A stretch of 64,000 bases of DNA from a virus (Duplodnaviria; Heunggongvirae; Uroviricota; Caudoviricetes). Positions within the stretch are counted from its first letter, which is position 1; each line of letters begins with the position of its first letter. A program made the position numbers and the translations under genes. Below, piece by piece: positions 1 through 64,000 of the stretch. The notes beneath the pieces were generated by a model, which had not been told where the DNA came from, did not search any database, and saw nothing but the letters and a program-made list of their open reading frames with translations. The stretch spans positions 176,437 to 240,436 of IMG/VR virus record IMGVR_UViG_3300031414_000001; one strand, given 5' to 3'.

Positions 1-1337
1 AAGACGATAGTTGGCAGTTCATAACCTGCTGCTGCGAAGTCTGCTTTCGCAGAGTTGTACGCCGTAGCGTTCCAACCACCCGCATTGCTTGGGTTGAACT
101 CCATATCAGACAGAACAATTAAGTTCTTAGGCATCTGATCTGCTGGTACTTGCTGAGCTTTCGCTACACGCAGTACTTCACGGAATGCCGCCTGAATGTT
201 GGTGCTACCACCCCAGAACTGACCAGCACGATAGCCCATCAGGTCACGGTACTTCTCAGCGATGTTAGAACCTTTCAGTTCGAACATGCGAGGTTGAGTA
301 CTGAAGTTCAGGAACAAGTCCTTGAACGCACCTTCTTGCTTATCGGCAATGTACAGACCGAGAGAGATCGCAACGTTCATACAAGTCATGCCTGTAGAAC
401 CAGCAGAACAGTTCATTGAAGAACTAGTATCTACCATTGGGATCGCTTTGTTGTCGCCCATGAAGTTACGCAACTGTTCCCATTGAGCAACGCCCAAAGT
501 CTCAGCGGCAGAACCATTACCCAAACGAGTTGTTACATCGTATGGATACAGAGCACCAGCATTTACCTTCACTTCGCCTTTTTCGATTGAAGCTAGGAAC
601 TCGCGGTAACGAGCTTCATCACGTTTCATGAACGCTGGCAGGTAACGAGCACTCGCAACTGATGGAAGCTTGCTATACTCGATTTCATCCCATTCGTTCG
701 CACACATCTTCTGTTCAACAGTGTTGCTCAGAGATGAAAGCAGCTTACGATACGCACGTTCGTTGATGTTCATGGTGGTCATGATCTCACGAGCGATTTT
801 GTTATTCGCAGCACGGTTTTTGTTGGCTTCGGTGTTCATATCAACAACGCCTTGAGCGTTCTTCTTGAACTTGTAGACGCGAGGCATCCACTTAGCACAC
901 AGTGCGTTACCAGAGGTCAACGCTTCTGAGATTGCCTGGTAAGCCAGGGTCTTAGCTGCTGCTGTTTTGAAGATCAACAGATCATCCCAACGACCGAAGT
1001 CTGCCAGTACTGGAATTACACGCAGTACTGCTTCAGGATGCTTAACTTCAAGGTACTTCAGAAGTTCGCGAGGGGTATTACGTTCACCCGCACCACCACG
1101 AATATCACGTGCCCAAAGGATCATCTGGAGAGCAAGCGTAGGGTTAGCTGCGTATGCTGCGTCAAATGAATTTTTGTACACACCGAGATCTTTGCCACGC
1201 AGAGAACCGATCATGAAGAACAGATCGACCAGTGGATTCAGCGTACTTTTCAGTGACGCCGCACCATTTGCGGTGGTAGAACGGTTTTGTGAAGCTGTAG
1301 TGTTTACGTTGTTTACTGCGTTTTTAAATGCTGACAT
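1..1337 (-). CDS. DUF2828 family (TROVE-like/vWA) protein, truncated at the window edge
   Basis: Missing from the ORF track because it runs off position 1. Manual translation from ATG 1337 (SD-like GAAGGAAAG upstream) gives MSAFKNAVNN...NPLVDLFFMIGS...LWARDIRGGAGERNTPRELL, the typical DUF2828 N-terminus. Confidence 0.75.
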   Translation of the reverse strand, partial: MSAFKNAVNNVNTTASQNRSTTANGAASLKSTLNPLVDLFFMIGSLRGKDLGVYKNSFDAAYAANPTLALQMILWARDIRGGAGERNTPRELLKYLEVKHPEAVLRVIPVLADFGRWDDLLIFKTAAAKTLAYQAISEALTSGNALCAKWMPRVYKFKKNAQGVVDMNTEANKNRAANNKIAREIMTTMNINERAYRKLLSSLSNTVEQKMCANEWDEIEYSKLPSVASARYLPAFMKRDEARYREFLASIEKGEVKVNAGALYPYDVTTRLGNGSAAETLGVAQWEQLRNFMGDNKAIPMVDTSSSMNCSAGSTGMTCMNVAISLGLYIADKQEGAFKDLFLNFSTQPRMFELKGSNIAEKYRDLMGYRAGQFWGGSTNIQAAFREVLRVAKAQQVPADQMPKNLIVLSDMEFNPSNAGGWNATAYNSAKADFAAAGYELPTIV

Positions 1338-1398
1338 TATACTTTCCTTCTCAGAAATGGTTTAAATTTAATTTGTTGACTCACTTCTCTAACTTGTG

Positions 1399-1689
1399 TT
1401 AGTCGTCATAGTCCGAATCAGGAGCACGTTCACCTGGTAACTCCAATGTATGGAACATACCAAATGCGGCTTCAACTGCTTTACCCGTTTTGCGATGATA
1501 AGCATACACTGAATCGGTACTATAATTTGATTCATCATGCATAACTTCATCAACCCAAACATGGCTTTCGGTCAAATGAACAACTTCGGCTTCATCACCT
1601 TGGGTGATAAAACCAGCACCATGAAAGAAACGATTAACTGTATCGCCTACTTTCAATGATGCCAAATACTCTTGCTTAGTCATAAGCAT
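1399..1689 (-). CDS. hypothetical protein
   Basis: 96-aa ORF with AAGAGG SD, just downstream of the promoter at 1706-1734. Confidence 0.7.
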   Translation of the reverse strand: MLMTKQEYLASLKVGDTVNRFFHGAGFITQGDEAEVVHLTESHVWVDEVMHDESNYSTDSVYAYHRKTGKAVEAAFGMFHTLELPGERAPDSDYDD

Positions 1690-1705
1690 CCTCTTAATGA
1701 TTTAC

Positions 1706-1734
1706 ATTATACCAGATTTCGCTGGGCTGTTTCA
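1706..1734 (-). promoter_or_regulatory. sigma70-like promoter TGAAAC-N17-TATAAT with extended -10 TG
   Basis: Minus strand reads TGAAAC agcccagcgaaatctgg TATAAT, upstream of ORF 1399-1689. Confidence 0.6.
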
Positions 1735-1780
1735 AATTTTTTCGCTTAAAAAGGCAACTTTTTCAGTTGCCTATAAAATC

Positions 1781-3046
1781 TTAGTCTTCTACTTTCAGAA
1801 GATATTTGTTGTTGATAACTTTGAAGTGGATAGTCTGACCATTCACTTTTACAGTACTTTTGTACACGTCACCTTCACAAATCGGAGCTACGATACTCGC
1901 ATGATCCGCTGAATCAAGTGCTTCTTTGATGGATTTGTATTCATCGAAGAAGTATACGATTTCACCCTGCGGAGCTACCGTCAGACCCAGGATACGAGTC
2001 AGTTCGATGAAATCCGCATCATCCAGGAAGTTCTGAGCATCAATATCCCATACACGGAATGCGTAGAACTGATGTTCTTCCAGTTGTTCGATGTTACCCT
2101 GGATACCTGGCCCCATACATTCGCCCTGAATAGCAAGCTGGCGGTTGTTATCGGTACAGTACTTACGAAGACGTTCAATAATGTCGTCTTTCAGTGCTGC
2201 TTTCCAGAATGCCGCACTTTCATCAAACTTCAGTGCGAGATTACGTGAACACACGATACCCTGACCTTCTTCCCACTGGAACGGGTAAGGAATGACTTCT
2301 GCGACTTCCAGCGTCTGAGTTTCCTCATTGAACACTTTCAGATCATCATCAATCTTCTCTACGAAGAAGTCGGGATTGCTTACGAAAGCAATAGTCTGAC
2401 TTGAACCTTCCAGTTTCAGAGATTTACGGAACGGTACACCAGCCATAGTCTGACTGTACTTACCGAACACGTTCTGAATACGGTCTTCATCAGTTTTCGG
2501 GATGAAGATTGGGAAGTTACCAGCAGTTTTTACACGACCAGCACCAGTACCGCCATTACGTTCATCAGGACGTTCGTACTTAGTCACATTGATGAATTGT
2601 TCCAGACCCTGACGGTTATCTTCCAGATCTGCCAGAATTTCAACAGAATTAGAAAGTACTTCGCTTGCTGACGGAGCCAGGAAGTAGCGAACATTCGGGT
2701 TCAGTTCGTAGAAGATTTCATAGAACGCCGAAATCGGCAGAGCAAGACCCTGTGAAATCTGACCACGCAGTTTGATGGTACGGAGGCGAATACGCTCTAC
2801 ACCATTTTCATCAGTTTTAGTACCTTTCCCAGCAAGGAAAGCGAAACGACCATCATTCGCCGGAAGGAATGAGTCAATTTCAAAGAACATGCAGTAGTCT
2901 CCTACAGCAAATTCACCTTTCTTAATAACCACGTTCCAGCCGTCGATGGTTGCTACTTCGATAGCATCAGCATTCGGGATTGGATTGATCGCATTGATTT
3001 TGCGAACAGTTACCAGACGACGACCTTCAGTTACGAGTTCAGCCAT
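1781..3046 (-). CDS. RNA ligase (DRB0094/Rnl2-like family) with N-terminal OB-fold
   Basis: RKINAINPIPNADAIEVATIDGW N-terminus; FPIFIPKTDEDRIQN; KLEGSS (motif I); QGECMGPGIQGN; EGDVYK; FKVINNKYLLK. Confidence 0.9.
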   Translation of the reverse strand: MAELVTEGRRLVTVRKINAINPIPNADAIEVATIDGWNVVIKKGEFAVGDYCMFFEIDSFLPANDGRFAFLAGKGTKTDENGVERIRLRTIKLRGQISQGLALPISAFYEIFYELNPNVRYFLAPSASEVLSNSVEILADLEDNRQGLEQFINVTKYERPDERNGGTGAGRVKTAGNFPIFIPKTDEDRIQNVFGKYSQTMAGVPFRKSLKLEGSSQTIAFVSNPDFFVEKIDDDLKVFNEETQTLEVAEVIPYPFQWEEGQGIVCSRNLALKFDESAAFWKAALKDDIIERLRKYCTDNNRQLAIQGECMGPGIQGNIEQLEEHQFYAFRVWDIDAQNFLDDADFIELTRILGLTVAPQGEIVYFFDEYKSIKEALDSADHASIVAPICEGDVYKSTVKVNGQTIHFKVINNKYLLKVED

Positions 3047-3075
3047 TTTTCTTTTCTCTCTTTGTTTGATTAAGT

Positions 3076-3110
3076 GTGAGCATTATAGCTAATGCTCACG
3101 CCCCTGTCAA
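3076..3110 (-). promoter_or_regulatory. consensus sigma70 promoter TTGACA-N17-TATAAT with a 10-bp inverted repeat over the -10 box
   Basis: TTGACA ggggcgtgagcattagc TATAAT; the repeat GTGAGCATTA-tagc-TAATGCTCAC spans 3076-3099. Confidence 0.85.
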
Positions 3111-3685
3111 GCATTCGGAAGACAAAAATCAGAATAATTTTGATCTTTGTCAGACGGTGCGTATAACCTGTTTTTAACATTAGTGAACAAATGTTCTACC
3201 AGAAACGGGCAGCCTTGATGATTACGATAGTTGTTCACAATTTCGTAAACATGCTTAGTAAAGCAAACATCAGCGTACAGAATATTTTTCAGTTCTGTAC
3301 CTTCAGGCCAATAAGCATCATAGTACTTGTCTTCGTACTTGATAGCACAATGACAGAAAATATCTGGCAGAGTATATCCCGTCCATTCTGAACGTTCATC
3401 AGTCTGCCACAACCCAACAATTTCAACTTCAGTGTTATGAACATCCATCATATATGATTGTACAAATAACGCAGTAGGTAAGCAAATACCAGTACCTAAT
3501 TGATTGCGTCCAGAGACAACACTCATATCGAATAATACACGATTGAGGTTACGACTACGCAGCAAATGTGGGTAATTAGTTTCCAACCAACCACGATGGA
3601 TAGCATCATGTGCTGGTTTGAATGCTTTCATGTGTTCGGCGATTACGGTGTTATAAGCTGTACCAATACTTTCTGAAATGTTCAT
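3107..3685 (-). CDS. hypothetical protein
   Basis: 192-aa ORF in the minus-strand gene run, with SD. Confidence 0.65.
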   Translation of the reverse strand: MNISESIGTAYNTVIAEHMKAFKPAHDAIHRGWLETNYPHLLRSRNLNRVLFDMSVVSGRNQLGTGICLPTALFVQSYMMDVHNTEVEIVGLWQTDERSEWTGYTLPDIFCHCAIKYEDKYYDAYWPEGTELKNILYADVCFTKHVYEIVNNYRNHQGCPFLVEHLFTNVKNRLYAPSDKDQNYSDFCLPNA

Positions 3686-3693
3686 ACAGTACC

Positions 3694-4014
3694 TTAGTAT
3701 TTTGTTGGTAAATCTTCAAGTTTAACATCTAACCCATATTGTTCATTGAATTGATCAATGTTACGGAAAATGCGAGAAGCAATTTCCTTATTACGGATAC
3801 GTGAACGATGATTACGGGAAGTAATCTCAAGTGGTACATTAACCATTTTGCTGAATTCATTACGGCGATAAGCACGTTCTGGTACTTCAACTTTAATGTA
3901 ATTACTTGATTTCATATACTGGAAGCAAGGATCTCGATGAAGAAGATAAAGAAGTTTATTCTTCGTCCAAAATGTCATCTTCGCCTTGTTGCGATTGATC
4001 AGTTTTCTTTTCAT
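3694..4014 (-). CDS. hypothetical basic protein
   Basis: 106-aa ORF abutting its neighbours. Confidence 0.6.
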   Translation of the reverse strand: MKRKLINRNKAKMTFWTKNKLLYLLHRDPCFQYMKSSNYIKVEVPERAYRRNEFSKMVNVPLEITSRNHRSRIRNKEIASRIFRNIDQFNEQYGLDVKLEDLPTKY

Positions 4015-4147
4015 GTTCTTTTAGCTTCTTACGTAAAGTTGAACTACTGGAGAATCCAGGCTGCCGCCTGAATTCTTCTTTGCGTTCCTCATATTCCTTA
4101 TCAAAGGATTTGAGGATTTTCTTTGCGTGTTTTTTGAAATCACTCAT
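3956..4147 (-). CDS. hypothetical small charged protein
   Basis: 63-aa ORF whose ATG overlaps the upstream stop (ATGA coupling). Confidence 0.5.
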   Translation of the reverse strand: MSDFKKHAKKILKSFDKEYEERKEEFRRQPGFSSSSTLRKKLKEHEKKTDQSQQGEDDILDEE

Positions 4148-4479
4148 GGAGCAATGCCAACATCGTACATGTCTTCATAAACAGTACCGTCTTCATCGGT
4201 AACAAGGTTTTCAACCCATTCTTTGTACTTCTGAGTTGGTTCACCAGTTACAAAACGCAGTTCTGTATGACCATTATCCCATGATGCTAAAGATACAATA
4301 ACTGGAGTATCATTCAGAATACGGGCGGCTTGGTCAAGAACCCAATTTTTATGATGGGAACCATCAATACCACCATACATACCAATGAAGATAAGAGCCA
4401 TTACATCTGATGGAGCACCAAAGAATGGATTCAGTACTGGATCATTGGTTACATCTACTTCGCCTAAATATCCTTTCAT
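4144..4479 (-). CDS. conserved phage hypothetical protein
   Basis: 111 aa containing YGGIDGSHHKNWVLDQAARIL and a YDVGIAP C-terminus. Confidence 0.65.
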   Translation of the reverse strand: MKGYLGEVDVTNDPVLNPFFGAPSDVMALIFIGMYGGIDGSHHKNWVLDQAARILNDTPVIVSLASWDNGHTELRFVTGEPTQKYKEWVENLVTDEDGTVYEDMYDVGIAP

Positions 4480-4480
4480 T

Positions 4481-5011
4481 TTATTTTCCGTGCAAGGGTT
4501 TGTTACTTTGGAAATAATAAGTTTTCTCTGATGTTTCTAGAGTGAAACTTTTCTGGCACAATGTTTCTGCCAGTTTAAATGCCAATGCTTTCGCTTCGTC
4601 TAAAAGCTCGTCATTCGATTTAGGAAATCGTGGATAACATATAACACGAGCAGTAATACCAGATTCTTTACCACCAGTATAGACATAATCACACGGAGTA
4701 ATTTGATAACAGGCTCCCTGTTCGAAAGTGAATTCACGAGCCGTTTGAATCGCCGTATCATAATCACCTGCCATATGGATAGTCACGTATGACGTATCGC
4801 ATGAATTTACTTCTTTGTAGAATTCGTGTTCTACTTTTTGTTTTAAGGACAAACGCTGATACATAACATTGAACCAAGAAGAAAGTTCATCGAGTTCCAT
4901 TTCTGTTAAAGTACTTTGAGCTTCAATCAGAAGTGGAGAACTACGACGATACCATTCTTCTAAGGTATAACAATCTTGATACAGCTTTTCAAAATCAGAA
5001 CGAGTTACCAT
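4481..5011 (-). CDS. hypothetical protein
   Basis: 176-aa ORF coupled to its neighbours. Confidence 0.65.
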   Translation of the reverse strand: MVTRSDFEKLYQDCYTLEEWYRRSSPLLIEAQSTLTEMELDELSSWFNVMYQRLSLKQKVEHEFYKEVNSCDTSYVTIHMAGDYDTAIQTAREFTFEQGACYQITPCDYVYTGGKESGITARVICYPRFPKSNDELLDEAKALAFKLAETLCQKSFTLETSEKTYYFQSNKPLHGK

Positions 5012-5607
5012 TAATAAACCTTTATTTTAGGTGTTAAGTGTAGTACTGGTTCAGCCAAACGTTCTTCTAAGTCAACGACTCGTAAGAAGGTATATGGGCT
5101 GATAGTGTAGTGGTCACTGTCAAAGCAAATATGCCTATTGTGAACTGAACGGTACAAACGACCATATGCGTAGTACTTGTTCGAAATCCACAATTCATCG
5201 CCATTAGCGAAATCTAATGTACAATGACCAATTTTAGCGTCCAGATCACCTGCTTCATACGCAAGGATTAGACGGAGAATATAACGGTCAGCACGATCAA
5301 GAATCTTACGATCCTTATGCTTTTCCTGATATTCTTTCCAGGCAATAGGGTACTGACGTTTCAGATGTTCAAAGTGCTGTTCAGAAGTCATAACAACTTC
5401 TGGAATAGTCTCTGTCACCAATTCACCAGGAACAACACTACCTTCAGGTGAACGTAAACGTGCCAATTCACGTTGTGCTTCTTCAATCTTTTTGAGAGAT
5501 TTAGAGCTACGTGAATGTGAAATTTGAGTATTCAACATCCAACCGAGAACACCCACAATAATGTGAGAAGAAGCAATTCCAATTATACCGATAGTTGAAA
5601 TAATCAT
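5011..5607 (-). CDS. hypothetical membrane-anchored protein
   Basis: N-terminal hydrophobic segment followed by a coiled stretch. Confidence 0.65.
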   Translation of the reverse strand: MIISTIGIIGIASSHIIVGVLGWMLNTQISHSRSSKSLKKIEEAQRELARLRSPEGSVVPGELVTETIPEVVMTSEQHFEHLKRQYPIAWKEYQEKHKDRKILDRADRYILRLILAYEAGDLDAKIGHCTLDFANGDELWISNKYYAYGRLYRSVHNRHICFDSDHYTISPYTFLRVVDLEERLAEPVLHLTPKIKVY

Positions 5608-6113
5608 GATAAATGTACTTCCTCGTTTTTACGTTTACGTTTGAAGAAACCATGCTTAGCTGGTTTATCGCGTTCTTCCATAAGTACTGAACGTAATTCC
5701 ATGAGTTTAACCCATGCTTCAGTACTGATAGCTTTACGATCATTACGAATCATACCGAAGTTCTGATGGTAATGAGCTACGTGTAATGGTTCATCTGCCA
5801 TCCAACCAAAGCAATAATGATCGGGTTGGTCAACCTGAACATAGATACGTTGTGCATCGTACTGAACACCACTGCTACCATGTTGGAGTACTTTAGTGAA
5901 TAACAGATTGTCGTTGTACTTGCTCAGTTGAACAGTGAATTCACCATTATCATAACGTTCAAGTACACGTAAAAGTCGCTCACTTTCAGCCTTATCTTTT
6001 AAACCGTGAAGTTGATAACGTTGAGCACGAATACCAAACCATCCAGCTAAGGATGCTTGACATATGAACCAACCAGCACTAATGCCAGTCATTATTGAAA
6101 ATCCGATCCACAT
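5604..6113 (-). CDS. hypothetical membrane-anchored protein
   Basis: N-terminal hydrophobic segment; GGAG SD; downstream of the promoter at 6144-6172. Confidence 0.65.
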   Translation of the reverse strand: MWIGFSIMTGISAGWFICQASLAGWFGIRAQRYQLHGLKDKAESERLLRVLERYDNGEFTVQLSKYNDNLLFTKVLQHGSSGVQYDAQRIYVQVDQPDHYCFGWMADEPLHVAHYHQNFGMIRNDRKAISTEAWVKLMELRSVLMEERDKPAKHGFFKRKRKNEEVHLS

Positions 6114-6138
6114 TTTTGTCTCTCCATTAATAAGATAA

Positions 6139-6172
6139 GGCTGATTCTATCAGCCCTCGTCGGTCGTGTCAA
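6139..6172 (-). promoter_or_regulatory. sigma70 promoter TTGACA-N17-TAGAAT with inverted repeat over the -10 box
   Basis: TTGACA cgaccgacgagggctga TAGAAT; GGCTGA-ttcta-TCAGCC at 6139-6155. Confidence 0.75.
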
Positions 6173-6737
6173 ATTTATTTTGCTGGAACTGTCGATAACA
6201 ATGACGGCACATGCTTTGATACACATCGTTACCACCTATTAACACCTGTTCAGTACTTTCAACTAAACGAGCATTGAAGATAGCCTTTTTACCACAAGCA
6301 CAAATATTTTTCAATTCTTCGATACTATCAGCAATTTCAAATAGTCTCTTAGAACCACTAAACAGCTTCGATTCGAAGTCAGTTCTTATTCCGTAACACA
6401 GTACTGGAACGTTTAGAGTATCTACTATTTCGCCTAGAATGTCAACCTGTTCTTCTGACAAAAATTGACATTCATCAACAAATACTGCTTTTATTCCTAA
6501 AGTTACAATATCCTCAAGAGACTTCCTGAGTACTGTTAAATCATCTTTAGGTATAATAATTGCGTCAGCTTCGATACCAATTCTGGAAGTTACTTTACCA
6601 GTACCGTAACGGTCATCTAATGCTGATGTGAATATTAATACTTCGTAACCACGTTCCCTGTAGTTGTACGCAGCTTGAAGTAGATTAGTACTCTTTCCTG
6701 CGTTCATGGAACTAAATCTGTAATACAATTTAGCCAT
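6150..6737 (-). CDS. tdk: thymidine kinase
   Basis: MAKLYYRFSSMNAGKSTNLLQ (P-loop), VFVDECQFL, YGIRTDF, Zn-binding CACG...CRHC. Likely start at 6737. Confidence 0.97.
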   Translation of the reverse strand: MAKLYYRFSSMNAGKSTNLLQAAYNYRERGYEVLIFTSALDDRYGTGKVTSRIGIEADAIIIPKDDLTVLRKSLEDIVTLGIKAVFVDECQFLSEEQVDILGEIVDTLNVPVLCYGIRTDFESKLFSGSKRLFEIADSIEELKNICACGKKAIFNARLVESTEQVLIGGNDVYQSMCRHCYRQFQQNKFDTTDEG

Positions 6738-6748
6738 CGTAAATCCTT

Positions 6749-7039
6749 TTACTTTAATTGAATACACGTAGTTTTGACTGTACCACCAGTATTAACAAGT
6801 TTAATCTTGCCTTTCTTGATCAGTCGTTTTAAATCTGGATCATTCTTTGTCTGTAAACAGTACTTCCTATTCACAGCAAAACTAAATCCAGCATTCAGTA
6901 CTTCTAGAATTAAAGCCCTACGTTCTTTGCCATAACTCATTTCACGAAGTTGCCAGTACTTTCTCAGTAATGGGGTTGGGTTTTGATTATTATCACGCAG
7001 CAACCCATCTGGCGTACTAATTTGTGCTCTTAATGCCAT
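6749..7039 (-). CDS. hypothetical basic protein
   Basis: 96-aa ORF coupled to the upstream stop. Confidence 0.6.
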   Translation of the reverse strand: MALRAQISTPDGLLRDNNQNPTPLLRKYWQLREMSYGKERRALILEVLNAGFSFAVNRKYCLQTKNDPDLKRLIKKGKIKLVNTGGTVKTTCIQLK

Positions 7040-7344
7040 TATAAATCCAACGATACAAATTCATCAATATGTTCAATAACATATTCTTTTAATTCAGAAT
7101 CAGAAAATTGGCCTTTTATTGGACACAAAACATAACCAATTTCATGCAGAGAGATTTCTCCAGAATCCACTTCTTGATAAATCATTATGAAACTTTCATT
7201 TGGATAATATGGATCAGGAATATAACAGTCATCAATATCTTTATCAAGATATTCAAAATAAGCTTGTTTACTTTGAAGAAAATCAATCAGAGGAATTTCC
7301 ACTTCAACAATCTGTACTTTATTGATCTTCACCATCTTCGTCAT
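7039..7344 (-). CDS. hypothetical acidic protein
   Basis: ORF-track 7039-7434; start trimmed to MTKMVK to avoid a long overlap with the upstream gene. Confidence 0.55.
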   Translation of the reverse strand: MTKMVKINKVQIVEVEIPLIDFLQSKQAYFEYLDKDIDDCYIPDPYYPNESFIMIYQEVDSGEISLHEIGYVLCPIKGQFSDSELKEYVIEHIDEFVSLDL

Positions 7345-7768
7345 TTTCATCTCCCAAATCTTTACATTCATACTCGTCAATACGACGATCAAATTTACCT
7401 TTGTTCCAACGAGCGATTTCACCAGGGAGTTCATATGGACATTCGAAATTATCTAAATCATCTTCGAATCCGTCTTTATATTCATCACTTTCATAATATT
7501 CATAGTAGTGTTCTGGATTATAACCACTAAGAGAATATCCGAGCAAACTAATCAACCAATCAACTTTTTCTTGGTCATCAGTCACTACAGTACAACATTC
7601 ACGCCAGTTGAAATCATCTAAATTTACTTCTGAATGTTTACCAAATGCTTCACCAAAATGAATATTAGCATTATCCAAAAGATCTAGTTCTTCTTCAGTA
7701 CTGATAAACAGTCCTTCTAAAGAATAACCACGTCCGAAATCAACATAGAATCGAAATAATTTATTCAT
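7319..7768 (-). CDS. hypothetical acidic protein
   Basis: 149 aa, FYVDFGRGYSLEGLFIS...LGYSLSGYNP. Confidence 0.65.
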   Translation of the reverse strand: MNKLFRFYVDFGRGYSLEGLFISTEEELDLLDNANIHFGEAFGKHSEVNLDDFNWRECCTVVTDDQEKVDWLISLLGYSLSGYNPEHYYEYYESDEYKDGFEDDLDNFECPYELPGEIARWNKGKFDRRIDEYECKDLGDENDEDGEDQ

Positions 7769-8459
7769 GTTTTTTAACCAAATAATGTGCGAGGCGTAAC
7801 TCGCGGTCTATAGTATCTAACTTGAACTGGATATACCTTGGGTCATCCAGTAATGTAACAGTACCAGTAAAGGTCTGTTTCTTTAAGATTCCCCAATGGA
7901 AATCTTCACTATGCACAATTACAGAATCCCCAAGTACTGCTACAGTACCATCAGGGTATGTTGCTTCCTGTACACCATAATATGACTGAACATCTTCAAT
8001 ATCATAGTAATCTTCAAAATTCTCAGAATATGCTTGATGTTCTTCTAAATCTTTCAGTACTTCATCCAGGTTAACATTCTTAGGAAATAACACATATTCT
8101 GGATATAATTCAAAGGAAGACGGTGTATTTTTAATTTTCAGTTCATATTCAACTGCTTCTTGATATGAGTTGATTAGTTCAGGGTACAAATAGAAAGTAC
8201 CGTGCTGATCAGATTCAACAGATACAGCAACCAATGTACGCAGTTTAGGTTCAGTTTGATATTCTAAGCAGAATTTGTATGCTGCTTCAACTGAATCAAA
8301 CCATCCACCATCAATACAATCTTCGTTTTCCCATTCTAAAATATCAACACCAACGGATGGTAAGTTGTCATCATATACAATGAATAAACATTTTTGTTCT
8401 TGTTCAATATCCTCAATGAGAGAATATAAATCATCAACAGTCATTGCTGTTCTCCACAT
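7761..8459 (-). CDS. hypothetical acidic protein
   Basis: 232-aa ORF; true start probably MTVDDL. Confidence 0.6.
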   Translation of the reverse strand: MWRTAMTVDDLYSLIEDIEQEQKCLFIVYDDNLPSVGVDILEWENEDCIDGGWFDSVEAAYKFCLEYQTEPKLRTLVAVSVESDQHGTFYLYPELINSYQEAVEYELKIKNTPSSFELYPEYVLFPKNVNLDEVLKDLEEHQAYSENFEDYYDIEDVQSYYGVQEATYPDGTVAVLGDSVIVHSEDFHWGILKKQTFTGTVTLLDDPRYIQFKLDTIDRELRLAHYLVKKHE

Positions 8460-8485
8460 AAAAGAAAAGGAGGCAACGCCTCCTT
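8460..8485 (-). terminator. intrinsic terminator
   Basis: AAGGAGGC-aac-GCCTCCTT hairpin followed by a U-tract on the minus strand. Confidence 0.8.
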
Positions 8486-8486
8486 A

Positions 8487-9101
8487 TTAATCTTCCTCTT
8501 GTTCTTCATCGTCAAATGTGTAATCGTCGTCGGATTCATCATATTCTTCATAATCATCATCCTCCCAACGATACGCATCGTAACGTTCATCTTCCGAAGA
8601 AGTGAGTTCAACTTGAACCCCATGTTGCCTCAAATACGAAATGAAACTACCAGGATGGTTTTCATCCAAAGCACGTTCAAAGAACACATAATATGCTTCC
8701 TCAAACTCTTTCTCTGAATAATAATCATATTCCCAATAAGTATTCCAATCCGTGTCTTTAGGCCAAGTTGCCCAGGTTGGATGAACTTTACGATCCAGAA
8801 GTCCACGATCAATAATCGCAGTCTTATAGCGTTGTTCAAGTTCCTCGTTTACAGGACGAGGTTTCCATTCTGGACGTGGAATACCACAGCCGATACTCTC
8901 TAAGCGATTAAGAATTTCATTACAAAATTCATAATAGTTCGCTTCTTCCACATCATAACAATGTGCTGAAGTTCCTGAATGGTACTCTCCGAAATTCCGA
9001 TGTGAATCAGAATGTACTGAAAGAATATCATTACTATAAGAACCGCACATTTCACAATCGGAATAGCTATCATGAACATTGATGGTTAACTCTACTGACA
9101 T
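8487..9101 (-). CDS. hypothetical protein with N-terminal CxxC and very acidic tail
   Basis: DCEMCGSY near the N-terminus; D/E/Y-rich C-terminus. Confidence 0.65.
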   Translation of the reverse strand: MSVELTINVHDSYSDCEMCGSYSNDILSVHSDSHRNFGEYHSGTSAHCYDVEEANYYEFCNEILNRLESIGCGIPRPEWKPRPVNEELEQRYKTAIIDRGLLDRKVHPTWATWPKDTDWNTYWEYDYYSEKEFEEAYYVFFERALDENHPGSFISYLRQHGVQVELTSSEDERYDAYRWEDDDYEEYDESDDDYTFDDEEQEED

Positions 9102-9114
9102 ATTTTATCTCCAT

Positions 9115-9142
9115 AAAAGAAAAGGACACATAATTGTGTCCT
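9115..9142 (-). terminator. intrinsic terminator
   Basis: AGGACACA-taat-TGTGTCCT plus U-tract. Confidence 0.8.
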
Positions 9143-9148
9143 CATTGA

Positions 9149-9598
9149 TTATTGTAGTACTTTAAGTTTATATAAGATGCTCTCAACAAAACTCATTATA
9201 TCTTCGAGTGTGTTTACAGAGCCAAATTCGCCAAGTCCATCCAAAATTTCATGTATCTTAATACAGTGCTGTACGTATTCTTCCAGTAGAGGAATTGCTT
9301 CTTCTAAAGGTTGAAAAACATAAGTACTGCCAGTACTGAAAATTGGGCCACGTTCAGCCATCATACCTTCTATGAAAGTATCCACATATTCTGGCAACCC
9401 TTTATAGAATTCATCCAGTTCAATGTGTTTAGAATAGAACTTGCACTGTAAGTGCCAGTGGTGTGCTTGGGATTCAAGAAATAGACTATTCTCTACGAAT
9501 TTAATCAGAATATCATCGTGAGTGTCGTCAGAAGTTTCTACGTAATCAATCATACTGCGTATGTCGTTAGGATCAAAATGTTCGCTCATAGGTATCAT
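9149..9598 (-). CDS. ferritin/Dps-like four-helix protein (DUF5856-like)
   Basis: QAHHWHL...HIELDEFY...DTFIEG pattern resembles the Dps ferroxidase centre (H-x-x-H, H-x3-DE-x-Y, D-x3-E). Confidence 0.6.
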   Translation of the reverse strand: MIPMSEHFDPNDIRSMIDYVETSDDTHDDILIKFVENSLFLESQAHHWHLQCKFYSKHIELDEFYKGLPEYVDTFIEGMMAERGPIFSTGSTYVFQPLEEAIPLLEEYVQHCIKIHEILDGLGEFGSVNTLEDIMSFVESILYKLKVLQ

Positions 9599-9622
9599 CC
9601 CTTCAGGTTATTGATACTGTAT

Positions 9623-9988
9623 TTAGCAGTGAAAAATAAACTTAGGGTTGTAGTAGTCACAAACTTTTTTGACTTTCTCATATTCCATTGCTCCAAAAAC
9701 AAAAAGAAATTCACACGGAACCTCAGACAAATACATGGTATTAGTACTGATGAAGTGTAAATTATCTGTCTTGTGAACAGGGAAATGAGGATCAAAATTT
9801 AAACAGATAACGCAATTATCTTCAAGAGCAATTTCTTTCATTGCTTCATAGATTCCTAATGCTTTGTCATCATTTAAACTTGGTAGGTATATTCGATTCT
9901 GTCTTGTTAGATAAGAACCGTACTCAATTAAAATTAGAAAATATCTCAACATAATACTGTTGAAATATTCATTGTCTGCTAGTTCCAT
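9623..9988 (-). CDS. hypothetical protein
   Basis: 121-aa ORF with AGGAG-like SD. Confidence 0.6.
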   Translation of the reverse strand: MELADNEYFNSIMLRYFLILIEYGSYLTRQNRIYLPSLNDDKALGIYEAMKEIALEDNCVICLNFDPHFPVHKTDNLHFISTNTMYLSEVPCEFLFVFGAMEYEKVKKVCDYYNPKFIFHC

Positions 9989-10134
9989 TGCCTAACTCCG
10001 TTAGTCAAGAATTTTCGTTAGTACTCACGTTGTTCGTACTTAACTCAATTCCTATAAACTATTTAATACGTTTAACACTGTTTATACTGACGGGGTTTGT
10101 TGATCTATTTGCATCCCCCCACAAAAGGGGAACG

Positions 10135-10160
10135 AAAAAAAAGTCAGAACTAAGCTGACG
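10135..10160 (-). terminator. intrinsic terminator candidate
   Basis: GTCAG-cttagtt-CTGAC followed by 8 U on the minus strand. Confidence 0.6.
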
Positions 10161-10605
10161 GTGGTAGTCTTACCATCTGAATTTGTAGATTTCACTCAAA
10201 TTTTGGACGGATCTATATTGTCTAAAATTTGTAGTAAACACTGGCGGGTTGTCCGGTTTCCAGTTACTACAGTCGCATACAACGGTCGGAGTTTTCTCAT
10301 TGCTCCGCATATAGTACTTGCTAATTCAGCAACAGGTACTATTGATATTCCGTAGAATATCTCCCTTTTAACAGGTGAGTATGCCTCTAATGCCTATCTA
10401 GTGCGTTCATGTCAAGGACGCATTTAAAGTGCCGCATTGCCGTGGGTGGTACAAACTATGCCAACTCCTAACGGGTAAAATATATTGCACTCGTACTGAT
10501 TGAACTACTCAACTGCTGTTTACTTTTCAACGAGATCAGGTTCAAACTATTCCATTTCTGGATCAATCAGAGTTTTAAAACTATGAAGACCTTTTTAGGA
10601 TCTTC
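10135..10605. ncRNA. candidate large structured non-coding RNA or structured DNA element
   Basis: ORF-free region of at least 8 hairpins, between a minus-strand promoter (10612-10640) and a minus-strand terminator (10135-10160). Strand is ambiguous; see findings. Confidence 0.55.
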
Positions 10606-10611
10606 ATGTAC

Positions 10612-10640
10612 ATTATACCAGAACTTTTCGTTCTGTTCCA
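10612..10640 (-). promoter_or_regulatory. promoter TGGAAC-N17-TATAAT with extended -10
   Basis: TGGAAC agaacgaaaagttctgg TATAAT. Confidence 0.65.
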
Positions 10641-10647
10641 TTTATTT

Positions 10648-10911
10648 TCAATCTTTGTAAAAATTATCGTTGTACGATTGTGTCTTTACTAGATATTCTG
10701 GATCGATGTTTTCAGGCTTGATATTGTCGTTCAGGAACTTAATTGCCTTTTCTTCAGTACTGAATATTAATCGTTCATTAGTACCTTTAGCACATAAGAA
10801 ACGACTATGATCATAATCATATTCGTCAAAGTCTTGCATACAACAAACCGTAATAATATCATCATTATCACCTATCCGAATTAGGCGATAGTATACATCA
10901 TTGTCATCCAT
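10648..10911 (-). CDS. hypothetical protein
   Basis: 87-aa ORF with GAGGA SD. Confidence 0.65.
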   Translation of the reverse strand: MDDNDVYYRLIRIGDNDDIITVCCMQDFDEYDYDHSRFLCAKGTNERLIFSTEEKAIKFLNDNIKPENIDPEYLVKTQSYNDNFYKD

Positions 10912-10921
10912 TATTTAATCC

Positions 10922-11308
10922 TCACATATATAGTCGTTTTAAATCATTTGGTGAACGATCAAAGAACTTTTCGATGAAATCAATGTCTTCAAAGATGGAT
11001 GGTTCAAGATCATGTTCATAGTACGCACGTTTGCTGTACTTTTCAGTACCGTTGTACGCAATCTTAATCGGAAGTACTGTTTGTCCTTCGTCATTCAATG
11101 TATACGTACAGGCTAATTTAATATATTTCTTTTCATTTTCGAGATTATTCTTATGAAAAGCAAGTTCTAGACCTTCTAAATGACTATAAGAATCTTCTTC
11201 CTTAACCATGTTGATTGTAATGGTTACATGCTTCTCATAACCTAAATCGGTGATGTTTTTAGTACAAGCGGTAACTTCCAGGTTATCAAAGTTAATATCT
11301 TTCAGCAT
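10922..11308 (-). CDS. hypothetical protein
   Basis: Start moved to ATG 11308 (GGAG SD) because the ORF-track ATG at 11353 lies inside the -10 box of the promoter. Confidence 0.6.
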   Translation of the reverse strand: MLKDINFDNLEVTACTKNITDLGYEKHVTITINMVKEEDSYSHLEGLELAFHKNNLENEKKYIKLACTYTLNDEGQTVLPIKIAYNGTEKYSKRAYYEHDLEPSIFEDIDFIEKFFDRSPNDLKRLYM

Positions 11309-11351
11309 TCTAAGCTCCAAACGAAAAAAAGGAAATCTCACGATTTCCTTC

Positions 11352-11380
11352 ATTTTACTTCAAAATTTGGTTCCTGTCAA
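11352..11380 (-). promoter_or_regulatory. sigma70 promoter TTGACA-N17-TAAAAT
   Basis: TTGACA ggaaccaaattttgaag TAAAAT. Confidence 0.75.
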
Positions 11381-11695
11381 CTACTTTTTAGGAACTTCTT
11401 TAATTTCTTGTGTACCAATTATAGTACGAACAAGTTGGTTGTGCATAGCAGCACACTTGTTATAGTAGTCTTGCCAATCACGTAGAACCCGATACATCTC
11501 TTGACCATTATATACCTTCTCACCTTTGTCATTTAAGACGAAATTTTCAGGAATTGGTGTATCAGTACCGCATAGTTGTATGAGATTGGTTTGTTCGATT
11601 ATTGGTTTATTTTGAACTGGAACAGTTGAACAACCAGTGATTGCTAAAGTACAAGCTAGTACTACAGCAGCAAAAAACATTTTTATCTTGTTCAC
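11381..11695 (-). CDS. o-spanin (Rz1-like outer-membrane lipoprotein)
   Basis: Signal peptide with lipobox LAITG-C; overlaps the 3' end of the i-spanin gene. Confidence 0.75.
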   Translation of the reverse strand: MNKIKMFFAAVVLACTLAITGCSTVPVQNKPIIEQTNLIQLCGTDTPIPENFVLNDKGEKVYNGQEMYRVLRDWQDYYNKCAAMHNQLVRTIIGTQEIKEVPKK

Positions 11696-12060
11696 TTGGT
11701 CTTCTTCCCGTTAATAATATCAGCAGAGTTTTGACGATATTCCTTCAATAAATCAACACCAGCTTGATCCATACATTGTTGTAGGTAAATTGGTTGTTGT
11801 AAAATAGTTTTCTCTTTGATTATAGTGTTTGTCTTAGCATCGGCTAGTAAATCTTTCTGATCTTCTAAGCCCTGAGCCTGAGCACTTTGGTATTTTGAAA
11901 TACCAGCATCAACGATTTTCTCTACTTTTTGGTCTAAACTTTCTTTGTATCCATCGTAATACGTATGGACTTTCCAACCACCAAATACCATGATAATTGT
12001 GTACAGTACGAACGCAACTATGGTAATAGGCAGCTTATATAACTTAATAAAATCTAACAT
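11692..12060 (-). CDS. i-spanin (Rz-like)
   Basis: N-terminal transmembrane helix ending GGWKV, then a coiled-coil periplasmic domain; paired with the lipoprotein gene. Confidence 0.75.
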   Translation of the reverse strand: MLDFIKLYKLPITIVAFVLYTIIMVFGGWKVHTYYDGYKESLDQKVEKIVDAGISKYQSAQAQGLEDQKDLLADAKTNTIIKEKTILQQPIYLQQCMDQAGVDLLKEYRQNSADIINGKKTK

Positions 12061-12100
12061 GGTAGCACCTCTTAATACTTAGGTTATACCATATTTAATG

Positions 12101-12124
12101 AAAAACCCGCCATTTCTGACGGGT
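12101..12124 (-). terminator. intrinsic terminator
   Basis: ACCCG...CGGGT hairpin plus U-tract after the ACP-like gene. Confidence 0.65.
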
Positions 12125-12133
12125 ATTGGATGA

Positions 12134-12541
12134 TTATTTTTCTACAGCCCGTAAAATGTCATTCACAGTACGGAAACCTTCGGCAACCCAATCATCGATC
12201 TCTACATCAAATTCTTCTTCAACTGCCATGACAATTTCAATCATGTCAAGTGAATCCATTTGAAGTTCTTCAACAAGGAATTCCAGTGTTGCATTAGGAA
12301 CAACGTACTCGTTAATCACATCAATATGAGAACCGGACTGTTCTGCGAAAATCTTACGAAGTTTATTCATAGAATGATCCTGGAACTTATATTCACGATT
12401 TACCATTGTATCAATGGTGTTCTGACGAAGTTCTTTAATCTTTTCTTCAACTTGCTGAAGAATCATGTAACGCTCAGCACTGTTCGTTTCATTCAGATAT
12501 ACTGACTCTAACTCACGCAGCACTTGATAAAGATTTGGCAT
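12134..12541 (-). CDS. acyl carrier protein-like protein with N-terminal helical extension
   Basis: LQMDSLDMIEIVMAVEEEFDVEIDD matches the AcpP DSLD phosphopantetheine-attachment motif and helix II. Confidence 0.85.
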   Translation of the reverse strand: MPNLYQVLRELESVYLNETNSAERYMILQQVEEKIKELRQNTIDTMVNREYKFQDHSMNKLRKIFAEQSGSHIDVINEYVVPNATLEFLVEELQMDSLDMIEIVMAVEEEFDVEIDDWVAEGFRTVNDILRAVEK

Positions 12542-13088
12542 GTTTAATCCTCTCTTTGAATCCAGCAGTAACACGAATGAGTAGACGCTGGCAATTGGTT
12601 TCTAGTAATGGACAGTTGTGAAGTACTTTGCTCGTGTACTTATGAGCAGTGTTGGTTGGTGCGATAGCTTCTACCAGTACTTCATTCCTGAGTACATCTT
12701 GTACCGAATTATACCCAATAACGTTGATTGGGTTCATGACGAAGCTAGTACCCTGAACAGTACCGAAAATGATATGTGTCTCCGGTTCAAAGTCATCATG
12801 AATGTCATTAGTACAATCTAAATGATACCCGTACAGTTGTGAACCACTATCACCCGCATTGAGATCACGGACGCGATAATCTACGACAACCTCACGATCA
12901 TCGTATTTTTTGACTTCATCAATCATACGCTGTACTAATTGTGCCATATCTTCGGGGATGTTCGCAAGCACTTTTTTAGGGCTTTCGTATTTAAATTCCT
13001 GTACTGGAAGGTTCTCAGGAACCTCCCAAGTGAACAGATTTAATTCAATACTACCCGTAGGTTGTAACGTATTAATGTCCACAGTCAT
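12513..13088 (-). CDS. putative 2OG-Fe(II) dioxygenase-like protein
   Basis: GYHLD (HxD) ... VLH ... RLLIRV in the order expected for the double-stranded beta-helix fold. Confidence 0.5.
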   Translation of the reverse strand: MTVDINTLQPTGSIELNLFTWEVPENLPVQEFKYESPKKVLANIPEDMAQLVQRMIDEVKKYDDREVVVDYRVRDLNAGDSGSQLYGYHLDCTNDIHDDFEPETHIIFGTVQGTSFVMNPINVIGYNSVQDVLRNEVLVEAIAPTNTAHKYTSKVLHNCPLLETNCQRLLIRVTAGFKERIKHAKSLSSAA

Positions 13089-13551
13089 AGTCTTCTACCG
13101 TTACCTGTACAGTATCACCAGTAAAATCAATAACGATGTTGAAGTTAGTTTCATAAACTACTTCTAGACCATCTTCGAACTTCGCAGCACGAAGAATGTC
13201 TTTAATTTTTTGAGCATCTTCAACAGAAAGATTCTGATTAGATGTTTTATAAGCTGGTGGACATTCTTCTTCATCACGCCAGTACAGACGTTCTACATAT
13301 TCATCAACGGTATCCCACACACGCGGAGCATCCTTTGAAATGAATACTTCAGATGAATGAGTACATTCTTCGCCATCATTCCATTCTGGAGTATAACCCA
13401 AAATGAAAATGTGTTCAAGTGCTGGGAACTGAGCCTTAAGCTCAATACAATCATATTTCAGTTCTTCAATGAATTCAGCCTGAAGCTTAGCTTTCAGTGT
13501 TTTCAGAGAGTCTTGATATCCGGTTACAGCATTTTTTACGTTATCAAACAT
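13072..13551 (-). CDS. GYTP-x-[WF]NDG family paralog 3
   Basis: GYTPEWNDGEECTHSS ... EDYDCGH; start after the TAATATG junction. Confidence 0.7.
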   Translation of the reverse strand: MFDNVKNAVTGYQDSLKTLKAKLQAEFIEELKYDCIELKAQFPALEHIFILGYTPEWNDGEECTHSSEVFISKDAPRVWDTVDEYVERLYWRDEEECPPAYKTSNQNLSVEDAQKIKDILRAAKFEDGLEVVYETNFNIVIDFTGDTVQVTVEDYDCGH

Positions 13552-13552
13552 A

Positions 13553-14050
13553 TTAGTGTCCACAATCATAATCTTCGTGTTTAATGGTAGTTTCTTCAGT
13601 ACTGAAATCAAACATTACCATATAATCAGTGTAATAGATTTCTTCAACAAGATATTCCAGCATGTTTACTAAACGATTAACGGCTGGAGTATCTTCATCA
13701 CTGTAGGTATTTACATCGTCAAAACCTTCCCAATCATAGGCTTCTCCTGATTCAGCAACTTCATCAGGTACTCCCATGAAAGATAGATATGACCATTCAT
13801 CATATTCAGCAAATTCACGGAAGCCACGATCCGTGTACCATGAATAGCTACTATGAGTACAAGCGTCACCATCGTTGAACCCTGGAGTATAACCATAGAT
13901 TACCAGTTTATTCATACCTGGAATAGCTTTTAATTGAGCAGCAACATCTTTTAGTAGTTGCTTTTTGTTATTGCTCAAAAATGAATCCAACTCGCGTTTA
14001 GCAGCATCAGATTTTGATTTCAGTTCTTCAAATTGTTCAAACAGTGACAT
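13553..14050 (-). CDS. GYTP-x-[WF]NDG family paralog 2
   Basis: GYTPGFNDGDACTHSS ... HEDYDCGH. Confidence 0.7.
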   Translation of the reverse strand: MSLFEQFEELKSKSDAAKRELDSFLSNNKKQLLKDVAAQLKAIPGMNKLVIYGYTPGFNDGDACTHSSYSWYTDRGFREFAEYDEWSYLSFMGVPDEVAESGEAYDWEGFDDVNTYSDEDTPAVNRLVNMLEYLVEEIYYTDYMVMFDFSTEETTIKHEDYDCGH

Positions 14051-14051
14051 A

Positions 14052-14468
14052 TTAGTATCCGCAATCGTAGTCTTCGTGTTTAATGGTGATTTCACCATCC
14101 TGGATAATGAATCCAAATTTATAGTTAGTTCCATAGATATGAACTAGAATTTCATCCAGTACTGCCAGTTTAATTTCAATGGCACGACCTTCTTCGTTGC
14201 TGAGATTATTATCATCATAATCTTCAGGAACATCTTCAATGAAATCGCGAATATCATTGTCCATGTAACGAATCTGAATATCGCTACTATGTTCACATGC
14301 TTCACCATCATTCCATCCTGGAGTATAACCAACGATCATACCATTGGTTAACCCTAGATGTTGAACACCCAATTCCTGAATGAATTGTTTCATGATTTCG
14401 TCATGATGTTCATTAAGGAGAGTGGTATATACTTCACGAGCAGTTTTAAATTGTTCTAAGAGGTTCAT
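14052..14468 (-). CDS. GYTP-x-[WF]NDG family paralog 1
   Basis: GYTPGWNDGEACEHSS ... HEDYDCGY. Confidence 0.7.
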   Translation of the reverse strand: MNLLEQFKTAREVYTTLLNEHHDEIMKQFIQELGVQHLGLTNGMIVGYTPGWNDGEACEHSSDIQIRYMDNDIRDFIEDVPEDYDDNNLSNEEGRAIEIKLAVLDEILVHIYGTNYKFGFIIQDGEITIKHEDYDCGY

Positions 14469-15718
14469 TATTTGATTCCATACCACTGCATCTCGCGGAG
14501 TTCAATTAGCAGTTTTGCTGCCTTTTTAATATCTGGAGAGTGTGGTAATACAGATTGTTTATATAGTACTTCACGGATGTACTGGTCTTTCTCTTGCCAG
14601 TATTCCATCATTTCTTCGAACGTCCACGCACCATTACGGATAGCAAGAAGTTCTTCTGCGTCAGGTCGTTTAACATGAACTTCACCAGTAGTTAATGCTT
14701 CTTCCGCAGTACGCATTAGACGAACGACATGCATCGCATGTTTTGTATCGTAGCCGTTCAATTGTTCTAACTCAGAACGTGCTTCGTTACGGTTTGCTTT
14801 CCATGTATGATAGTTATGACGGTTGTCAGAACTTTTCTCGTATTCTTCCTTGTTGAATTTGACGATCAGCTTAGGCTGTTCTTTTACTTCTTCAAGTGAT
14901 AGATTACTCGTATCAATACGATGAATGCTACCATCATCATTCAGTGTACGACCACCTTCTTTTGGAACAACACCAAACGTGTTATCACCATAAGGAACTA
15001 GCTGATAACCATGATTATAGTTCAGGATTGTGAAGTCACGATCCAGTACTTGATAATCGAAATAGTTATGAACCAGTTTGATGAAGTGATACTGCTTCAA
15101 TGGCTGAGTACTCAACATCTGTAGAGAAGCATTACGTAACTGTTTCTCGAAATGGAAATCCATTGGAGTTTTGATGTACTGACCACGACCACTTTCTACG
15201 TTTAGTAGACCTAAAACATAGTCAGGGAAGGTATCACCAATCCACTGAATACTTTGTTCACATTGGAATGCGTCAAAGAATTCCTGTAGAATACGAACAC
15301 CAGTACGTTCACGATCCATCCAACCATGATGGTTTTTCATACGTTTAGCCTGGTTATGAGCATAGCCAGTATAGGTGAACGCGATTTTAGAAGACAGTAG
15401 TTCTCCACGAGCAGCACGAAGATGATCGTACAAACCAGTACTAACTTGAATGTCTGCTTCATCAACCCACAAAGATTCGAGGATGTTAGGGTTCGCATCC
15501 AGATACAGTTTCATGTAGTTGTTAAGTTCGTAGTACTTAGTATCTTCTTCTTTTGTGTCTGAAACTTCATTAACAGTGAAGAACGGAGTTAAGATGAATT
15601 TTTTATCAGCCATGAAGATACCGCGAAAATCGGTATCTGATGTAGGAGTACTAGTACCGTAAGCCTGGGAACCTGCCAGGTGTCGGACAATAAGATTGTC
15701 TAAATGATTATCTGCCAT
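14468..15718 (-). CDS. DNA polymerase beta-superfamily nucleotidyltransferase (RlaP/YcgL-like)
   Basis: HLAGSQAYGTSTPTSDTDFRGIF, ANPNILESLW, YDTKHAMHVVRLM, LLAIRNG. Confidence 0.85.
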   Translation of the reverse strand: MADNHLDNLIVRHLAGSQAYGTSTPTSDTDFRGIFMADKKFILTPFFTVNEVSDTKEEDTKYYELNNYMKLYLDANPNILESLWVDEADIQVSTGLYDHLRAARGELLSSKIAFTYTGYAHNQAKRMKNHHGWMDRERTGVRILQEFFDAFQCEQSIQWIGDTFPDYVLGLLNVESGRGQYIKTPMDFHFEKQLRNASLQMLSTQPLKQYHFIKLVHNYFDYQVLDRDFTILNYNHGYQLVPYGDNTFGVVPKEGGRTLNDDGSIHRIDTSNLSLEEVKEQPKLIVKFNKEEYEKSSDNRHNYHTWKANRNEARSELEQLNGYDTKHAMHVVRLMRTAEEALTTGEVHVKRPDAEELLAIRNGAWTFEEMMEYWQEKDQYIREVLYKQSVLPHSPDIKKAAKLLIELREMQWYGIK

Positions 15719-15819
15719 GTTGCTTCCTTATTGGAAAATCCAAAATGTTATATACAATCACTATAGGAGACTTTTTACGATTTCTTCCTTGAGATTGTTT
15801 ATATTGTAATGAATTAGTA

Positions 15820-16713
15820 TTATAGATAGTTTTCTCGCCCATACTGTAAAAGCCTTTCGATTATTAAATTATAGTACTGTTCGGACTTTTCAATAAGAAC
15901 GCAATTACGATTAAGCTGTACAGCACTTAACGCAGTTGTACCTGAACCACCAAATGGATCAAGAATCCAGTCTTGTTCTTCAGTACTGAGTTTGATAAAG
16001 AAATTAGGAATGTCGATAGGGTAAACCGCAGGATGACCAATATTTAAATTACTGGTGCTACAGGTTAGAACGTTACTTGGTCGTACCATATCTTCAGCAA
16101 CACGCTTAGACATATTCATAGTACTACCATTAGTGACGTTGTGCTCGCCTTTATTCTTTCGTTTCTTTTCACTTTCCAGATATTTTGAAGTACTTTGTAC
16201 CTTCACTTCATCAGGAAAGAATTTGTATTTTGAGGTGTGATTAAACTGATAGATTCGTTCGAAACCATCCTTCAATCGAGTTTTAGCACCAGTTGGAAAT
16301 GGATTTGTCTTATTCCAAATGTACTCGTCACTCCAATTATAATTCTCAGACATACCAATAATGGTTCGATACACATAGGTATCACGATGACCTTTATCAA
16401 CATGTTCTTTGATATTGAAGAAGTACGAGCCATCTTCATGAATGACGTTCATAATATCAGTACTGATATTTTTGTACCATTCAGGAAAGTCTTCAGGGCT
16501 TATGCTGTCGTATACATCTTTACGTTGTTCGGCATATGGAGGGGAGGTAATAGCAGAATTGAATTTGAGTTCAGATTCATGTAACTCCTTAAGCACTTCA
16601 GCACAATCACCGTTGATTACAATGATTGTGTTGTTTCCCATTTCGATAACTTGATGCGGGGATTGTCCGGTGTATTCCATGTTTTCCTTATGAGTACTTG
16701 TCAAGTATCCCAT
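15820..16713 (-). CDS. beta-class amino DNA methyltransferase, probably N4-cytosine
   Basis: Catalytic TSPPY precedes the SAM-binding LDPFGGSGTT; HPAVYP motif; IWNK motif. Confidence 0.92.
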   Translation of the reverse strand: MGYLTSTHKENMEYTGQSPHQVIEMGNNTIIVINGDCAEVLKELHESELKFNSAITSPPYAEQRKDVYDSISPEDFPEWYKNISTDIMNVIHEDGSYFFNIKEHVDKGHRDTYVYRTIIGMSENYNWSDEYIWNKTNPFPTGAKTRLKDGFERIYQFNHTSKYKFFPDEVKVQSTSKYLESEKKRKNKGEHNVTNGSTMNMSKRVAEDMVRPSNVLTCSTSNLNIGHPAVYPIDIPNFFIKLSTEEQDWILDPFGGSGTTALSAVQLNRNCVLIEKSEQYYNLIIERLLQYGRENYL

Positions 16714-17287
16714 CTTTGAATTTTTCTACGATGCGTAGTTCTTCCATTATTTTTTGTTGCTTAATGATTTCAGCCTCAGCATCTTTGGCATCTTTGATCG
16801 CATTATATACTTCTTCGAACCAAACATGATCAGCACCACCGAATAGTACTACATCCTGAATTTTAGTTTGTTTATTTTCCAGAATGAAGTAATGATTCAG
16901 AATCGTATCATGTAGAATACGAGGATCTGGATCATCATTTGTGTGACCATAAATCGCAGTTCGCATGTGATGAACAGATTGTAAGTACGTTTTCAGTACT
17001 ACATCAGTTTCAGGAATCATCAATCGTACTATTTCTGAATTACGGTCAAACGCACGAATTGGTGTAAGAATATCAAAACGATTGACATTCGTCGCAATTG
17101 TTTTCAAAAGATTATACTTCTTCATTGGTAATGAAGATAGTTGACTTTTCATGAAAATAATATGAGAACGACGCTGAGCACGAACACGTGCTGTCGGAAT
17201 CGCGTTAATGAATTCTTTCAGGAGTTTCGTATTCTTACGCAGAATAAGAAACATCAGTTTCATATTTGAAAATTTCTTTTCTGACAT
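16688..17287 (-). CDS. hypothetical protein, LRK-motif family
   Basis: LILRKNTKLLKE...HIIFMKSQLS. Confidence 0.65.
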   Translation of the reverse strand: MSEKKFSNMKLMFLILRKNTKLLKEFINAIPTARVRAQRRSHIIFMKSQLSSLPMKKYNLLKTIATNVNRFDILTPIRAFDRNSEIVRLMIPETDVVLKTYLQSVHHMRTAIYGHTNDDPDPRILHDTILNHYFILENKQTKIQDVVLFGGADHVWFEEVYNAIKDAKDAEAEIIKQQKIMEELRIVEKFKDGILDKYS

Positions 17288-17778
17288 TAGCGAAACTCCG
17301 ACAAAATATCCATACGCTTTTCTTCGATCTCACGTTCTTTCAGAAGACGTTTCTGATGTTCCTGAGCACGAATCAAGCAACCAAATGCTACAATGAAAGC
17401 ATGATGATCAGTACCTTCAAAGATAACCACATTGTTAGACATTACATTTTTATGATACACAATAAAGTGATTTCCAGTATTGTTATCAATTAAAGTAGGA
17501 TGCCCGTACTGAGATACGTTATTTCCACTTTTCTCATTTTCATTTTCAATAGTACTGGTGAACGCTTGAATAGTCGCATTCGAAGACGAGAAACGATCAA
17601 TCTCAGTTGCCATAACACGAATCATGTTACGCAGAGTTGGCTGTAGTTTGGAATACTGATATTTCATATGTATAACAAACTTACGGTCATCATCAGTCTT
17701 AACGTCTTCTTTCAGGACGTTATTACTTTTACGAAGGATTGCGAATAGCAAATCAGATTTTTTCATTTGAACCCTCAT
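17287..17778 (-). CDS. hypothetical protein, LRK-motif family
   Basis: AILRKSNNVLKE...FVIHMKYQYS. Confidence 0.65.
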   Translation of the reverse strand: MRVQMKKSDLLFAILRKSNNVLKEDVKTDDDRKFVIHMKYQYSKLQPTLRNMIRVMATEIDRFSSSNATIQAFTSTIENENEKSGNNVSQYGHPTLIDNNTGNHFIVYHKNVMSNNVVIFEGTDHHAFIVAFGCLIRAQEHQKRLLKEREIEEKRMDILSEFR

Positions 17779-18080
17779 TCTTCATTAAGCATTTCAACTA
17801 TCGTATTGAAAACTTCAATTATCACATCTCCGTGGCATTCCAGCGGAGCACAAGAACAACCAATGCGTAGCCCACTAAGGCTCAAAACGTCATCGGTTGT
17901 TATTGTACCATTCTCCAGGCATTCGTACAAGTACTCTCGGTACATTTGTATAGAAACTTGGCGAGAAATTCCCGCTCCTGGGTCTAGGGGAAACGGATTT
18001 CCCCATATTGTACCACGCCCGATGTAAATGTCAAACTCGCCTTTGTGACGATTGACAAGGACAGGGGTAACGTATTCCAT
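17775..18080 (-). CDS. DUF4326 family protein
   Basis: DIYIGRGTIWGNPF...LRIGCSCAPLECHGDVI. Confidence 0.85.
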   Translation of the reverse strand: MEYVTPVLVNRHKGEFDIYIGRGTIWGNPFPLDPGAGISRQVSIQMYREYLYECLENGTITTDDVLSLSGLRIGCSCAPLECHGDVIIEVFNTIVEMLNEE

Positions 18081-18830
18081 TTATTCTTCTGGATCTCCGA
18101 AGACTAAACGCATACGATCAAGAGTACTGAGATCTTCGAACTTCTGACCTACCAGTACTTCAGTTACATGAGAGCGAATTACTTCATTCCCTTCATGCAT
18201 CTTGATGTACGTCTGACGTTGGAAGAATGAACCTTCTTTCCAAGCTTTTGGATAATCGTTCCAGTTGATACCAGATTCCAGAAGCATATCGAGTTTGTCA
18301 TTGGTAGACTTACCCTGAAGCTTAGAATGTCCGAACGTCGCATGAGCAGCCATTGAGATGCTATTACGCACCGCATCCTGTACACGCCACAGTACTGCGT
18401 TCGTTGCTTCTGAACGTGATGGAACTTGGAATACGCGACAATCGAAGTGTGGCAGACGTTTCAAGCATTCATTTGGGAAATGCTGAAGTGCCAGTTTAAC
18501 GAACATCGCAGTTGCTAATGATGCCAGTACTGAAACCATCTTTTGCTTTTTGCCAGCAAAGAACACATCACTTTCGTAATCACGCTGCCAGAACACCAGA
18601 GTAATTTCATCACTCTGAGTATATCCAACTGTCGCACCAGTTTCTTCAACAAGGTACTTAGTAACAGCTTGCATGATCATAGTCATGTTCATGTCAAATG
18701 GTTTAGTCATGCTCTTAGTAAATTTACTGAAAGAACGACCATCCAGCCGTGCTACAATTGGAATCATCGGCATGAATTTTTCTGATGTTTCCATTTTCTC
18801 ATAATGCTTGATACGATCACCGAGATTCAT
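18081..18830 (-). CDS. tRNA(His) guanylyltransferase Thg1-like protein
   Basis: VARLDGRSFSKFT, YTQSDEITL, FDCRVF, WRVQDAVRNS, HSKLQGK. Confidence 0.93.
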   Translation of the reverse strand: MNLGDRIKHYEKMETSEKFMPMIPIVARLDGRSFSKFTKSMTKPFDMNMTMIMQAVTKYLVEETGATVGYTQSDEITLVFWQRDYESDVFFAGKKQKMVSVLASLATAMFVKLALQHFPNECLKRLPHFDCRVFQVPSRSEATNAVLWRVQDAVRNSISMAAHATFGHSKLQGKSTNDKLDMLLESGINWNDYPKAWKEGSFFQRQTYIKMHEGNEVIRSHVTEVLVGQKFEDLSTLDRMRLVFGDPEE

Positions 18831-19114
18831 TGATTTTCCTTAATGAACTTGTGTAATTTTTCATGATACGCGATAAAGATTGAATTGTATTCTTGATCAA
18901 CTTCAATATGAAGATTAGCGAATACAATTTCTTTACCGAAGTAAAACTCACATGCTGCTACAATAACATTGCTTGGGTAAGAAGTAGCATGATGTAAGAT
19001 AACTTGGTCACAACCATGATACCATTCTTTTATGTGACGTTCAAATAAAAGTTGGTACAAATGATCAGGATGCGTGTGTTTGATTTTTTTCAGCTTGATA
19101 TATTTCGAAGACAC
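18827..19114 (-). CDS. hypothetical protein
   Basis: 95-aa ORF between coupled genes. Confidence 0.55.
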   Translation of the reverse strand: MSSKYIKLKKIKHTHPDHLYQLLFERHIKEWYHGCDQVILHHATSYPSNVIVAACEFYFGKEIVFANLHIEVDQEYNSIFIAYHEKLHKFIKENQ

Positions 19115-19649
19115 TGTTTTGTACCTCTAACTTTTCCAACTCTTGTTGAAGTTTATATTCATTTTGACGCATATGATCTAATGACCGAACCACACGGAAC
19201 ATCATTAATTCTTCATGGTCAGTTAAGAATTCTTCACCATTGATATAAATTTTTGGTAAAGGAGAATCTTTATCAGGGTCATGGTTGTAACCTGAACGGA
19301 AATTATAAATCTGAAAATACATCTGTTCATACGCAGTATCATCAAGTACCATTCGTGAATCTTCAGTTGTGTCACGAAACTCAAAACGCTTTGGATTACG
19401 TGCCATAGCAGTTAAGATTGCCAGTACTTCAGGACGACACTTACTTAACTGATACTTAGTGTTAATGATATGACGAGATGCGTCTTTACGCTTGTTGAAA
19501 TAACGTGTGTACTCCAACAGCTTACCAGCACTTTTACGCAGTACTAAAAGATGCAAATGACGATGAATGTCAAAGATTTCTTTAACATCCAATTCAGATT
19601 TCTTTTTTCCTGGTGGTGGTCGATTCAGTGGCATTGGTTGATACCCCAT
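19065..19649 (-). CDS. hypothetical protein, LRK-motif family
   Basis: LVLRKSAGKLLE...HIINTKYQLS; downstream of promoter TTGACA-N17-TAAAAT near 19663-19692. Confidence 0.65.
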   Translation of the reverse strand: MGYQPMPLNRPPPGKKKSELDVKEIFDIHRHLHLLVLRKSAGKLLEYTRYFNKRKDASRHIINTKYQLSKCRPEVLAILTAMARNPKRFEFRDTTEDSRMVLDDTAYEQMYFQIYNFRSGYNHDPDKDSPLPKIYINGEEFLTDHEELMMFRVVRSLDHMRQNEYKLQQELEKLEVQNSVFEIYQAEKNQTHAS

Positions 19650-19751
19650 TCAATTAATTCCCGTATTTTACCCGCAGACGATCCGCCTGTCAAGGATTAT
19701 TTTCACTTAATTTTCATCTTTTTTCTTGTACGGTTGATTATAGCAGAAACG

Positions 19752-19776
19752 AAAAAAGCGGTCAATGACCGCTTTT
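19752..19776 (-). terminator. intrinsic terminator ending the three-paralog virion operon
   Basis: AAGCGGTC-aat-GACCGCTT plus U-tract. Confidence 0.85.
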
Positions 19777-19779
19777 GTT

Positions 19780-22524
19780 TTAATGCCAACGTGTACCAGT
19801 GCTTGAAGGTACACCAGTACTCGCAGGAATCGCAGAACCACGTTTTGTAGTACTTGGCCTGTAAGTTAGGAACCTTGTCACTTTTTCTGTTGTTATTGAT
19901 GATATTGATGAAGAACCTGTAACGATTGTACCAATGTAAACTCTATACAATTCTTCGGTAAGAAGTGTAGCACTAATCTGATAAACAGCAACACCTTCAA
20001 CTATAGTAATATATAGATAGAAAGTACTGTTAGCAGGGTTAGCTTGTATACTTGTTAAATTGATTGTCTGAACTGGCATTTCATAATATGCTCCATGAAG
20101 AAATACTGGTATTTCTTGTGTGAAATATACATTAAATCCTTGAGGAACTTCTTGTGATGCCACCACATATCGGGATGTTGGTGTGGATGTTGGATCAGCA
20201 ATCAACGCATCTAAGTTAGCTTCAGAAGTACCATGATATTTGTATATTAGTTTGGTTTGATAATCAGTAACATCACCATTTTCAAATAATCCAAATCCAA
20301 ATCCTGGCAGAACACCAACTTCATATGAAGTACCACCACTCAAGTACTGAGAAGTTATCGCTCTTAATGAAGCAATGTTATTAGATGCGTCTAGCTTACC
20401 AAGCATTGACCTGAATGTTGCATTACTACTTGTACCCATATTGAAAATAGCTGGAATTCCAATATATGAAAAACCACTATACTTAGCAATAACTAGACCG
20501 GACATACGAGCCATATATGTTGTATTAATAGTAATTACACCATTATTAACACCATTGATGACTGAAGTTGCCGCCGATAAAGCAGTAATATTGTTTGAGC
20601 TAATAGTCACATCTACAGTACTAACAATTACGTGAGCACTATATCCTGAACCATCAACTGTATCTGTTCTTAGAGAAACGATAGCAATACTTTTTCCATA
20701 AGCACTATCTGGAACATAATACAGAACAATTTTACTTTCCAGTACTGTGCCAGTAATAGTTACCGCGTTAATCATTTGAGTTTTTAATGTTGTCAGTAGT
20801 GATGTATTTGATAGGGTGTATGCTGTTCCAAAGGTGAATGCATTTGTATCCAACAAACCACCAGCAGGTTTAGTTACACCTTCAATGAAAGATGAACCAT
20901 ATGATCTAGTAGTTCCATCAGCAGCCACTAGAGTTACCATTGCTGTATATTTAAAATCAGAATTATCTACACGTGTTCTAATAGGTTGTGGAGCATAACC
21001 ATTAATAGTTGAACCACTAACAATAGAATTATATGTATAGGTTCTAGTAGAACCAATGTCAGCATATACTCTAGCATCAAATCCAAATGAACCATTTGAA
21101 TCGTTACCGCTACATGATAGCATAATACGTGTTGGTGAAATCACTATTGGGTTAATAAGGTTCTCACCTAATGCTGAACCATAAACCGGATTCACATATT
21201 TCAAAGTAACTGAACTTAGAGTTCTGTTTACAAGATTTAAAGAATCATACGCATTTGTGAATGAATTTATTGTCGCACGAGTAATTTTATGTTGTGGTGA
21301 TGTAATATAACGAGCTACAGTACTGAATACCATACCATCAGAAGTTTGATATATTGTAGGAACATTACCTTGAGCATCACTTGGAAAACCATTTATATTT
21401 TCCATTGTTGCGTTATATGGATTTGTGTAAACAAATGAACCTGATCCTGATGAAACTGTTATTGGTCCAGCAGCGGGTTTATCTAGCACGTATGCTTTAG
21501 TACTAATATTATAAGTTAAACTTAATCCCCAATTCGTTTGTATACCAGTAATTCCTGTTGCGTTCATAGCCCACGGATGGAATAAAGCAACACGTATTGA
21601 TGTTCCAGCGGCATTAGAAGCAGCTTGAATAACACCATTCGTATTCAACTGGAATAGACTTGTTGTAGTATTAGCATCTGTTAACAAAAATGGATTATCA
21701 GAACTTGAAGTACTAATATAGCGTTGAGCAATACGAACAGTATTTGACGCACTAACAGCAGTATCATAAATTGTAGCTCCACTAAAACCAGTAACTCTAG
21801 CTAGTGAAGTTGTAACTCCATTACGAACGTTATCAACACTAATTGTATACAATGAAACATCAAACGCACTTGTGGTTGCGTATGAATCAATACACCAAAT
21901 ATAAATTGTACTACCAACTATATGAGCATATTGTGGATCGGTTGTACCCATTAAAGTACGATTGAACTCTACATATTGGTGAGAAACACTGTTCATTGTA
22001 CCATTTGTTAGACCAATTGTATAGGTATCATTTGTACCATTATTGGTTTTCATGAATAGCAATTCACTTGCTTTCGTTCCAACAAAATCAAGTAATTTGT
22101 GATTAACCGTGAAGAAAGATGGAATATATTTGGTATTAGAAAGTACTGGAATCATATCAGCTACATTTCTAGCATCAGCCGTATAACAGTAATAATATCC
22201 ATCAGTACTTCCGTTTGTTCCTGGACGAAGATACACAAGTGTACCATTATCTTCAAGAATAACTGGCAGAATACGTTTAGATGCATAATATGTAGTAGCA
22301 CCTTCATATGAACCATTGATACTCATTGGTAGATAGTCCATAGTACCAACACGTGATACTGGAAGTACGGCTGTAATACGGTCAATTTCTTCTTTAGTAT
22401 ACAGAGGGAACTGAATGTTCCCTGCTGCATCAGCGGTAATATTGTTAATGTCACGAATAGCATTTTTACTATTCACGATTGTATTACGGGAAACACCTAA
22501 GTCTCCCATTATTTTTTTCGACAT
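19780..22524 (-). CDS. large S/T/G-rich virion (tail-fibre/baseplate-like) protein, paralog C
   Basis: 914 aa; shares the LEDNGTLVYLRPGTNG and SQEVPQGF...QANPANSTFYLY blocks with its neighbours. Confidence 0.7.
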   Translation of the reverse strand: MSKKIMGDLGVSRNTIVNSKNAIRDINNITADAAGNIQFPLYTKEEIDRITAVLPVSRVGTMDYLPMSINGSYEGATTYYASKRILPVILEDNGTLVYLRPGTNGSTDGYYYCYTADARNVADMIPVLSNTKYIPSFFTVNHKLLDFVGTKASELLFMKTNNGTNDTYTIGLTNGTMNSVSHQYVEFNRTLMGTTDPQYAHIVGSTIYIWCIDSYATTSAFDVSLYTISVDNVRNGVTTSLARVTGFSGATIYDTAVSASNTVRIAQRYISTSSSDNPFLLTDANTTTSLFQLNTNGVIQAASNAAGTSIRVALFHPWAMNATGITGIQTNWGLSLTYNISTKAYVLDKPAAGPITVSSGSGSFVYTNPYNATMENINGFPSDAQGNVPTIYQTSDGMVFSTVARYITSPQHKITRATINSFTNAYDSLNLVNRTLSSVTLKYVNPVYGSALGENLINPIVISPTRIMLSCSGNDSNGSFGFDARVYADIGSTRTYTYNSIVSGSTINGYAPQPIRTRVDNSDFKYTAMVTLVAADGTTRSYGSSFIEGVTKPAGGLLDTNAFTFGTAYTLSNTSLLTTLKTQMINAVTITGTVLESKIVLYYVPDSAYGKSIAIVSLRTDTVDGSGYSAHVIVSTVDVTISSNNITALSAATSVINGVNNGVITINTTYMARMSGLVIAKYSGFSYIGIPAIFNMGTSSNATFRSMLGKLDASNNIASLRAITSQYLSGGTSYEVGVLPGFGFGLFENGDVTDYQTKLIYKYHGTSEANLDALIADPTSTPTSRYVVASQEVPQGFNVYFTQEIPVFLHGAYYEMPVQTINLTSIQANPANSTFYLYITIVEGVAVYQISATLLTEELYRVYIGTIVTGSSSISSITTEKVTRFLTYRPSTTKRGSAIPASTGVPSSTGTRWH

Positions 22525-22536
22525 TTAATTTTCCTT

Positions 22537-25287
22537 TTACCAGGTGATTGTTCCTGTTTGAGTAGGATTACCAGTACTAACAGGGAACGCAGAACCAATT
22601 TGTGTAGTACTTGGTCTGTATGTGTCTAGTCTAGAAACCTTCTTTATATTTAACGTAGCAACTTTTGTACCATCTGTAATAATTGTTCCAATGAACATTT
22701 GAATATCAGTTTCTGGTAACGTTGTTGTGCTTACAACATAAGATGGAGTTCCTAATACTAACTTTATATAAACGTAGAATGTTGTATTTCCTGGGTTAGC
22801 TTGAATTGTACTTAAGTCAATTGCTGTAATTGGAACATCAAAGTATTGACCACCAAGGAATAATGGAGTAACTTCTGTAAAGTACAAATAGAATCCTTGA
22901 GGAACATCTTGTGCTAAAATTACAGTTTCTGTACCAGTACCTGCTGCCATATTAGAATTATATTCAGCTAATGTGCTTCCACAACGTTTGAACATAAGCT
23001 TAGTTCCTTGATCTGATTTTTGGAACATATAATATCCAAAACCATAATTTGGAATGTAACTATATTCACGTGACCCTGGTGAAATATCTGGTGCATGATA
23101 ACTTCCTGACATTATAAGAGATGTTAATGTATTACCAGACTTAACACCAGCATAACAATATTCTCGTGAATCTCCAGCTACACCTACATTTATTAGATGT
23201 GGTAGAGAAACATATGTAAAATCACTATAATTCACAACACATAATCCACCATGTCTACGCATTTCAGAGTTTGCTGTTCCGTTGGCGGTCATCGCGATAA
23301 ATGCTGAATCACTATAATTATTAATTACGGTATTAAGTGTAGCTGTAAGCACCGAAGCTGTATCAGCAGTACAGTTAACAGATGCCAAAATCATATTACC
23401 ACCTCCACCAGAATTAATACTAGTAACACAGGCAACACTAGCAAAATACGAAGTATTGGGTGAATAATATAAAGCAATGGTACTTGATGATGGTGATAAT
23501 CCTTGGTTTGCCAAAATACTATTTTTTAAATTAGTAAGTACTGTATTTGAAATAGAGATAGTTTTATCATACAACAGTGTTGTTGGATTCAACAAATATC
23601 CAGCAGTTAGGACATTATTTTCTACAAATACTGTACCATAAAATGACACATTACCTGCTGTATCACAATAAGAGATACCACCATATGTTGAATTTTCAGT
23701 AACTGTTGGTAATGGTAAACGTATAGCTTGTGGAGCATAACCAGTTGCTGTACCACTAGTGAATGAATTATATGTGTAAGTTCGTGAGGTTCCAATATCT
23801 GAAATACCTTTTGAGTACTTTAGATATTTTGTTCCTTGATATGTTCCAGTACCACTGAATAATATTCTTGTAGAACTAATAGGCATACCACCCATAAGTT
23901 GATCACCAACTCGTGAAGCGTAATCAGCATATACATCATATTGAACTACACTATTGAAAGTTCTTCCGCGAACATTATATGCATTAATTTTATTAGTAAA
24001 GCTGTTTATTTTTCCAGAATATACATAATACAAATCGCTAAGAACATATTTTTCACGAATGTAATATTGTGTTCCATTTTCAGTAATATACCATGTTCCA
24101 TTCAAACTATCCGAAACAGCAGAACCAACTCCAAACATATTAGAAGTAGTTACCGCATATGGATTAGACCATGTAATAGCACCAGTAGCACCACCAGTAG
24201 CAACAACTGGTGATCCTGTAGTTAAATCTGTAGTAAATGCTTTAGTACTAACATTATAGAATACTCTAAACGCAGGTCTAGTATCAACACGTGCGGTAGT
24301 ATTTCTAGCAAAACAGTTATTGTTCATAGAAATGACTAAATTAGTACCGTCAAAAATACATTTGACCATTCCATACATTGAATAAGTATATCCAGCAGCT
24401 TGTGTAGCGGCACTAAATCTAATCCAAGATTTAGCACCACTTTCAATAGTACTTTGCCATACATCGGCAATTCGAATATAACCTTGAGAACCTTGAGAAT
24501 CACCATATAATGTATTACCAGTTATGCCGGTAATTTGCTCTACTGTACTCACTGATCCTGATTGGATTTGAGAAACTGGAATTCTATACAAGATGAATTC
24601 AAATGGATCATTACCATTGTAATACACACCAGTTGGATTGTTAATATCATATACAGAAGAATATAAAGAAACAATATACATATATGAACCAACAATTGTT
24701 GAATTCATAATATAGTACGGTATTAAATTACGAGCAATAGTTGCTGTCTGATGACTAGCTTTCGCCATAGTTCCATTTGTTAATACTAAATGAAGTACGT
24801 TATTCCCAACTTCTTCATATGTTAGACATGTTTTAGCATCACTATCATGAAATAAAATCGTCTTCCATGTACCTGTATAATATGAATTAATGGTTGTAAA
24901 TGGTTGTAATGAAGCATTTGGGTTGTTGATGTAAGTGTAATAGTAATTAATAGAACTACCATTAGTACCAGGACGAAGGTATACCAATGAACCATCAGCC
25001 TCAAGTAGTACTGGCATAGCTGAATAATATGCCAGTGTACTACCACCATCGAAAGTTCCTGCTACACCTGGTGCGTTATTGTTTAACGCACCATATTGTG
25101 ATAGAGGAAGTTGTTTTAAAATATAATCCACATCGGATTTGGACGGTAAAGGTAAGTCTACGTGTCCAGTAGTATCAGCTAAGTAAACAGTACTGTTACC
25201 TGTTGTAGTGATACTAGTACCGACATTTTTACTTTGTACTGTAATATTTCCGGTGACATTAACATCACCTTTAATGACATACGCCAT
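22537..25287 (-). CDS. large S/T/G-rich virion protein, paralog B
   Basis: 916 aa; LEADGSLVYLRPGTNG and AQDVPQGF...QANPGNTTFYVY. Confidence 0.7.
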   Translation of the reverse strand: MAYVIKGDVNVTGNITVQSKNVGTSITTTGNSTVYLADTTGHVDLPLPSKSDVDYILKQLPLSQYGALNNNAPGVAGTFDGGSTLAYYSAMPVLLEADGSLVYLRPGTNGSSINYYYTYINNPNASLQPFTTINSYYTGTWKTILFHDSDAKTCLTYEEVGNNVLHLVLTNGTMAKASHQTATIARNLIPYYIMNSTIVGSYMYIVSLYSSVYDINNPTGVYYNGNDPFEFILYRIPVSQIQSGSVSTVEQITGITGNTLYGDSQGSQGYIRIADVWQSTIESGAKSWIRFSAATQAAGYTYSMYGMVKCIFDGTNLVISMNNNCFARNTTARVDTRPAFRVFYNVSTKAFTTDLTTGSPVVATGGATGAITWSNPYAVTTSNMFGVGSAVSDSLNGTWYITENGTQYYIREKYVLSDLYYVYSGKINSFTNKINAYNVRGRTFNSVVQYDVYADYASRVGDQLMGGMPISSTRILFSGTGTYQGTKYLKYSKGISDIGTSRTYTYNSFTSGTATGYAPQAIRLPLPTVTENSTYGGISYCDTAGNVSFYGTVFVENNVLTAGYLLNPTTLLYDKTISISNTVLTNLKNSILANQGLSPSSSTIALYYSPNTSYFASVACVTSINSGGGGNMILASVNCTADTASVLTATLNTVINNYSDSAFIAMTANGTANSEMRRHGGLCVVNYSDFTYVSLPHLINVGVAGDSREYCYAGVKSGNTLTSLIMSGSYHAPDISPGSREYSYIPNYGFGYYMFQKSDQGTKLMFKRCGSTLAEYNSNMAAGTGTETVILAQDVPQGFYLYFTEVTPLFLGGQYFDVPITAIDLSTIQANPGNTTFYVYIKLVLGTPSYVVSTTTLPETDIQMFIGTIITDGTKVATLNIKKVSRLDTYRPSTTQIGSAFPVSTGNPTQTGTITW

Positions 25288-25299
25288 ATGTAAATCCTT

Positions 25300-27993
25300 T
25301 TACCAATTAATTGTTCCTGAACCAGTAGGTAGACCATAACTTACAGGAATTGAAGAACCAGCAGCTTCTAATGAAGTACCGAATACATCTAAACGACTAC
25401 GTTTATAGATGGTAATTGTATCAATTTGTAAAGCATTTGTGGTAACTGTACCAATCCAGAATGTGTTATATGCTGATGTTCCAGATTCAGCAATTACTGT
25501 TTCTGAAGCAATATATTTTGCTAGACCTTCTTGCATAACTGCGTAGATATAGAAAGTACTGTTCGCTGGGTTCGCCTTAACCGTTGTCAAATCAATGTTC
25601 TGTATTGGCATTGTAAATGATTTACCGCTAAGTAGTAATGCTGTTGGTTCTGTAAAATAGATAATAAATCCTTGAGCAACATCTTGTGATGCTAAAAGAA
25701 TTGGAGAACCAACATCAGCCCAAGCATTGTATTGTGCCAATGTTGTACCGCACGGCTGGAATATTAAACGAACAGCATCATCATTCCACGAAGCAGCATA
25801 ATCAATATAGCCGAAACCAACTCCAGGTGCCGCAAAAGGCATTGAACCTGAACTCGGAACGTGGTTTTGATATACGCTTGTTGGAACAAAACTATCCATT
25901 TGACCAGTACTTTTTGTAACTTTAGCACGAAAAGTAATTGCGTTACTATCACCAGTAGTTTTATAAATGTATGGATCAGCACCACCAATAAAGTAGAACG
26001 TTCCAGCATCATAAATTGTCAAACCAACACTTGCTTGGACTACGCCGTATGTAGCAGGTTGTGCTAAAGCATTAAATTGACCAGAACCTTCATAAACTGA
26101 ACGTTTCAATGTTAAAGTAGTAATGGCTCCAGTTCTGGTATTAACATTGACCTCAACAACTTTCACATAACTTGTTTGTGTTGTTGTAACTGCTGTAATT
26201 AAAGCAAATGCTGGACAATCAGTTTGTTGAGGAACATAAAGAGTTATGCTACTTACATTTGATGAATCTAATGTAATTGTACTTAACGCCAGTTGAGAAT
26301 TTTTAAATGAAGTTAATAGAGAATTAGCAATACTCATTGAACCAGTACTGTTCATATCAGCATCATATGTTACACCAGAAGATACCTTATAATTCTCAAT
26401 GAACATTCCACCATTAGTTGTAACCGTGCTTCCATTAATAGTACTGATAAAGAATCTATGATTATTATCATACGTACTAGCATATCTATTTGTTGTAGGC
26501 TGATAACCATTAATAGTTCCTAATGATACGGAATCAAATGTATAGGTAGCACCTGGTACATATTGGTTAACTGAATTTATCCACGAACCAATCAATGAAG
26601 TAATTCTGTATCTATTACTAGGAAGCCATTCCATACTCATTAAGTTAGAACCAACTGGAGAACCATACTGATAATTCATATTTGATTGAGTATAGTTGGT
26701 ACTAGTAGGATAACTTCTAACTTGAAGGGTATTATATACAGAGGTAGCATTTGGATAAGTACCTCTAATAAGCAATGTATCACCTTGATTTGGTGAAGCA
26801 ATTGCTAATGTAGTACCATTATCAAAATAGTAATATCCCATTACATAGTTTGATCTCTGTGTATTAATTGTTGGTATTGGATCAGTACTATAAGTACTTC
26901 CTGATACATTTAAAGTAGTTCCGCTCCCTGGATCAGTAATTGTCAACGGAGCTATATTTCCTGCTTCAAGAGTAGCGGTTTTCGCCGTCATATTAAGCAA
27001 GAAACTAAAAGTATGTTTAGGACGAATGTTTCTTAATGGAGTTGTACACCAAGCATCACCAACAAATCTTACACGAATTGTTCCAGAACTGTTCTGAGCC
27101 GCATATATATCAACACCTGTCATGAATGGATTAGCACTAGTTGTTGCCGCTGGGAACAACATATATGGATTATCAGACGCAGTTGCACTTTGTAGAAGTG
27201 GTATAATTGTCAATGCTGTACTATTTGTAACTGTACCATAAAATCCAGTAGTAGCCCATGTAGCATAATTTGTGATGGTATAAGAACCACCAGACTGAAC
27301 TTGAGAAATTGGAATAGAACGAATTTCAAATGCCAAATTTGATCCAGAACTAACTTCAGTAAAGAAATAAATGTTCGTATTACCAGCCATTACAAAGCGA
27401 ACAGTTCCACTTGGAACTATGGTAGCCAATGGAATTAGAATTCCGGTATGTTGGGAATCATTTAAGGTTCCATTCATCCATGATACAAATACAAATTGAG
27501 CGTTTGATGCGTTAAACGCAACACCCGCTGTAACACGATTATCAGTGGCGAATAGATATTTTGCGGTATATGTAGAACCGAAATAACCTGGTTTATATTC
27601 TTTATTAGTATTAATAGCACCATTTAATGCTGTAGTACTTAAAACATTATTCAGATATGAATAATATACTCCACGTTTAGCACCATTTGTGCCTGGGCGA
27701 AGAATCATTAATGTTCCGTCATCTTCGACGAACAGTTTTCTGTAACGATAGTTTATTACATCACTCGCACCTTCAAATGAACCATAAACTCCAGCAGGAA
27801 TGTAGTTAAAGGAACCATAGTGAGATAGTGGTAATACACTAATGATTTTGTTGAATTCATCTTGGGTGTAAGAATCAATTTCAAGAGCACCTGAAGTACT
27901 GAAATTTGCTCCCTCAACAGAACGTGTTAAGTTTCTACCTTGAGAAGTAGCATATCTTCCAACCTGTAAATTTCCTAGAATTTTTTTAGCCAT
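25300..27993 (-). CDS. large S/T/G-rich virion protein, paralog A
   Basis: 897 aa; VEDDGTLMILRPGTNG and SQDVAQGF...KANPANSTFYIY. Confidence 0.7.
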   Translation of the reverse strand: MAKKILGNLQVGRYATSQGRNLTRSVEGANFSTSGALEIDSYTQDEFNKIISVLPLSHYGSFNYIPAGVYGSFEGASDVINYRYRKLFVEDDGTLMILRPGTNGAKRGVYYSYLNNVLSTTALNGAINTNKEYKPGYFGSTYTAKYLFATDNRVTAGVAFNASNAQFVFVSWMNGTLNDSQHTGILIPLATIVPSGTVRFVMAGNTNIYFFTEVSSGSNLAFEIRSIPISQVQSGGSYTITNYATWATTGFYGTVTNSTALTIIPLLQSATASDNPYMLFPAATTSANPFMTGVDIYAAQNSSGTIRVRFVGDAWCTTPLRNIRPKHTFSFLLNMTAKTATLEAGNIAPLTITDPGSGTTLNVSGSTYSTDPIPTINTQRSNYVMGYYYFDNGTTLAIASPNQGDTLLIRGTYPNATSVYNTLQVRSYPTSTNYTQSNMNYQYGSPVGSNLMSMEWLPSNRYRITSLIGSWINSVNQYVPGATYTFDSVSLGTINGYQPTTNRYASTYDNNHRFFISTINGSTVTTNGGMFIENYKVSSGVTYDADMNSTGSMSIANSLLTSFKNSQLALSTITLDSSNVSSITLYVPQQTDCPAFALITAVTTTQTSYVKVVEVNVNTRTGAITTLTLKRSVYEGSGQFNALAQPATYGVVQASVGLTIYDAGTFYFIGGADPYIYKTTGDSNAITFRAKVTKSTGQMDSFVPTSVYQNHVPSSGSMPFAAPGVGFGYIDYAASWNDDAVRLIFQPCGTTLAQYNAWADVGSPILLASQDVAQGFIIYFTEPTALLLSGKSFTMPIQNIDLTTVKANPANSTFYIYAVMQEGLAKYIASETVIAESGTSAYNTFWIGTVTTNALQIDTITIYKRSRLDVFGTSLEAAGSSIPVSYGLPTGSGTINW

Positions 27994-28025
27994 ATATATC
28001 CCTATAGTTTAAGATATTCATTGTT

Positions 28026-28037
28026 GTATTTATTAAG
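28026..28037 (-). promoter_or_regulatory. late-type promoter CTTAATAAATAC
   Basis: T4-late-like TAAATA box upstream of the virion operon; the same 12-mer lies upstream of the plus-strand Ig gene at about 50986. Confidence 0.6.
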
Positions 28038-28046
28038 GGTATAAAC

Positions 28047-28070
28047 AAAAAAAGCACCCATTGGGTGCTT
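28047..28070 (-). terminator. intrinsic terminator
   Basis: AAGCACCCA-t-TGGGTGCTT plus U-tract. Confidence 0.8.
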
Positions 28071-28242
28071 ATTCTTCATCAGGATCATAGTCAGGCGGTG
28101 TATATGTTACAGTAACAGTAAATGTTCCGTGAGCATCACCAAATACATCAGTTACCACATCATCATTATCAATGAAATCTGTTGGATCTACCGATTCAAC
28201 ACTATTTCCTTGAAATGTCTTTTCGTATATAATCTTACTCAT
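28069..28242 (-). CDS. 57-aa acidic hypothetical protein (below the ORF-track cut-off)
   Basis: MSKIIYEKTFQGNSVESVDPTDFIDNDDVVTDVFGDAHGTFTVTVTYTPPDYDPDEE*; start overlaps the nrdG stop and the stop sits in the terminator. Confidence 0.6.
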   Translation of the reverse strand: MSKIIYEKTFQGNSVESVDPTDFIDNDDVVTDVFGDAHGTFTVTVTYTPPDYDPDEE

Positions 28243-28708
28243 AATCTTTTCCTTTTATCAGTACTCGCTGATTTTCTGAACCCCTAAATGGTAGTTTTAG
28301 ATTCTTAAGTTCTTCGACAAATTTACCATCAACTAACACATCAATGTAATTCAGAATATCATGAGCATGATTTTCTTGTACTTCTTCCAGTGTATAACCA
28401 GTCCAGCACCAAATGTTTTTAGTGGGGAATTCTTCTTTCAGTACTTTACACAACTCCAGAACAGTACTGATATTCTTAGGCATCAGAGCATCACCACCAA
28501 GTAGAGTTAATCCTTCTACATAAGGTTTAGATAGTTCTTCTCGAATTGTGTTTATCTGTTCTTCTCCAAATGGTGTTCCAGAACGATAATCCCAAGCTGA
28601 TTCATTGAAACAACCTGGGCATCCATGACTACAACCTGATACATATAAACTCACACGAACACCAGTGCCGTTTATTAGGTCGTCTTTCACTATTGTTTGA
28701 TAGTTCAT
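28235..28708 (-). CDS. nrdG: anaerobic ribonucleotide reductase activase
   Basis: DLINGTGVRVSLYVSGCSHGCPGCFN (radical-SAM CxxxCxxC), GLTLLGGD, DVLVDGKF, FRGSENQR. Confidence 0.97.
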   Translation of the reverse strand: MNYQTIVKDDLINGTGVRVSLYVSGCSHGCPGCFNESAWDYRSGTPFGEEQINTIREELSKPYVEGLTLLGGDALMPKNISTVLELCKVLKEEFPTKNIWCWTGYTLEEVQENHAHDILNYIDVLVDGKFVEELKNLKLPFRGSENQRVLIKGKDYE

Positions 28709-29157
28709 TAATAATTGCTCATAAGCATATCATGCGTATCAAATATTTCATCGTAGTATGTAATACCTTCAAGAAATTCAATAGCATGTTCACGGTCTTT
28801 GAACCGCATAATTTTATCACCATCATCACAACCAACAAAAATTACAACATATTTGTTGTCATTGAAATTTTGGATATAATCATCACGATAAATTTCATGA
28901 CGTAATTTATCTTCTTCTCGTGATTTAGGACGCAATTCTTCAAGCATAAAGAAATCTTCTTCAGCAGTTGTCCATTCGTCACCAACTTTATATTGGTAGC
29001 ATGGAACCACCCGATTATGTTCACGCTCAGGATGCATATTTTCACATGAATAATATGAAATAGCATTGAATTCTTCATCAAATACTGGTAAGTACCCTAG
29101 AAGTTCAGAATCATTAAAGCGATAACCCCATAATGTATTAACTTTTTCATGTATCAT
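28708..29157 (-). CDS. hypothetical protein
   Basis: 149-aa coupled ORF. Confidence 0.6.
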   Translation of the reverse strand: MIHEKVNTLWGYRFNDSELLGYLPVFDEEFNAISYYSCENMHPEREHNRVVPCYQYKVGDEWTTAEEDFFMLEELRPKSREEDKLRHEIYRDDYIQNFNDNKYVVIFVGCDDGDKIMRFKDREHAIEFLEGITYYDEIFDTHDMLMSNY

Positions 29158-29159
29158 AA

Positions 29160-29672
29160 TTATTCCTTAGAGAATATTGGTATGTAACATTGGATTTTAG
29201 TACAGTACATCAAAGCATCGCGAGTACTTCCGCTAAAATTACTATCATCAATGATAATAGAATTTTGCTTAACTACAGTTCTCTCAAAAAGATGTTCAAT
29301 GTACTTATTTCGTTGTGTAGCTTTCAACATATTAATCTTGAATGTTGAACCCATTTCTTCCATACGTTCTAAGTGACTTCTCAATTCAGCCTTTTGAAGA
29401 CCCAACGTAGGAGCCAGGTCTTTAAAGTACTGAATATCGTGTTTCTTAGCAATCCTGACTTCTTTTCCTAATCGTTTTACTACTTTAAGTACAAAATCAG
29501 AAGAACTTTCAGGAATGATAATAGTACTTTTCTTCTCAACATACGGTTCAAGAGCACAACTGATTGTATGAATCATTGTATCACGCTTATCTCCTAGAGA
29601 ATAACCGTATTTCTCCTTAAGGGAAAAATACAGAAGCATGTTTTCACGTTTTGTTAAGTCGAAAGGAATCAT
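29160..29672 (-). CDS. hypothetical protein with type I phosphoribosyltransferase-like motif
   Basis: IIIDDSNFSGST resembles the PRPP-binding loop. Confidence 0.4.
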   Translation of the reverse strand: MIPFDLTKRENMLLYFSLKEKYGYSLGDKRDTMIHTISCALEPYVEKKSTIIIPESSSDFVLKVVKRLGKEVRIAKKHDIQYFKDLAPTLGLQKAELRSHLERMEEMGSTFKINMLKATQRNKYIEHLFERTVVKQNSIIIDDSNFSGSTRDALMYCTKIQCYIPIFSKE

Positions 29673-29673
29673 A

Positions 29674-30327
29674 TTAGGTATTCATTATATTGAAGATAAC
29701 GCCACTACCTGCGTAGAATGGCTTGATTTTTCCAGCAATATCATCCAAAGCATAGAAAGCAGGATATGTATCACCATTGATAATAACAAAATAGTTACCA
29801 AATGACAAATCATGAACATGGTTCAATGTTGTAACCTGTTCAACATTTGCTACTGGATCTTTAACTACATCATGGCGGTACTTGGTAAAGACGAATTCAT
29901 CATCTCCCATATAGGATGTGAATTCATCAATGTTTCCTTTACGAACTGGTTTAGAACCCACATAAAGGATTTTCTCTCCAACATGATCTTTAGTTACAAT
30001 CTTTGGTTTAATTTGAGTGAATTTACTAACAACTAATTCAATGCGGTCACGATTTTGATTATATGTATAATCGGAAACGTGTTCCATATAATAATCCAGA
30101 AGTTCGAATAGACCAGCTTTTGCTTCTAGCAAAAGGTTAATCTGTGATACAGATTCCTTTGCTTTTTCTAAGAAGAATGAACCATCTTCAATCTTTTCAA
30201 ATGTAGCCAAAATATCAGGAATATCACCCTGAATACTTGCTACAGTGATTTTACCTTCACCTAGACCATTAATTAATTTTGATAATGTCTCTACTACTTT
30301 CTGTTTGCTTTTAGATAAATCTTCCAT
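29674..30327 (-). CDS. hypothetical protein
   Basis: Start trimmed to MEDLSK directly after the nrdD stop. Confidence 0.6.
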   Translation of the reverse strand: MEDLSKSKQKVVETLSKLINGLGEGKITVASIQGDIPDILATFEKIEDGSFFLEKAKESVSQINLLLEAKAGLFELLDYYMEHVSDYTYNQNRDRIELVVSKFTQIKPKIVTKDHVGEKILYVGSKPVRKGNIDEFTSYMGDDEFVFTKYRHDVVKDPVANVEQVTTLNHVHDLSFGNYFVIINGDTYPAFYALDDIAGKIKPFYAGSGVIFNIMNT

Positions 30328-30328
30328 A

Positions 30329-32134
30329 TTAGCTTCCGTGTTTGATTCTTTGTATAACTTCTTGTTGTTTACCAGTATTGAAAGGTCTACTATTCGGAGC
30401 ACTTAGATAGCCAGATACTCTACGAATAACTGACATAGTACCTTCTTCTCGGTTATCACATTGTGGACAATGGAAACCTACTTTATCTACCGAAAATTCA
30501 CCTTCGAATTCGCACTTATAACATTTATCGACAGGCTGATTGATTCCAAAATATGGAATACGCTCATACGCATAATCAATTAGTACTTCAAGTGCTTTTA
30601 AATTGTTAGAAAGATTAGGCGTTTCTACATAACTAATGTTTCCACCATTACTTAAGAACGCAAAACTTTCTTCGTAATCAAATTTACTGAAAGGAGATGA
30701 TTCAACCCATACTGGTTGGTGGAATGAATTTGTTATAAAATCTCTTTTTAGTATATTTGGATATTTTTCTTCAATTGCTTTCGCAAATTTGTAACATAAG
30801 CTCTCTGCTGGTGTTCCATATAAACTAAATGCGATAGTACTTTCATCTTTGAACTGTTCACATTTATACTTCATATAGTGCAAAATGGATTTACAATAAT
30901 CCTTGCTTAACTGTTGTAACATAATTTCAGAACATTCAGCTAGTCCAACGTAACCAATACTAATACTCGCATATCCATTATAGAATAATTGGTCAATAGT
31001 ATCATCAGCATCTAAACGAGCAATAGCACCTTCCATAAACATAGTAGGGTTTTGACGAGCTTTCATTGTTTTCAATCGTTCTACACGATTCATTTGTGCT
31101 CGGTACGCCATTGTCATGTGATAATCTAATTTACCAAAGAATTCTCCATCAGATTTCGATTCAAGAGCAAGTAACGGAAGATTAATAGACACTACGCCTA
31201 AGTTAAATCTACCATCATATTGTTCAGTACCGTTATTCTCCCACTTACCAAGGAATGAACGACAACCCATCGGAGAAACAGCAGTACTAGTACTACCAGT
31301 AACTTTCTTATTCAATGGAACTGAAACAAAATCTGGATAGATTCGCTTAGCACTTGTCTTCATTGCTTGTAATTTGAGGTCATAATTCGGATCAGACTCT
31401 TTCATATTAACCCCATCTTCTAAGAAGAAGACAACTTTAGGGAATACTGGAGTACTGCCATCTACGCCTAAACCTTTCTCATGTACTTTTAAGTACGAAT
31501 CAGTAATCATCTTACCGAATTTAGAAGTGTTTAAACCCATTGTAATCGTCACAAACGGTGTTTGTCCGTTACTGCTGGTGATGGTATTAACCTGGTACAG
31601 AAGGGCTTGCATAGCGTCGTACACCTCTTTCTGGAGGGTCTTCTGTACATATTCATCCGATAGATCGAATTCTTTTTGTTGCTCTAGGAGCTTGTCATAG
31701 GACTTCTGAACGTATGGTTCAAGACCAAAATCAATATGTGCCAGTGTTTGACCACCGTATTGACTTGCTGAAACTGCTAGTACTATTTGTGTCAGTACTG
31801 TGCTTGCTACACCAATACTATTAGGTGTACCAACTTGTGCGTTTCCTATCTTGAAACCGTTCTCTAACATGTCTCTGTAATTAACTAAACAACAGTTAGT
31901 CAAAGGGCTTATGAAATAGTCTAGATCATGTATATGACCATATCCATTCTTGTGCCAAAGCATAAGTTCTTCAGAGATTTCATCTTCGGCGTAATGCTTA
32001 GATAAAATACCTGCTAGTAAGTCACGATGTGTATTAACAATCTTCGCATCCTTATTAGCATTCTCATTCATTATATCTTTATTACTTTGGTTTATTAGTG
32101 CGGATACATCATTATACAGTCTGTCATTATTCAT
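30329..32134 (-). CDS. nrdD: anaerobic ribonucleoside-triphosphate reductase
   Basis: HIHDLDY, TNCCL, SPMGCRSFL, FNLGVVSINL, YGTPAESL, C-terminal CxxC..CPQC and RRVSGYL glycyl-radical loop. Confidence 0.97.
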   Translation of the reverse strand: MNNDRLYNDVSALINQSNKDIMNENANKDAKIVNTHRDLLAGILSKHYAEDEISEELMLWHKNGYGHIHDLDYFISPLTNCCLVNYRDMLENGFKIGNAQVGTPNSIGVASTVLTQIVLAVSASQYGGQTLAHIDFGLEPYVQKSYDKLLEQQKEFDLSDEYVQKTLQKEVYDAMQALLYQVNTITSSNGQTPFVTITMGLNTSKFGKMITDSYLKVHEKGLGVDGSTPVFPKVVFFLEDGVNMKESDPNYDLKLQAMKTSAKRIYPDFVSVPLNKKVTGSTSTAVSPMGCRSFLGKWENNGTEQYDGRFNLGVVSINLPLLALESKSDGEFFGKLDYHMTMAYRAQMNRVERLKTMKARQNPTMFMEGAIARLDADDTIDQLFYNGYASISIGYVGLAECSEIMLQQLSKDYCKSILHYMKYKCEQFKDESTIAFSLYGTPAESLCYKFAKAIEEKYPNILKRDFITNSFHQPVWVESSPFSKFDYEESFAFLSNGGNISYVETPNLSNNLKALEVLIDYAYERIPYFGINQPVDKCYKCEFEGEFSVDKVGFHCPQCDNREEGTMSVIRRVSGYLSAPNSRPFNTGKQQEVIQRIKHGS

Positions 32135-32184
32135 AAGACACTCCTTGTCAAATTGTTAGGTAGTTTATTTAAACCACTTAAAAT

Positions 32185-32212
32185 AAAAATACCCCATATG
32201 GAGGGGTATTTT
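32185..32212. terminator. intrinsic terminator, possibly bidirectional
   Basis: AAAATACCCC-atatgga-GGGGTATTTT. Confidence 0.75.
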
Positions 32213-32363
32213 CTTTGATCTAGATCAAGGTTTTAGTACTTTGATTAACGTTTGTTCAGGTAAGAACAGAAGTCAATGACCGCATATATTGCCAGTGCTC
32301 CAATAGAGCCTAGTGCTATAACATAGAACCAGAACAAAAACATCAAAATATTATGCCACATTC

Positions 32364-32921
32364 TTAGACCCCTTTTGCCTCAAATCCGAATGTTTTACTC
32401 AGAATTTCGAGAATACGACTTGGCATTTCTTCGTGAGTATACTCACGCATATCAATGAATGGAATATTCATTTCTTCCAGATTACGTACAAAGATAGCAT
32501 CAAGCTCTTTTGCCTGTTCTAATGTCTGAGTGCGACCGTACTGATCATATTCAGGTTTACGTGGAAGAAGGAATACAATATTCTCATATTGATTATACAA
32601 ATCGAACGCAATTTCAGAACTGATGTTATCAGTATCATTGTAGAATTCATTATACATGATACCATTCAGTAGTGAAGCGTCAGATACGACAAAATCCACC
32701 TTTCCATTTAAACGGAATAGGCGGTGATTCTGCTGAGCAGTAATTAGTACCTGATCTTGCATTGCCATCTTATTTTCATCATAAACATAGTCTTTGATTA
32801 CTTCAGTGACAATTTCTACTTTCTGCTTAGAACGTAGTTTAAGTGTGGCGAATAGGCCAGCAGCAGTTGTTGATTTACCACAACATGGTCCACCAACAAG
32901 ATTAATAACAACAGTATTCAT
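32364..32921 (-). CDS. NadR-like/AAA_28 P-loop kinase
   Basis: INLVGGPCCGKST Walker A, FVVSDASLL, GRTQT; start MNTVVINL. Confidence 0.75.
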   Translation of the reverse strand: MNTVVINLVGGPCCGKSTTAAGLFATLKLRSKQKVEIVTEVIKDYVYDENKMAMQDQVLITAQQNHRLFRLNGKVDFVVSDASLLNGIMYNEFYNDTDNISSEIAFDLYNQYENIVFLLPRKPEYDQYGRTQTLEQAKELDAIFVRNLEEMNIPFIDMREYTHEEMPSRILEILSKTFGFEAKGV

Positions 32922-33178
32922 TTTAAGCCTCCGTGTAACCCAATGAATCTTCTGTACCACGATAATAGTGGTCCATTAAAGTCTGCCTGATAATGACCAC
33001 GCAGACGTATGTGAATTTGAATAGCACTTTCGAAATGTTTCTTCATATCGTAAGTACCAGCTTCTTTTTCTTCACAAATAGTTTTAAAGAGGAATTCTAC
33101 AGTACTGATATACATGTCAGATTCCTCTCCCTTTTTGAATATATCAACAATTACGTTGAGTGATTCTGGATATTCCAT
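32918..33178 (-). CDS. hypothetical protein
   Basis: ORF-track 32918-33298; probable start MEYPES. Confidence 0.5.
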   Translation of the reverse strand: MEYPESLNVIVDIFKKGEESDMYISTVEFLFKTICEEKEAGTYDMKKHFESAIQIHIRLRGHYQADFNGPLLSWYRRFIGLHGGLK

Positions 33179-33179
33179 A

Positions 33180-33374
33180 TTACTTACGCCAATCGTTTTT
33201 AGATTCTTCGTAATTTTTAGACCATTCAGATAAAGAATCCAAGTATGGAAGAACGTTTTCTTCAATATCTTTAGTGAGTTTCTTCGCTTCAGCAGCACGA
33301 ATACGAGAAAGACAATCGTTGATTAGTTTATCAGTAGTTTCTTTGTCAAGTACAGTAAGTTTAGGTGTGCTCAA
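33180..33374 (-). CDS. hypothetical protein
   Basis: 64-aa coupled ORF. Confidence 0.5.
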   Translation of the reverse strand: MSTPKLTVLDKETTDKLINDCLSRIRAAEAKKLTKDIEENVLPYLDSLSEWSKNYEESKNDWRK

Positions 33375-33726
33375 TTTCTTTTACTCCGAAAGCCTCTATT
33401 GCTTTCTGGCATATAGGGCATGGTTTAGCTGATAGTGGGTTGCCATTTCGATCTATTCTGGCAATGAGAAGTTTATGAACTTCCTTTTTAGCGGCAATTA
33501 GGGCTGCGATTTCTGCGTGTAGAAATATGGCTTCAGGTTTACCGACAAGTACTGCGAAGTGTTTTTGAAGGGGATGTGAACATTCGTAATCGTTGGTTCT
33601 AATTGCCAGTACTCTACCTTTCTTGTCAAGAGCACACGCGATGATTTTGTATTTCTTACGTGTGTTCTTGACTTGTTTCGGATGGGGCATATCGTTAAGT
33701 ATGCGAATCAGTTTCGTGATTTTCAT
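33361..33726 (-). CDS. zinc-dependent cytidine/deoxycytidylate deaminase-fold protein
   Basis: LHAEIAAL and AKPCPICQ motifs. Confidence 0.8.
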   Translation of the reverse strand: MKITKLIRILNDMPHPKQVKNTRKKYKIIACALDKKGRVLAIRTNDYECSHPLQKHFAVLVGKPEAIFLHAEIAALIAAKKEVHKLLIARIDRNGNPLSAKPCPICQKAIEAFGVKEIEHT

Positions 33727-34387
33727 CCCTGATACCATATTCTTCTACGTCATATCCGTAACGTAGGTTCAGCTTAGCTATTTCCAAATCATGGTCAATA
33801 CATGTGATTTGTAATTCAATATCACTGTATTCTTTCATCGTGAGTTCTGGATTAGCTAATTTGGCTTGTAGTACTGGTAGCAGTACTTCCAAATGTGCTA
33901 TGTCTTCTTTGAAACCTTCGATTTCATAATCTTCGAGTTTCACGATTGGTTTAGATAAATCCGGCCCTGGTGCTTTGAAGTTATCTAAGTCTTCCATCAG
34001 TTTATCGTAAATTGTACTATAACCTGGTTGTTTGATTTTCATTTCTTCCAACCAAGCCTTGCGGTGTTCTTCCAGTTCTGCATCGCCATAGTCACCGTAC
34101 TTTTCCAGTACTAATTTGTACAGTTCTTCAACTGCTTCTTCCCATGTATCACCGCCACAATCCAGTTCCCAATCGTGAGCTAAACCGTGATAGTTATTTT
34201 CGGCATCTTCATATGGGATCATCAACTCAACCCAAAAACGTAATTTGGTATTGAGCAATGCTAAATCTTCAATGCGATTCGTTTCTGGACAAACCATATG
34301 CGGTGTAATTTCGATAACCGCATCGTGTCCAAATGGAACATATTTCGGATGGTTCGTTATCCAATAATATTTGTCAGCAATATTCAT
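33695..34387 (-). CDS. hypothetical protein
   Basis: Start MNIADK (34387) with GAGGA SD, downstream of the terminator. Confidence 0.6.
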   Translation of the reverse strand: MNIADKYYWITNHPKYVPFGHDAVIEITPHMVCPETNRIEDLALLNTKLRFWVELMIPYEDAENNYHGLAHDWELDCGGDTWEEAVEELYKLVLEKYGDYGDAELEEHRKAWLEEMKIKQPGYSTIYDKLMEDLDNFKAPGPDLSKPIVKLEDYEIEGFKEDIAHLEVLLPVLQAKLANPELTMKEYSDIELQITCIDHDLEIAKLNLRYGYDVEEYGIRDENHETDSHT

Positions 34388-34405
34388 TTTGTCATCCTCT
34401 AAATT

Positions 34406-34432
34406 AAAAAAGCACCGTCTAGTACGGTGCTT
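34406..34432 (-). terminator. intrinsic terminator
   Basis: AGCACCGT-ctagt-ACGGTGCT plus U-tract. Confidence 0.8.
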
Positions 34433-34437
34433 ACTTG

Positions 34438-35139
34438 TTAGCTGTTGATGTATTTGGTAACAGATGCTTCGTGCTGTTCTGCCCAATTTTTCGGGAACCA
34501 GTCTTCAGCTTTGAAATATTTGTCATAACACCAGCGTTCGTTTGGAGCGTTCGTTGCTTTAACGATACGGTCAACCATTTCACCCGCTTCACGCCACTGT
34601 ACGATGTTTTCAGCCGATACCATATCTGATCCCATGAACAGACGCATTACACGGTCTTTCGGATCATCTGACTTACGCATACATACGTATGGGGTATTCA
34701 GACGGAAGATACCACTGTTCATTTTCGGAATGGCTTCTTTCGCAGTTTTGATTTCCAGTGGATAACCAACGTTATCTTTGATTACCAAAATGTCCGGCCA
34801 GGATTGTGAACCATTCGGGTTGTGAACGATACAATCTGGCATATCTTCTTGCGAATTGAACGCCAGTACATCTGGAGTTGTTTCTTCGTTCAGTGCTGCG
34901 TACTTACCACTTTCAGCCCAATGCTCTTTGTGGTTCTCTTTGAACTCAGCAGAGTACATGATCGGGAGATTCAGGTTCGCAGCCATGTGTGCCATGAACA
35001 GGATTTCGATCTTGTTCACGTCATTTCCATCACGGACAACATAACGAACATCGAAGACCTGATCTTTGTGAGCGGTCTTGAACATGAACAGTGCGTCGTT
35101 GATACTTTTGGCAATCAGTGTTTTTACGATGGTTGACAT
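34438..35139 (-). CDS. putative PD-(D/E)xK endonuclease
   Basis: PNGSQSWPDILV...YPLEIKT (PD...ExK); directly downstream of a methyltransferase gene. Confidence 0.55.
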   Translation of the reverse strand: MSTIVKTLIAKSINDALFMFKTAHKDQVFDVRYVVRDGNDVNKIEILFMAHMAANLNLPIMYSAEFKENHKEHWAESGKYAALNEETTPDVLAFNSQEDMPDCIVHNPNGSQSWPDILVIKDNVGYPLEIKTAKEAIPKMNSGIFRLNTPYVCMRKSDDPKDRVMRLFMGSDMVSAENIVQWREAGEMVDRIVKATNAPNERWCYDKYFKAEDWFPKNWAEQHEASVTKYINS

Positions 35140-35155
35140 ATATTACAACTCCAGG

Positions 35156-36064
35156 TTATGAATATTTTCTAAGATATTCCTCAACTACATCTGCCTTTCC
35201 AAAGCCAGGAATTCCCGCGTTCTTTTTAGACAATTGAACGAAGTCGAGGTTCAATAAATTTTCCAGTACTTCAGCATCGTGTGCCTTAAAGAATATGTAC
35301 TGTCGCTTAGGGTTCAACTCGTCTTTACTTCGAATGATCTCGGAAAAGTCATAGTAACCTTGGCGATGAACAGCAAAATCCCAATCGTAATCGAAATATT
35401 TCATTGCTGCTTCTGTTCTATTGTACTGGTACATTTCGAACATGTCAAGCTTAGTTTGAGGCTTTTCAACGATTCTTAGGTTTTCTTCTTCAAATTCACC
35501 GATTCCCCAAATTTGGAATGATGACCGAATACCATAAGACTCACCGACTATATTAAACGAATCTTCGTCTAAGTCAATATCATACAACAATCTCGCTCGG
35601 CTGTCAAGCTGTTTTTGAGCAGAATATTTTCTGAACTGAACAGGGAGTATAAACCCTACTACAGTACTGTATTCAAAACACTTATTAATGAATTGAATCG
35701 CTAAATCACCCTTCTTACCAAAAGGTGGATTTCCCAAAAACACCACATCATTTTGTGGTAGATATTCTTCAATGTTCCCGTTGATGAAGTCCATTTGGAT
35801 AATATTATCAGATTCAGGGAGAATGTCAAACCCTATTTTGTCTTCTTGAATAATATTAAGAAACGCTCCACCACCAGCACTAGGCTCAATTATAGTGTAC
35901 GGTTCTGATTTGTACTTTGTACAGAACTTGACAAATTTCTGATAGCAGAATTCAGCTACCGAATCATTAGTGTAGTACTTGTCAAGTGCTTTAGCTTCTT
36001 TTTTGTTCATTCCGTTGTCCTTGTTGATTGCAAAAAGATATTTATAATCAACAATAAAGTCCAT
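35156..36064 (-). CDS. gamma-class N6-adenine DNA methyltransferase
   Basis: DKYYT, IIEPSAGGGAF (motif I) precedes GNPPFG (motif IV). Confidence 0.88.
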   Translation of the reverse strand: MDFIVDYKYLFAINKDNGMNKKEAKALDKYYTNDSVAEFCYQKFVKFCTKYKSEPYTIIEPSAGGGAFLNIIQEDKIGFDILPESDNIIQMDFINGNIEEYLPQNDVVFLGNPPFGKKGDLAIQFINKCFEYSTVVGFILPVQFRKYSAQKQLDSRARLLYDIDLDEDSFNIVGESYGIRSSFQIWGIGEFEEENLRIVEKPQTKLDMFEMYQYNRTEAAMKYFDYDWDFAVHRQGYYDFSEIIRSKDELNPKRQYIFFKAHDAEVLENLLNLDFVQLSKKNAGIPGFGKADVVEEYLRKYS

Positions 36065-36203
36065 TTTTCTTACTTAAAAGAAATACATCGCCCTGGAAGT
36101 TGGTAGTTCTAACGAGTAGGGATCATCCAGTACTAGCATTGAAGCGTAAACGGTCTTACATCTGGTTTTTGCCAGAAAGCACGGCTTATGTATTTCTCAA
36201 TTC

Positions 36204-36455
36204 TTACTTACGCCAGTAACCCACTAGGTCAATAAGCATTAACGCCAGAAAAGCGATGTTCAGGAATGGTACGAAACCACTCAACATCAGGAATTTCCAA
36301 CGTTTGTCAGAACGAAGACTGAACATAGGAACATGATCATACGAATTCGTTTTGGGGTTATATGCTTTCACATATTGTTCTTTCTTATCTAAGACGAAAA
36401 GAAAAATGTTGAAAGCGATACCAATCAGTACTGAGAATATCAGAAATGAGGTCAT
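36204..36455 (-). CDS. small membrane protein
   Basis: Two hydrophobic segments; GFVPFLNI motif. Confidence 0.6.
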   Translation of the reverse strand: MTSFLIFSVLIGIAFNIFLFVLDKKEQYVKAYNPKTNSYDHVPMFSLRSDKRWKFLMLSGFVPFLNIAFLALMLIDLVGYWRK

Positions 36456-36456
36456 A

Positions 36457-37749
36457 TTAACGCCTTAAGTTTTTTACCACGACAAAAGCATTACGACCAC
36501 GCTGAAGGACAAAATGTTTTGAATCAATAATGTCCACATCTTCAGTAAAGACGTTTTCTTTAGTATCGTAGAAATCTTTTACCTTGCGACCATTAATTTT
36601 GATCGCACCATTGTTGATGAACTCACGTGCCATCTTACGAGAATCAGCTAAACCTGAATCTACCAGGATTGCTACTAAGTCAAGCGTAGTAGTTTGTTCC
36701 TGTACTTTAAATCCACTGCTGATCATCATGTCAACTGCTTCATCATTCAATTCAACATTCTTACCGAAGAAGAAGTTAGAAAGATCACGAGCAGTATCAG
36801 CCGCCGCAGAACCATGAACAAGTAAGGTCATAGCATGTGCGAACTGTAACTTGACGATATTCGGATCACCATTAGTCATTTCACTTACAATGTCTTCAAC
36901 ACTGAATGTGAAAGGCTTGAAGTACTGGTACAGTTTAGGTACTTCAGTATCTTCAATGTTACGCCAGAACTGAAAGAAATGGTACGGAGTAGTACGTTGA
37001 CCAGTCATCCAGATAGTACCTGATTCTGATTTACCGAATTTAGTACCATCAGCTTTAGTAACAAGTGGAAGGGTGATAACACCACATTCAGCATCATTAC
37101 CATGAAGTTTATGGATTAAGTCAGTACCAGCAATCATATTACCCCACTGGTCTGAACCGCCGATTTGAATTTTACAATTCATTTCAGTGAACAAGTATTC
37201 GAAATCCATTCCCTGAAGAATTGGGTATGCGAACTCGGTAAAGGAAATACCTTGGTCTGGTCGTTCAATACGAGAACGTACTGACTCTTTGTTGATCATA
37301 TTATTCACGGTGAATGCTTTACCGTAATCCCGCAGGAACGTAAGCATGTTAATGTCACGCATCCAATCGAAGTTGTTTACGATTTCAACATCATCACCGA
37401 GAATAGAAGTGATTACAGTACTGATTCCAGCTACGTTACGACTGATTGTATCCCAATCCATCATAGAACGTTCTTCAGCTTTAAAGCTTGGATCGCCAAT
37501 TGAACCAGTAGCACCTCCGACAAGGGCAATAACTTTCACACCATGTTTCTTGAGCACTTTCATTACTGAGAGTGGCAGTAAACTACCGATGTGTAATGAA
37601 TCAGCAGTTGGATCAAAGCCACAATACACTGCTGAACCTTCGTCAAGTAATTTTGACAGTACTGTAATGTCAGTACTTTGATTAATCAAACCGCGTTCTT
37701 GTAACTCTACCAATGCCGAATGCATATTATTCACCTTTATCTTGTTCAA
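36457..37749 (-). CDS. tyrS: tyrosyl-tRNA synthetase
   Basis: YCGFDPTADSLHIGS (HIGH), SFTEFAYPILQGMDF, QIGGSDQWGN, KFGKSE (KMSKS), C-terminal S4 domain. Confidence 0.97.
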   Translation of the reverse strand: MNKIKVNNMHSALVELQERGLINQSTDITVLSKLLDEGSAVYCGFDPTADSLHIGSLLPLSVMKVLKKHGVKVIALVGGATGSIGDPSFKAEERSMMDWDTISRNVAGISTVITSILGDDVEIVNNFDWMRDINMLTFLRDYGKAFTVNNMINKESVRSRIERPDQGISFTEFAYPILQGMDFEYLFTEMNCKIQIGGSDQWGNMIAGTDLIHKLHGNDAECGVITLPLVTKADGTKFGKSESGTIWMTGQRTTPYHFFQFWRNIEDTEVPKLYQYFKPFTFSVEDIVSEMTNGDPNIVKLQFAHAMTLLVHGSAAADTARDLSNFFFGKNVELNDEAVDMMISSGFKVQEQTTTLDLVAILVDSGLADSRKMAREFINNGAIKINGRKVKDFYDTKENVFTEDVDIIDSKHFVLQRGRNAFVVVKNLRR

Positions 37750-38011
37750 TTACACCGAGAATACAATCTTCTGGCATAATAAGAATATCTTCGTTATCAA
37801 TCTTTTCAGAATGGACTCGTTTATCACCTTCAACATAAGTGACAATATCACCTACATTGAGTTCAGACAGGAAACCTGGTCCGATTTGTAGTACTTCAGC
37901 ATGAGTACTTTCATCTTCACCTGAAGCAGTTAGAAGAATACCGCCAGCACTCTTTGCTTCATTCACTACTTTCTTAGCAATGATATGATTATGAACTGGA
38001 CGAATTTTCAT
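37727..38011 (-). CDS. groES: co-chaperonin GroES/Cpn10
   Basis: MKIRPVHNHII...KSAGGILL...VLQIGPG...VGDIV...EDCILGVI. Confidence 0.85.
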   Translation of the reverse strand: MKIRPVHNHIIAKKVVNEAKSAGGILLTASGEDESTHAEVLQIGPGFLSELNVGDIVTYVEGDKRVHSEKIDNEDILIMPEDCILGVIEQDKGE

Positions 38012-38279
38012 CTTTTACCTCAGATTGTAGTCTATCATATTGTTCAATGAATTGCAAGGCCACCGCTGCGACTTGTACCAATTCATCACGTGCTGTACCC
38101 GCATGGGAACCGCCGAATTCATCATGAAGAATAGCTTGACATACTTCGCCAAATTCTTCACCTAAAATCACCTGCCATAAGAAAGGATGTTGATTACGAT
38201 CAGCACCCCATTTAGCATCTTGATTATTCATTTCCGCAAGAACGTCCATTAACGCTTTTGTTTTTGCGTGGTCTGTCAT
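37989..38279 (-). CDS. MazG-like nucleotide pyrophosphohydrolase
   Basis: ILGEEFGEVCQA...RDELVQVAAVA. Confidence 0.8.
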   Translation of the reverse strand: MTDHAKTKALMDVLAEMNNQDAKWGADRNQHPFLWQVILGEEFGEVCQAILHDEFGGSHAGTARDELVQVAAVALQFIEQYDRLQSEVKDENSSSS

Positions 38280-38297
38280 TTTAATTCCTTATGACCA

Positions 38298-39128
38298 TCA
38301 TTGGTCTAATGTTTCTTTCCATTTGTTCAGCTTTTTGCTCATATACGACAGGAACAAGTACTGAATTTCTTCTGCTGTATTGTTTGGATGTTGTAATGCG
38401 AACATATCCATAGCACAAATTGCTAGGTCAACAGCTTCACCAGCAACACCATCTGAACCAGCATCTTTATAAGACAAACCATCTGCGATATTGTCTTCTA
38501 ATGCCATTTCACCAAGTTCTTCCATGCATTTCTTGAATACATAGTTATTGGTACGAGTTTCGTCAGTACCTTTAGAACCTAATTCTACTGAAAGTTGAAA
38601 CATTTCAGATAGACCAGATTCCAGTACTTCACTGAAGTCACCAACATCAGTTGTGTCTTCTTCAGTTTCTGGAACTTTACTTGCACGACCCTGAAGTGCT
38701 TTCATAGCAGCGATACGGTAATAATGATTATACGCATCTTGTTCTTCACGAGTTAGCAAAGCAACCAGCGGTTCAAGTTCTTGTTCGTTGAACATTTCCA
38801 GTACTTGATAAATGGCACGACCTGTTTTCAGGAATTCTTCTTGTCCTGATAAACCTTCATTGTACCAATCTGCTAAGTTAGCAAATTCAGCAACTTGCTC
38901 ACCAAGTACTGAAACTTTGAATACTTCAATTGAAGATTGTACACTGATTGAAATAACGTCAGACAGTACTAACAGTTTAGAGTTTACCATTTCTTCAATC
39001 AACGCAGCAGGATATTTGTCATATGGTGTGCGAGTATTGTATTCATGGTTAACTTGGGTACTAATTACTTCCCCTGGTTCAACGTGAAGTAGTAAGTCAC
39101 GTGCTAAAATAATTGATTCAGTGTTCAT
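38298..39128 (-). CDS. protein with C-terminal MazG-like domain
   Basis: KCMEELGEMA...GEAVDLAICAMD; start MNTESI after the terminator. Confidence 0.65.
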   Translation of the reverse strand: MNTESIILARDLLLHVEPGEVISTQVNHEYNTRTPYDKYPAALIEEMVNSKLLVLSDVISISVQSSIEVFKVSVLGEQVAEFANLADWYNEGLSGQEEFLKTGRAIYQVLEMFNEQELEPLVALLTREEQDAYNHYYRIAAMKALQGRASKVPETEEDTTDVGDFSEVLESGLSEMFQLSVELGSKGTDETRTNNYVFKKCMEELGEMALEDNIADGLSYKDAGSDGVAGEAVDLAICAMDMFALQHPNNTAEEIQYLFLSYMSKKLNKWKETLDQ

Positions 39129-39140
39129 CGTTTTTGTCCT

Positions 39141-39168
39141 AAAAGAAAAGGGAGCATTAGCTCCCTTT
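39141..39168 (-). terminator. intrinsic terminator
   Basis: AAGGGAGC-atta-GCTCCCTT. Confidence 0.75.
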
Positions 39169-39672
39169 GTGTTGACGTTTACGTTTAGTACAATCTTTCC
39201 ATGAAAGACTGCGACGTGCGTGAATGTCATCCCACGGATTCGGTAGATTCCTGCGACGACCACGAAATTCTGGTTCACCTTCTTCTTTGAGAACTGCTGC
39301 TACAGCCCGACGCTCAGCCATTGTTTCCATCTTACGATTGTAAGTGGTGCTGTGTCCGTGACGATAACGCCAGAATGGACCACCGTACCGCCAGCTTTTC
39401 ATCGCATGGCTGAAGTACTCACCTTTGAACAAGTCTGGTGAAATCATCAGACCGTTAGATGTGTACAGGTAGAATTCTAAGTAATCCAAGTCATAACGAC
39501 TGCTGTAAGAAAAGTAACCCCACTTTGGACGGTCGTATTTACACAACCATTTCATGCGGTAGTAAAACTTCTCAGCACCGCCAGGATAGGTACGAAGCCA
39601 ACCCAGCAAATTATTAGTTTCTACGAAACGTCCATCATCGAAGTAGATTTTAAAGGTTTGATCAAAGAACAT
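39157..39672 (-). CDS. basic hypothetical protein
   Basis: R/K-rich with RRNLPNPWDD...SWK motif. Confidence 0.6.
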   Translation of the reverse strand: MFFDQTFKIYFDDGRFVETNNLLGWLRTYPGGAEKFYYRMKWLCKYDRPKWGYFSYSSRYDLDYLEFYLYTSNGLMISPDLFKGEYFSHAMKSWRYGGPFWRYRHGHSTTYNRKMETMAERRAVAAVLKEEGEPEFRGRRRNLPNPWDDIHARRSLSWKDCTKRKRQHKGS

Positions 39673-39748
39673 ATGTCCTCCTTCGTTAAGTTAAAGTATC
39701 TTAACGGAATGACATACGACCCTTAGTAAATTGTTTCATTTGTGTTCC

Positions 39749-39886
39749 TTAGCTAATATAAGCCCAATACCCGAAGCCCACAATAGCTCCGAGTGCGATA
39801 AGACAAAGCAGAATCCAACGACCTGCCGCACCCATACATAACAGTTCTACAATCATTTCAATCAAAGCAAATACTAACTCACCCAT
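39749..39886 (-). CDS. 45-aa membrane protein (not in ORF track)
   Basis: MGELVFALIEMIVELLCMGAAGRWILLCLIALGAIVGFGYWAYIS*. Confidence 0.45.
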   Translation of the reverse strand: MGELVFALIEMIVELLCMGAAGRWILLCLIALGAIVGFGYWAYIS

Positions 39887-40116
39887 TTGATGATGCTCCA
39901 GATAACAGGGAATGCTCCACCGTAATACATCAGTACTAAACCAATGATTACACCAGTAAATCCAATAGGAACTTCTACAATGTGTAGGAAGTTAGGTGAT
40001 TTACCCATATCACGTAGACCGCCGATAACCAATGCTATTCCAATCATTGAGATAACGAAATGGAGAATCATTGGCCCAACTGCCATTAAATCTGATAACA
40101 TTTTTTCAGGTGTCAT
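39874..40116 (-). CDS. small membrane protein
   Basis: Two hydrophobic helices. Confidence 0.6.
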   Translation of the reverse strand: MTPEKMLSDLMAVGPMILHFVISMIGIALVIGGLRDMGKSPNFLHIVEVPIGFTGVIIGLVLMYYGGAFPVIWSIIKWVS

Positions 40117-40322
40117 TATAACACCTGAATGTAGTTAATACAAGCCATCCAGACCGTAAACAGTCCAAATACTACTGCTGAACCGAAGATCAATGCTGGT
40201 GTTAACGTGTGTTTGCCGTTAGCTGTCCACACGAACAAATACATTGCTAATCCAATTGCCACAAATCCAATACCAATAGTAAGGAATAGTAGAAACAAGA
40301 TTGTAGCCAAAACGAACATCAT
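40116..40322 (-). CDS. small membrane protein
   Basis: Two hydrophobic helices. Confidence 0.6.
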   Translation of the reverse strand: MMFVLATILFLLFLTIGIGFVAIGLAMYLFVWTANGKHTLTPALIFGSAVVFGLFTVWMACINYIQVL

Positions 40323-41017
40323 GTGTTCACCTCTTTAGGGAATAGGATACGGAATCCTGTCATTGTCGCATTATGCGTTGCTTTTGCGTAGTTTAACACA
40401 ACCTGACAACGCTCGTCAAGTGTTCCAGTACTGTTTTTATACAGTTCGTACACCGTAGAATGAATCTCATTCAAGTACGCAATATCTTGCTCTTTAGTAG
40501 TTTCCGTATCAGGATGATATTTCCACTTAGCATAATATGGGAACTTGAACGCATGACAAATGTTCTTCAGGCCAAGTACTTCATCGTAGTCTTCTTCTAC
40601 GGTAAGTTTCTTTTTGCCTTTATCAAATGCTTTAGAAGCAATTGAACTGATACATGAGCGAACTTCATGTGGTAACTTAGAATCAAAAGCTATATCAATA
40701 TCTTTCTGAATAGCTGGGTTACAAATACACATGAAGTACTTTGGTTGCATCGACCGAAGTTCACCTTCGAATGATTTACGATGCATAATTTCTACGTTAA
40801 TTGGGAGTTCAGTGAATCCCATGTAGAATGTTTTGTGACGTTTCTCTGGAGGTTCTTCATCAATTACCAGAGTAACATCAATATCGTTTGGTTGAACATC
40901 GAAACCATGAAACTGTTCAACATAAGAACCGTAGATAACAATATTATGGTATCCAAGTTCAGTGAAATATTCGTGAATCTTATCCAGTACTAACTGTTGT
41001 TCAGGTGTGATATTCAT
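40319..41017 (-). CDS. nucleotidyltransferase-domain protein
   Basis: IYGSY...DIDV (GS + DxD) Pol-beta signature. Confidence 0.65.
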   Translation of the reverse strand: MNITPEQQLVLDKIHEYFTELGYHNIVIYGSYVEQFHGFDVQPNDIDVTLVIDEEPPEKRHKTFYMGFTELPINVEIMHRKSFEGELRSMQPKYFMCICNPAIQKDIDIAFDSKLPHEVRSCISSIASKAFDKGKKKLTVEEDYDEVLGLKNICHAFKFPYYAKWKYHPDTETTKEQDIAYLNEIHSTVYELYKNSTGTLDERCQVVLNYAKATHNATMTGFRILFPKEVNT

Positions 41018-41031
41018 TTTCTTTATCCAAT

Positions 41032-41055
41032 AAAAAAGGCCACATTGCGTGGCCT
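41032..41055 (-). terminator. intrinsic terminator
   Basis: AGGCCAC-attgc-GTGGCCT plus U6. Confidence 0.85.
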
Positions 41056-41167
41056 ATAAAGAATGTAATAAAACAACATGGAGTCAAAATATTATTATTG
41101 TTATGTAACTATTTATGTTGTTTGTCATTCTACAAGCCAGAAATGGAGTGCCATTTTGCTGTTTAAT
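41032..41167 (-). ncRNA. candidate ~135-nt small RNA
   Basis: Promoter at 41174-41202 and terminator at 41032-41055 bracket an interval with no credible ORF. Confidence 0.4.
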
Positions 41168-41173
41168 AACACC

Positions 41174-41202
41174 ATTATAGCACAAAAAATCAGGCCGTTC
41201 CA
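41174..41202 (-). promoter_or_regulatory. promoter TGGAAC-N17-TATAAT
   Basis: TGGAAC ggcctgattttttgtgc TATAAT. Confidence 0.65.
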
Positions 41203-41387
41203 TATATTTTTGTGAGATTATCAGCAAGTGTTTTCATCTCTGTTTCAGTACCGTAAGCAATAGAATAGCTTAACTTAAAGAACCAAAACTTCTTCACTTT
41301 CATACAATGATAAAACACTATATCTGAATCGCCGATTTGTGGATCAGCTTTAGCATAGAATGATACTTTCATAAGATTTGTATCCAT
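41190..41387 (-). CDS. hypothetical protein
   Basis: 65-aa ORF. Confidence 0.5.
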   Translation of the reverse strand: MDTNLMKVSFYAKADPQIGDSDIVFYHCMKVKKFWFFKLSYSIAYGTETEMKTLADNLTKIYGTA

Positions 41388-41388
41388 T

Positions 41389-41413
41389 AAAAAGGGGATA
41401 CAATGTATCCCCT
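41389..41413 (-). terminator. intrinsic terminator after phoH-like gene
   Basis: AGGGGATACA-a-TGTATCCCCT. Confidence 0.75.
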
Positions 41414-41420
41414 AAAGTTG

Positions 41421-42863
41421 TTATAGATTTTCTTCCGCAAACGCAGCAAGAACAGAACGTTGTACGCCCTCTAGCTCGATGATGCGGCAACCTTCCCAAT
41501 CTTTGAACTTCTCAGTTACATAAGTCAAACCTGAGTTGGTAGGACTGATGAACTTGTTGTCAATCTGAGATAAGTTACCCATGATGATTACTTTACAGTT
41601 TTCACCAGCACGAGTTAGAATTGTTTTTGCTTGAGCAGGAGTGATGTTCTGGAATTCATCGACAATCAAGATTGTATTGATGAAACTACGACCACGAACA
41701 AAGTTCAATGCTTTAAATTGGAAGACATTACGTTTCATAATTTCTTCAATTGAACCTTGTGGGTTCGCATCGTCTTTGTGTAGATACTCTAGGGCATCCA
41801 CCGCAGCACCACAGAACGGCATTACTTTTTCTAGTTCTGAACCTGGCAAGAAGCCGATTTCTTCGAACTGAGAATCTTGAGTTTTAGAGAAAATGATACG
41901 GTCATATTTTTTCTTCTCTAGTACTAATTCAAGGGCAGAAGCAACAGTGATCAACGTCTTACCAGTACCTGCTGGACCTAGTAGGATAGTTAGATGTACA
42001 TCTTTATCCATGATAGAGTTGATAGCCATAGCTTGCTGAATGTTCTTGGCTTTAATGCCCCATACTTTACGAGATAGAGCTTTCGCTAAACCTACATCGC
42101 TGAAACAAACCATATCACGGTCATCGTCGTGGTCAAGTACTGAAGCAAATCCTTCAAATACAAATAGACCATCTGCCTGATCATAAACATAGTCACCGAT
42201 ACACAAATCAGCCGGAAGAATGTGTTTAACATTTTCCTCTGGAATCATATGAATGAGTTTTGAACCTTCCTGATTTGAGTAAACTACGTCACCAACTTCT
42301 GCCCAAAAATCTTCTACTTCTAATTCGTGATTACCAGTATGGATTAGGTCAGAGTCTTCGATAGTTACATCGTGACGATAATCTTGTACCTCAACACCGT
42401 ATGCCAGTGCTTTAATACGCATATTAATGTCGCGAGTTACTAGAACTGCTTGTGATAGTTTAGCAACGAGGATGATTTCATCATCCGGTACTGTACTTTT
42501 GAAAAGAGTTTCAAGCTTAGGATCGAAGGTTTCAGTACTGAGATCGGTGTTAGCCAAATGCCAGATTGCTGTAAGTTCTTCGATGGTTAGTACGAATAGA
42601 CGGGTATCTGCGTTGATGTGAGGGTGGGTTTTAGAAATCTGAACACCTTCAGTGCTGATTTCTTCATGAGTTGCTGTCTCAAGGATAGTACTAATATTGC
42701 GGATAGCAACACGAGCATCGCGTGAAATATCAACTTTACGACTCTTGATGGAATCTAATTCTTCCAGTACTTTGAACGGTAGAATTACATGTGAACCTTC
42801 AAACGCTAGGACTGCGTTAGGATCACCAAGAATCACGTTTGTGTCAAGAACATATTTTTTCAT
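41421..42863 (-). CDS. phoH: PhoH-like protein (PIN domain + PhoH ATPase)
   Basis: YVLDTNV PIN start; GPAGTGKT; RGRSF; IVDEFQN; LTRAGE; GNLSQID; QRS. Confidence 0.93.
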   Translation of the reverse strand: MKKYVLDTNVILGDPNAVLAFEGSHVILPFKVLEELDSIKSRKVDISRDARVAIRNISTILETATHEEISTEGVQISKTHPHINADTRLFVLTIEELTAIWHLANTDLSTETFDPKLETLFKSTVPDDEIILVAKLSQAVLVTRDINMRIKALAYGVEVQDYRHDVTIEDSDLIHTGNHELEVEDFWAEVGDVVYSNQEGSKLIHMIPEENVKHILPADLCIGDYVYDQADGLFVFEGFASVLDHDDDRDMVCFSDVGLAKALSRKVWGIKAKNIQQAMAINSIMDKDVHLTILLGPAGTGKTLITVASALELVLEKKKYDRIIFSKTQDSQFEEIGFLPGSELEKVMPFCGAAVDALEYLHKDDANPQGSIEEIMKRNVFQFKALNFVRGRSFINTILIVDEFQNITPAQAKTILTRAGENCKVIIMGNLSQIDNKFISPTNSGLTYVTEKFKDWEGCRIIELEGVQRSVLAAFAEENL

Positions 42864-42934
42864 AAACATCCTTTTTGTGTTTGTGTGTGGTAACACGTTG
42901 TTTTCCTAACTGTATTTAATGCTCCGAAATACAG

Positions 42935-43243
42935 TTAGTTTTTGGCAGGTTGGTAATCCACATAGCACTGATCTCCTTGTGCTTCTTCATACCAACATTC
43001 TTGATAAACCAGTTGACCTAAGAAAACTGGCTTATCTGAAATAGCCGACTTATTATTACCGAATTTATCGGTATATTGGAACGAGCATTTATTGTCAGAA
43101 GTACATTGGCCTAAGCCATAAACTTGTCCGACGTTATAATAAACGTTCTGGTGTTCAGTACTTTTTGTATTTTTGACAATAGCGGTTATTCCCCATGCCA
43201 ATAGAGCAGAAAATATTAAACTCCAGATTACACGTTTCATCAT
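42935..43243 (-). CDS. exported or membrane-anchored hypothetical protein
   Basis: N-terminal hydrophobic helix; two Cys pairs. Confidence 0.6.
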   Translation of the reverse strand: MMKRVIWSLIFSALLAWGITAIVKNTKSTEHQNVYYNVGQVYGLGQCTSDNKCSFQYTDKFGNNKSAISDKPVFLGQLVYQECWYEEAQGDQCYVDYQPAKN

Positions 43244-44145
43244 AAACTCCGAATAAATTTAAATGCGTTATCCAGGTAAGCAACAATATTCATTGCCCCG
43301 ATTGGATTAGCACTATGAACATGATATTCAAATGGTTTCCCAATCTGATTATCCATCATGTACTCGACTAAAAATTTCGCAAAGGTATAACCAGTTTCTT
43401 CATCTTCATTTTCAGTATCGCCTAAATCATGATCGAAAGAAACAAAGGCTGGTAAACCATGTTCGTTGACGTAAGCAACTGCTTCTTGATACGTGCGACA
43501 AACTACGAATTCTTCATTTGGATAGTATCGTTCAACGTCGCGAAGATCGTCTAAGAACATCTTATATGAAGTTTCAGTTTTGCCATCATCAACATAGTCA
43601 ATAAGCAGATTCTTTGAGCGAACGAGCTTCATCAGTTCCATTTTGGCAGTACCGACAAAGTTTTGTTCTAACAGAATGTTCCAACCACATTCAATCTTGT
43701 TACCTTTCAGGTAACGACATGTATGTAATAAGTTCACACCTGCGTTTTCAGCAGCAAAGTGTACGCCATTATGTGCGTTATTGCGAATTTCCAGAAGTTC
43801 TTCATAAGATACTTCTAAAGAAAACGCATGGTTGTGGGAACCAATTACGGTATTTTTATAACTTACCAGTGGTTGTAAACGATCCATCGGTAAATCATAA
43901 TCAATTTCTTCTTTGGCTTCACGCATAACAGCGATTTCCAGACTTGGATCATCGTGTTCTACCATTCCACCTACTGCCCCCAGCAAACCATCATAACGTA
44001 ATTCTGACAGTACTAAACTCACGTTAGGAATGTCATTATACGGATAGTTCGCATATGGAGTACAGTTCTTCGCATAAATCCATACGAATACACAATCATA
44101 ACGTTCAGATCGTGTACCGAATGGAATTTCTTGATACATAGCCAC
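43240..44145 (-). CDS. Nudix hydrolase fused to a cyclic-phosphate-processing receiver-like domain
   Basis: GGMVE...AVMREAKEEID Nudix box; C-terminal MFLDDLR...SFDHDLG...TGYTFAKFL...VHSANPIG. Confidence 0.7.
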   Translation of the reverse strand: MAMYQEIPFGTRSERYDCVFVWIYAKNCTPYANYPYNDIPNVSLVLSELRYDGLLGAVGGMVEHDDPSLEIAVMREAKEEIDYDLPMDRLQPLVSYKNTVIGSHNHAFSLEVSYEELLEIRNNAHNGVHFAAENAGVNLLHTCRYLKGNKIECGWNILLEQNFVGTAKMELMKLVRSKNLLIDYVDDGKTETSYKMFLDDLRDVERYYPNEEFVVCRTYQEAVAYVNEHGLPAFVSFDHDLGDTENEDEETGYTFAKFLVEYMMDNQIGKPFEYHVHSANPIGAMNIVAYLDNAFKFIRSL

Positions 44146-44156
44146 TTTGAGTACCC

Positions 44157-44948
44157 TTAGTATTCTTCATTGGTAAAATCAGGAACATGTAAACGCTCAT
44201 GCGTGTACTGTTCAAGAAGTTCTACAGCCTCAGAAATTGGCTGATACAAGTTATAAGTAAAGTAATCATCGTTTTCGTGTGCTTCTGGATTCACGTTAAC
44301 TACTTCCGCATTAGTCGCTAGACCCGCATAAATGCTCCACGGAATTACGGTATCAGAAGAACCAATTACGATAACAGTATCTTCAGCAGTTAAGCTGTCC
44401 AGTACTTTATAAAGGTCATCATAAATGTTCTTACGAACACCATCTTTGAACCAGAAACCTTCTCCGAACATTACAATATTCGGTTTAGAGATTACACCTT
44501 TAGTTGGTGTATGTTCCGTATAACCAATATCACGAACGTTATAGTTCTGATCGTTAGTACTATACGGTTCCACAATTTCAGTTAAGAAACCATGTACGTG
44601 CATCGCTGTACCGCCAGCACGTTCAGCCAGATCATCTACGTTCGCAGTAATGTGAATCACATTATCATCACCGTAGATCTGTTGCATACGTGCGATAAAC
44701 TCATGACCAATGTTTGGTTCATGGTTCTGTAGTCCAACACGCATGTTGTTATAGAAACGATGAATCAGATCGTAGTTAATGTCAAATGTCGCAATGTTAC
44801 AAACAGTATCGACACTTACACCATCCCACAAGCCTTCTCCGGCAGCATCACGGAAAGTCTGAATACCAGATTCTTTAGATAGTCCTGCACCAGTTGCGAA
44901 TACAAGTCGCGGTCGGCCTTTATTCGCTAGAAAGCGTTCGAGATTCAT
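44157..44948 (-). CDS. Sir2-family NAD-dependent deacylase
   Basis: TGAGLSKESGIQTFRD, ITANVDDLAERAG, HVHG, KPNIVMFGE, IGSS, VNP. Confidence 0.92.
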   Translation of the reverse strand: MNLERFLANKGRPRLVFATGAGLSKESGIQTFRDAAGEGLWDGVSVDTVCNIATFDINYDLIHRFYNNMRVGLQNHEPNIGHEFIARMQQIYGDDNVIHITANVDDLAERAGGTAMHVHGFLTEIVEPYSTNDQNYNVRDIGYTEHTPTKGVISKPNIVMFGEGFWFKDGVRKNIYDDLYKVLDSLTAEDTVIVIGSSDTVIPWSIYAGLATNAEVVNVNPEAHENDDYFTYNLYQPISEAVELLEQYTHERLHVPDFTNEEY

Positions 44949-44957
44949 TGTTTACCC

Positions 44958-45176
44958 TTATAAGTGTGAGAAATATAGTCGGCATCCACAACTTGGACAC
45001 TTCGGCTCTTTAATGTAATACCCATCAGTACCAGGAACAGTTCGTGGAGCATCCTTGATTACATATACATGAAAACAACGAGTACACGTTACTGAATTAT
45101 TGGCAGCAGGGTGTTCATCAACCCATTTACCAGAATGTAGCTTTTTTAAGTGTGCTTCTAATTCTTCTGGAGTCAT
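44958..45176 (-). CDS. small zinc-ribbon protein
   Basis: CTRC...CPSCG. Confidence 0.6.
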   Translation of the reverse strand: MTPEELEAHLKKLHSGKWVDEHPAANNSVTCTRCFHVYVIKDAPRTVPGTDGYYIKEPKCPSCGCRLYFSHL

Positions 45177-45188
45177 GTTCGTTTTCCA

Positions 45189-45635
45189 TTAAACGGTGAC
45201 TTTTAATTGCTCATTCCCAAAGGTTAATTCTTCGGGAAGAACCCCAAGATTAAAGACTAAATTGATCAGATCTTCATCTGTATCTTTTGGCTTATACACA
45301 ATACTCATATGACATTTCAAATCATCGAACTTGTGCTTAAACCCAGCATTGACTAACTCTTTATGGCGTTGCTGGATCTCTGGAGCATCTAGTAACAGTA
45401 CTATAGCCTCCCATTCACCACCTGGCTTACCAAGTCTTTCAACACCAGTAATCTTTGCCGTATAAGTCTTATCATTCGAAAGCAAATCTATTTCAGGATT
45501 ACTTTCATCTTGCATCACTGTAACATGAAACTCAGAGGGTGTCAAGCAATCAACACCCGCAATTTTAAATAATTTTTGGATCTCTTTTGCTTGATCAATA
45601 TCTAGATCTAGACCCACATAACCTTTCCCTGCCAT
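45189..45635 (-). CDS. 2H phosphoesterase, T4 gp57B/Acb1-like anti-CBASS nuclease
   Basis: GYVG, FHVTV and CHMSIVY (two HxT/S motifs), RHKELVNAGFKHKFDD; aligns by eye to T4 57B. Confidence 0.7.
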   Translation of the reverse strand: MAGKGYVGLDLDIDQAKEIQKLFKIAGVDCLTPSEFHVTVMQDESNPEIDLLSNDKTYTAKITGVERLGKPGGEWEAIVLLLDAPEIQQRHKELVNAGFKHKFDDLKCHMSIVYKPKDTDEDLINLVFNLGVLPEELTFGNEQLKVTV

Positions 45636-45644
45636 TATACACCT

Positions 45645-45842
45645 TTACATCGTTAAAATCAAGTATCCTAATACACTTAGGAACACACCTGCTATAACGA
45701 ACAAGGATACACCAGCAAAGATGTATGAACCTTTTTTGAACGTCATTGGAAGATCTTTGAACTTCGTTTTGTATTCCGAATAAGTCAGAAATCCGATTAC
45801 GAAATACGCCAGTACTGAAAGAAATAGCATGTATGTTAACAT
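45645..45842 (-). CDS. small membrane protein
   Basis: Two hydrophobic segments. Confidence 0.55.
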   Translation of the reverse strand: MLTYMLFLSVLAYFVIGFLTYSEYKTKFKDLPMTFKKGSYIFAGVSLFVIAGVFLSVLGYLILTM

Positions 45843-45844
45843 AT

Positions 45845-46777
45845 TTAATAATCCCGTTCTTTGTCATCACGGTACTTTTCAGCTAACTCAATAACGCTAT
45901 TGTGATAAGCAATATGAGTATTATAGTTGAAAGCTTGACCGCCAGTGATTGATGGAACTACTTGAATATTCAGTTGACGAAGATTTGTTTCAAAGACTGA
46001 TAATCCAATCATTTCTTCAGCATATACCAAATAATCAGTCATCTTGAAATTGAATTTACGTTGAACACCAGAACGTTCAATATGAATATCTTCATAGAAC
46101 GGCAATGGTGGTCGTTGGAATTCTGCCAACATTAACGCCATTGTAATTTCAGACCATACCCGTTCTTCAAGAGTTTCTTCTTCAGGATTTTCAGCAAGAA
46201 CTTTTGCTTCATATTCAGGAATGAACGTTTCATGATTAATAAAATAATCATAATGTGGATGGCTGCGAATCTTCTCTACCTGTTCAGCAGTACTGACAGT
46301 ACCAGCATAGTAAGTATATTCTGAACTCAACTTTTCATAGATATGTTTATGAACAGCATAAATCGCAATTGGTAATTCACGAACTACAGTATCATAACCA
46401 GTGTACTGAATATTAATACCATCGTTCCAGATAATATCTTGAACATCATCAAAAGTAAATGTCCATGATTCAGGTTTGTCCATATCTTCATCAAGAAGGA
46501 AATCTTCTTTTTTTAGATTATCACAAAGGAAACGATTATAGATTTCCCAAATTTCGCGATTTCTGGTAGTTTCTTCGAGTTTGTACTTACCATAATCATT
46601 ATAATAACCAGTCATTGGTAGACCGATGATATTATGAAAATGATCATTGTACAGGATTTTTGTTCTGTCGATACCAGGAGCAGCTACAGCCAAAAGAATT
46701 ACAACTTCATCTTTTTCGCCAATAGGAAGCTGAGAAACAGCACAAGATGTGTTAAAAGAACCCATTATTTTATCCAA
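45845..46777 (-). CDS. hypothetical protein
   Basis: 310 aa, MGSFNTSCAVSQLPI...PMTGYYNDYG. Confidence 0.65.
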   Translation of the reverse strand: MDKIMGSFNTSCAVSQLPIGEKDEVVILLAVAAPGIDRTKILYNDHFHNIIGLPMTGYYNDYGKYKLEETTRNREIWEIYNRFLCDNLKKEDFLLDEDMDKPESWTFTFDDVQDIIWNDGINIQYTGYDTVVRELPIAIYAVHKHIYEKLSSEYTYYAGTVSTAEQVEKIRSHPHYDYFINHETFIPEYEAKVLAENPEEETLEERVWSEITMALMLAEFQRPPLPFYEDIHIERSGVQRKFNFKMTDYLVYAEEMIGLSVFETNLRQLNIQVVPSITGGQAFNYNTHIAYHNSVIELAEKYRDDKERDY

Positions 46778-47001
46778 ATATAGTATAACGATACGGCAAA
46801 ATAAGCACCGAACGCAATAGTTGATAGTACTGTTACCAGGAACATTCCGTATTGAATCAAACGGTCTTTCCAGTTATTAGTATGTACAATAGCTGCCATA
46901 CCAACACCAACAAACAGGTTTAAGATAAATGGAAATAGTACTGCTAAACCAAATCCAACTACCATTATAGTTAAAGCAATATCTTTAAGAAATTCTAACA
47001 T
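46765..47001 (-). CDS. small membrane protein
   Basis: Hydrophobic helices. Confidence 0.55.
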   Translation of the reverse strand: MLEFLKDIALTIMVVGFGLAVLFPFILNLFVGVGMAAIVHTNNWKDRLIQYGMFLVTVLSTIAFGAYFAVSLYYIWIK

Positions 47002-47459
47002 AGAGAAACCTCAATATTATTATATTCGAATTTGATATATTTCGATTTCCCATTTTGAGAATATACTAAATGTATATTACTACCATCCGTGTTGACGGAA
47101 AGAACACGAAACGCACCAGATATTTTTTTACGGATAGATTTAGATGGACTAAATTTCCATATGATACGTTGGTTATCACGATTAAATTCAATAACAGTAC
47201 TATAATTGTTATTTGATGCTGTTTTACCATGATTTTTACGTTCACTTTTTACATAACCAACGAAATCATGATATTCAACAAAGTTATCCCTTAGCAATTC
47301 CTTTTTAAAGATTTTGCTTGACCAAAATACACAATATGATAGATGTGTATCACCAAAAATATCTTGGTACTTTTTCATTAATCCATCAACTTTTGGATTG
47401 TCAAACCACATGTTTGCTAAAGCACAAGTGTTTCTGGAATAAGACTCTACGATATTCAT
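46995..47459 (-). CDS. hypothetical protein
   Basis: 154-aa ORF. Confidence 0.55.
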   Translation of the reverse strand: MNIVESYSRNTCALANMWFDNPKVDGLMKKYQDIFGDTHLSYCVFWSSKIFKKELLRDNFVEYHDFVGYVKSERKNHGKTASNNNYSTVIEFNRDNQRIIWKFSPSKSIRKKISGAFRVLSVNTDGSNIHLVYSQNGKSKYIKFEYNNIEVSLC

Positions 47460-47480
47460 ATATGTTCTTCTCGATAAATT

Positions 47481-47507
47481 AAAAGAAAGGAGAGCCGAAG
47501 CTCTCCT
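47481..47507 (-). terminator. intrinsic terminator after Nampt
   Basis: AGGAGAGC-cgaa-GCTCTCCT (cUUCGg loop on the minus strand). Confidence 0.85.
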
Positions 47508-47513
47508 AAAATA

Positions 47514-49028
47514 TTACAAACCTTTGTTCGCACGTTCACGGACTTCATCGAAGTTACTGAGATTGAAAATCTCACCGTTAATGTACACATCAACCATCAT
47601 ATCCTTCAGGAAGTGGTTGATTTCTTGAAGCTCAATGCGTTCAGCAATGATCTTGTGAGAGTTAGTGCATTCATAGGTAGTCACACGACCACGCAGAGAG
47701 CGTTTACCCACATCGGTAATTGGGTCTTTGAACAGATCTTCCCAAGTACCATCAGCCAATTGCTGAGCAGAACCTTTCATTGCGAAAGAATAGGTATCGC
47801 GACCTTTTTCTGGATGAACCAGTTTACCACCCATACCGAACACAAGGTTCTCAATGGAGTAGTTCTTAGCTTCCAGGTTCGCAACGATTTGGCGAATGCT
47901 ATCTTCGTTGATACCATCACCCTGAATTACGCCGATGAAGCTTGGTAGTACTTTGAAGCCATTGACATTCAGAGTAGTACCGAATTTTTCTGCCAGAATA
48001 TCCAGGATCTCAATCGGCATAGTAGTAGCATCACCACTATCTGGACGCATGACAAGACGAGCACCAGGGCAACGTGCCGCGATTTCAAGGATCATCTCTT
48101 TCAGACGAGTACCAATGAATTCACGAACGAAGCGATAAGCATCATACGTATCAATTACTACTGAAACGATTGGTGGAACACCAACTGAACCTTTAGCAAT
48201 ATACGCATCAACTTTTTTCTCCCACAGGCGAACCATTTTCAAAGCCATATTGAAATCGTCGCGTTTGTCTGCGTCAGAGTTAGAGCAGGTAGCACTATGC
48301 TCAGAAGCAGTTACGGAACTCAGATATGCTTTATCAGTGTGGAAGTATTTTTTGATGTAACGATTCGCAGACAGACAATCAGAACCACTGAAGATCATTG
48401 CGTGAGACATACCCGCCAGAATCGCTGATTCATAGCTGGAAGCACCGCGATCACCGAAGTTGTGAAGATGGTAGTCCACGAAGCGATGCCCCGCATGACG
48501 TTCCATAGTGTCTGCCAAAAACTCTTTAATGCTGCGAGCATTACTTGCTACAGTTGTAGGGAACCATACAGCACGTTGTAACTGAGTCTCGATATAACTT
48601 GCGATAACGCAAACACGAGGATCAGTACTGAAAGAACGTACCAGAGGGCAACCAACCGGAACTACAGTACCTTCAGGAACAGCACGGATATGTACAGGAA
48701 TTTTACCGCCATGTACTTCCAGAATATGTTCCCAAAAACCGCGATCAAAATCGTCGCCACGTTGTTCGGTTTCAAGTTCTGCTTCATCAATATCTTCAAG
48801 TGTGATAGTGATGTTCAAGTACTTCTGAATGTAGTACTGAAGACCAGCCATTACAACATGCGTCGCGTATTTGGAAGGTTTACGAGCGATGATGTTACTT
48901 TCAAGAGCTACTACGCCCTCTTTCATCATGAAGCCGTGACCTGTTTTATACGAGTCAACGTTGAGGATAAAGTTTACGTTATCTGAGAAATCAGTAACGT
49001 CATTAAATTGTTTGTTAGTAATAGTCAT
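47514..49028 (-). CDS. nadV: nicotinamide phosphoribosyltransferase (Nampt)
   Basis: LNVDSYKTGH, WFPTTVAS, LHNFGDRG, ASEHS, VIDTYD, MRPDSGD, IQGDG, NLVFGMGG, FAMKGS. Confidence 0.95.
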   Translation of the reverse strand: MTITNKQFNDVTDFSDNVNFILNVDSYKTGHGFMMKEGVVALESNIIARKPSKYATHVVMAGLQYYIQKYLNITITLEDIDEAELETEQRGDDFDRGFWEHILEVHGGKIPVHIRAVPEGTVVPVGCPLVRSFSTDPRVCVIASYIETQLQRAVWFPTTVASNARSIKEFLADTMERHAGHRFVDYHLHNFGDRGASSYESAILAGMSHAMIFSGSDCLSANRYIKKYFHTDKAYLSSVTASEHSATCSNSDADKRDDFNMALKMVRLWEKKVDAYIAKGSVGVPPIVSVVIDTYDAYRFVREFIGTRLKEMILEIAARCPGARLVMRPDSGDATTMPIEILDILAEKFGTTLNVNGFKVLPSFIGVIQGDGINEDSIRQIVANLEAKNYSIENLVFGMGGKLVHPEKGRDTYSFAMKGSAQQLADGTWEDLFKDPITDVGKRSLRGRVTTYECTNSHKIIAERIELQEINHFLKDMMVDVYINGEIFNLSNFDEVRERANKGL

Positions 49029-49030
49029 AT

Positions 49031-49079
49031 CTAAGACTCCCTTAGTTATTAAGTTTAAGTGAAAGCTACAACGCTTTCA
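49031..49079 (-). promoter_or_regulatory. two-hairpin leader motif, copy 1
   Basis: TGAAAGC-GTTGTA-GCTTTCA ... ACTAAG-GGAGT-CTTAG upstream of the Nampt ATG. Confidence 0.7.
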
Positions 49080-49087
49080 TTATTTGG

Positions 49088-49606
49088 TTATACCAAATGC
49101 TGTATTAAATTTACTGGTATTTTAGCCATTAAATTATTGGGTTCAAACATATTAGAATTCAACCTAATATATGAACGTATATCATACGGATTGTTGTACA
49201 GTTTCAACGCAATTGCGTCAAGTGAAAACTCGTATTCATCACCATATTCATCAGATTCTCGGTAATGAATTGTACCATCGTCCTGTACTACTATGTCTGA
49301 TATATTACGCGACACAAACAAATTGCCTCGATCTATCTGCCCGAAGTACGTTTGTGCCATTCGATCACTCTTATGTGGTACTAGACCATTATTTGTTCCA
49401 TAAGTCCGTAGTGCGAATACACGATTAGTTTCTTCAGTTTCCGGTTCACTCAGAACCATCTTAATCAGATATTGAATCGGGTCAATATGCTCAATTTTAT
49501 CAGGAAGTTCATAAGCTGTCAAGCTAATTTTTTGAATAAAATCACTGCGATTATCAGAAATGTATTTCATTTCTTTGTAAAAGCTTTCAGGTTGACAAAA
49601 TAACAT
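49088..49606 (-). CDS. hypothetical protein
   Basis: 172-aa ORF between the two NAD genes. Confidence 0.55.
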   Translation of the reverse strand: MLFCQPESFYKEMKYISDNRSDFIQKISLTAYELPDKIEHIDPIQYLIKMVLSEPETEETNRVFALRTYGTNNGLVPHKSDRMAQTYFGQIDRGNLFVSRNISDIVVQDDGTIHYRESDEYGDEYEFSLDAIALKLYNNPYDIRSYIRLNSNMFEPNNLMAKIPVNLIQHLV

Positions 49607-49621
49607 AACATCCTCTCAATT

Positions 49622-49647
49622 AAAATGGAGTACCTTTCAGTACTCCA
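49622..49647 (-). terminator. intrinsic terminator
   Basis: TGGAGTAC-ctttca-GTACTCCA. Confidence 0.65.
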
Positions 49648-49653
49648 AAACTC

Positions 49654-50781
49654 TTACAGAATACCCAGGAAAGTATCAATGATACTCAAATGGTCTTCAA
49701 AGAATTTATCACGGTTCTTAACCAACTCACCAAGCGGCATCCAGAATGCTTTTTCAGCATCATCAGAACCTTTTACTTTTGGTAAAGTATTGTCCTGAAG
49801 CTGGATATGAGCACAGCGAGTAATGATACGCCAACGAAGTGAACGATTGAAATCACCGAATTCCATACTTTCACGGATTGAACCTTCCAGTACTTTCAAC
49901 GGAACATCAATCTTCGTTTCTTCTTTGAGTTCACGAAGTGCGGTTTGAACCTGATCTTTGTCTTGCCATGCGTCGAAGAACCCGCCAGGAAGTGCGTATA
50001 AACCTTTACCTGGGAAAGTACGACGCTTAACCAACAGAACGTGACCAGCACAAATTACCAGAGCATCACCCGTCAGGAACGGAATGTTGTCATACGGCAG
50101 TTTTTCTTTCATCTCTGAACGATAACGTTGTACGAAGTTGAATTCGCCAATCAGGTTATCGAACACCATTGGTTTAGTTTTCATGAACTTCTCAAGAAAC
50201 TCTTTAGTTTCTTCCGGCAATTCTTCTGGTACTTGTTTAGTACTGAAGAATTGCTGACGCATCGCAGTACTGTTGATTGTTACTTTTACAGATTTGTCGC
50301 GATGTTCGACATAATCTTTATGATCATAGTCGTCTGACACTGTTTTAATCACAGTTTGTTCTGGAATAAAATCTTGCTGCCATTGCGGGAAGAAGTTCAG
50401 GTAGAAAGTACTTGCGTCAGCTTCTTTCTGACAACCAGTAATGAAAATGTTTTCACTCTGAGTTACAGATTTCACTTGCTCATGTACTTCCATCAGCCAT
50501 TTGCTGTTGTTATATACGTAGTCGTGGATTGGAAGGATATTAACCTTAACCGAACGCCCTTTAGCCCATTCTGCTTGTGCTAAACGACTAGACATAGCAT
50601 CCAGTACTTGCTTGCGTTCATCAAACGTGAACGGATTCTTTGAATCACGTGCCATGTCAGAAGAACCAACCAGGATTACCAAACGGTCTGAATTTTCTAA
50701 TGCGTGTTTAATGGTTGCTTCATGACCAGCATGTGCCATTTGGAAACGACCAATATATACATAAACTTTTTCGTTTTTCAT
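49654..50781 (-). CDS. bifunctional NMN adenylyltransferase / ADP-ribose Nudix hydrolase (NadM-Nudix, NatV-like)
   Basis: YIGRFQMAHAGH, SKNPFTFDER, INSTAMR; ALPGGF...TALRELKEET Nudix box; FEDH. Start MKNEKV at 50781. Confidence 0.93.
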   Translation of the reverse strand: MKNEKVYVYIGRFQMAHAGHEATIKHALENSDRLVILVGSSDMARDSKNPFTFDERKQVLDAMSSRLAQAEWAKGRSVKVNILPIHDYVYNNSKWLMEVHEQVKSVTQSENIFITGCQKEADASTFYLNFFPQWQQDFIPEQTVIKTVSDDYDHKDYVEHRDKSVKVTINSTAMRQQFFSTKQVPEELPEETKEFLEKFMKTKPMVFDNLIGEFNFVQRYRSEMKEKLPYDNIPFLTGDALVICAGHVLLVKRRTFPGKGLYALPGGFFDAWQDKDQVQTALRELKEETKIDVPLKVLEGSIRESMEFGDFNRSLRWRIITRCAHIQLQDNTLPKVKGSDDAEKAFWMPLGELVKNRDKFFEDHLSIIDTFLGIL

Positions 50782-50783
50782 TT

Positions 50784-50865
50784 CTAAGACTCCCTTAGTC
50801 ATTATTGAAACAAGGCTACAACGCCTTGATGTGTACATTATAGCATAAAAATCAACGGCGTTCCA
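50784..50865 (-). promoter_or_regulatory. promoter TGGAAC-N17-TATAAT plus two-hairpin leader motif, copy 2
   Basis: -35 at 50860-50865, -10 at 50837-50842; CAAGGC-GTTGTA-GCCTTG (50811-50828); ACTAAG-GGAGT-CTTAG (50784-50799). Confidence 0.75.
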
Positions 50866-51031
50866 AGTTTTTTGGGTCGCTGATTCGCTAGAACGAGGTG
50901 ATATTATCAAATAGCTGCCTGAACGTCAAGGACTTTTTGGGGTTCAAAAGTAAATATTCATAGCAATAGCTAGTTTTCGGTATCTTAATAAATACTGAAT
51001 ATAATTATATAACTTTCTTAGGAGACTAAAA

Positions 51032-51937
51032 ATGGGAAAACCAATTGCTGGTCGTAATAAATCTCCATTCGGTGTTGACGGTATCAATGTAGATGCTGCT
51101 GTCCTTTCCGATGGTACACAATTGACTAATGTTCGCATTAGCAAACAACGTTCCATCAACGTATTTGATCTAATCAGTGCTGATGGTGCTACACTTTATC
51201 CATTCGTAAAAATCACAGGTGTTGACGCAGACGGTGTAAACCTTTCTGTTGCTGATGATGCTGCTACCCTAGCTGGTAAACTAGCTAACGGTACTTTCTG
51301 TATCAGTATTGTTGATACTGCTGGTGATGTTGTTGGGTTCGCTGTTCGTCTACTACTAAACAAAGTAGTTCTACAAGATGGTTCAGTAGAGTTCCTAGCA
51401 GATTACACTGGTCAGGGTGAACTAACTGTAGCTGTAACTGGTGTTACCGTTGCTCCAAGTACTTTAGCTGTTCTTGTTGGTGGTACTAGTACCCTAACCG
51501 CAACTATCGCACCTGTTGACGCAACCAATAAATCAGTTACCTGGTCTTCAAGTGCTGCTGGTGTAGCTTCTGTAAGTACTGCTGGTCTAGTTACTGGTGT
51601 TTCTAACGGTTCTGCTACCATTACCGCAACATCTGTTGATGGTTCATTTACAAGTACATCTGCTGTAACTGTTACCACTGCTGTAACTGGTGTAACTCTT
51701 GCTCCAGCAACTGTTACTCTAAGCCTAGCTGGTACTACCACACAACAACTAACGCCTACTATCTCTCCTGCGACAGCAAGTAACCAAGCTGTTACTTATG
51801 TTTCAAGTGCTCCAAGTATCGCATCTGTTAGTTCTACTGGTCTAGTGACTGCTTTAGCTGTAGGTTCTGCTACTATCACTGTAACAACAACTGATGGTTC
51901 ACATACTGCGACTTCTGCTATTACAGTAAACGCTTAA
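51032..51937 (+). CDS. virion protein with two bacterial Ig-like (Big_2) domains
   Basis: VAVTGVTVAPSTL...TNKSVTWSSS...VASV...GLVTGV..GSATITAT repeated twice; AGGAG SD; TAATAAATAC upstream. Confidence 0.88.
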   Translation: MGKPIAGRNKSPFGVDGINVDAAVLSDGTQLTNVRISKQRSINVFDLISADGATLYPFVKITGVDADGVNLSVADDAATLAGKLANGTFCISIVDTAGDVVGFAVRLLLNKVVLQDGSVEFLADYTGQGELTVAVTGVTVAPSTLAVLVGGTSTLTATIAPVDATNKSVTWSSSAAGVASVSTAGLVTGVSNGSATITATSVDGSFTSTSAVTVTTAVTGVTLAPATVTLSLAGTTTQQLTPTISPATASNQAVTYVSSAPSIASVSSTGLVTALAVGSATITVTTTDGSHTATSAITVNA

Positions 51938-51952
51938 TATCTTAATTAAAAC

Positions 51953-51981
51953 AAAAAAGGACGCCGAAGCGTCCTTTTTTT
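51953..51981. terminator. bidirectional intrinsic terminator
   Basis: A6-GGACGC-cgaa-GCGTCC-T7 between convergent genes. Confidence 0.9.
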
Positions 51982-52246
51982 ATGAATTCAGTTTTTGACA
52001 TACAAAGTCAGCTTTCACCTTGTCTTTGTACATTACACGGAACCCGAAAGCATTAGTTACAGGTTCATCATACGTGTCCATTTCGTTCACGATGAAGTAC
52101 TTCTCTTGTGCTGCGTCAAAGCGTACTTTATGGTTCTGTACGTTTTTCTTAGCAACTGGCTTTTTATCTTTCGCGACTGAATACAGTACTGCGGCGACAA
52201 AAGCAATTGCTAAAAGAACCATAATTAAGATAATGATCGTTTTCAT
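51980..52246 (-). CDS. membrane-anchored hypothetical protein
   Basis: N-terminal transmembrane helix. Confidence 0.6.
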   Translation of the reverse strand: MKTIIILIMVLLAIAFVAAVLYSVAKDKKPVAKKNVQNHKVRFDAAQEKYFIVNEMDTYDEPVTNAFGFRVMYKDKVKADFVCQKLNS

Positions 52247-52734
52247 TTTGTGTCCTCTATATCCGATAGTCTTTCTACAATTATACCAGCATTTTTTAGC
52301 ACGTCAAGTGCTTGTTCTGGTGTACGGTGATATTCTGTCTCGTAAATGACACGCTTAATTCCACTCCCCGCAATGAGCAGAGAACAGACATAGCACGGCT
52401 GTAGAGTACAATACAGGGTTGCACCATCCCTGTCAACTGGATTCGCAAATAAAAGTGCATTATGTTCAGCATGAAGTTCATGTAATTGACTCCAATCATG
52501 ATGCTCATGTTTTGCTTCATCCGATACCCAATTTTGAAATTCACCATTATGTACTAAGTGAGAATTAGCATCACAGCAATTCTCTTGCTTAGATGGTGAA
52601 CCATTGTATCCAGTACTAACAATTCGGTCGTTCTTTACAATAACCGCACCTACATGTTGTGAGATACACTTACTTTCATCACCCACGATTTTGGCGATAT
52701 TCATCCAAGTTGAATGCTTCATAGTCCAATCCAA
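52243..52734 (-). CDS. dCMP deaminase
   Basis: SKCISQHVGAVIV, STGYNGSP, HAEHNAL, TLQPCYVC. Confidence 0.93.
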   Translation of the reverse strand: MDWTMKHSTWMNIAKIVGDESKCISQHVGAVIVKNDRIVSTGYNGSPSKQENCCDANSHLVHNGEFQNWVSDEAKHEHHDWSQLHELHAEHNALLFANPVDRDGATLYCTLQPCYVCSLLIAGSGIKRVIYETEYHRTPEQALDVLKNAGIIVERLSDIEDTK

Positions 52735-53178
52735 TTCCTTTTGCTACTTCAATTGTTTCATTGTGAAACGCAACCAAATCTTGATAGTAGATAACATCTT
52801 TTTCTTCAATCTTGAAAGGTCGGTCAGCGTATTTACTCCAACGCTCATATGTCTTTTCGAGGTCTTCTTTCTTCTTGTAAAAGTACTCGTCAGTATGGTC
52901 TTCCATAATCAATTCAGCTTCAGTATATGGAGTCATTAACTTTAAATGGAAGAATGAATTGTATCCTTCATAAATCCGTGAACCAATCAGTTCACATTCT
53001 TCTTTGTACAAAAGCTTGCCTAAGAAGTTAGAACGATACTTAGAAGTATATTCATTCAACATAATTACATGACGGTCTTTGGATTTTTCAACAAGTAATT
53101 CATTCAAGTCAATTACTTTTTTAAGGTTGTTAATCCATACATTGGTATTACGTTCAGTCAGTTCTTTATACAGCATTC
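52679..53178 (-). CDS. hypothetical protein (KYAxRPF paralog)
   Basis: ERWSKYADRPFKIEEKDV; probable start MLYKEL. Confidence 0.6.
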
Positions 53179-53744
53179 TTCGCCTCGTAATATTCTTTAG
53201 CACGTTTAGTTTTACGTTCGATGATTTCCAAAATTTCCACATCATCCTTATCAAACTCAAATGGACGATGTGCGTACTTCACAAGAATCGCATACCATTC
53301 ACGGAAAGTCCAACGCTCAAAGAAATAGTTAGTACTGCCACTAGCACTATTCAAAATGTCGCGTTCTTCGGTAGTCCAACCAGGAACACCATATTTGGTA
53401 AAATGGTCATCAAAATAACGTAATTTTGGTTCAAAGCGACAGTACTCAAATGTTTCAGTAAAGTTTTCTTCGAAAAAGATATATGAGGCCATATATGAAT
53501 CTTCATGATCATAAATGGAAGTCATAGTACTTTGATTATAGAAGCACTTAGAAATGAACTTATTTCGAGTTAAAGGTTTACGTTTAAAGATTAAACCTGG
53601 GGTGAATGCTGCCAAGTACTCTTTGTACTTCGCATCGAATAGTTCTATTGCGTCTTTGTTAACATCCACAATATGATTACAAATAAGTTTAATATTCGCA
53701 ATCAGAGCATCAGTTTCTGCTGATGTATAAACACGTAATTTCAT
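53166..53744 (-). CDS. hypothetical protein (KYAxRPF paralog)
   Basis: ILVKYAHRPFEFDKDDV. Confidence 0.6.
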   Translation of the reverse strand: MKLRVYTSAETDALIANIKLICNHIVDVNKDAIELFDAKYKEYLAAFTPGLIFKRKPLTRNKFISKCFYNQSTMTSIYDHEDSYMASYIFFEENFTETFEYCRFEPKLRYFDDHFTKYGVPGWTTEERDILNSASGSTNYFFERWTFREWYAILVKYAHRPFEFDKDDVEILEIIERKTKRAKEYYEAKNAV

Positions 53745-53788
53745 TTCATTTCCTTAATAGAAAAAGGCCGCCGAAGCAGCCTTTAAGA

Positions 53789-54241
53789 TTATTTCGGTAC
53801 GTAGTTGTACTTACTGAGATCATGTTCATCCAGGATACCGCTATCATATCCGTACTGAAGAATAATATCAAATCCATCGTCAACCATACGCACAACATCT
53901 GAGTAACGGCGAACTTTGTCTTTGTTCTTTTCTACAGCCTTAATTAGCTCGTTTAGTACTGGAGCCAACGCAGGGATATTGTGTAGCTTAGCGAAACGTG
54001 GACGGCGTGTTGCCGCCAGAATATCATTCCAATCCGGTACAAACACTTCCCCACGAGTCGGAATGTTAGAAAGAACAAATGGGAAGTTCTGATTAGACTT
54101 CTTCATTTGGTCTTCCTGAGCAGTACGATAACCGCGACGGAAGAATGGATGCATTTGTTTTAATGCTTCAGGAGTTAGAGGTTCATTTCTTTTGTCCTGA
54201 AAGAACGTATATCCTAGAGTGTATTGATCATTTGTAGCCAT
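53789..54241 (-). CDS. hypothetical protein
   Basis: 150-aa ORF followed by a terminator at 53761-53783. Confidence 0.6.
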   Translation of the reverse strand: MATNDQYTLGYTFFQDKRNEPLTPEALKQMHPFFRRGYRTAQEDQMKKSNQNFPFVLSNIPTRGEVFVPDWNDILAATRRPRFAKLHNIPALAPVLNELIKAVEKNKDKVRRYSDVVRMVDDGFDIILQYGYDSGILDEHDLSKYNYVPK

Positions 54242-54247
54242 AAAAAT

Positions 54248-54547
54248 TTAGTCCTTTGGTACTGCCACTTTCTTATCGAAAGTTCCTTTAGTATTACGTA
54301 ATTCACTTGCGTGTTCAAACAGAAAATCTGGTTGAATATTTTTAGCTACGAGATATTGATGCATTAATTCAAGAATATCTGCCATAGCATCCAGTACTGG
54401 TTCAGCTTCAGTTGAACCTTTCACTGTTAATGCGGTACTCGCAATTTGTTCAAGTGCCACATCCATAAATTCTGAGGTACTTAGTGTCTCAGAATTAGCG
54501 GGAACCTCGTTCCCGCGAACTAATTGTTTAGCCATGATTACACCCAA
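54248..54547 (-). CDS. MazG/PRA-PH-like protein
   Basis: KQLVRG...MADILE...RNTKGTFDK, resembling the KLVRD/ELADxxE/RGGF family. Confidence 0.5.
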   Translation of the reverse strand: MGVIMAKQLVRGNEVPANSETLSTSEFMDVALEQIASTALTVKGSTEAEPVLDAMADILELMHQYLVAKNIQPDFLFEHASELRNTKGTFDKKVAVPKD

Positions 54548-55221
54548 TCAAATGAGCCATCGCGACGTTTAACTTTATACTGGCCTTTAGCATTACGCTC
54601 ACCAACCAGAATACCATCAACGAAACCTTTAGTACCGTACTGAAGTGATTCTTCAGCATTCAGCCACAGGTCACGGTCACAGTCTTTCATGAACTGATCA
54701 TAGTCCTGACCTACCGCTTCGGCAATCTGAGTAGTCAGAAGGGTATTCAGACGGTCAGAGTGTGCCAGAGCAATCTTCTGGTCAGTGATCAAACCCTGAG
54801 TACCAGATGATACCTGGTGTGCCATAATGAACGCATCAGCACCCATCAGACGCATTCCAGGAGTACCGATTACCGATTGGGTATAGCAACCCATAGACGC
54901 CGCATAACCCATTACAATCGTTTTAATAGGGGAACGGCAGTTCTTAGCAACATCTTTAATACCCAGGCCGTCATGTACAGAACCACCAGGAGAAGTTACG
55001 AAGATCGTGATTGGCTGAGAACTACGAGAATCCAGATACATCAACTGCATCTTGATAATGTGAGCCATGTGAGAGTTGAAATCGGTATCAATCATGATGA
55101 TACGTTCTTGCATCATACGTGAAGCGAGGTCATACGAACGCTCACCTTCAGCAGATTTTTCCAGTACGAATGGAATAGAGATAGAGCCAGTTGGTGCTAC
55201 AATTTTGTTGGTATCGGTCAT
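54538..55221 (-). CDS. clpP: ATP-dependent Clp protease proteolytic subunit
   Basis: SYDLASRMMQERII, VTSPGGSV, YAASMG, MAHQV, DRDLWLNAEE..YG...D. Confidence 0.92.
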   Translation of the reverse strand: MTDTNKIVAPTGSISIPFVLEKSAEGERSYDLASRMMQERIIMIDTDFNSHMAHIIKMQLMYLDSRSSQPITIFVTSPGGSVHDGLGIKDVAKNCRSPIKTIVMGYAASMGCYTQSVIGTPGMRLMGADAFIMAHQVSSGTQGLITDQKIALAHSDRLNTLLTTQIAEAVGQDYDQFMKDCDRDLWLNAEESLQYGTKGFVDGILVGERNAKGQYKVKRRDGSFDWV

Positions 55222-55231
55222 AATTTTATCC

Positions 55232-55657
55232 TTAGTAAATATCGCCAGAAATGGTACTTACGTTACCATTAATATCATCACAGTTAACATCGCCAGAAAT
55301 TGTATTAACATTCCCAGCAACATCATCACAGTTTATTTCTCCAGAAGTACTTGTAACGTTCCCTTGAACATTATCACAAAATACATCACCAGAGACAGTA
55401 CTAATTCCATTGGTTACATTGGCACACCTAATTGTGCCTGAACCTAAAGTAATGGACTCAACATCACCATTTACTTCAATGTTTATTTCAACATCATCTC
55501 CAACAACTGGTATGCCGTCAATCATGACGACAGTACCACCATCAGAAGTTTTCTTTACTACCATTTCGCTGAAAATAGTCGTTTGACCATTAACAGTTAC
55601 TTGAGTGTTCTTAGCAACCATTTGCATAAGACGCATCAAAGAGTCATTACCTGCCAT
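55232..55657 (-). CDS. beta-solenoid repeat protein (DUF4097-like)
   Basis: Repeats of the form (V/I)xTxSGDVxC: VSTVSGDVFC, VTSTSGEINC, VNTISGDVNC. Confidence 0.65.
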   Translation of the reverse strand: MAGNDSLMRLMQMVAKNTQVTVNGQTTIFSEMVVKKTSDGGTVVMIDGIPVVGDDVEINIEVNGDVESITLGSGTIRCANVTNGISTVSGDVFCDNVQGNVTSTSGEINCDDVAGNVNTISGDVNCDDINGNVSTISGDIY

Positions 55658-55659
55658 GA

Positions 55660-56445
55660 TTATACCTCGAACGTTAAAGTACTGTTAAAGTTTGAATTTT
55701 CAGACGCACGTTGACCATAACCACGCGGATTACAGATTACGCGAGTATCGCCAATCATATAATCTGCGGATTGATGAATGTGACCATGTACCCAAACCAG
55801 CGGATTCAATTCACCAATGTAATAATCCATGAATGAACAGTAACATCCATTCAGTTTATCACCGATGTACATTTCAGGTACACTTTGGAAACTAGGAGAG
55901 TGGTGAGTCATCACCAGTACTTTCGTAGTATCGCACGTTTCCCGAACCGTGTCAACCGCATTTTTGATATAAAGTTTAGATATGTGGTGGATCGCCTCAA
56001 CGTCTTCTGGTTTCAGCTTACGTTGCCACGGTACACCAACTGGCCCGTGCCTGATGTGTTTGTAATCGTTCATCTCAATGGATGCCAGATAACGTGTCAG
56101 TGGATTCTGACCATCAAAATCAGTCCACAGAGTACTTCCAATGATCATTACATCATCAAAGGTACGATAGTTATCTTGTAAGAAATGGAAGTTCTCAATA
56201 GAATCATCCAGTGCTTTCAAACGATCATGAGTTCGATGAATATTACCTTTGTAGTATTCATGATTGCCTGGTACTAACAGTACTTCTTTGTACTTGTCAG
56301 CCAGAATTTGAACGTGTTCACCGTATGAAGAACGGCAAACTTCTCCCAAATCACCAGGCAGCAGAAGAATAGTATCTTCTTGTTCTGGCAATTCGTGGAT
56401 GAAATCTATATATCCGTGTAAATCGGACATAACTGCGAATTTCAT
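55660..56445 (-). CDS. calcineurin-like metallophosphoesterase
   Basis: MSDLH, PGDL, PGNHEYY, THHSP, HGHIH. Confidence 0.9.
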   Translation of the reverse strand: MKFAVMSDLHGYIDFIHELPEQEDTILLLPGDLGEVCRSSYGEHVQILADKYKEVLLVPGNHEYYKGNIHRTHDRLKALDDSIENFHFLQDNYRTFDDVMIIGSTLWTDFDGQNPLTRYLASIEMNDYKHIRHGPVGVPWQRKLKPEDVEAIHHISKLYIKNAVDTVRETCDTTKVLVMTHHSPSFQSVPEMYIGDKLNGCYCSFMDYYIGELNPLVWVHGHIHQSADYMIGDTRVICNPRGYGQRASENSNFNSTLTFEV

Positions 56446-56463
56446 GGTGAATCTCCTTTGTTG

Positions 56464-56497
56464 GAATACATTCTATCAGATCCTCGCAGCCTGTCAA
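56464..56497 (-). promoter_or_regulatory. sigma70 promoter TTGACA-N16-TAGAAT
   Basis: TTGACA ggctgcgaggatctga TAGAAT upstream of the phosphoesterase gene. Confidence 0.6.
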
Positions 56498-56504
56498 GGA
56501 CTTT

Positions 56505-57923
56505 TTACGATTCTAAGCGAGCTAATTTTTCGCGTAAAACGTGTACAGCACTGTCACGGATTTCTTGAATACGCTCGTAAGTGTCGCAAGTGTCTTTGTC
56601 GAAGCGGAATTCTACCCAAACAGGTAAGAACAAACTTGGACGACCAGTGCGTTTGTCAACTGTAATCGCAGTACTTTCTACTGTACAAATACAGTCTTCG
56701 ATTTCATCCCAACGATCCATCATCGTTTGGAATGTCCACTCAGCACCCTTTTCTTTGATGCCAGTACCGCAACCGACTTCCAGAATACCATCTTCTGACT
56801 CCAAAATCAAGGAGCCAATCATACCTTTACGCTTCCCTTCACCCTCATTGTAACCAATTACACGCAAATCAATTTGCATCTTCAGTTTCAATTTAAGTTG
56901 TTTAGGAGAAGTGTGAGACTTCCAAATGCCACTTTCGCATTTCAGAATAACACCTTCTTCGCCATTCTCAATTGCTTGAGTATTATGGTCGAATGCTTCA
57001 CCAATATCAGAAACTTTACGGTACTCAACAAGACGTACAAATTCAGAATCAATAGTACTGATAGCTGATTCCAGAAGTTCACGACGCTCTTTACGCTCAA
57101 CATTCCATAAACCTTCACGGAACTTATCAAACGGTATTACATCCCAAAGGACAAATACAACACGCATAGCTTCTGAATCAGAAATACTATCCTTACCAGC
57201 TTTCTGAATAATACCATTACCAGTTTCACGAGGAAGAATATTCCCGTTACTATCCAGTACTAAACACTCACCATTGAATACTACACCACTTTCAAAACGG
57301 TCGTCAATATTCTGTACAGCAGTAGCTAGTTCAATCATGTCCTGGTCTTTATGTCCCAGGAAGTCATAGATTTTACCATTACGTGAGGTACAAAGCAAGG
57401 TATTATTTACAACAGCACTGTTCAAATACTGACCATCCATCTTAATCTCAGAGACAGCATATCCATGAGTTTTGAAGGAAGTAATATTTGGGATAGTCTT
57501 TTCTGTTACTAATGAGCAACGCATATAAGGTTCATCTTTAATGAAGTCCTTACCGTATACATCATTAGCATTCTTTTCTTGAATACCACAATCAAGATTC
57601 TTCAGTACTACACGACGAATAATTTCTGCGTCGTCTTCATCTAAAGAACCTAGTAATTCACTCAAGAAGTGACGAGCAGCATTACCAGTCACTTCACGAT
57701 TATATAGATTGTCCAATTCATCCAGTGCTTCACTTAGAGTCAGAGAATTATCTGTCTCAAATGGTTCTGGAATCTTTTTAATCCCACTAACGATAGATGG
57801 CTCAAGTGCCAAATGAATGGCACGTTTAAGGTCTACGTTATTGATATTCTCAGTGAGAATTTCCTTCTTAGCATTAGTACTAGAAGTTTCTTTTATTTGT
57901 AAGATAATATCTAAAACAGACAT
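56505..57923 (-). CDS. ATP-dependent DNA ligase
   Basis: EIKMDGQY (KxDG), FNGECL, VLWD, EEGVILK, LKLK, SLFLPVW..FRFDK. Confidence 0.95.
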   Translation of the reverse strand: MSVLDIILQIKETSSTNAKKEILTENINNVDLKRAIHLALEPSIVSGIKKIPEPFETDNSLTLSEALDELDNLYNREVTGNAARHFLSELLGSLDEDDAEIIRRVVLKNLDCGIQEKNANDVYGKDFIKDEPYMRCSLVTEKTIPNITSFKTHGYAVSEIKMDGQYLNSAVVNNTLLCTSRNGKIYDFLGHKDQDMIELATAVQNIDDRFESGVVFNGECLVLDSNGNILPRETGNGIIQKAGKDSISDSEAMRVVFVLWDVIPFDKFREGLWNVERKERRELLESAISTIDSEFVRLVEYRKVSDIGEAFDHNTQAIENGEEGVILKCESGIWKSHTSPKQLKLKLKMQIDLRVIGYNEGEGKRKGMIGSLILESEDGILEVGCGTGIKEKGAEWTFQTMMDRWDEIEDCICTVESTAITVDKRTGRPSLFLPVWVEFRFDKDTCDTYERIQEIRDSAVHVLREKLARLES

Positions 57924-57932
57924 TCTATTTCC

Positions 57933-59153
57933 TTATAGAGTGTAATAACCTACTTCAATCGTTTGAGGAATAGTAAGATTGGTATAGTTATTTCCGTTAT
58001 AAGATGAATAACGATTAACTATTAACTCAGATGGAGCACCATTCTCACCATACGCAGTAATTTGTACGCCAGTAACACCAATTAGGGTATAGCTGGTGGT
58101 ATTACTATAATTGAAGTACGTGTTATTTGGGTCACGATGACTTGAATGTGATTCACTAGTACGCGGACCACTATATGTTTGCTGACTGTATGACAAACGG
58201 AATGAAGTAAGTTTAGTATTTCCAATACGATAAATTTTGTTATGCTCAAAATAATTTACAGTACTGAATGGTACTTCATGATATTCCATATGTACATCTT
58301 CTAGCTTATATGGTTTTTCATTCAGGAACATAATAGCCAATGCATTTGGTACATGATTGAAATAATAATAAGCTGTACCAGTATATTCATGAGTATTACG
58401 AATCTGTTCATTCATTTCTGAAATTACTGTCGCACGGTCAACTTCAACATTCCGACCGATACTAAAGTCTGGTAATTTACTCAAAGCATAATAACGGTTA
58501 TCATCAACATTTTTCACAACAAATTTCAGAGAACTTTTAGTTGTGAATTCAGAGCGGTCATTCTTAGAAACGTTGATAGCATGATACTTACCACAGTACA
58601 CAACAGTTAATGAATCTGGTCCCTGAGGTGTATTATTATAAGTCGTTTGTTCCAGAGGAATAGTAAGAATATCACCTACTTCAACTTCTTTAGCATTCTT
58701 CTGCTGTTCTTTTTTATGTTCTTCACGAGCAATCAAATCTGCGAACAGTTTAGTTTTCTCGTTAACTAACTTTTTATTATGAGTAAAGAACAGAGCATCC
58801 TGGAACTCACCTTCAATAATGGTGTTAGTTTCCAGAAGGTCACACAAGTTATCAGAGGTGATTTCAAATTCGAAACCTTCTGGATGCATGATACGCCATA
58901 CAACGTTAGAAGTACTGTAACGACTTACGTTAGTTACCATACGGAAACCAGTACGAGGCTCGTTATCTACGTAAATTGGTTCCATAGCTTTCTGAGTAGA
59001 ATTATGATATGGAGTCGCCCAACGATCTGCTTTTTCTTTTGATTGCTTGAATTTTTTTGTTTCTTCGTTATCTGCTACAACCATCCAACCAAGCATTTCT
59101 TCTGCTGAACGATATACACGTGTAACATAAAACTTCTCAGGAATAACAGCCAT
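57933..59153 (-). CDS. hypothetical protein
   Basis: 406 aa; NVVWRIMHPEGFEFEITSDNL. Confidence 0.65.
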   Translation of the reverse strand: MAVIPEKFYVTRVYRSAEEMLGWMVVADNEETKKFKQSKEKADRWATPYHNSTQKAMEPIYVDNEPRTGFRMVTNVSRYSTSNVVWRIMHPEGFEFEITSDNLCDLLETNTIIEGEFQDALFFTHNKKLVNEKTKLFADLIAREEHKKEQQKNAKEVEVGDILTIPLEQTTYNNTPQGPDSLTVVYCGKYHAINVSKNDRSEFTTKSSLKFVVKNVDDNRYYALSKLPDFSIGRNVEVDRATVISEMNEQIRNTHEYTGTAYYYFNHVPNALAIMFLNEKPYKLEDVHMEYHEVPFSTVNYFEHNKIYRIGNTKLTSFRLSYSQQTYSGPRTSESHSSHRDPNNTYFNYSNTTSYTLIGVTGVQITAYGENGAPSELIVNRYSSYNGNNYTNLTIPQTIEVGYYTL

Positions 59154-59165
59154 TATTTTGTTCTC

Positions 59166-59636
59166 TTATTTTGCTAGTGGTAAAAATGCGATTGCTTCAA
59201 GTACTGGAATACCATAACGACCGTATGAGTCGTGCATCTCCAGTTTCAGTTCGTCATATTCTTCAGTATCTGGTTTAGTACTGCGAATACGTGCCATATA
59301 ATCAACAGCAACATCATCCATAACAATACTGATGCTAGTTAGTGCGTTATTTACACCTGGCTCAAAGAATGGTGCGAACGGCATAACTTCTTGTGGGTCA
59401 TTACGTTCCCATTCTTCCATTAGTTCCAGAAGACTACACAGAGCATCGTGCATACCACCATTCAGAACAACAGTAGTTTTAGCGTACTTAGCCCAAGTAT
59501 ATACAACACTTCCCAAATGAGAAGTAGCTGAATTAGTCATTGGATATTTTACAAACAACTCAGCAGTACTATGCTGAGTCTGAATGCCAGCATGAATGCC
59601 AGCCATATACATATTTGTGATGCTATATAAACGCAT
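59166..59636 (-). CDS. hypothetical protein, possible peptidyl-tRNA hydrolase 2-like fold
   Basis: NMY..GIHAGIQTQH...KTTVVLNGG...F.EP....ALTSI is reminiscent of Pth2-like phage proteins. Confidence 0.4.
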   Translation of the reverse strand: MRLYSITNMYMAGIHAGIQTQHSTAELFVKYPMTNSATSHLGSVVYTWAKYAKTTVVLNGGMHDALCSLLELMEEWERNDPQEVMPFAPFFEPGVNNALTSISIVMDDVAVDYMARIRSTKPDTEEYDELKLEMHDSYGRYGIPVLEAIAFLPLAK

Positions 59637-60415
59637 TAGTATTCCTTTATTGTGAAACCTGCTTCTTGGCCCCATTCATCAGGAATGGCAGCAAAGAATT
59701 TCATTGTCATTGTTTCTGTATCCATCTGACCAATAGTGAAAGAACCATTACGGAATTGTGTATCTAACCATACACGGTTCCCAAATACCAAAGGTTCAGG
59801 TACTCCAGTGTGACCATGAATTACATAATCAACACCTTCAACTACAGCTTCAAGTTTTTCTTTTGGTGGCACTTGATGATCATAAATTGCGTACTGAATC
59901 GCATCACGATCCCAAATCAACTGATAACGGTACTCAGGATTATTTTCAGTATATTCCTTAATGAGATCCCACGTATTGATAGCTGGATAATGTGGGATAC
60001 CAGCATGTGCTACACCAATTTTATAACCACGATGATTTACTTCAATTAAGTACGGTACTTCTTCAAGTAAAGTACAGAAATGATTAATGCCGGGTTGACC
60101 AATTTCATCAAGGGTCTTTTGACCACCATTTTGTTTCCAGCACATATCCCATTCACGGCTATTACGTGCGTCCATCATCATACGTTCATGATTACCAAGA
60201 ACCATATGACGGTTTTCTTTATTCAAGAACTCAAATAAAGTTTTAGCATTGTACTGACCACGATCAACGAGATCACCAACACTAATAAGTACATCATCAT
60301 CGGTAATACCCAATTCATGTAATGTACGTTGGAACAGTTCAAAGTTCCCATGAATATCACCAATGAAATAAACATTTTTTTCATCAGGAACGTCAATAAC
60401 TTTTACAAAGCTCAT
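59636..60415 (-). CDS. serine/threonine protein phosphatase (PphA/lambda NinI family)
   Basis: IGDIHG, VGDLVDRG, LGNHE, HAG, IHGHT, WLDT. Confidence 0.92.
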   Translation of the reverse strand: MSFVKVIDVPDEKNVYFIGDIHGNFELFQRTLHELGITDDDVLISVGDLVDRGQYNAKTLFEFLNKENRHMVLGNHERMMMDARNSREWDMCWKQNGGQKTLDEIGQPGINHFCTLLEEVPYLIEVNHRGYKIGVAHAGIPHYPAINTWDLIKEYTENNPEYRYQLIWDRDAIQYAIYDHQVPPKEKLEAVVEGVDYVIHGHTGVPEPLVFGNRVWLDTQFRNGSFTIGQMDTETMTMKFFAAIPDEWGQEAGFTIKEY

Positions 60416-60654
60416 GTGGCTTTCCTCTTTTTAATAATAGGTTTAGACAACCATTTATAACACAATAAACCTATTTGACAAACAGCTTCTAACCACCAAA
60501 ACACTATAACAAGAAGTAATATCCCAAATAATTGAATAAAATTCAGACTAACTTCACGGTCATCCTGTTTATGTAAGAATATCAAATAAGAAATGAACGC
60601 AATGGCAGCACCAAACCCATACAAGCACAGTACTAAATCCCAATTAATGTTCAT
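60412..60654 (-). CDS. small membrane protein
   Basis: Two hydrophobic helices. Confidence 0.55.
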   Translation of the reverse strand: MNINWDLVLCLYGFGAAIAFISYLIFLHKQDDREVSLNFIQLFGILLLVIVFWWLEAVCQIGLLCYKWLSKPIIKKRKAT

Positions 60655-60940
60655 TTTCTTTTTCCTTATCTTTTACAAGGTCGTTATCTTTATCGCCGAT
60701 TGGTAATAGATTTTTTGGCATATACAAACAACCATCATCACAGAACCACCAATATTGTGAAGAACTTAGATAATCTTTCATATATTCATTGAGTTCGATC
60801 ATAGTGCCATCTAAGCCTATACGAACTGAACCAGATGATGGATTTTGTATTTCAAGTAGTGTTACACATTTACCATTGTTGGTAACGTTTTTCACTAAGC
60901 CATAGACCATAGCAATTGTGCCAACTTTTAATTCGCCCAT
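60644..60940 (-). CDS. hypothetical protein
   Basis: 98-aa ORF. Confidence 0.55.
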   Translation of the reverse strand: MGELKVGTIAMVYGLVKNVTNNGKCVTLLEIQNPSSGSVRIGLDGTMIELNEYMKDYLSSSQYWWFCDDGCLYMPKNLLPIGDKDNDLVKDKEKENEH

Positions 60941-60941
60941 A

Positions 60942-61841
60942 TTACACCTCGTATGGTTTCAGTACTTCTTCGTTCTGGTGGAACCTATTTACGTAATCGT
61001 GTTCACCACGTTTACGGTACATAGTGATAATCGTATCAAAGTTTTCCCATGCGTATTCCCTGAACCATCCAGAGGTAATACTGGTACAGACTTTAATTAG
61101 AGCAGTTACAAATGAACTACGTGGGTCGAGTTCGAAGTTATTTGGAATTTGTGAACGCTCTAAAGCGAGTACACAAGTTTCCTCATATACTCCCAGCAAT
61201 TTAATTTCTTCAGACTGAGCAAAGAATTTATCTTTACTTGTCATTACGTCAGCACCTTCAACAATATAATTCATGTAAGCTGGTTTGTCACCAATTTTAA
61301 TTGCTTCATGAATAGTATCGTGGTCATAGGTATAATCAACACCATCACCACTAAAGAATGATGCTTTAGCCTGATCAAGTACTGGATGTTTGTAGTTATA
61401 TGTTTCCTTCTCACGTAGTTTGAAGATTTCATATAATACAGGGTCATCCATATTCGCACCCATTTTACGCATTAACATAATATCACGATGCGTTTTAATG
61501 AAATGCGGAGAATTACGCAAGTAACGATGTGACATTTTAATGGCGTACAATACGTCTAACGGTGCTGTAATATTATCATGTTCAGCGTGCCAGTACTTGA
61601 TTAGTTGTTCAGTACTGTTATTGGAATGACCAATATAAATTTCAACATCAATATAACCATACGCATTTTTGATATGCATATAATCATCGGTTGCTTTTAC
61701 AATGGTCATATCTTTATAAAGCTTAGTCCATTCTAAAACTACACGCTGGCATTCATCAGCCATCATCATAACATCAAGATCAGTTTCCTTATTTGCTGGA
61801 CGAATAGCTTCAGGAAACGCAGTACTGCCAATAATCAACAT
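60942..61841 (-). CDS. hypothetical protein with nucleotidyltransferase-like N-terminus
   Basis: MLIIGSTA...TDLDV (GS + DxD). Confidence 0.5.
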   Translation of the reverse strand: MLIIGSTAFPEAIRPANKETDLDVMMMADECQRVVLEWTKLYKDMTIVKATDDYMHIKNAYGYIDVEIYIGHSNNSTEQLIKYWHAEHDNITAPLDVLYAIKMSHRYLRNSPHFIKTHRDIMLMRKMGANMDDPVLYEIFKLREKETYNYKHPVLDQAKASFFSGDGVDYTYDHDTIHEAIKIGDKPAYMNYIVEGADVMTSKDKFFAQSEEIKLLGVYEETCVLALERSQIPNNFELDPRSSFVTALIKVCTSITSGWFREYAWENFDTIITMYRKRGEHDYVNRFHQNEEVLKPYEV

Positions 61842-61855
61842 ACAATCACCATTTA

Positions 61856-62512
61856 TTAAGGCATATGATAGCCGTCAAATTCATCTTCGTCTTCTTCATC
61901 TTCTGGATAATCAGAATGATGATGCTCAGCCAGATATTCAAGTGCTTCGTTCAGCAATTTAAATGCTTTGACTTCACGGCGGCGATGCCACGCAATAATA
62001 GAAATTGCCCATTCTTCTTTGTCTTTATCATAGATTAGACTATATGATCCAAATTCAGAACAGGTGTATTCAAATACGTTGAAGTGAATAATATCACCAC
62101 GATCATAATCTGAACCATCAATTGGACGCATGAATGGAAGTACTTTATTAATACCAGAAACAGTACTGTTAATGTTATCACCAGAACTATCAATACTTAC
62201 CTGGAATCCACACTGTTCAGTTGCTGGATAATACCCACTTACATCAAGACCAATGGATTCAAAGAAACGTTTACGAGCATGATAATGATCCATACCACTA
62301 GAATAACCATCATCCTTAATATAGAACTTAATCATGTCTTCTTCGGTTTCAATAGCTTCAGCCTGAAGTTTAAGTACTTGAGCCTGTAGTTCCTGAATTT
62401 CATCAGTCAACTTACTGTTTTCTTTGAACAACGGTTGCATTGCTTCTTTGTTCGCTTCACGTTGTTTAGTTAATTGTTCAATACGTGCTTCAATTGCTTC
62501 GATAACTGTCAT
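61856..62512 (-). CDS. hypothetical protein with N-terminal coiled coil
   Basis: 218 aa; GGAG SD. Confidence 0.6.
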   Translation of the reverse strand: MTVIEAIEARIEQLTKQREANKEAMQPLFKENSKLTDEIQELQAQVLKLQAEAIETEEDMIKFYIKDDGYSSGMDHYHARKRFFESIGLDVSGYYPATEQCGFQVSIDSSGDNINSTVSGINKVLPFMRPIDGSDYDRGDIIHFNVFEYTCSEFGSYSLIYDKDKEEWAISIIAWHRRREVKAFKLLNEALEYLAEHHHSDYPEDEEDEDEFDGYHMP

Positions 62513-62532
62513 AATTATCTCCAGTTTAAATT

Positions 62533-62555
62533 AAAATGGGGAACATAATTCCCCA
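62533..62555 (-). terminator. intrinsic terminator
   Basis: TGGGGAA-cataa-TTCCCCA. Confidence 0.7.
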
Positions 62556-62560
62556 ATAGA

Positions 62561-62803
62561 TTAGCAGAAATCAGAGCTACCCATCCAGCGACCAGTATCA
62601 CCGTATTCTTCGGCGTACCAATCATCAAGATACATATAGTTATCTGAATCTTCATCACACATTTCTTTTATTTTACTGCCTGGATAAAATGTTTCATCCA
62701 TAACATTGAATTCCTGACCAGTTTCATTAGCCAGTGCTTCACCTTCTTCGATCAGTGCTTCAATTTCTTTCTCAATTTGAGATAAACGTTTTGCTTTGCT
62801 CAT
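62561..62803 (-). CDS. small acidic protein (WxxSSxxC paralog)
   Basis: Ends GRWMGSSDFC. Confidence 0.6.
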   Translation of the reverse strand: MSKAKRLSQIEKEIEALIEEGEALANETGQEFNVMDETFYPGSKIKEMCDEDSDNYMYLDDWYAEEYGDTGRWMGSSDFC

Positions 62804-62812
62804 TCCAGTACC

Positions 62813-63061
62813 TTAGCAAGTTTGACTTGATGCTACCCAACCACCTTGATCTGCGTCAAGATAGTATTCTTCTATTAACCAAGAACCTTCTTCTTCATCC
62901 TGTAGGATAGCTGGTGGGTAATATGTGCCACCCATACCATAAGATACATCGAGATCAAAGCTTAGACCGTGTTCATCGGCGATTGCGATTGCTTCAGCGA
63001 TTGCTTCATCAATCTTAGCTACAGCAGCAGCTAGTTGTTGTTTAGGGGTTAAATCACTCAT
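62813..63061 (-). CDS. small acidic protein (WxxSSxxC paralog)
   Basis: Ends GGWVASSQTC. Confidence 0.6.
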   Translation of the reverse strand: MSDLTPKQQLAAAVAKIDEAIAEAIAIADEHGLSFDLDVSYGMGGTYYPPAILQDEEEGSWLIEEYYLDADQGGWVASSQTC

Positions 63062-63321
63062 TAGTAATCTTCATCTTCATTGTCTTCACGATTCCACGAA
63101 TCATCGACCCATTGTGAAATCATTTGTTTAACTGCTTTTTCTTCTGCATCAGTTGTATCGTCATCAAACGCATAGTAATAGTCGCCAACTGGAGCAAACC
63201 AATCCATACCTTCATACAATTCAGTTTTAATTTCTTCAACTGTTTTGTTCACGAACAACTCAGTATAGTGGTCTGCTGACTCACTAATAATATGTAAAGC
63301 TACAATCATCTTCCAATCCAT
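63061..63321 (-). CDS. small acidic hypothetical protein
   Basis: 86-aa coupled ORF. Confidence 0.55.
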   Translation of the reverse strand: MDWKMIVALHIISESADHYTELFVNKTVEEIKTELYEGMDWFAPVGDYYYAFDDDTTDAEEKAVKQMISQWVDDSWNREDNEDEDY

Positions 63322-63662
63322 TCAACATTAGCATCACTACTGCGATACTTGCTAGTACTTTGGTCTTCATGCCAACGTTGTTCACAACATTTACACGTAA
63401 TAACGTACCAGTATGAATCGTCGGACTTACACCAGTTTCCAGTATCGGATTCTGGTTTTACCGTGACATATGGGTGCTCACAATTCGATTGGAACGCAAA
63501 TAGGTCAGAGTTTGCTTTACCAGCAATTTCACGTAAACGTAAGAACTCCATACGTTTCTCAGCAAAAGCTTGGTCTTTAGCATCTTTAAGCTCCTGATAT
63601 TCCATAGCACCTTCTTTAGAAGTGAATTCAGTACCATCAGGAGTTACGTAGATTTTAGTCAT
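63306..63662 (-). CDS. hypothetical Cys-containing protein
   Basis: CEHP...WC...CKCCE. Confidence 0.55.
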   Translation of the reverse strand: MTKIYVTPDGTEFTSKEGAMEYQELKDAKDQAFAEKRMEFLRLREIAGKANSDLFAFQSNCEHPYVTVKPESDTGNWCKSDDSYWYVITCKCCEQRWHEDQSTSKYRSSDANVEWIGR

Positions 63663-63891
63663 TAGGTTTATCCTTTTTAAAATATTCTTCTATCTTGAGA
63701 TAGATTATCATAGGCCAGAAAACACCTGCGAATACCGCCATCAAGAAAGCGAATAAAGCAAAAATAATACCTAGACTACTATCAACATCAATTTCGTGAG
63801 TAAGTTCACCAAAGTGATATATAAACGATACGATAGCACCGATGATATAAATCACCAGTACTACGCAAAGGATTGATAGGAATGTGGTCAT
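63655..63891 (-). CDS. small membrane protein
   Basis: Two hydrophobic helices with a FWP motif. Confidence 0.55.
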   Translation of the reverse strand: MTTFLSILCVVLVIYIIGAIVSFIYHFGELTHEIDVDSSLGIIFALFAFLMAVFAGVFWPMIIYLKIEEYFKKDKPND

Positions 63892-64000
63892 TTACTTTTC
63901 CTGTCCTTATATTCTTCATATATGATAGCAGGAACCATAACAGGCCACAGTACAGCAATACCAGATACAATACAAAAGCCGATAACATCATTCCAGCTTT

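Follow-up and report, generated by a model that had tools for sequence, protein, structure and literature searches.

A phage would be expected to rid its genome of short palindromes, and the locus described here raises the question of why one phage should be dense in a single palindrome, AGTACT, and what that word might do. The phage is a giant, plant-associated jumbo phage of 371 kb. The window, the whole stretch of 64,000 nucleotides that was analyzed, corresponds to positions 176437-240436 of its genome (370,971 bp). Dispersed over window positions 1-64000, with no strand assigned, are 193 copies of AGTACT, 37 of them in the form CAGTACTG, and the feature is documented by counts, shuffles, flanks and conservation. 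Base composition predicts 21.2 copies, giving a 9.1-fold excess. Genome-wide, 1166 copies are found versus 122 expected from base composition (9.5x, about 3 per kb), CAGTACTG occurs 205 times (46x), and both the hexamer and the octamer rankings are topped by AGTACT and its one-base extensions. A sequence-only reading of the window had put the enrichment at 8-10-fold, and its counts are borne out: the at least 55 sites claimed in 1-18600 are 58 upon recounting, the at least 27 in 19780-27993 are 27, and all 15 example coordinates are true sites. Its GC content of about 36% was too low, the measured value for the window being 37.8%. The same-composition palindromes serving as controls show no such enrichment in the window, with 32 copies of TGTACA (1.5x), 10 of ACTAGT (0.47x), and nine each of AGATCT and TCTAGA (0.42x). 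A literature search returned no paper tying enrichment of AGTACT or CAGTACTG to phages.

Gene content and codon usage do not account for these numbers. A synonymous-codon shuffle inside genes, which keeps the protein, its dipeptides and the codon usage, yields 252±13 genic copies compared with 1053 observed (z = 61, 4.2x), and shuffling whole codons yields 148 (z = 84, 7.1x); amino acid order thus adds AGTACT sites of its own (252 with the protein kept versus 148 with codons shuffled). The codon- and dipeptide-preserving control proposed in the earlier reading therefore fails to reproduce the count. As that reading had also claimed, genic sites occupy all reading frames (524, 158 and 371 in frames 0, 1 and 2), and every frame lies about 4-fold above its own shuffle, while five control palindromes reach 0.6-1.0 of their shuffle values. 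Density is 3.1 per kb in coding and 3.5 per kb in non-coding DNA across the genome. The excess is confirmed as real and as a property of the DNA, since non-coding density is equal and all three frames exceed their shuffles by a similar factor. The maximal-order Markov ratio in the window is just 1.17 because most AGTAC and GTACT pentamers sit within AGTACT itself (193 of the 302 AGTAC), and this low value is no sign of a composition effect. The variants NGTACT and AGTACN are raised 1.2-3.3x, whereas one-off variants at positions 2 and 5 stay at about 1.0-1.25.

The preferred form of the word extends beyond six bases and can be written as [T][T]n-C-AGTACT-G-n[A][A]. At position -1 in this genome, C is favored 2.15x and G reduced to 0.37x, and in all seven genomes tested C is favored and G halved at this position relative to other AGT contexts; T is favored at -3 and -4. 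A subset of sites is tied to promoters. The arrangement TTGAC-N10-AGTACT occurs 24 times in phage RaK2 and 24 times in phage 121Q, and in the present genome AGTACT overlaps the -10 or +1 of sigma-70-like promoters between 263 and 278 kb, a promoter-rich block of small genes.

Comparison with two relatives demonstrates that AGTACT is under purifying selection and that its turnover is at equilibrium. Sites are identical in phage Kaldavass in 79.5% of cases, compared with 58.7% for all hexamers, placing AGTACT third among 1322 words; the first-ranked word reads, on the opposite strand, as the core of the T4-type late-promoter box TATAAATA and was taken as a positive control. Third codon positions within AGTACT are 91.5% conserved in Kaldavass, compared with 79.5% for the same codons outside it (z = 13.2), and the corresponding comparison with phage XbC2 gives z = 12.7. 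The rate of change at synonymous positions inside the word is thus lower by a factor of about 2.4 than in the same codons elsewhere, while conservation of first and second positions is unchanged and non-coding positions are 96.6% versus 92.1% conserved. Third-position substitutions in ancestral AGTACT amount to 0.41 of expectation (control palindromes, 0.6-1.65). Together with the codon-preserving shuffles and the equal non-coding density, the slower synonymous change relative to both relatives upholds the earlier proposal that this lineage keeps its sites. On the branch leading to the present phage, 117 gains stand against 101 losses, a balance implying that density, and not position alone, is kept; the gain rate from one-off variants is 1.36x the neutral rate (27 versus 19.9), which is not significantly above it.

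Density is similar across core, accessory and orphan genes (2.9-3.65 per kb). Once 240-295 kb of the genome, a hot region, is left out post hoc, no other word among the 60 commonest hexamers is distributed as evenly as AGTACT (variance/mean 0.65-0.81, p about 0.01), and no such evenness is seen in the relatives, which were analyzed without this exclusion. The spacing periodicity suggested earlier did not emerge at short range, where genomic intervals are near-exponential with no preferred distance; clustering was likewise rejected. The largest gap, 2220 bp, matches random placement, so long gaps are not avoided.

The excess is shared by every Rak2-like phage tested, including RaK2, K64-1, 121Q and PBECO4. 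It measures 7.6-9.5x in the present phage, Kaldavass, GAP32, RaK2 and 121Q, with RaK2 and 121Q at 7.6-8.0x, and XbC2 carries 1105 copies in 368 kb. The extended form CAGTACTG is present in 191-247 copies in RaK2, 121Q, PBECO4 and K64-1, where it is as strong as in the present phage or stronger. Two jumbo myoviruses of other hosts, whatever their kinship to the Rak2-like group, purge or lack the word: no AGTACT occurs in the 385 kb of XacN1, and Atu_ph07 counts 25 over 490 kb. The figure for T4 is 29 over 169 kb.

The same word recurs in phages unrelated to this group. Prophages of Leclercia, Phytobacter and Yersinia pekkanenii, about 31-36 kb in length and with lambdoid-type head genes, contain 2-5 AGTACT per kb, and an E. 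coli prophage likewise shows an excess. At the borders of the first three, density drops abruptly to 0-1 per 2 kb, and the host chromosomes, judged from the DNA flanking them, are not enriched. The excess recurs independently in jumbo phages and in small prophages. Prophages of Atlantibacter, by comparison, purge GTAC. When the proteins of three complete small prophages were compared all against all with those of five jumbo genomes, the shared set came down to a lysozyme, homing endonucleases and a methylase of patchy distribution, with no shared reader gene, although homology searches of this kind may miss a small shared gene or two unrelated phage-encoded readers. The sole protein common to all AGTACT-rich phages compared is the T4-type lysozyme (PF00959); the two other shared families are homing-endonuclease-like and missing from the present phage. 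Outside mobile DNA, the host genomes searched contain no 12-mer TTCAGTACTGAA fit to mark the operator of a host regulator, and a host operator was rejected as a lead to the reader, the 12-mer being almost confined to prophages.

Methyltransferases were the obvious candidates for a partner of the palindrome, and the sequence-only reading had named one. This DNA methyltransferase of family PF01555 (N6_N4_Mtase; 15820-16713, minus strand; Pfam match 3.8e-35) has homologues at least 85% identical only in Mimasvirus and Eneladusvirus phages, and PF01555 has no match in RaK2, 121Q, PBECO4 or K64-1. The proposed link is refuted because these four relatives, rich in AGTACT and CAGTACTG, are without the enzyme. 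Cellulophaga phage phi18:3 encodes a 53%-identical homologue, yet has 23 AGTACT in 71 kb and no ninefold excess, and no palindrome is tolerated solely in genomes with the PF01555 methylase. An unannotated protein of 302 aa (35156-36064, minus strand) resembles gamma-class amino-methyltransferases through its motifs YYT, EPSAGGGAF and NPPFG; it has no Pfam family match, and a PDB sequence search gave nothing useful. Its gene is the only DNA-acting one common to this phage and the unrelated AGTACT-rich prophages, with homologues in Kaldavass, XbC2, GAP32 and the Leclercia and Yersinia prophages. It was not found in RaK2, 121Q or the Phytobacter prophage, and of 707 homologues elsewhere, five sampled carrier loci show no AGTACT excess; being neither universal nor accompanied by the excess in these other carriers, it was rejected as the partner. 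A C5 methylase (genome 367178-368047) and a small Dam-like methylase (genome 249710-250267) are encoded in all jumbo genomes tested and in none of the three small prophages, which removes them too. PF02086 and PF07669 are absent, and a motif scan of the Phytobacter prophage finds no methylase. By these homology and motif searches, no phage methylase family appears universal among AGTACT-rich phages.

Of the known systems, HIP1 (GCGATCGC) and the alternate cyanobacterial palindromes are the closest in description, as the earlier reading had recognized. Like AGTACT, they are short, far above expectation, and present in all frames and intergenic DNA (PMC5861425; PMC4390886). HIP1 and AGTACT are both conserved between relatives beyond background, and both show one-off bias at the outer positions (reported for HIP1 by Elhai as enrichment of variants at first and last positions; PMC4390886). 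HIP1, for which a 10-90 kb periodicity has been reported (PMC5861425; PMC4390886), resides on cellular chromosomes and reaches 15-300x, whereas AGTACT is an AT-rich word of 6-8 bp at about 9x, carried by phage genomes while the host chromosome lacks the enrichment. Unlike HIP1, AGTACT appears, among the phage enzymes compared, to be tracked by no cognate methyltransferase, and it turns up again in phages of a single host order that are unrelated to one another.

The SlmA sites (SBS, GTGAGTACTCAC) of E. coli nucleoid occlusion share the AGTACT core within a palindrome and are read by a dimeric helix-turn-helix protein at sites dispersed along an Enterobacterales replicon (PMC3020112). The SlmA half-site G-T-R-A-G-Y, however, has to carry G1 and T2 with a purine at position 3, flanking the core (PMC3020112), whereas in the phage the base next to the core is preferably C, and G is halved there. 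No full SBS (GTRAGTACTYAC or GTRAGYRCTYAC) is present in the genome, and half-sites number 38 versus about 64 expected (0.4-0.6 of expectation); with flanks wrong and sites depleted, SlmA was discarded as the explanation. Chi (GCTGGTGG) and USS/DUS are, like AGTACT, dense, dispersed and selected short words valued by their density, and they are read by a DNA-processing machine. They differ in being asymmetric, orientation-biased and enriched in the cell's own chromosome, while AGTACT is palindromic and a feature of phage DNA only; a Chi-type host "self" signal is excluded because host chromosomes are not enriched (0-1 AGTACT per 2 kb). LexA (SOS) boxes of the form CTGT-N8-ACAG, with half-sites TACTG/CAGTA, were also rejected, the N8 spacing occurring in five copies, no more than other spacings from 0 to 20. 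Type II restriction-site avoidance is extreme in this genome, with no GCGC and 26 of the 64 hexamer palindromes absent, and AGTACT reverses its sign, being enriched 9.5x and kept.

On one account, AGTACT is a by-product of composition, of codon or dipeptide usage, or of the palindrome purge itself, GTAC serving as a "graveyard" from which GCGC is two transitions away. The missing palindromes and GCGC make such a route conceivable, but about 480 GCGC expected would have to supply a GTAC excess of about 1900, and about 45 AGCGCT an AGTACT excess of about 1040. The protein- and codon-preserving shuffle, the equally high non-coding density, the lack of enrichment of other same-composition palindromes and the word-specific synonymous conservation refute the graveyard, codon-usage and dipeptide versions, and the account as a whole is extremely improbable. 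A HIP1-type neutral replenishment, in which methylation-linked or biased mismatch repair or gene conversion makes functionless AGTACT sites, fares somewhat better while still being improbable. In its favor, the one-off excess is confined to first and last positions, as in HIP1 (PMC4390886); C5 and Dam-like enzymes are encoded by each of the jumbo relatives; m5C has been reported in RaK2 DNA (PMC3622015); and biased repair would also produce slower synonymous change and site conservation. Against it, the AGTACT-rich phages have no methylase family in common, and the motif scan found none at all in the Phytobacter prophage; one-off gains are not significantly above neutral; a repair bias of the host would enrich the host chromosome, which is not enriched; and the conservation of HIP1 sites has itself been read as selection, not repair (PMC5861425). 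Vsr-type repair was rejected, no such enzyme being encoded and the deamination products AGTATT and AATACT standing at 1.03-1.14, not depleted. The methylation-directed repair or conversion offered by the sequence-only reading is thus without support, for want of a universal phage methylase, a Vsr enzyme and depletion of the deamination products.

Accounts in which the word is read differ in the reader. Reading in single-stranded form, as an ssDNA priming or helicase-nuclease signal or as RNA, would explain the palindrome by a need for the same word on both strands, which it does provide, and one AGTACT per 320 bp is near the scale of lagging-strand priming. The flanking CTG is the trinucleotide of E. 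coli DnaG. T4-like jumbo phages are expected to encode their own primase and small lambdoid prophages normally rely on host replication, so the two would have no priming enzyme in common; maximum gaps of about 2.2 kb, as in random placement, also count against priming, and we regard single-strand reading as quite improbable. A phage-encoded reader, either a repressor of early promoters or a genome-coating or organizing protein, with a prophage analogue too diverged or small to detect, is a more serious contender though still an unlikely one. The fixed place of AGTACT in early-type promoters (the TTGAC-N10 spacer in RaK2 and 121Q, the -10 or +1 in this genome) is consistent with it, and an unenriched host chromosome fits a mark separating phage from host DNA. 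Promoters, however, hold just a few dozen of about 1000 sites, the prophage and jumbo proteomes share only the lysozyme, homing endonucleases and patchy methylase, and identical 8-bp flank preferences in unrelated lineages would need two proteins to have converged.

We therefore favor, at somewhat under even confidence, AGTACT as a selected recognition word for a reader of two-fold symmetry that is more probably encoded by the host than by a particular phage lineage. Binding sites for a DNA-reading protein were among the alternatives in the sequence-only reading; they remain the best explanation, with the protein itself a matter of inference. C-AGTACT-G with its T-rich and A-rich outer flanks would be a word written into double-stranded phage DNA, which selection would hold at about one site per 320 bp genome-wide. 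It would most likely be the landing site of a sequence-specific DNA-reading factor, with the benefit coming from density rather than exact position. We infer that the reader is a protein and that it more likely resides in the enterobacterial cell, since jumbo and small phages share no candidate reader gene; as host chromosomes lack the enrichment, such a host reader would have to act for the benefit of the phage. Its binding may mark, organize or protect phage DNA, or shut the early promoters that contain AGTACT. A more specific version, put forward tentatively and as rather unlikely in its full form, is that an enterobacterial factor reads C-AGTACT-G and that at least two unrelated lineages, the Rak2-like jumbo phages and small AT-rich temperate phages, independently saturated their otherwise palindrome-free, unmodified DNA with it to recruit or disarm that factor.

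A phage that purges palindromes to an extreme still keeps about 1170 copies of one of them under measurable selection, and a shared word in shared flanks is used by unrelated phages of one host order but neither by their hosts nor by two jumbo myoviruses elsewhere. This pattern suggests that infections of Enterobacterales involve a sequence-reading step not described so far. If the more specific version is true, AGTACT would be an "identity word" that is specific to phages and acts through its density, and with it a phage-host interface of a new kind. The defined motif and flanks, together with tractable carriers (coliphage 121Q and the small E. coli prophage), make the question testable, and AGTACT could serve as a simple signature by which such phage DNA is recognized in genomic and metagenomic sequence, and as a design rule for engineered phages. 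The search for its reader could reveal a new host factor or defense interaction, and the reader, once known, would account for a constraint that acts genome-wide on the choice of codons and extends to protein sequence in this whole group of jumbo phages.

AGTACT occurs 193 times in the window against 21.2 expected, and a recount bore out the site counts of the sequence-only reading together with every example coordinate it had listed. Across the full 370,971-bp genome, of which the window covers bases 176437-240436, 1166 copies stand against 122 expected (9.5x), and the flanked form CAGTACTG is present in 205 copies (46x); the two words top the k-mer rankings of the genome. The control palindromes proposed in that reading (TGTACA, ACTAGT, AGATCT, and TCTAGA) reach only 0.4-1.5x in the window. 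The maximal-order Markov ratio for AGTACT in the window is only 1.17, because its constituent pentamers themselves consist mostly of AGTACT. With 568 ORF-based gene calls, sites number 3.1 per kb of coding DNA and 3.5 per kb of noncoding DNA, and the coding ones are distributed 524/158/371 over frames 0/1/2. Permutation of synonymous codons within each gene, which preserves the protein, its dipeptides, and codon usage, yielded 252±13 sites versus 1053 observed (z = 61); a codon- and dipeptide-preserving shuffle had been named beforehand as a possible refutation, and it failed to reproduce the count. Each of the three frames lies about 4-fold over the shuffle, with the control palindromes not raised. 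Permutation of whole codons gave an expectation of 148 (z = 84), and the gap between 252 and 148 shows that some of the signal resides in amino acid order as well, the contributing contexts being Ser-Thr, x-Val-Leu, and Lys/Gln/Glu-Tyr.

Among the NGTACN palindromes genome-wide, 1166 are AGTACT, 172 TGTACA, and none CGTACG or GGTACC; one-off variants are in excess at the outer positions only, and the deamination products AGTATT/AATACT stand at 1.03-1.14. Position -1 shows an excess of C (41% of sites, 2.15x) and a deficit of G (7%, 0.37x), a bias that persists relative to other AGT contexts (C up, G halved), and a mild T preference is seen at positions -3/-4. The two flanks are independent of one another, as the expectation (507 × 454 / 1166 = 197) is close to the 205 copies of CAGTACTG observed. 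Spacing is near-exponential, the longest site-free stretch (2220 bp) is what random placement would give, and no preferred inter-site distance was found across the genome. After post hoc exclusion of a denser block at 240-295 kb, the sites are under-dispersed (variance/mean 0.65-0.81, the lowest among the 60 commonest hexamers), whereas the relatives, taken without any exclusion, are over-dispersed. Density is higher beyond the window: genome 250000-290000, a small-gene block containing repeated terminator-promoter cassettes (GGGSTTGAC...N17...TATCCT/TATAGT), holds 40-64 copies per 10 kb.

The phage belongs to the Rak2-like jumbo phages, in the genus Mimasvirus, and is more broadly akin to Eneladusvirus, Asteriusvirus, and Alcyoneusvirus. 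Erwinia phage Kaldavass and Xanthomonas phage XbC2 have the nearest records, with identities of ~85% over 10 kb and ~89% over aligned genome; of the public runs, a phyllosphere metagenome matches this DNA best. Three tandem paralogous genes at window 19780-27993 (minus strand; 914, 916, and 897 aa) have counterparts in relatives whose annotations read hypothetical, structural, or minor tail protein.

Alignment to Kaldavass and XbC2 (93% alignable, 89-90% identity) revealed selection on the word. Intact sites amount to 79.5% and 77.9%, respectively, versus 58.7% and 56.2% for all hexamers, placing AGTACT at ranks 3 and 6 among ~1300 words. The most conserved hexamer is TATTTA (87-90% intact). 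It matches the core of the T4-type late-promoter box TATAAATA read as its reverse complement, in a genome transcribed mostly leftward, and was taken as a positive control for the comparison; its conservation agrees with leftward-facing T4-like late promoters. Third codon positions are conserved in 91.5% of cases within AGTACT versus 79.5% for the same codons elsewhere (z = 13.2; z = 12.7 for XbC2), first and second positions are conserved alike within and outside the sites, and noncoding positions reach 96.6% versus 92.1%. Taking both relatives as outgroup, substitutions at third positions of ancestral AGTACT occur at 0.41 of expectation (control palindromes, 0.6-1.65), and gains from one-off sites number 27 versus 19.9 expected. 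The phage's own branch shows 117 gains and 101 losses, and 709 sites are common to all three genomes; individual sites thus turn over while the total stock stays. Density is alike (2.9-3.65 per kb) in genes shared with RaK2/121Q, genus-level genes, and orphans. We regard it as established that AGTACT is a DNA-level word held at a set density by selection across the lineage.

Other palindromes are purged to an extreme degree. GCGC is absent from all 371 kb (about 480 expected) and likewise from Kaldavass, XbC2, GAP32, RaK2, and 121Q, and 26 of the 64 six-base palindromes are missing from the genome (31 from the window). TGCA stands at 0.28-0.32x in this phage, Kaldavass, and XbC2 and at 1.5-1.75x in GAP32, RaK2, and 121Q; GATATC and ACGCGT are purged in Mimasvirus genomes and normal in RaK2 and 121Q; GGTACC occurs 49 times in RaK2 and never in the other genomes counted (XbC2 left out). 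These lineage-specific avoidances look like footprints of differing host restriction repertoires. CCACCAGC, the complement of the E. coli Chi octamer GCTGGTGG, has 26 copies (12.7x) on the plus strand genome-wide, which puts Chi on the mostly transcribed strand; either codon usage (CTG GTG G) or genuine Chi enrichment could lie behind it.

The same word recurs in small, unrelated phages. An IMG/VR pattern scan for clustered AGTACT sites retrieved a family of ~31-kb contigs with 4-5 sites per kb, zero GCGC, and lambdoid-type head genes (terminase, portal, and protease-capsid fusion), and no protein shared with the jumbo phage was detectable in the sequence parts compared. Capsid-gene relatives sit in prophages of Leclercia tamurae, Phytobacter diazotrophicus, and Yersinia pekkanenii, and the borders of the three extended loci are recognizable by eye from counts per 2 kb: 2-20 AGTACT and zero GCGC inside (GC 35-44%) versus 0-1 AGTACT and ~20 GCGC outside. 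A second small AGTACT-rich family (L135/L136) is an E. coli prophage. Across seven genomes with matched flank statistics, the flank preferences in small prophages match those in jumbo phages. It is established that AGTACT, flanks included, is shared with unrelated Enterobacterales phages and absent from host DNA. Two jumbo myoviruses on other hosts are equally well established to purge or lack it: Xanthomonas phage XacN1 (AP018399) has 0 copies in 385 kb versus 127 of the reversed control, and Agrobacterium phage Atu_ph07 (MF403008) has 25 in 490 kb. For T4, the count is 29 in 169 kb. Atlantibacter prophages distantly related to the small AGTACT-rich ones (L166, L167) show the opposite bias, with GTAC nearly missing (0-5 per 2 kb, many bins 0) and GCGC present, which suggests GTAC-directed restriction in that host.

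The methyltransferase at window 15820-16713 (minus strand), which the sequence-only reading had named as the obvious partner of the word, is a PF01555 amino-methyltransferase. This link is refuted: close homologues are confined to Mimasvirus and Eneladusvirus, and a PF01555 search of RaK2, K64-1, 121Q, and PBECO4 gave zero matches, although these phages carry 191-247 copies of CAGTACTG (AGTACT 7.6-8.0x in RaK2 and 121Q); Cellulophaga phage phi18:3 encodes a 53%-identical homologue, yet has just 23 AGTACT in 71 kb. Close to this gene, also on the minus strand, lie genes for a DUF5856 protein (window 9149-9598; starvation-inducible, Dps-like DNA-binding protein in relatives' annotation) and an RlaP-family nucleotidyltransferase (window 14468-15718). 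A 302-aa gamma-class amino-methyltransferase-like ORF (window 35156-36064, minus strand; clear motifs YYT, EPSAGGGAF, and NPPFG; no Pfam family matched) is the sole DNA-acting gene common to this phage and the small prophages. Its homologues are present in Kaldavass (annotated "hypothetical"), XbC2, GAP32, and the Leclercia and Yersinia prophages and missing from RaK2, 121Q, and the Phytobacter prophage, in which a scan found no methylase motifs whatever. About 700 homologues are spread over highly varied DNA, and "predicted RNA methylase" is the name given to some of them. This patchiness among AGTACT-rich phages, and sampled homologue loci elsewhere without the excess, led us to reject it as partner. 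In the Yersinia prophage (L165, contig 70000-80000), a homologue fused to a long C-terminal extension (484 aa) lies in a 10-kb segment nearly without AGTACT or GTAC and with zero GCGC, possibly a recently acquired module. A small C5 methylase is encoded in 5/5 jumbo genomes tested and a 185-aa Dam-like enzyme in RaK2, 121Q, GAP32, Kaldavass, and this phage, all those tested; in RaK2 the two enzymes correspond to gp194 and gp447, and m5C in CpG context has been reported from DNA of that phage (PMC3622015). Searches for PF02086 and PF07669 enzymes found neither. Tests of four methylase families as partner of the word all came out negative.

A subset of the sites lies in promoters. At 24 promoters each in RaK2 and 121Q, AGTACT starts 15 bp past the start of TTGAC and thus lies within the promoter spacer. 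In this genome, it overlaps the -10 element (TATAGTACT) or sits at +1 of sigma-70-like promoters; these are terminator-promoter cassettes in the small-gene block at genome 263-278 kb, read as early-type. These few dozen sites, a small fraction of the ~1000, are so placed that a protein bound there would obstruct RNA polymerase.

AGTACT may be read by a phage-encoded protein or stem from a repair bias, both judged less likely than a host-encoded reader. When all ORFs of three complete small prophages were compared with five jumbo genomes, only a T4-type lysozyme (PF00959) was common to all; two more shared families resemble homing endonucleases and are missing from this phage. No Vsr repair enzyme is encoded. 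Three further candidates were rejected. The SlmA site GTGAGTACTCAC has an AGTACT core, and SlmA requires G1, T2, and a purine at position 3 (PMC3020112), but full sites are zero and half-sites depleted in the genome. TACTG/CAGTA are LexA half-sites, but their N8 spacing is not enriched. A host operator is rejected by the preferred 12-mer, which has essentially no copies outside mobile DNA in five host genomes. A literature search returned no paper on the AGTACT phenomenon in phages; the closest described system is HIP1 of cyanobacteria, whose function is likewise without explanation (PMC5861425, PMC4390886). Because flank preferences are shared and no common reader gene was found, the sequence comparisons tilt toward a reader that would be a factor of the infected enterobacterial cell.

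Follow-up and report, generated by a model that had tools for sequence, protein, structure and literature searches.

Few large RNAs combine several pseudoknots with an invariant core, and those with a solved function are usually ribozymes or central scaffolds of ribonucleoprotein particles (RNPs). GOLLD and ROOL (RF01998, RF03087) and OLE are orphan large "ornate" RNAs that are often borne by phages or prophages. RNA-primed replication origins of the cis-acting kind are exemplified by the ColE1 RNA II pre-primer and by the phage T4 transcripts of oriF (uvsY) and oriG (gene 34); the T4 origin transcripts start at middle promoters. In PA5oct, a distantly related (Rak2-related) jumbo phage, RNA-seq has defined four ORF-free non-coding RNAs of 236-619 nt, ncRNA001-004 (PMC7318152).

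The locus described here lies in a stretch of 64,000 nucleotides, hereafter the window, taken from a phage record of 370,971 bp (~371 kb). Like GOLLD, ROOL and OLE, its element is an orphan RNA, about 0.5 kb long, multi-helical and pseudoknotted, with invariant loops and variable peripheral hairpins. It differs from them in having no sequence or structure match in Rfam 15 even to E 10, in occurring as five diverged, evenly dispersed paralogs per genome within one jumbo-phage clade plus rare islands, and in not lying beside tRNA genes in the window. With the PA5oct RNAs it shares the character of a transcribed ORF-free region in a Rak2-related jumbo phage; the profile built from 43 copies of the element (nhmmer) matched neither ncRNA002 nor ncRNA004 of PA5oct, and both of these lack the invariant blocks. 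A non-early-class phage promoter, a non-coding transcript and several dispersed sites are features common to the element and the T4 origins, although T4 origin transcripts, unlike the element, are not conserved folded RNAs. ColE1 RNA II is also a folded RNA of ~0.5 kb, and the G-rich run of the element could stabilise an RNA-DNA hybrid as in that system; an antisense regulator comparable to RNA I was not found for the element.

Positions 10135-10640 of the window probably constitute a self-contained minus-strand gene for a structured non-coding RNA of about 470 nt, belonging to a multicopy family. Jumbo phages of the RaK2/GAP32/121Q-like kind have five ancient paralogs in each genome, and the interval is one of these. 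It lies in a 659-bp gap (9989-10647) that separates the minus-strand ORFs 9623-9988 and 10648-10911. A preliminary description of this DNA, made from the window sequence, had seen no credible ORF in the interval, and the homologs bear this out: the longest ORF in the RNA sense has a median length of 36 aa among 43 homologs, and there is neither a conserved reading frame nor 3-periodicity in the 43-copy alignment (column entropy by position mod 3 of 0.86/0.89/0.83). A protein-coding gene or pseudogene is thereby ruled out. The corresponding gap is also empty in the hand-curated records of GAP32, CBB, BF, Munch, 121Q and EJP2.

Searching of the whole window against Rfam 15 gave no match at gathering score, and only chance-level similarities for 9800-10900 (E 0.55 to 7.9, searched to E 10), which is consistent with the unannotated RNA that had been proposed. 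ARAGORN found no tRNA or tmRNA gene in the window. Likenesses of short motifs to rRNA, tmRNA, RNase P, hammerhead and group I RNAs were dropped, as no Rfam match accompanies them. A group I or group II intron was also rejected, given that there is no Rfam match, that the flanking ORFs are complete and differ at each of the five copies, and that no split frame is seen. The RNA was not found in the literature: the paper on phage CBB gives the promoter motif discussed below and not the RNA (PMC5259590), and the paper on phAPEC6 has no transcriptome.

Within the genome of the phage itself, a profile search identified five full-length copies, at 20.9, 105.3, 186.4 (the window copy), 250.9 and 311.1 kb, all in one orientation and separated by gaps of 60-84 kb. 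Ten related phages carry two to five copies each at syntenic places. Distinct copies recovered by nhmmer, with E-values of 1e-75 to 1e-184 against all copies, number five each in GAP32, CBB and BF, four each in fHe-Yen9-03, EJP2, Hallingskeid and 121Q, three each in Munch and G17, and two in XaC1. The window copy is a C-type paralog. Over the element it has 98% identity to Erwinia phage Kaldavass, 97% to Xanthomonas phage XbC2, 89% to Cronobacter phage GAP32 and Pectobacterium phage CBB, and 83-85% to Serratia phage BF and Yersinia phages fHe-Yen9-03/04, with coliphages of the 121Q/PBECO4 group as more distant relatives. The homolog set used throughout comprises 43 distinct copies, which are on average 60% identical in pairwise comparison, and the invariant blocks and 65 covarying pairs described below are common to the window copy and to those of GAP32, CBB, 121Q and the other relatives.

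Copies group by position and not by genome, thus indicating that the paralogs are older than these genera. Four of the five sit among minus-strand genes. Copy B is flanked by plus-strand genes (in 121Q, those of endonuclease VII and of a small protein encoded next after the baseplate hub) and has kept the common orientation, so that the element is independent of the transcription of its neighbours. The genes downstream differ at every copy. A 23-base two-block pattern had three matches in GTDB genomes, all of them chance matches inside ORFs of high-GC MAGs, and there was no profile match; in IMG/VR and metagenome contigs the same pattern was found only in jumbo-phage contigs or short fragments. 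From these strict pattern scans and the E. coli search reported below, the distribution of the family is one jumbo-phage clade plus rare enterobacterial islands. The five-copy character, two pseudoknots and conservation past the terminator to ~10087 are additions to the preliminary description. The coordinates of the features are collected in Table 1.

Table 1. Features of the element and of its surroundings, in window coordinates
Feature	Position	Strand	Basis
Promoter: -35-like TGGAAC at 10640..10635, 17-nt spacer	10612..10640	minus	sequence
Small hairpin AGAAC/GTTCT within the 17-nt promoter spacer		minus	
Extended -10, TGGTATAAT	10620..10612	minus	
5' hairpin at or just past the inferred transcription start (~10605), then AGUUUUAAAA	10583..10607	minus	sequence, alignment
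5' domain of the RNA	10364..10582	minus	RNAalifold, 43 copies
5' domain, helices	10565-10570/10496-10501, 10559-10562/10551-10554, 10529-10539/10513-10520, 10487-10491/10428-10432, 10467-10474/10440-10445, 10417-10422/10402-10407, 10385-10387/10377-10379		
5' domain, nearly invariant single-stranded blocks GAAACCCGUUAG, CACGGCAAUGCGGC, GAUAGACAUAUAAGG, UAAGGGAG			
3' domain of the RNA	10168..10369	minus	per-pair counts, 43 copies
3' domain, UACG-capped hairpin	~10344-10361	minus	
3' domain, hairpin	10336-10342/10311-10317		
3' domain, helix	10303-10307/10287-10291		
3' domain, helix nested in outer stem ~10265-10270/10231-10236	10260-10264/10240-10244		
Optional side hairpin: stem GAC, 11-nt conserved loop AAUAUAGAUCC, stem GUC	10201..10227	minus	alignment A2
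Intrinsic terminator: GUCAG-7 nt-CUGAC (10159..10143), then U8	10135..10159	minus	terminator scan, grouped alignment
Two direct CGUCAG boxes (plus-strand CTGACGG)	10155-10161 and 10087-10093		
Conserved downstream segment	10087..10134	minus	alignment
GC-rich hairpin, RNA sense CGUUCCCC-UUUUGU-GGGGGGAUG, with conserved G6 run	10134..10111	minus	
AT-rich spacer with small covarying hairpin and ribosome-binding site	9989..10086	minus	sequence, alignment
TTGAC(T/A) word adjoining the CTAAC-TC-GTTAG hairpin	10004-10009	minus	
Small covarying hairpin inside the AT-rich spacer, plus-strand CTAAC-TC-GTTAG	9992-10003		
Ribosome-binding site GGAG of ORF 9623-9988	9997-10000	minus	

The promoter that had been described as TGGAAC-N17-TATAAT is confirmed, and the motif TGrrAC-N15-TGnTATAAT is present directly upstream of 43/43 copies on the minus strand. 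The word TG[AG][AG]A[CT]-N15-TGnTATAAT has 36 sites in the 371-kb genome, every one of them on the minus strand (36/36; 0-1 sites in shuffles), and a site other than that of the element occurs in the window at 1733-1761 (record position 178170). It matches the "divergent RpoD-like promoter" (-35 TGAAACG) reported for CBB and GAP32, of which 11 of the 18 sites precede a gene block with many DNA-synthesis genes (PMC5259590). The promoter word may mark a middle-type transcription class that has an activator.

For analysis of the fold, the 43 copies were aligned in the minus sense in two halves, A1 for the 5' half and A2 for the 3' half. RNAalifold gave 38 pairs in the 5' half, 31 of which have double-sided changes. 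Five helices were tested in the 3' half, three of them nested and two pseudoknots, and 22 of their 27 pairs have double-sided changes. The 65 pairs are formed in 94.4% and 95.3% of cells, against 30-46% when the partner is slid by 1-3 columns and at most 74% in column shuffles. Double-sided changes affect 53 of the 65 pairs and 659 cells (346 + 313), against no more than 125 + 119 in shuffles. The covariation among homologs that the preliminary description had named as a check is thus well above that of both kinds of control.

The RNA has a two-domain fold in which no fewer than 12 covarying helices, together with a pair of firm pseudoknots, surround nearly invariant single-stranded blocks. 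Pseudoknot 1 joins the loop 10323-10329 of hairpin 10311-10342 to the 3' tail 10177-10183 by 7 bp. Every one of the seven is Watson-Crick in 43/43 copies, and a single position can show as many as four pair types. Pseudoknot 2 (5 bp) is formed by 10279-10283 with the loop 10248-10252, and covaries at three of its five positions. There is moderate support for a candidate third pseudoknot of 3 bp in the 5' domain, where AUGC would pair with GCAU/ACAU. The local stems that had been listed from the window sequence fared unequally. ACTGG/CCAGT, CGGAG/CTCCG, ATAGTAC/GTACTAT, TGCGTC/(G)ACGCA, CTGATT/AATCAG and the outer GTAG/CTAC covary across the 43 homologs. GATAT/ATATC covaries in our own alignment, but it is scrambled in the tool alignment A2 and so was left out of the 65 pairs. 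GTGCC/GGTAC and GGTGGTA/TACCATC are not supported as local hairpins, the former belonging to the invariant core and the latter being limited to this lineage.

Around this core are hairpins that vary among paralogs. The GAC/AAUAUAGAUCC/GUC hairpin has one fixed mismatch in its lower stem and is found at one of two alternative insertion points, depending on the paralog. It is present at both in the 121Q and G17 copies L065/L066, and a further example is L004:1221-1438. From its sequence and placement, this hairpin behaves like a portable binding or docking motif. The 5' hairpin is also optional and paralog-dependent, and is terminator-like in D-type copies: several paralogs (D-type, for example L002:1433-1700) have a strong hairpin followed by a U-run directly past the inferred start, which others do not have. 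Going by its sequence, such a hairpin and U-run would terminate or attenuate the RNA's own transcription.

The strand of the RNA deserves particular attention, since the preliminary description reported conflicting signals, with wobble pairs on the plus strand and promoter and terminator pointing minus. Over the 65 covarying pairs, a minus-sense reading gives 133 G.U against 41 A.C, and a plus-sense reading the reverse. The hairpin 10344-10361 is capped by C(UACG)G in the minus sense only, and neither the alignment nor the terminator scan contains a conserved plus-strand promoter or terminator. Folding energies are less discriminating. Single-sequence z-scores are weak for both strands (means of -1.0 and -1.6 over the 43 copies) and prefer the minus strand in 29 of the 43, and RNAalifold of the whole element on the raw MAFFT alignment does not separate the strands (-130 vs -141 kcal/mol). 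The window copy taken alone does fold better on the plus strand (z of -5.15 vs -2.56 on the minus), but the conflict disappears at the level of the family. On the plus strand there are one invariant G-T (43/43) and one common T-G (35/43) beside covarying helices. The G-T "wobble" of TTTTGGAC/GTCTAAAA (stem 10201-10227) is a U.C mismatch in at least one other copy (L005), and is therefore weak evidence for the plus strand in the window copy. The wobbles, the UNCG loop, the promoter and the terminator together indicate one minus-strand RNA, and the sense/antisense pair and the structured single-stranded DNA element that had been suggested are not supported. With its start placed from the position of the -10 box, this RNA would run from ~10605 to ~10137, a length of ~470 nt.

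Public sequencing runs could be consulted as assembled contigs, which carry no strand and no true RNA ends. In two metatranscriptomes from separate studies, one of freshwater (X8) and one of wastewater (X13), all contigs on 9300-11300 fall within 10259-10580, with zero cover of the flanking genes (flanking 1.7 kb). The X8 contigs match the window with 95% identity or more (99% or more for one of them), and X13 also has contigs whose loose ends match other paralogs. As DNA contamination would cover the flanks equally, RNA of the element is over-represented. Two other runs, X1 and X6, are probably DNA; they cover the flanks too and were therefore set aside as expression evidence. Positions 10137-10258, part of the predicted RNA, have zero cover in both X8 and X13, and three contigs, from both studies, end at 10259/10260, the 5' arm/loop junction of helix 10260-10264/10240-10244. 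The RNA may be processed or cleave itself at this point, or the shared end may have arisen in assembly. The RNA must in any case reach at least 10177, beyond this contig end, because the 7-bp pseudoknot needs the tail 10177-10183. Covariation, the RNA's own promoter and terminator, element-restricted cover in RNA libraries and absence of an Rfam match thus all favour the reading as an unannotated large phage non-coding RNA with which the preliminary description had begun.

The hairpin and U8 of the minus-strand terminator at 10135-10160, also noted at the outset, were recovered by the terminator scan as a hairpin at 10159..10143 followed by T8. A terminator is found in A-, B- and C-type paralogs, the A- and B-types having their own, different stems at the matching place, and D- and E-type paralogs are without one. 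Conservation does not stop there, as ~75 bp past the terminator are conserved in all paralogs, to ~10087. The pairing of the GC-rich hairpin in this segment is retained in D-type copies through minus-sense G.U. The CGUCAG boxes flank the terminator and the GC-rich hairpin, and read CTGACGG on the plus strand here and CTGACGA in most copies. In 121Q-like copies both boxes show a joint G-to-A change, a sequence pattern which suggests that they contact the same partner. Given the lack of a terminator in between, the RNA of D- and E-type paralogs probably includes the downstream segment; for the window copy, only transcripts that pass the terminator would contain the segment. Where the mature RNA ends is accordingly uncertain. 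Beyond the segment, 9989..10086 is probably general intergenic furniture outside the RNA.

Outside phages, the 121Q-type copies match a single locus in two of 5,426 complete E. coli genomes; the window C-type copy, used as query, has no match in the same 5,426. In E. coli LR-29-1 the RNA copy is located in a ~10-kb island between ybaA and ffs (NZ_AP027515.1 about 3,473,213-3,483,557; L074:8238-18582), together with an IS3-disrupted tyrosine integrase, a resolvase, a DuOB-DUF488-mSLOG/DUF4326 trio and four proteins without family. The island copy is full length, has its own promoter and is closest to B-type paralogs (74-83% identity). It retains 62 of the 65 pairs, although it departs from the nearest phage copy by many compensatory differences, and so is under the same structural selection. 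The proteins beside it have no Pfam family and no homolog in the phage, apart from the unrelated mSLOG/DUF4326 protein. A homolog of the latter is encoded in the window by the minus-strand ORF 17775-18080 (38% identity over 90 aa), and others are found on further RNA-bearing jumbo-phage contigs (L099, L105). Among the jumbo-phage contigs and fragments that the two-block pattern matched in IMG/VR and metagenomes, there are no homologs of the island integrase or neighbouring proteins. The DuOB-DUF488-mSLOG/DUF4326 trio is typical of conflict systems, and the LR-29-1 island may target jumbo phages, either as a defence island or as a satellite.

As to how the RNA acts, we tentatively favour, from sequence and comparative data, a trans-acting scaffold or decoy RNP, while regarding this specific mode of action as somewhat doubtful. 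The RNA would be released as a stable, abundant, trans-acting molecule at the time of DNA-synthesis gene expression; a partner, either protein or nucleic acid, would be bound by its invariant loops, giving a scaffold or decoy RNP, and the paralog-specific peripheral hairpins would tune or diversify its role. A bacterial island with a structurally intact copy could then exploit or counteract the same interaction. A released trans-acting RNA is the reading that best fits the promoter-to-terminator unit, the invariant core framed by covarying helices and pseudoknots, the paralog-variable peripheral hairpins, the over-representation in RNA libraries and the retention in a chromosomal island.

What is unexpected for a purely trans-acting RNA is the even spacing of its genes: five points placed at random on a circle of this size would leave no gap shorter than 60 kb with a probability of only 0.0012. 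Such spacing would be natural if the copies were cis-acting, RNA-primed replication origins of the ColE1 RNA II or T4 oriF/oriG type, the main rival reading, which we judge unlikely. Some transcripts would pass the terminator, form an R-loop at the G6 run and AT-rich stretch and prime the leading strand; five evenly spaced origins would shorten the replication of a 371-kb genome, and islands bearing a copy would replicate on phage infection. The promoter class of the element, which in CBB is mostly upstream of DNA-synthesis genes, and the T4-like replisome of these phages both speak for such an origin (PMC5259590). So do the conservation past the terminator, where an AT-rich stretch accompanies a G6 run that is invariant on the RNA-like strand, and the retention of a copy by an integrase-bearing island. 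However, the copies are syntenic and their layout is inherited in all relatives, so that the even spacing counts as a single evolutionary observation. GC and AT skew track gene orientation, and the cumulative GC skew has no switch at the copies. R-loop origins of the T4 type need no elaborate RNA fold, and heavy covariation, invariant loops and a terminator in three of the five paralogs suit a released RNA better. A version that gives the fold a part to play, in which five RNAs organise five RNA-primed origins, the fold deciding between release and use as an R-loop primer as in ColE1 RNA II, with islands amplifying with or sensing the phage, is by the same analogy distinctly unlikely.

That the element is a long structured 5' leader or attenuator for downstream minus-strand genes (here ORF 9623-9988), acting by regulated read-through of the terminator, is more improbable than either origin reading. 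Four of the five copies, like that of the E. coli island, do have co-directional genes after them, no strong separate promoter was seen for ORF 9623-9988, and some copies have a terminator-like hairpin directly past the start. Against this, the downstream genes vary among copies, convergent genes come after copy B, a conserved fold of 470 nt with a double pseudoknot far exceeds known leaders, and the RNA-library contigs fall on the element and none on the downstream ORF. A functional plus strand, a sense/antisense pair or a single-stranded DNA structure is the least probable reading, for the better plus-strand fold of the window copy, the two conserved plus-strand wobbles and a sharp left contig end at 10259/10260 that would suit a plus-strand 5' end are set against the minus-strand bias of wobbles and of single-sequence folds in the family and the lack of conserved plus-strand signals, and an RNA from 10260 would miss one arm of four covarying helices.

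The family described here is an RNA for which no published description was found, preceded by a promoter motif that had already been described for CBB and GAP32 (PMC5259590). As it is carried by E. coli phages such as 121Q and phAPEC6, it is experimentally accessible. If the element proved to be an origin, its copies would provide the first replication map for RaK2-like jumbo phages. The keeping of five diverged copies across several giant-phage genera, in combination with the capture of an intact copy by a bacterial island, makes it very likely that the RNA has its role in a core step of infection or of the conflict between phage and host.

Follow-up and report, generated by a model that had tools for sequence, protein, structure and literature searches.

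A covarying two-hairpin leader RNA at the starts of NAD salvage genes in phages and bacteria, with a probable role in translation initiation

The two NAD salvage genes in the window analysed here (the whole 64-kb stretch of phage DNA) are each preceded by a short leader of two hairpins, and we identify both as the form that a widespread NAD-gene leader RNA of phages and bacteria takes in the Rak2/GAP32 clade. We consider it nearly certain that the leader is a real conserved RNA. It probably acts on translation initiation, and we tentatively read it as a shared translational operator, with a protein as the likelier factor. The two genes, Nampt and NMNAT-Nudix, constitute NARP2, a recently recognised phage counter-defence in which NAD+ is rebuilt at the cost of PRPP, and the leader is a candidate for the control of their expression. 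The leader is strongly covarying, pathway-specific and common to unrelated phages and several bacterial phyla; at ~50 nt, it is a testable candidate for a new NAD-sensing riboswitch class or for a translational operator worked by an enzyme. The elements at the locus are the following.

47514..49028, minus strand: Nampt gene (NadV-like nicotinamide phosphoribosyltransferase), ATG at 49026-49028; Pfam NAPRTase (2e-31) and NAMPT_N (7e-12)
49031..49046, minus strand: 16-mer containing hairpin H2 of the Nampt leader, CUAAG GGAGU CUUAG
49047..49059, minus strand: linker of the Nampt leader, 13 nt, A/U-rich
49060..49079, minus strand: hairpin H1 of the Nampt leader, 7-bp stem UGAAAGC/GCUUUCA with hexaloop GUUGUA; -8.2 kcal/mol, z -4.4; covariation in the clade
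49082..49098, minus strand: hairpin H0, UUUGGU AUA ACCAAA, within which the 172-aa ORF has its stop codon; present in the minimum-free-energy fold
49088..49606, minus strand: conserved 172-aa ORF between both NAD genes (phrog_25832)
49626..49647, minus strand: terminator-like hairpin 3' of NMNAT, GGAGUAC ... GUACUCC, then a U run
49654..50781, minus strand: NMNAT-Nudix gene (NadM-Nudix / NatV-like), ATG at 50779-50781; Pfam CTP_transf_like (6e-9) and NUDIX (3e-13)
50784..50799, minus strand: 16-mer containing H2 of the NMNAT leader, CUAAG GGAGU CUUAG, whose loop bears the Shine-Dalgarno GGAG
50800..50810, minus strand: linker of the NMNAT leader, 11 nt, A/U-rich, variable in sequence and length among relatives
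50811..50828, minus strand: H1 of the NMNAT leader, 6-bp stem CAAGGC/GCCUUG with hexaloop GUUGUA; fold -8.7 kcal/mol, z -4.1; covariation in the clade
50837..50866, minus strand: sigma-70-type early promoter of NMNAT-Nudix, TTGGAA, 18 nt, TGnTATAAT; 10/12 matches plus the TG extension

The minimum-free-energy folds of both leaders consist of exactly H1 and H2. A preliminary description of this DNA had reported an identical loop GTTGTA on differing stems (CAAGGC/GCCTTG and TGAAAGC/GCTTTCA), a linker of 11-13 nt, and an identical 16-mer with a CTAAG/CTTAG fold that ends 2 nt 5' of each ATG. All of these were recovered at the positions listed, with both hairpins on the minus strand and linkers measuring 11 nt (NMNAT) and 13 nt (Nampt). 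By itself, H2 is weak (-2.7 kcal/mol, z only -1.4) and could in principle be a passive tuning element; its closing pair is G-C in both window copies and A-U in the family consensus. In a related strain (run X8), the NMNAT linker is changed at 50804 and 50809 and both hairpins are identical. In three metatranscriptome runs (two studies), the contigs represent pieces of the coding regions and none of the leaders.

A -10 box in front of both H1 hairpins, as likewise described before, holds for NMNAT-Nudix and fails for Nampt. The NMNAT box TATAAT (50837-50842) belongs to a promoter that is kept in GAP32, CBB, BF and Yen9-04, with a -35 element TTGRAAC and an extended -10, and that is one of 14 of its class in the phage genome. 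The Nampt 'TATAAC', by comparison, holds the TAA stop codon of the upstream 172-aa ORF (which ends at 49088), and lies inside H0; relatives do not preserve it as a -10 box, phage BF reading CATAAG. H0 itself shows a compensatory change, AUGGC/GCCAU, in phage BF and a U-G pair in Yen9-04. The spacing from -10 box to hairpin, given earlier as exactly 6 nt, measured 8 nt (NMNAT) and 7 nt (Nampt). An internal promoter TTGACA/TAAAAT inside the 172-aa ORF was also considered and rejected, being without conservation in GAP32, CBB and Yen9-04. Judged from the sequence, the NMNAT promoter is the only credible promoter of the two leaders, and its transcript should start 1-2 nt 5' of H1. A compact H1-type hairpin at the predicted transcript start was found at none of the 13 other promoters of this class in the genome, and H1 lies 7-9 nt 3' of a -10-like box in many other phages.

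The terminator-like stem behind NMNAT is kept in relatives with a loop of UGAAAG, UUCG or greater length. On the gene strand, only this hairpin (49626-49647) and one at 47488-47507 were called terminator-like; neither H1 nor H2 was, and the leader was accordingly rejected as an intrinsic terminator or transcription attenuator. For the 172-aa ORF between the NAD genes, no Pfam match was obtained, and its AlphaFold model (pLDDT 88) gave only weak matches to ITPase/Maf-like proteins. ESM Atlas look-ups of this protein and of a 108-aa protein returned no match.

In the whole phage genome of 370,971 bp, the 16-mer occurs twice, at both NAD genes, and the more general hairpin CTAAG-N5-CTTAG has no copies besides these two. 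The composite of H1, H2 and ATG is likewise unique to the NAD genes in the whole genome, which extends the earlier remark that the leader does not precede other genes. H1-type hairpins alone were rejected as a specific marker, since hairpins with a GNNGTA loop are not rare (43 in the genome vs 14-33 in shuffles). A covariance model, R2, whose 78 training rows include the window Nampt leader, places the Nampt leader (49026-49072; 25.7 bits, E 0.0046) as the top match of the whole genome and scores the NMNAT leader (50779-50819) at 19.6 bits (E 0.17); a search of the 64-kb window with it gave no match besides these two. A third R2 match, at C1:169771-169818, is a conserved hairpin 5' of an 80-aa ORF and a macro-domain gene, and was rejected as a leader, its hairpin loop G not being kept in relatives and an H2 being absent.

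Covariation of the stems, proposed earlier as a test, was found both within the clade (for H1) and across a large family. Among 20 distinct leaders of Rak2/GAP32-like phages, whose named hosts are Enterobacterales, the H1 stem covaries fully around a constant loop GWWGUA. These leaders carry ten different H1 stems, every one of them fully paired, with double changes at five of the six pairs and 30 double-change cells vs 8.5 in shuffles. H2 is invariant in the clade except for a single flipped pair in RaK2; because it otherwise never varies there, its pairing draws its support from this pair and from the wider family. The 16-mer persists in genera whose flanking DNA has diverged.

The wider family has the order H1, a linker of 0-31 nt, H2 and AUG. 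Its H1 is a stem with a pentaloop of the pattern R-N-W-G-W, usually AUAGA, and its H2 is a stem of 4-7 bp with a GGANN pentaloop bearing the Shine-Dalgarno; the motif ends 0-3 nt 5' of the start codon in every case. A hairpin with the Shine-Dalgarno in its loop is found immediately next to the gene start in 67 of 77 Nampt and 45 of 54 NMNAT genes vs 53 of 771 other ORFs. Because the full set of leaders, aligned with MAFFT, gave no usable structure, alignments fitted by covariance models were used instead; in the fitted family alignment, 96.1% of cells are paired vs 58.3% when shuffled, and all 13 pairs covary. The covariance model R1, with a seed of seven leaders unrelated to the window, recovers the window Nampt leader at 17.6 bits. 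The window H1 has a covarying stem and agrees with the family in position and architecture, its hexaloop GUUGUA is an inexact match to the family loop, and we read it as a clade-specific hexaloop form; the nearest forms are GUUGA (Variovorax), GUAGU (other phages) and GCGGA (locus L060).

With R2, 104 matches were obtained from 735 kb of phage DNA and 53 from 547 kb of DNA from bacteria; all 157 lie on the sense strand and none antisense. Nearly all are found directly 5' of Nampt or NadM-Nudix, and one precedes a phage nadA; this gene, in a 360-kb phage, carries the leader with its own promoter elsewhere in that genome. As further candidate members of the regulon we noted nadA, small proteins without known function and an SPFH gene. 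The commonest loop, AUAGA, recurs unchanged in unrelated phages and in bacteria of the Campylobacterota and the alpha-, beta- and gamma-proteobacteria, the Nampt proteins of these carriers each being only ~36-46% identical to the window Nampt. Loop variants are specific to clades and altered jointly in both genes (GUUGUA in the window, AAGA/AGGA in BcepSauron), and leaders with H2 and without H1 occur in YB07, Matisse and locus L047. No Rfam family matches the leaders (E up to 10 for the window, up to 1 for four other loci), and the literature on NadV/NatV, NARP, and riboswitches with Nampt or nadV yielded no description of such a leader.

The end of the motif at 0-3 nt from the start codon suggests translational rather than transcriptional control, and the leader probably sets the amount of enzyme. 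H2 is a weak 5-bp hairpin that holds GGAG in its 5-nt loop and fills the spacer to the AUG with its 3' arm, and H1 is a stable upstream hairpin whose loop shares a purine-N-N-G-W pattern with that of H2. In the mechanism we favour, a factor specific for NAD status would bind the loops; it would require H2, and H1 would serve it as a second, auxiliary site. With the factor bound, H2 would be held closed and the 30S subunit barred from the Shine-Dalgarno; with the factor absent, H2 would melt and both enzymes would be translated jointly. The simplest factor would be Nampt or NMNAT-Nudix, both oligomeric enzymes, controlling its own mRNA and that of its partner.

As to the nature of the effector, a protein is our tentative choice and a metabolite a somewhat less probable one. 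A protein is favoured because the hairpins are plain, with conserved loops and a linker freely variable from 0 to 31 nt, because versions with H2 only exist and the loops differ by clade, jointly in both genes, and because all fully searched genomes that bear the leader have both Nampt and NadM-Nudix. NadM-Nudix is present in seven of seven complete genomes with a leader-bearing Nampt and in two of three incomplete records, and for this reason the co-occurrence cannot single out which enzyme would be the regulator. Against a protein operator speak the constancy of AUAGA across phyla, which is more typical of a small-molecule ligand, and the absence of a recognisable RNA-binding domain from both Nampt and NMNAT-Nudix in a Pfam search.

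The metabolite reading, in which the leader would bind NAD+, NMN, ADP-ribose, nicotinamide or PRPP, is possible but doubtful. The two similar loops would form or stabilise a pocket, the ligand would lock H2 and turn translation off at plentiful NAD+, and translation would be released once a defence system depletes NAD+. The distribution fits such a riboswitch well: Nampt, NadM-Nudix and nadA are different genes of one pathway, the carriers include unrelated phages and bacteria of several phyla, one loop consensus is common to them, and the motif is invariably placed at the ribosome-binding site within the 5' UTR. The tandem look-alike domains recall the NAD+-I riboswitch (PMC7749635). The two hairpins with a variable linker recall guanidine-II. 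However, there is very little architecture. The leaders are two plain hairpins in which no internal loop, junction or pseudoknot was seen. The H1 loop, compared by eye with the H2 loop, the linker and the H2 arms, showed no consistent complementarity, and H1 and H2 loop types are not associated. H1 is missing in some leaders, its loop differs by clade (GUUGUA, AAGA, GUAGU), and Rfam gave no match. The leader is a doubtful but conceivable third NAD-related riboswitch class, structurally minimal, whose loops would sense NAD+ or a fragment of it. Were this so, Nampt, NadM-Nudix and sometimes nadA would be translated only when NAD+ falls, for example upon its destruction by a TIR or SIR2 defence, and the Rak2-like hexaloop would mark a variant whose tuning or ligand is changed.

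The remaining readings fare less well. A passive leader, in which H1 would shield the 5' end of each cistron against decay and H2 would set matched, moderate translation and so balance the enzymes, is unlikely. The placement of H1 at 1-2 nt from the predicted NMNAT transcript start, and 7-9 nt behind -10-like boxes elsewhere, agrees with it, as does the weakness of H2, and identical ribosome-binding modules would equalise initiation; yet it leaves unexplained why the H1 loop is conserved across phyla and why the module tracks NAD genes (87% vs 7% of ORFs), and such a hairpin is missing from the transcript starts of the 13 other same-class promoters. Repression of both genes via H2 by the host global regulator CsrA/RsmA is very improbable. 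CsrA targets classically have two or more GGA motifs, one of which, as A-N-GGA, occupies a hairpin loop that covers the Shine-Dalgarno, and the H2 consensus A-GGANN-U resembles this; some NMNAT leaders read ACAAA GGAUU UUUGU, probably near the SELEX consensus, and the Enterobacterales hosts of the clade would suit. Only the H2 loop contains GGA, however, the H1 loops AUAGA and GUUGUA being without it, and CsrA offers no reason for the restriction to NAD genes or for a leader in many alpha- and beta-proteobacteria. The preliminary description had allowed for a dedicated NAD-regulon element either in RNA or as a DNA operator at +1; covariation and NAD-gene specificity bear out the former. H2 is also a DNA palindrome, CTAAG-N5-CTTAG, invariant in the clade, which would suit an operator for an NrtR- or NadR-like transcription factor. 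Such a DNA operator, whose half-sites would be expected to keep their sequence and not to depend on strand, is nonetheless disfavoured because H1 stems, and H2 stems family-wide, vary freely with pairing kept and because the Nampt copy has no conserved promoter; the sense-strand bias of all R2 matches also speaks against it. A chance or duplication remnant is at odds with a 16-mer kept where flanking DNA has diverged between genera. We regard these last readings, which have hardly any probability left, as already largely refuted.

Several known systems resemble the leader in part. In guanidine-II (mini-ykkC), a variable linker joins two small hairpins at the ribosome-binding site; their conserved loops are ACGR tetraloops that pair mutually, and C-G closes the loop in both hairpins. 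Two hairpins and a variable linker are common to both, whereas the leader has penta- or hexaloops (AUAGA/GUUGUA and GGAGU) without mutual complementarity; with loops GUUGUA and GGAGU and no Rfam match, it was rejected as a guanidine-II RNA. ThrRS on thrS of E. coli, gp43 and RegA of T4 and the MS2 coat protein exemplify the mechanism favoured here, in which an enzyme or a dimeric protein binds hairpins and blocks initiation; their operators, like the leader, present one or more hairpins with specific loops that overlap or adjoin the Shine-Dalgarno or AUG. These operators are far narrower in distribution, whereas the leader spans phyla and phage families, and a protein that binds it is a proposal. 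The NAD+-I riboswitch (nadA motif) lies in the 5' UTR as a tandem of two look-alike stem-loop domains and is, as the leader, a cis-element of NAD genes (PMC7749635); it differs in its bulged stems and conserved internal loops, where the leader has plain hairpins with conserved terminal loops and matches no Rfam family. NAD+-II (pnuC motif) is likewise short, conceals the ribosome-binding site and is predicted to exert OFF control on an NAD-related gene (PMC7749635). It occurs before pnuC in streptococci and uses P1/P1a and a pseudoknot pairing with that site. Its site lies in the pseudoknot, whereas the site in the leader lies in a hairpin loop, with no pseudoknot seen and no Rfam match. The pathway of both leader-served genes is that of NARP2 and of the KVP40 NadV-NatV NAD+ salvage pair (10.1101/2024.02.11.579819). 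That work covers the enzymes, and a search of its text for hairpin, UTR, riboswitch and promoter gave no occurrence, whereas the feature described here is an RNA at the starts of their genes.

The NMNAT-Nudix gene (NadM-Nudix/NatV-like) and the Nampt gene (NadV-like nicotinamide phosphoribosyltransferase), which together encode NARP2 NAD+ salvage, are each preceded by an upstream hairpin, H1, and by a 16-mer that forms a second hairpin, H2, with the Shine-Dalgarno sequence in its loop. Both elements were found where the preliminary description had placed them, including the identical H1 loop on two distinct stems.

Features around the two NAD genes (window coordinates)
50811-50828, minus strand: H1 of the NMNAT leader, loop GTTGTA
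50784-50799, minus strand: 16-mer (H2) of the NMNAT leader, 2 nt before the ATG
49654-50781, minus strand: NMNAT-Nudix gene, Pfam cytidylyltransferase-like and NUDIX
49626-49647, minus strand: terminator-like hairpin 3' of NMNAT
49088-49606, minus strand: 172-aa ORF between NMNAT-Nudix and Nampt, no Pfam family, phrog_25832
49082-49098, minus strand: H0 (UUUGGU AUA ACCAAA), an extra hairpin just upstream of Nampt H1, enclosing the stop codon of the 172-aa ORF
49060-49079, minus strand: H1 of the Nampt leader, loop GTTGTA, stem different from the NMNAT copy
49031-49046, minus strand: 16-mer (H2) of the Nampt leader, 2 nt before the ATG, identical to the NMNAT copy
47514-49028, minus strand: Nampt gene, Pfam NAPRTase and NAMPT_N

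The linker between H1 and the 16-mer measures 11 nt in the NMNAT leader and 13 nt in the Nampt leader. RNA folding returned H1 plus H2 as the minimum-free-energy fold of both leaders, with a strong H1 (-8.7 kcal/mol for NMNAT and -8.2 kcal/mol for Nampt, z about -4) and a weak H2 (-2.7 kcal/mol). A search of the full 370,971-bp genome located the 16-mer and the CTAAG-N5-CTTAG hairpin at two sites only, the two NAD leaders. Likewise, a covariance model of the leader (R2) matched only these two in the 64-kb window, the Nampt leader at 25.7 bits (E 0.0046) and the NMNAT leader at 19.6 bits (E 0.17), E-values from our models being rough; as had been claimed, the shared leader was seen in the window before the two NAD genes only. 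The Nampt coding sequence itself contains a hairpin with a loop resembling that of H1 (GAGGGC GUAGUA GCUCUU, with two G-U pairs), ~110 nt past the ATG (48903-48920, minus strand).

A -10 box had been assigned to both genes. For NMNAT it belongs to a good promoter, TTGGAA-18-TGnTATAAT (50837-50866, minus strand), which is kept in relatives and is of a class (TTGRAAC, about 17 nt, TGnTATAAT) with 14 near-identical early promoters genome-wide, 2 of them within the window (50837-50866 and the 1735 region). A compact H1-like hairpin at the predicted transcript start was absent at all 13 other promoters of this class in the whole genome. The TATAAC ahead of Nampt was rejected as a promoter element, as it includes the TAA that ends the 172-aa ORF, lies within H0 and reads CATAAG in phage BF. 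The gaps from these boxes to H1 are 8 nt (NMNAT) and 7 nt (Nampt), not exactly 6 nt as first described. A promoter-like site within the 172-aa ORF was not found to be conserved in relatives and, since TATAAC is no promoter element either, Nampt is likely transcribed by read-through. In phage BF, H0 has changed on both sides of its stem with pairing retained (AUGGC/GCCAU), despite its overlap with coding sequence. The stem of the hairpin at 49626-49647 (GGAGUAC/GUACUCC) is kept in all relatives, while its loop varies (UGAAAG, UUCG or 8 nt long).

The window derives from a Rak2/GAP32-like jumbo phage, its nearest records being Erwinia phage Kaldavass (94.7% identity) and Xanthomonas phage XbC2. 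An equivalent leader precedes both genes in GAP32, CBB, BF, Yen9-04, RaK2 and several IMG/VR contigs. Among 20 distinct leaders of this clade, H1 occurs with 10 different stems, every one fully paired; pairing reached 98% vs 20-53% with partner columns slid, two-sided changes were present at 5/6 pairs, and double-change cells numbered 30 vs 8.5 in shuffled alignments, bearing out the covariation first noticed between the two window copies. The H1 loop is constant (G-W-W-G-U-A; GCGGA once). H2 is invariant across the clade except in the RaK2 NMNAT leader, where the middle pair is flipped (CUUAG ... CUAAG) around a 6-nt loop; its pairing within the clade is supported through the wider family. 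In Kae01-like jumbo phages (L057, L058, L060, L006), the NMNAT leader has both hairpins and the Nampt leader has H1 with the H2 16-mer lost; in L058 and Kae01 (L006), the Shine-Dalgarno GAGG of the Nampt leader lies in the 3' arm of another small hairpin.

In distant phages (Nampt 30-40% identical) the architecture is common to both genes and the sequences are very different, e.g., GAACCC AGUGA GGGUUC followed by ACAC GGAGA GUGU, an H1 with loop AAGA followed by GCAAC AGGA GUUGC in BcepSauron, or AGGAA GGAGU UUCCU in YB07. We scored 79 diverse IMG/VR loci, retrieved by Nampt alignment, for a hairpin whose loop contains the Shine-Dalgarno and whose 3' end lies 0-6 nt upstream of the start codon. 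It was present at 67/77 Nampt and 45/54 NMNAT genes vs 53/771 other ORFs, several of the latter being NMNAT genes overlooked by the gene pattern, which upholds the proposal of a dedicated NAD-gene cis-element. A covariance model seeded with 7 unrelated Nampt leaders (R1) found 78 sites, 78/78 on the gene strand and including the window's Nampt leader. In the derived alignment, 96.1% of cells were paired vs 58.3% shuffled (slid controls 30-50%), with 306 double-change cells vs 80 and covariation at 13/13 pairs, figures somewhat inflated by fitting the alignment to the structure. The rebuilt R2 located 104 sites across 735 kb of phage DNA, 0 antisense, Nampt being the gene downstream of about 62 and NMNAT of about 35.

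The consensus comprises an H1 with variable stem, G-C closing pair and loop AUAGA (variants AGAGA, AGUGA, GUAGU, ACAGA, AAAGA), loop position 4 being G in 79/79 phage-alignment rows with a loop there; a G-poor linker of 0-31 nt; and an A/U-rich H2 with an A-U closing pair around GGANN, the AUG following 0-3 nt downstream. Because the window hexaloop, GUUGUA, has its nearest counterparts in the pentaloop GUUGA of Variovorax and in the GUAGU form of phages, we treat it, on sequence grounds, as a clade variant of a widespread leader rather than a separate invention.

Across 80 Nampt loci from bacteria, R2 yielded 53 matches, 53/53 on the sense strand. These leaders precede nampt and nadM-nudix in Campylobacterota as well as in alpha-, beta- and gamma-proteobacteria. 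Two gamma-proteobacterial genomes have a third copy, which precedes an SPFH/Band-7 gene located immediately 3' of nampt (L188:5447-6530, L220:4513-5607). A 360-kb phage (L150) likewise has a third copy with both hairpins (record positions 37131-37178), which precedes nadA (quinolinate synthase, Pfam 2e-84) 300 kb from the salvage genes, has its own promoter (TTGACA/TATAGT) and brings de novo NAD synthesis, besides salvage, into the regulon. In several phages the leader precedes phrog_12218, a 108-aa protein with a conserved ESPDHQLAKELH stretch (L087:1630-1953, L104:1598-1921, L107:662-985, L127:595-918). In the full record of the window's phage (C1), R2 also scored, at 23.5 bits, a conserved hairpin 6.6 kb beyond the window (GAAGGAA ACAGA UUCCUUC; 169771-169818, minus strand). 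It lies upstream of an 80-aa ORF, after which come a terminator and an ADP-ribose-related gene with a macro domain. This hairpin is unlikely to be a true member, as it lacks H2 and its loop is ACAAA or ACAA in GAP32, BF and Yen9-04. In one phage locus, an alpha-proteobacterial-type (permuted) tmRNA gene lies directly 3' of Nampt (L040:3113-3439, Rfam 142 bits).

The 172-aa ORF sits between NMNAT-Nudix and Nampt throughout the clade, RaK2 having a 341-aa zinc-finger protein in its place. Its AlphaFold model is confident (pLDDT 88), but structural matches were weak only, with ITPase/Ham1/Maf-like nucleotide pyrophosphatases at E about 4e-3 and TM 0.4 or less; the protein may serve the module as a third enzyme handling nucleotides, and not as a regulator.

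The leader is tied to NAD genes and abuts the start codon. As compensatory changes keep the pairing and all matches are strand-specific, it is an RNA structure; a DNA operator is unlikely, and so is a CsrA site. We infer an action on translation initiation, in which H2 would confine the Shine-Dalgarno to its 5-nt loop and pair the spacer beside the AUG. H2 alone is not strong enough to keep the ribosome out, suggesting that some factor stabilises it; a passive leader, serving mRNA stabilisation and the matching of the two ribosome-binding sites, seems improbable. One pattern (purine, N, N, G, W) describes both the H1 and the H2 loops, which would be expected if one binder has two sites.

We tentatively favour a protein as this factor, which could be either of the two oligomeric enzymes, because the hairpins are simple, some leaders have H2 alone and each clade has loop variants of its own. 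Direct sensing of a metabolite would accord with an AUAGA loop that stays constant from phylum to phylum and with the regulon-like set of genes, and is possible, if doubtful. Nampt and NMNAT-Nudix are both present in every complete genome searched, a co-occurrence that fits protein and metabolite alike.

Guanidine-II riboswitches consist of two hairpins joined by a flexible linker, an arrangement that the leader resembles, but it lacks their defining features. Its tandem look-alike domains recall the NAD+-I riboswitch and its hidden ribosome-binding site the NAD+-II riboswitch (PMC7749635), yet the features defining either class are absent. Rfam models gave no match to the leaders of the window and four other leader-bearing loci, and the text of the NARP2 paper (10.1101/2024.02.11.579819) does not mention any leader. 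Functionally, the leader looks most like enzyme-operated translational operators, e.g., those of thrS and T4 gene 43.
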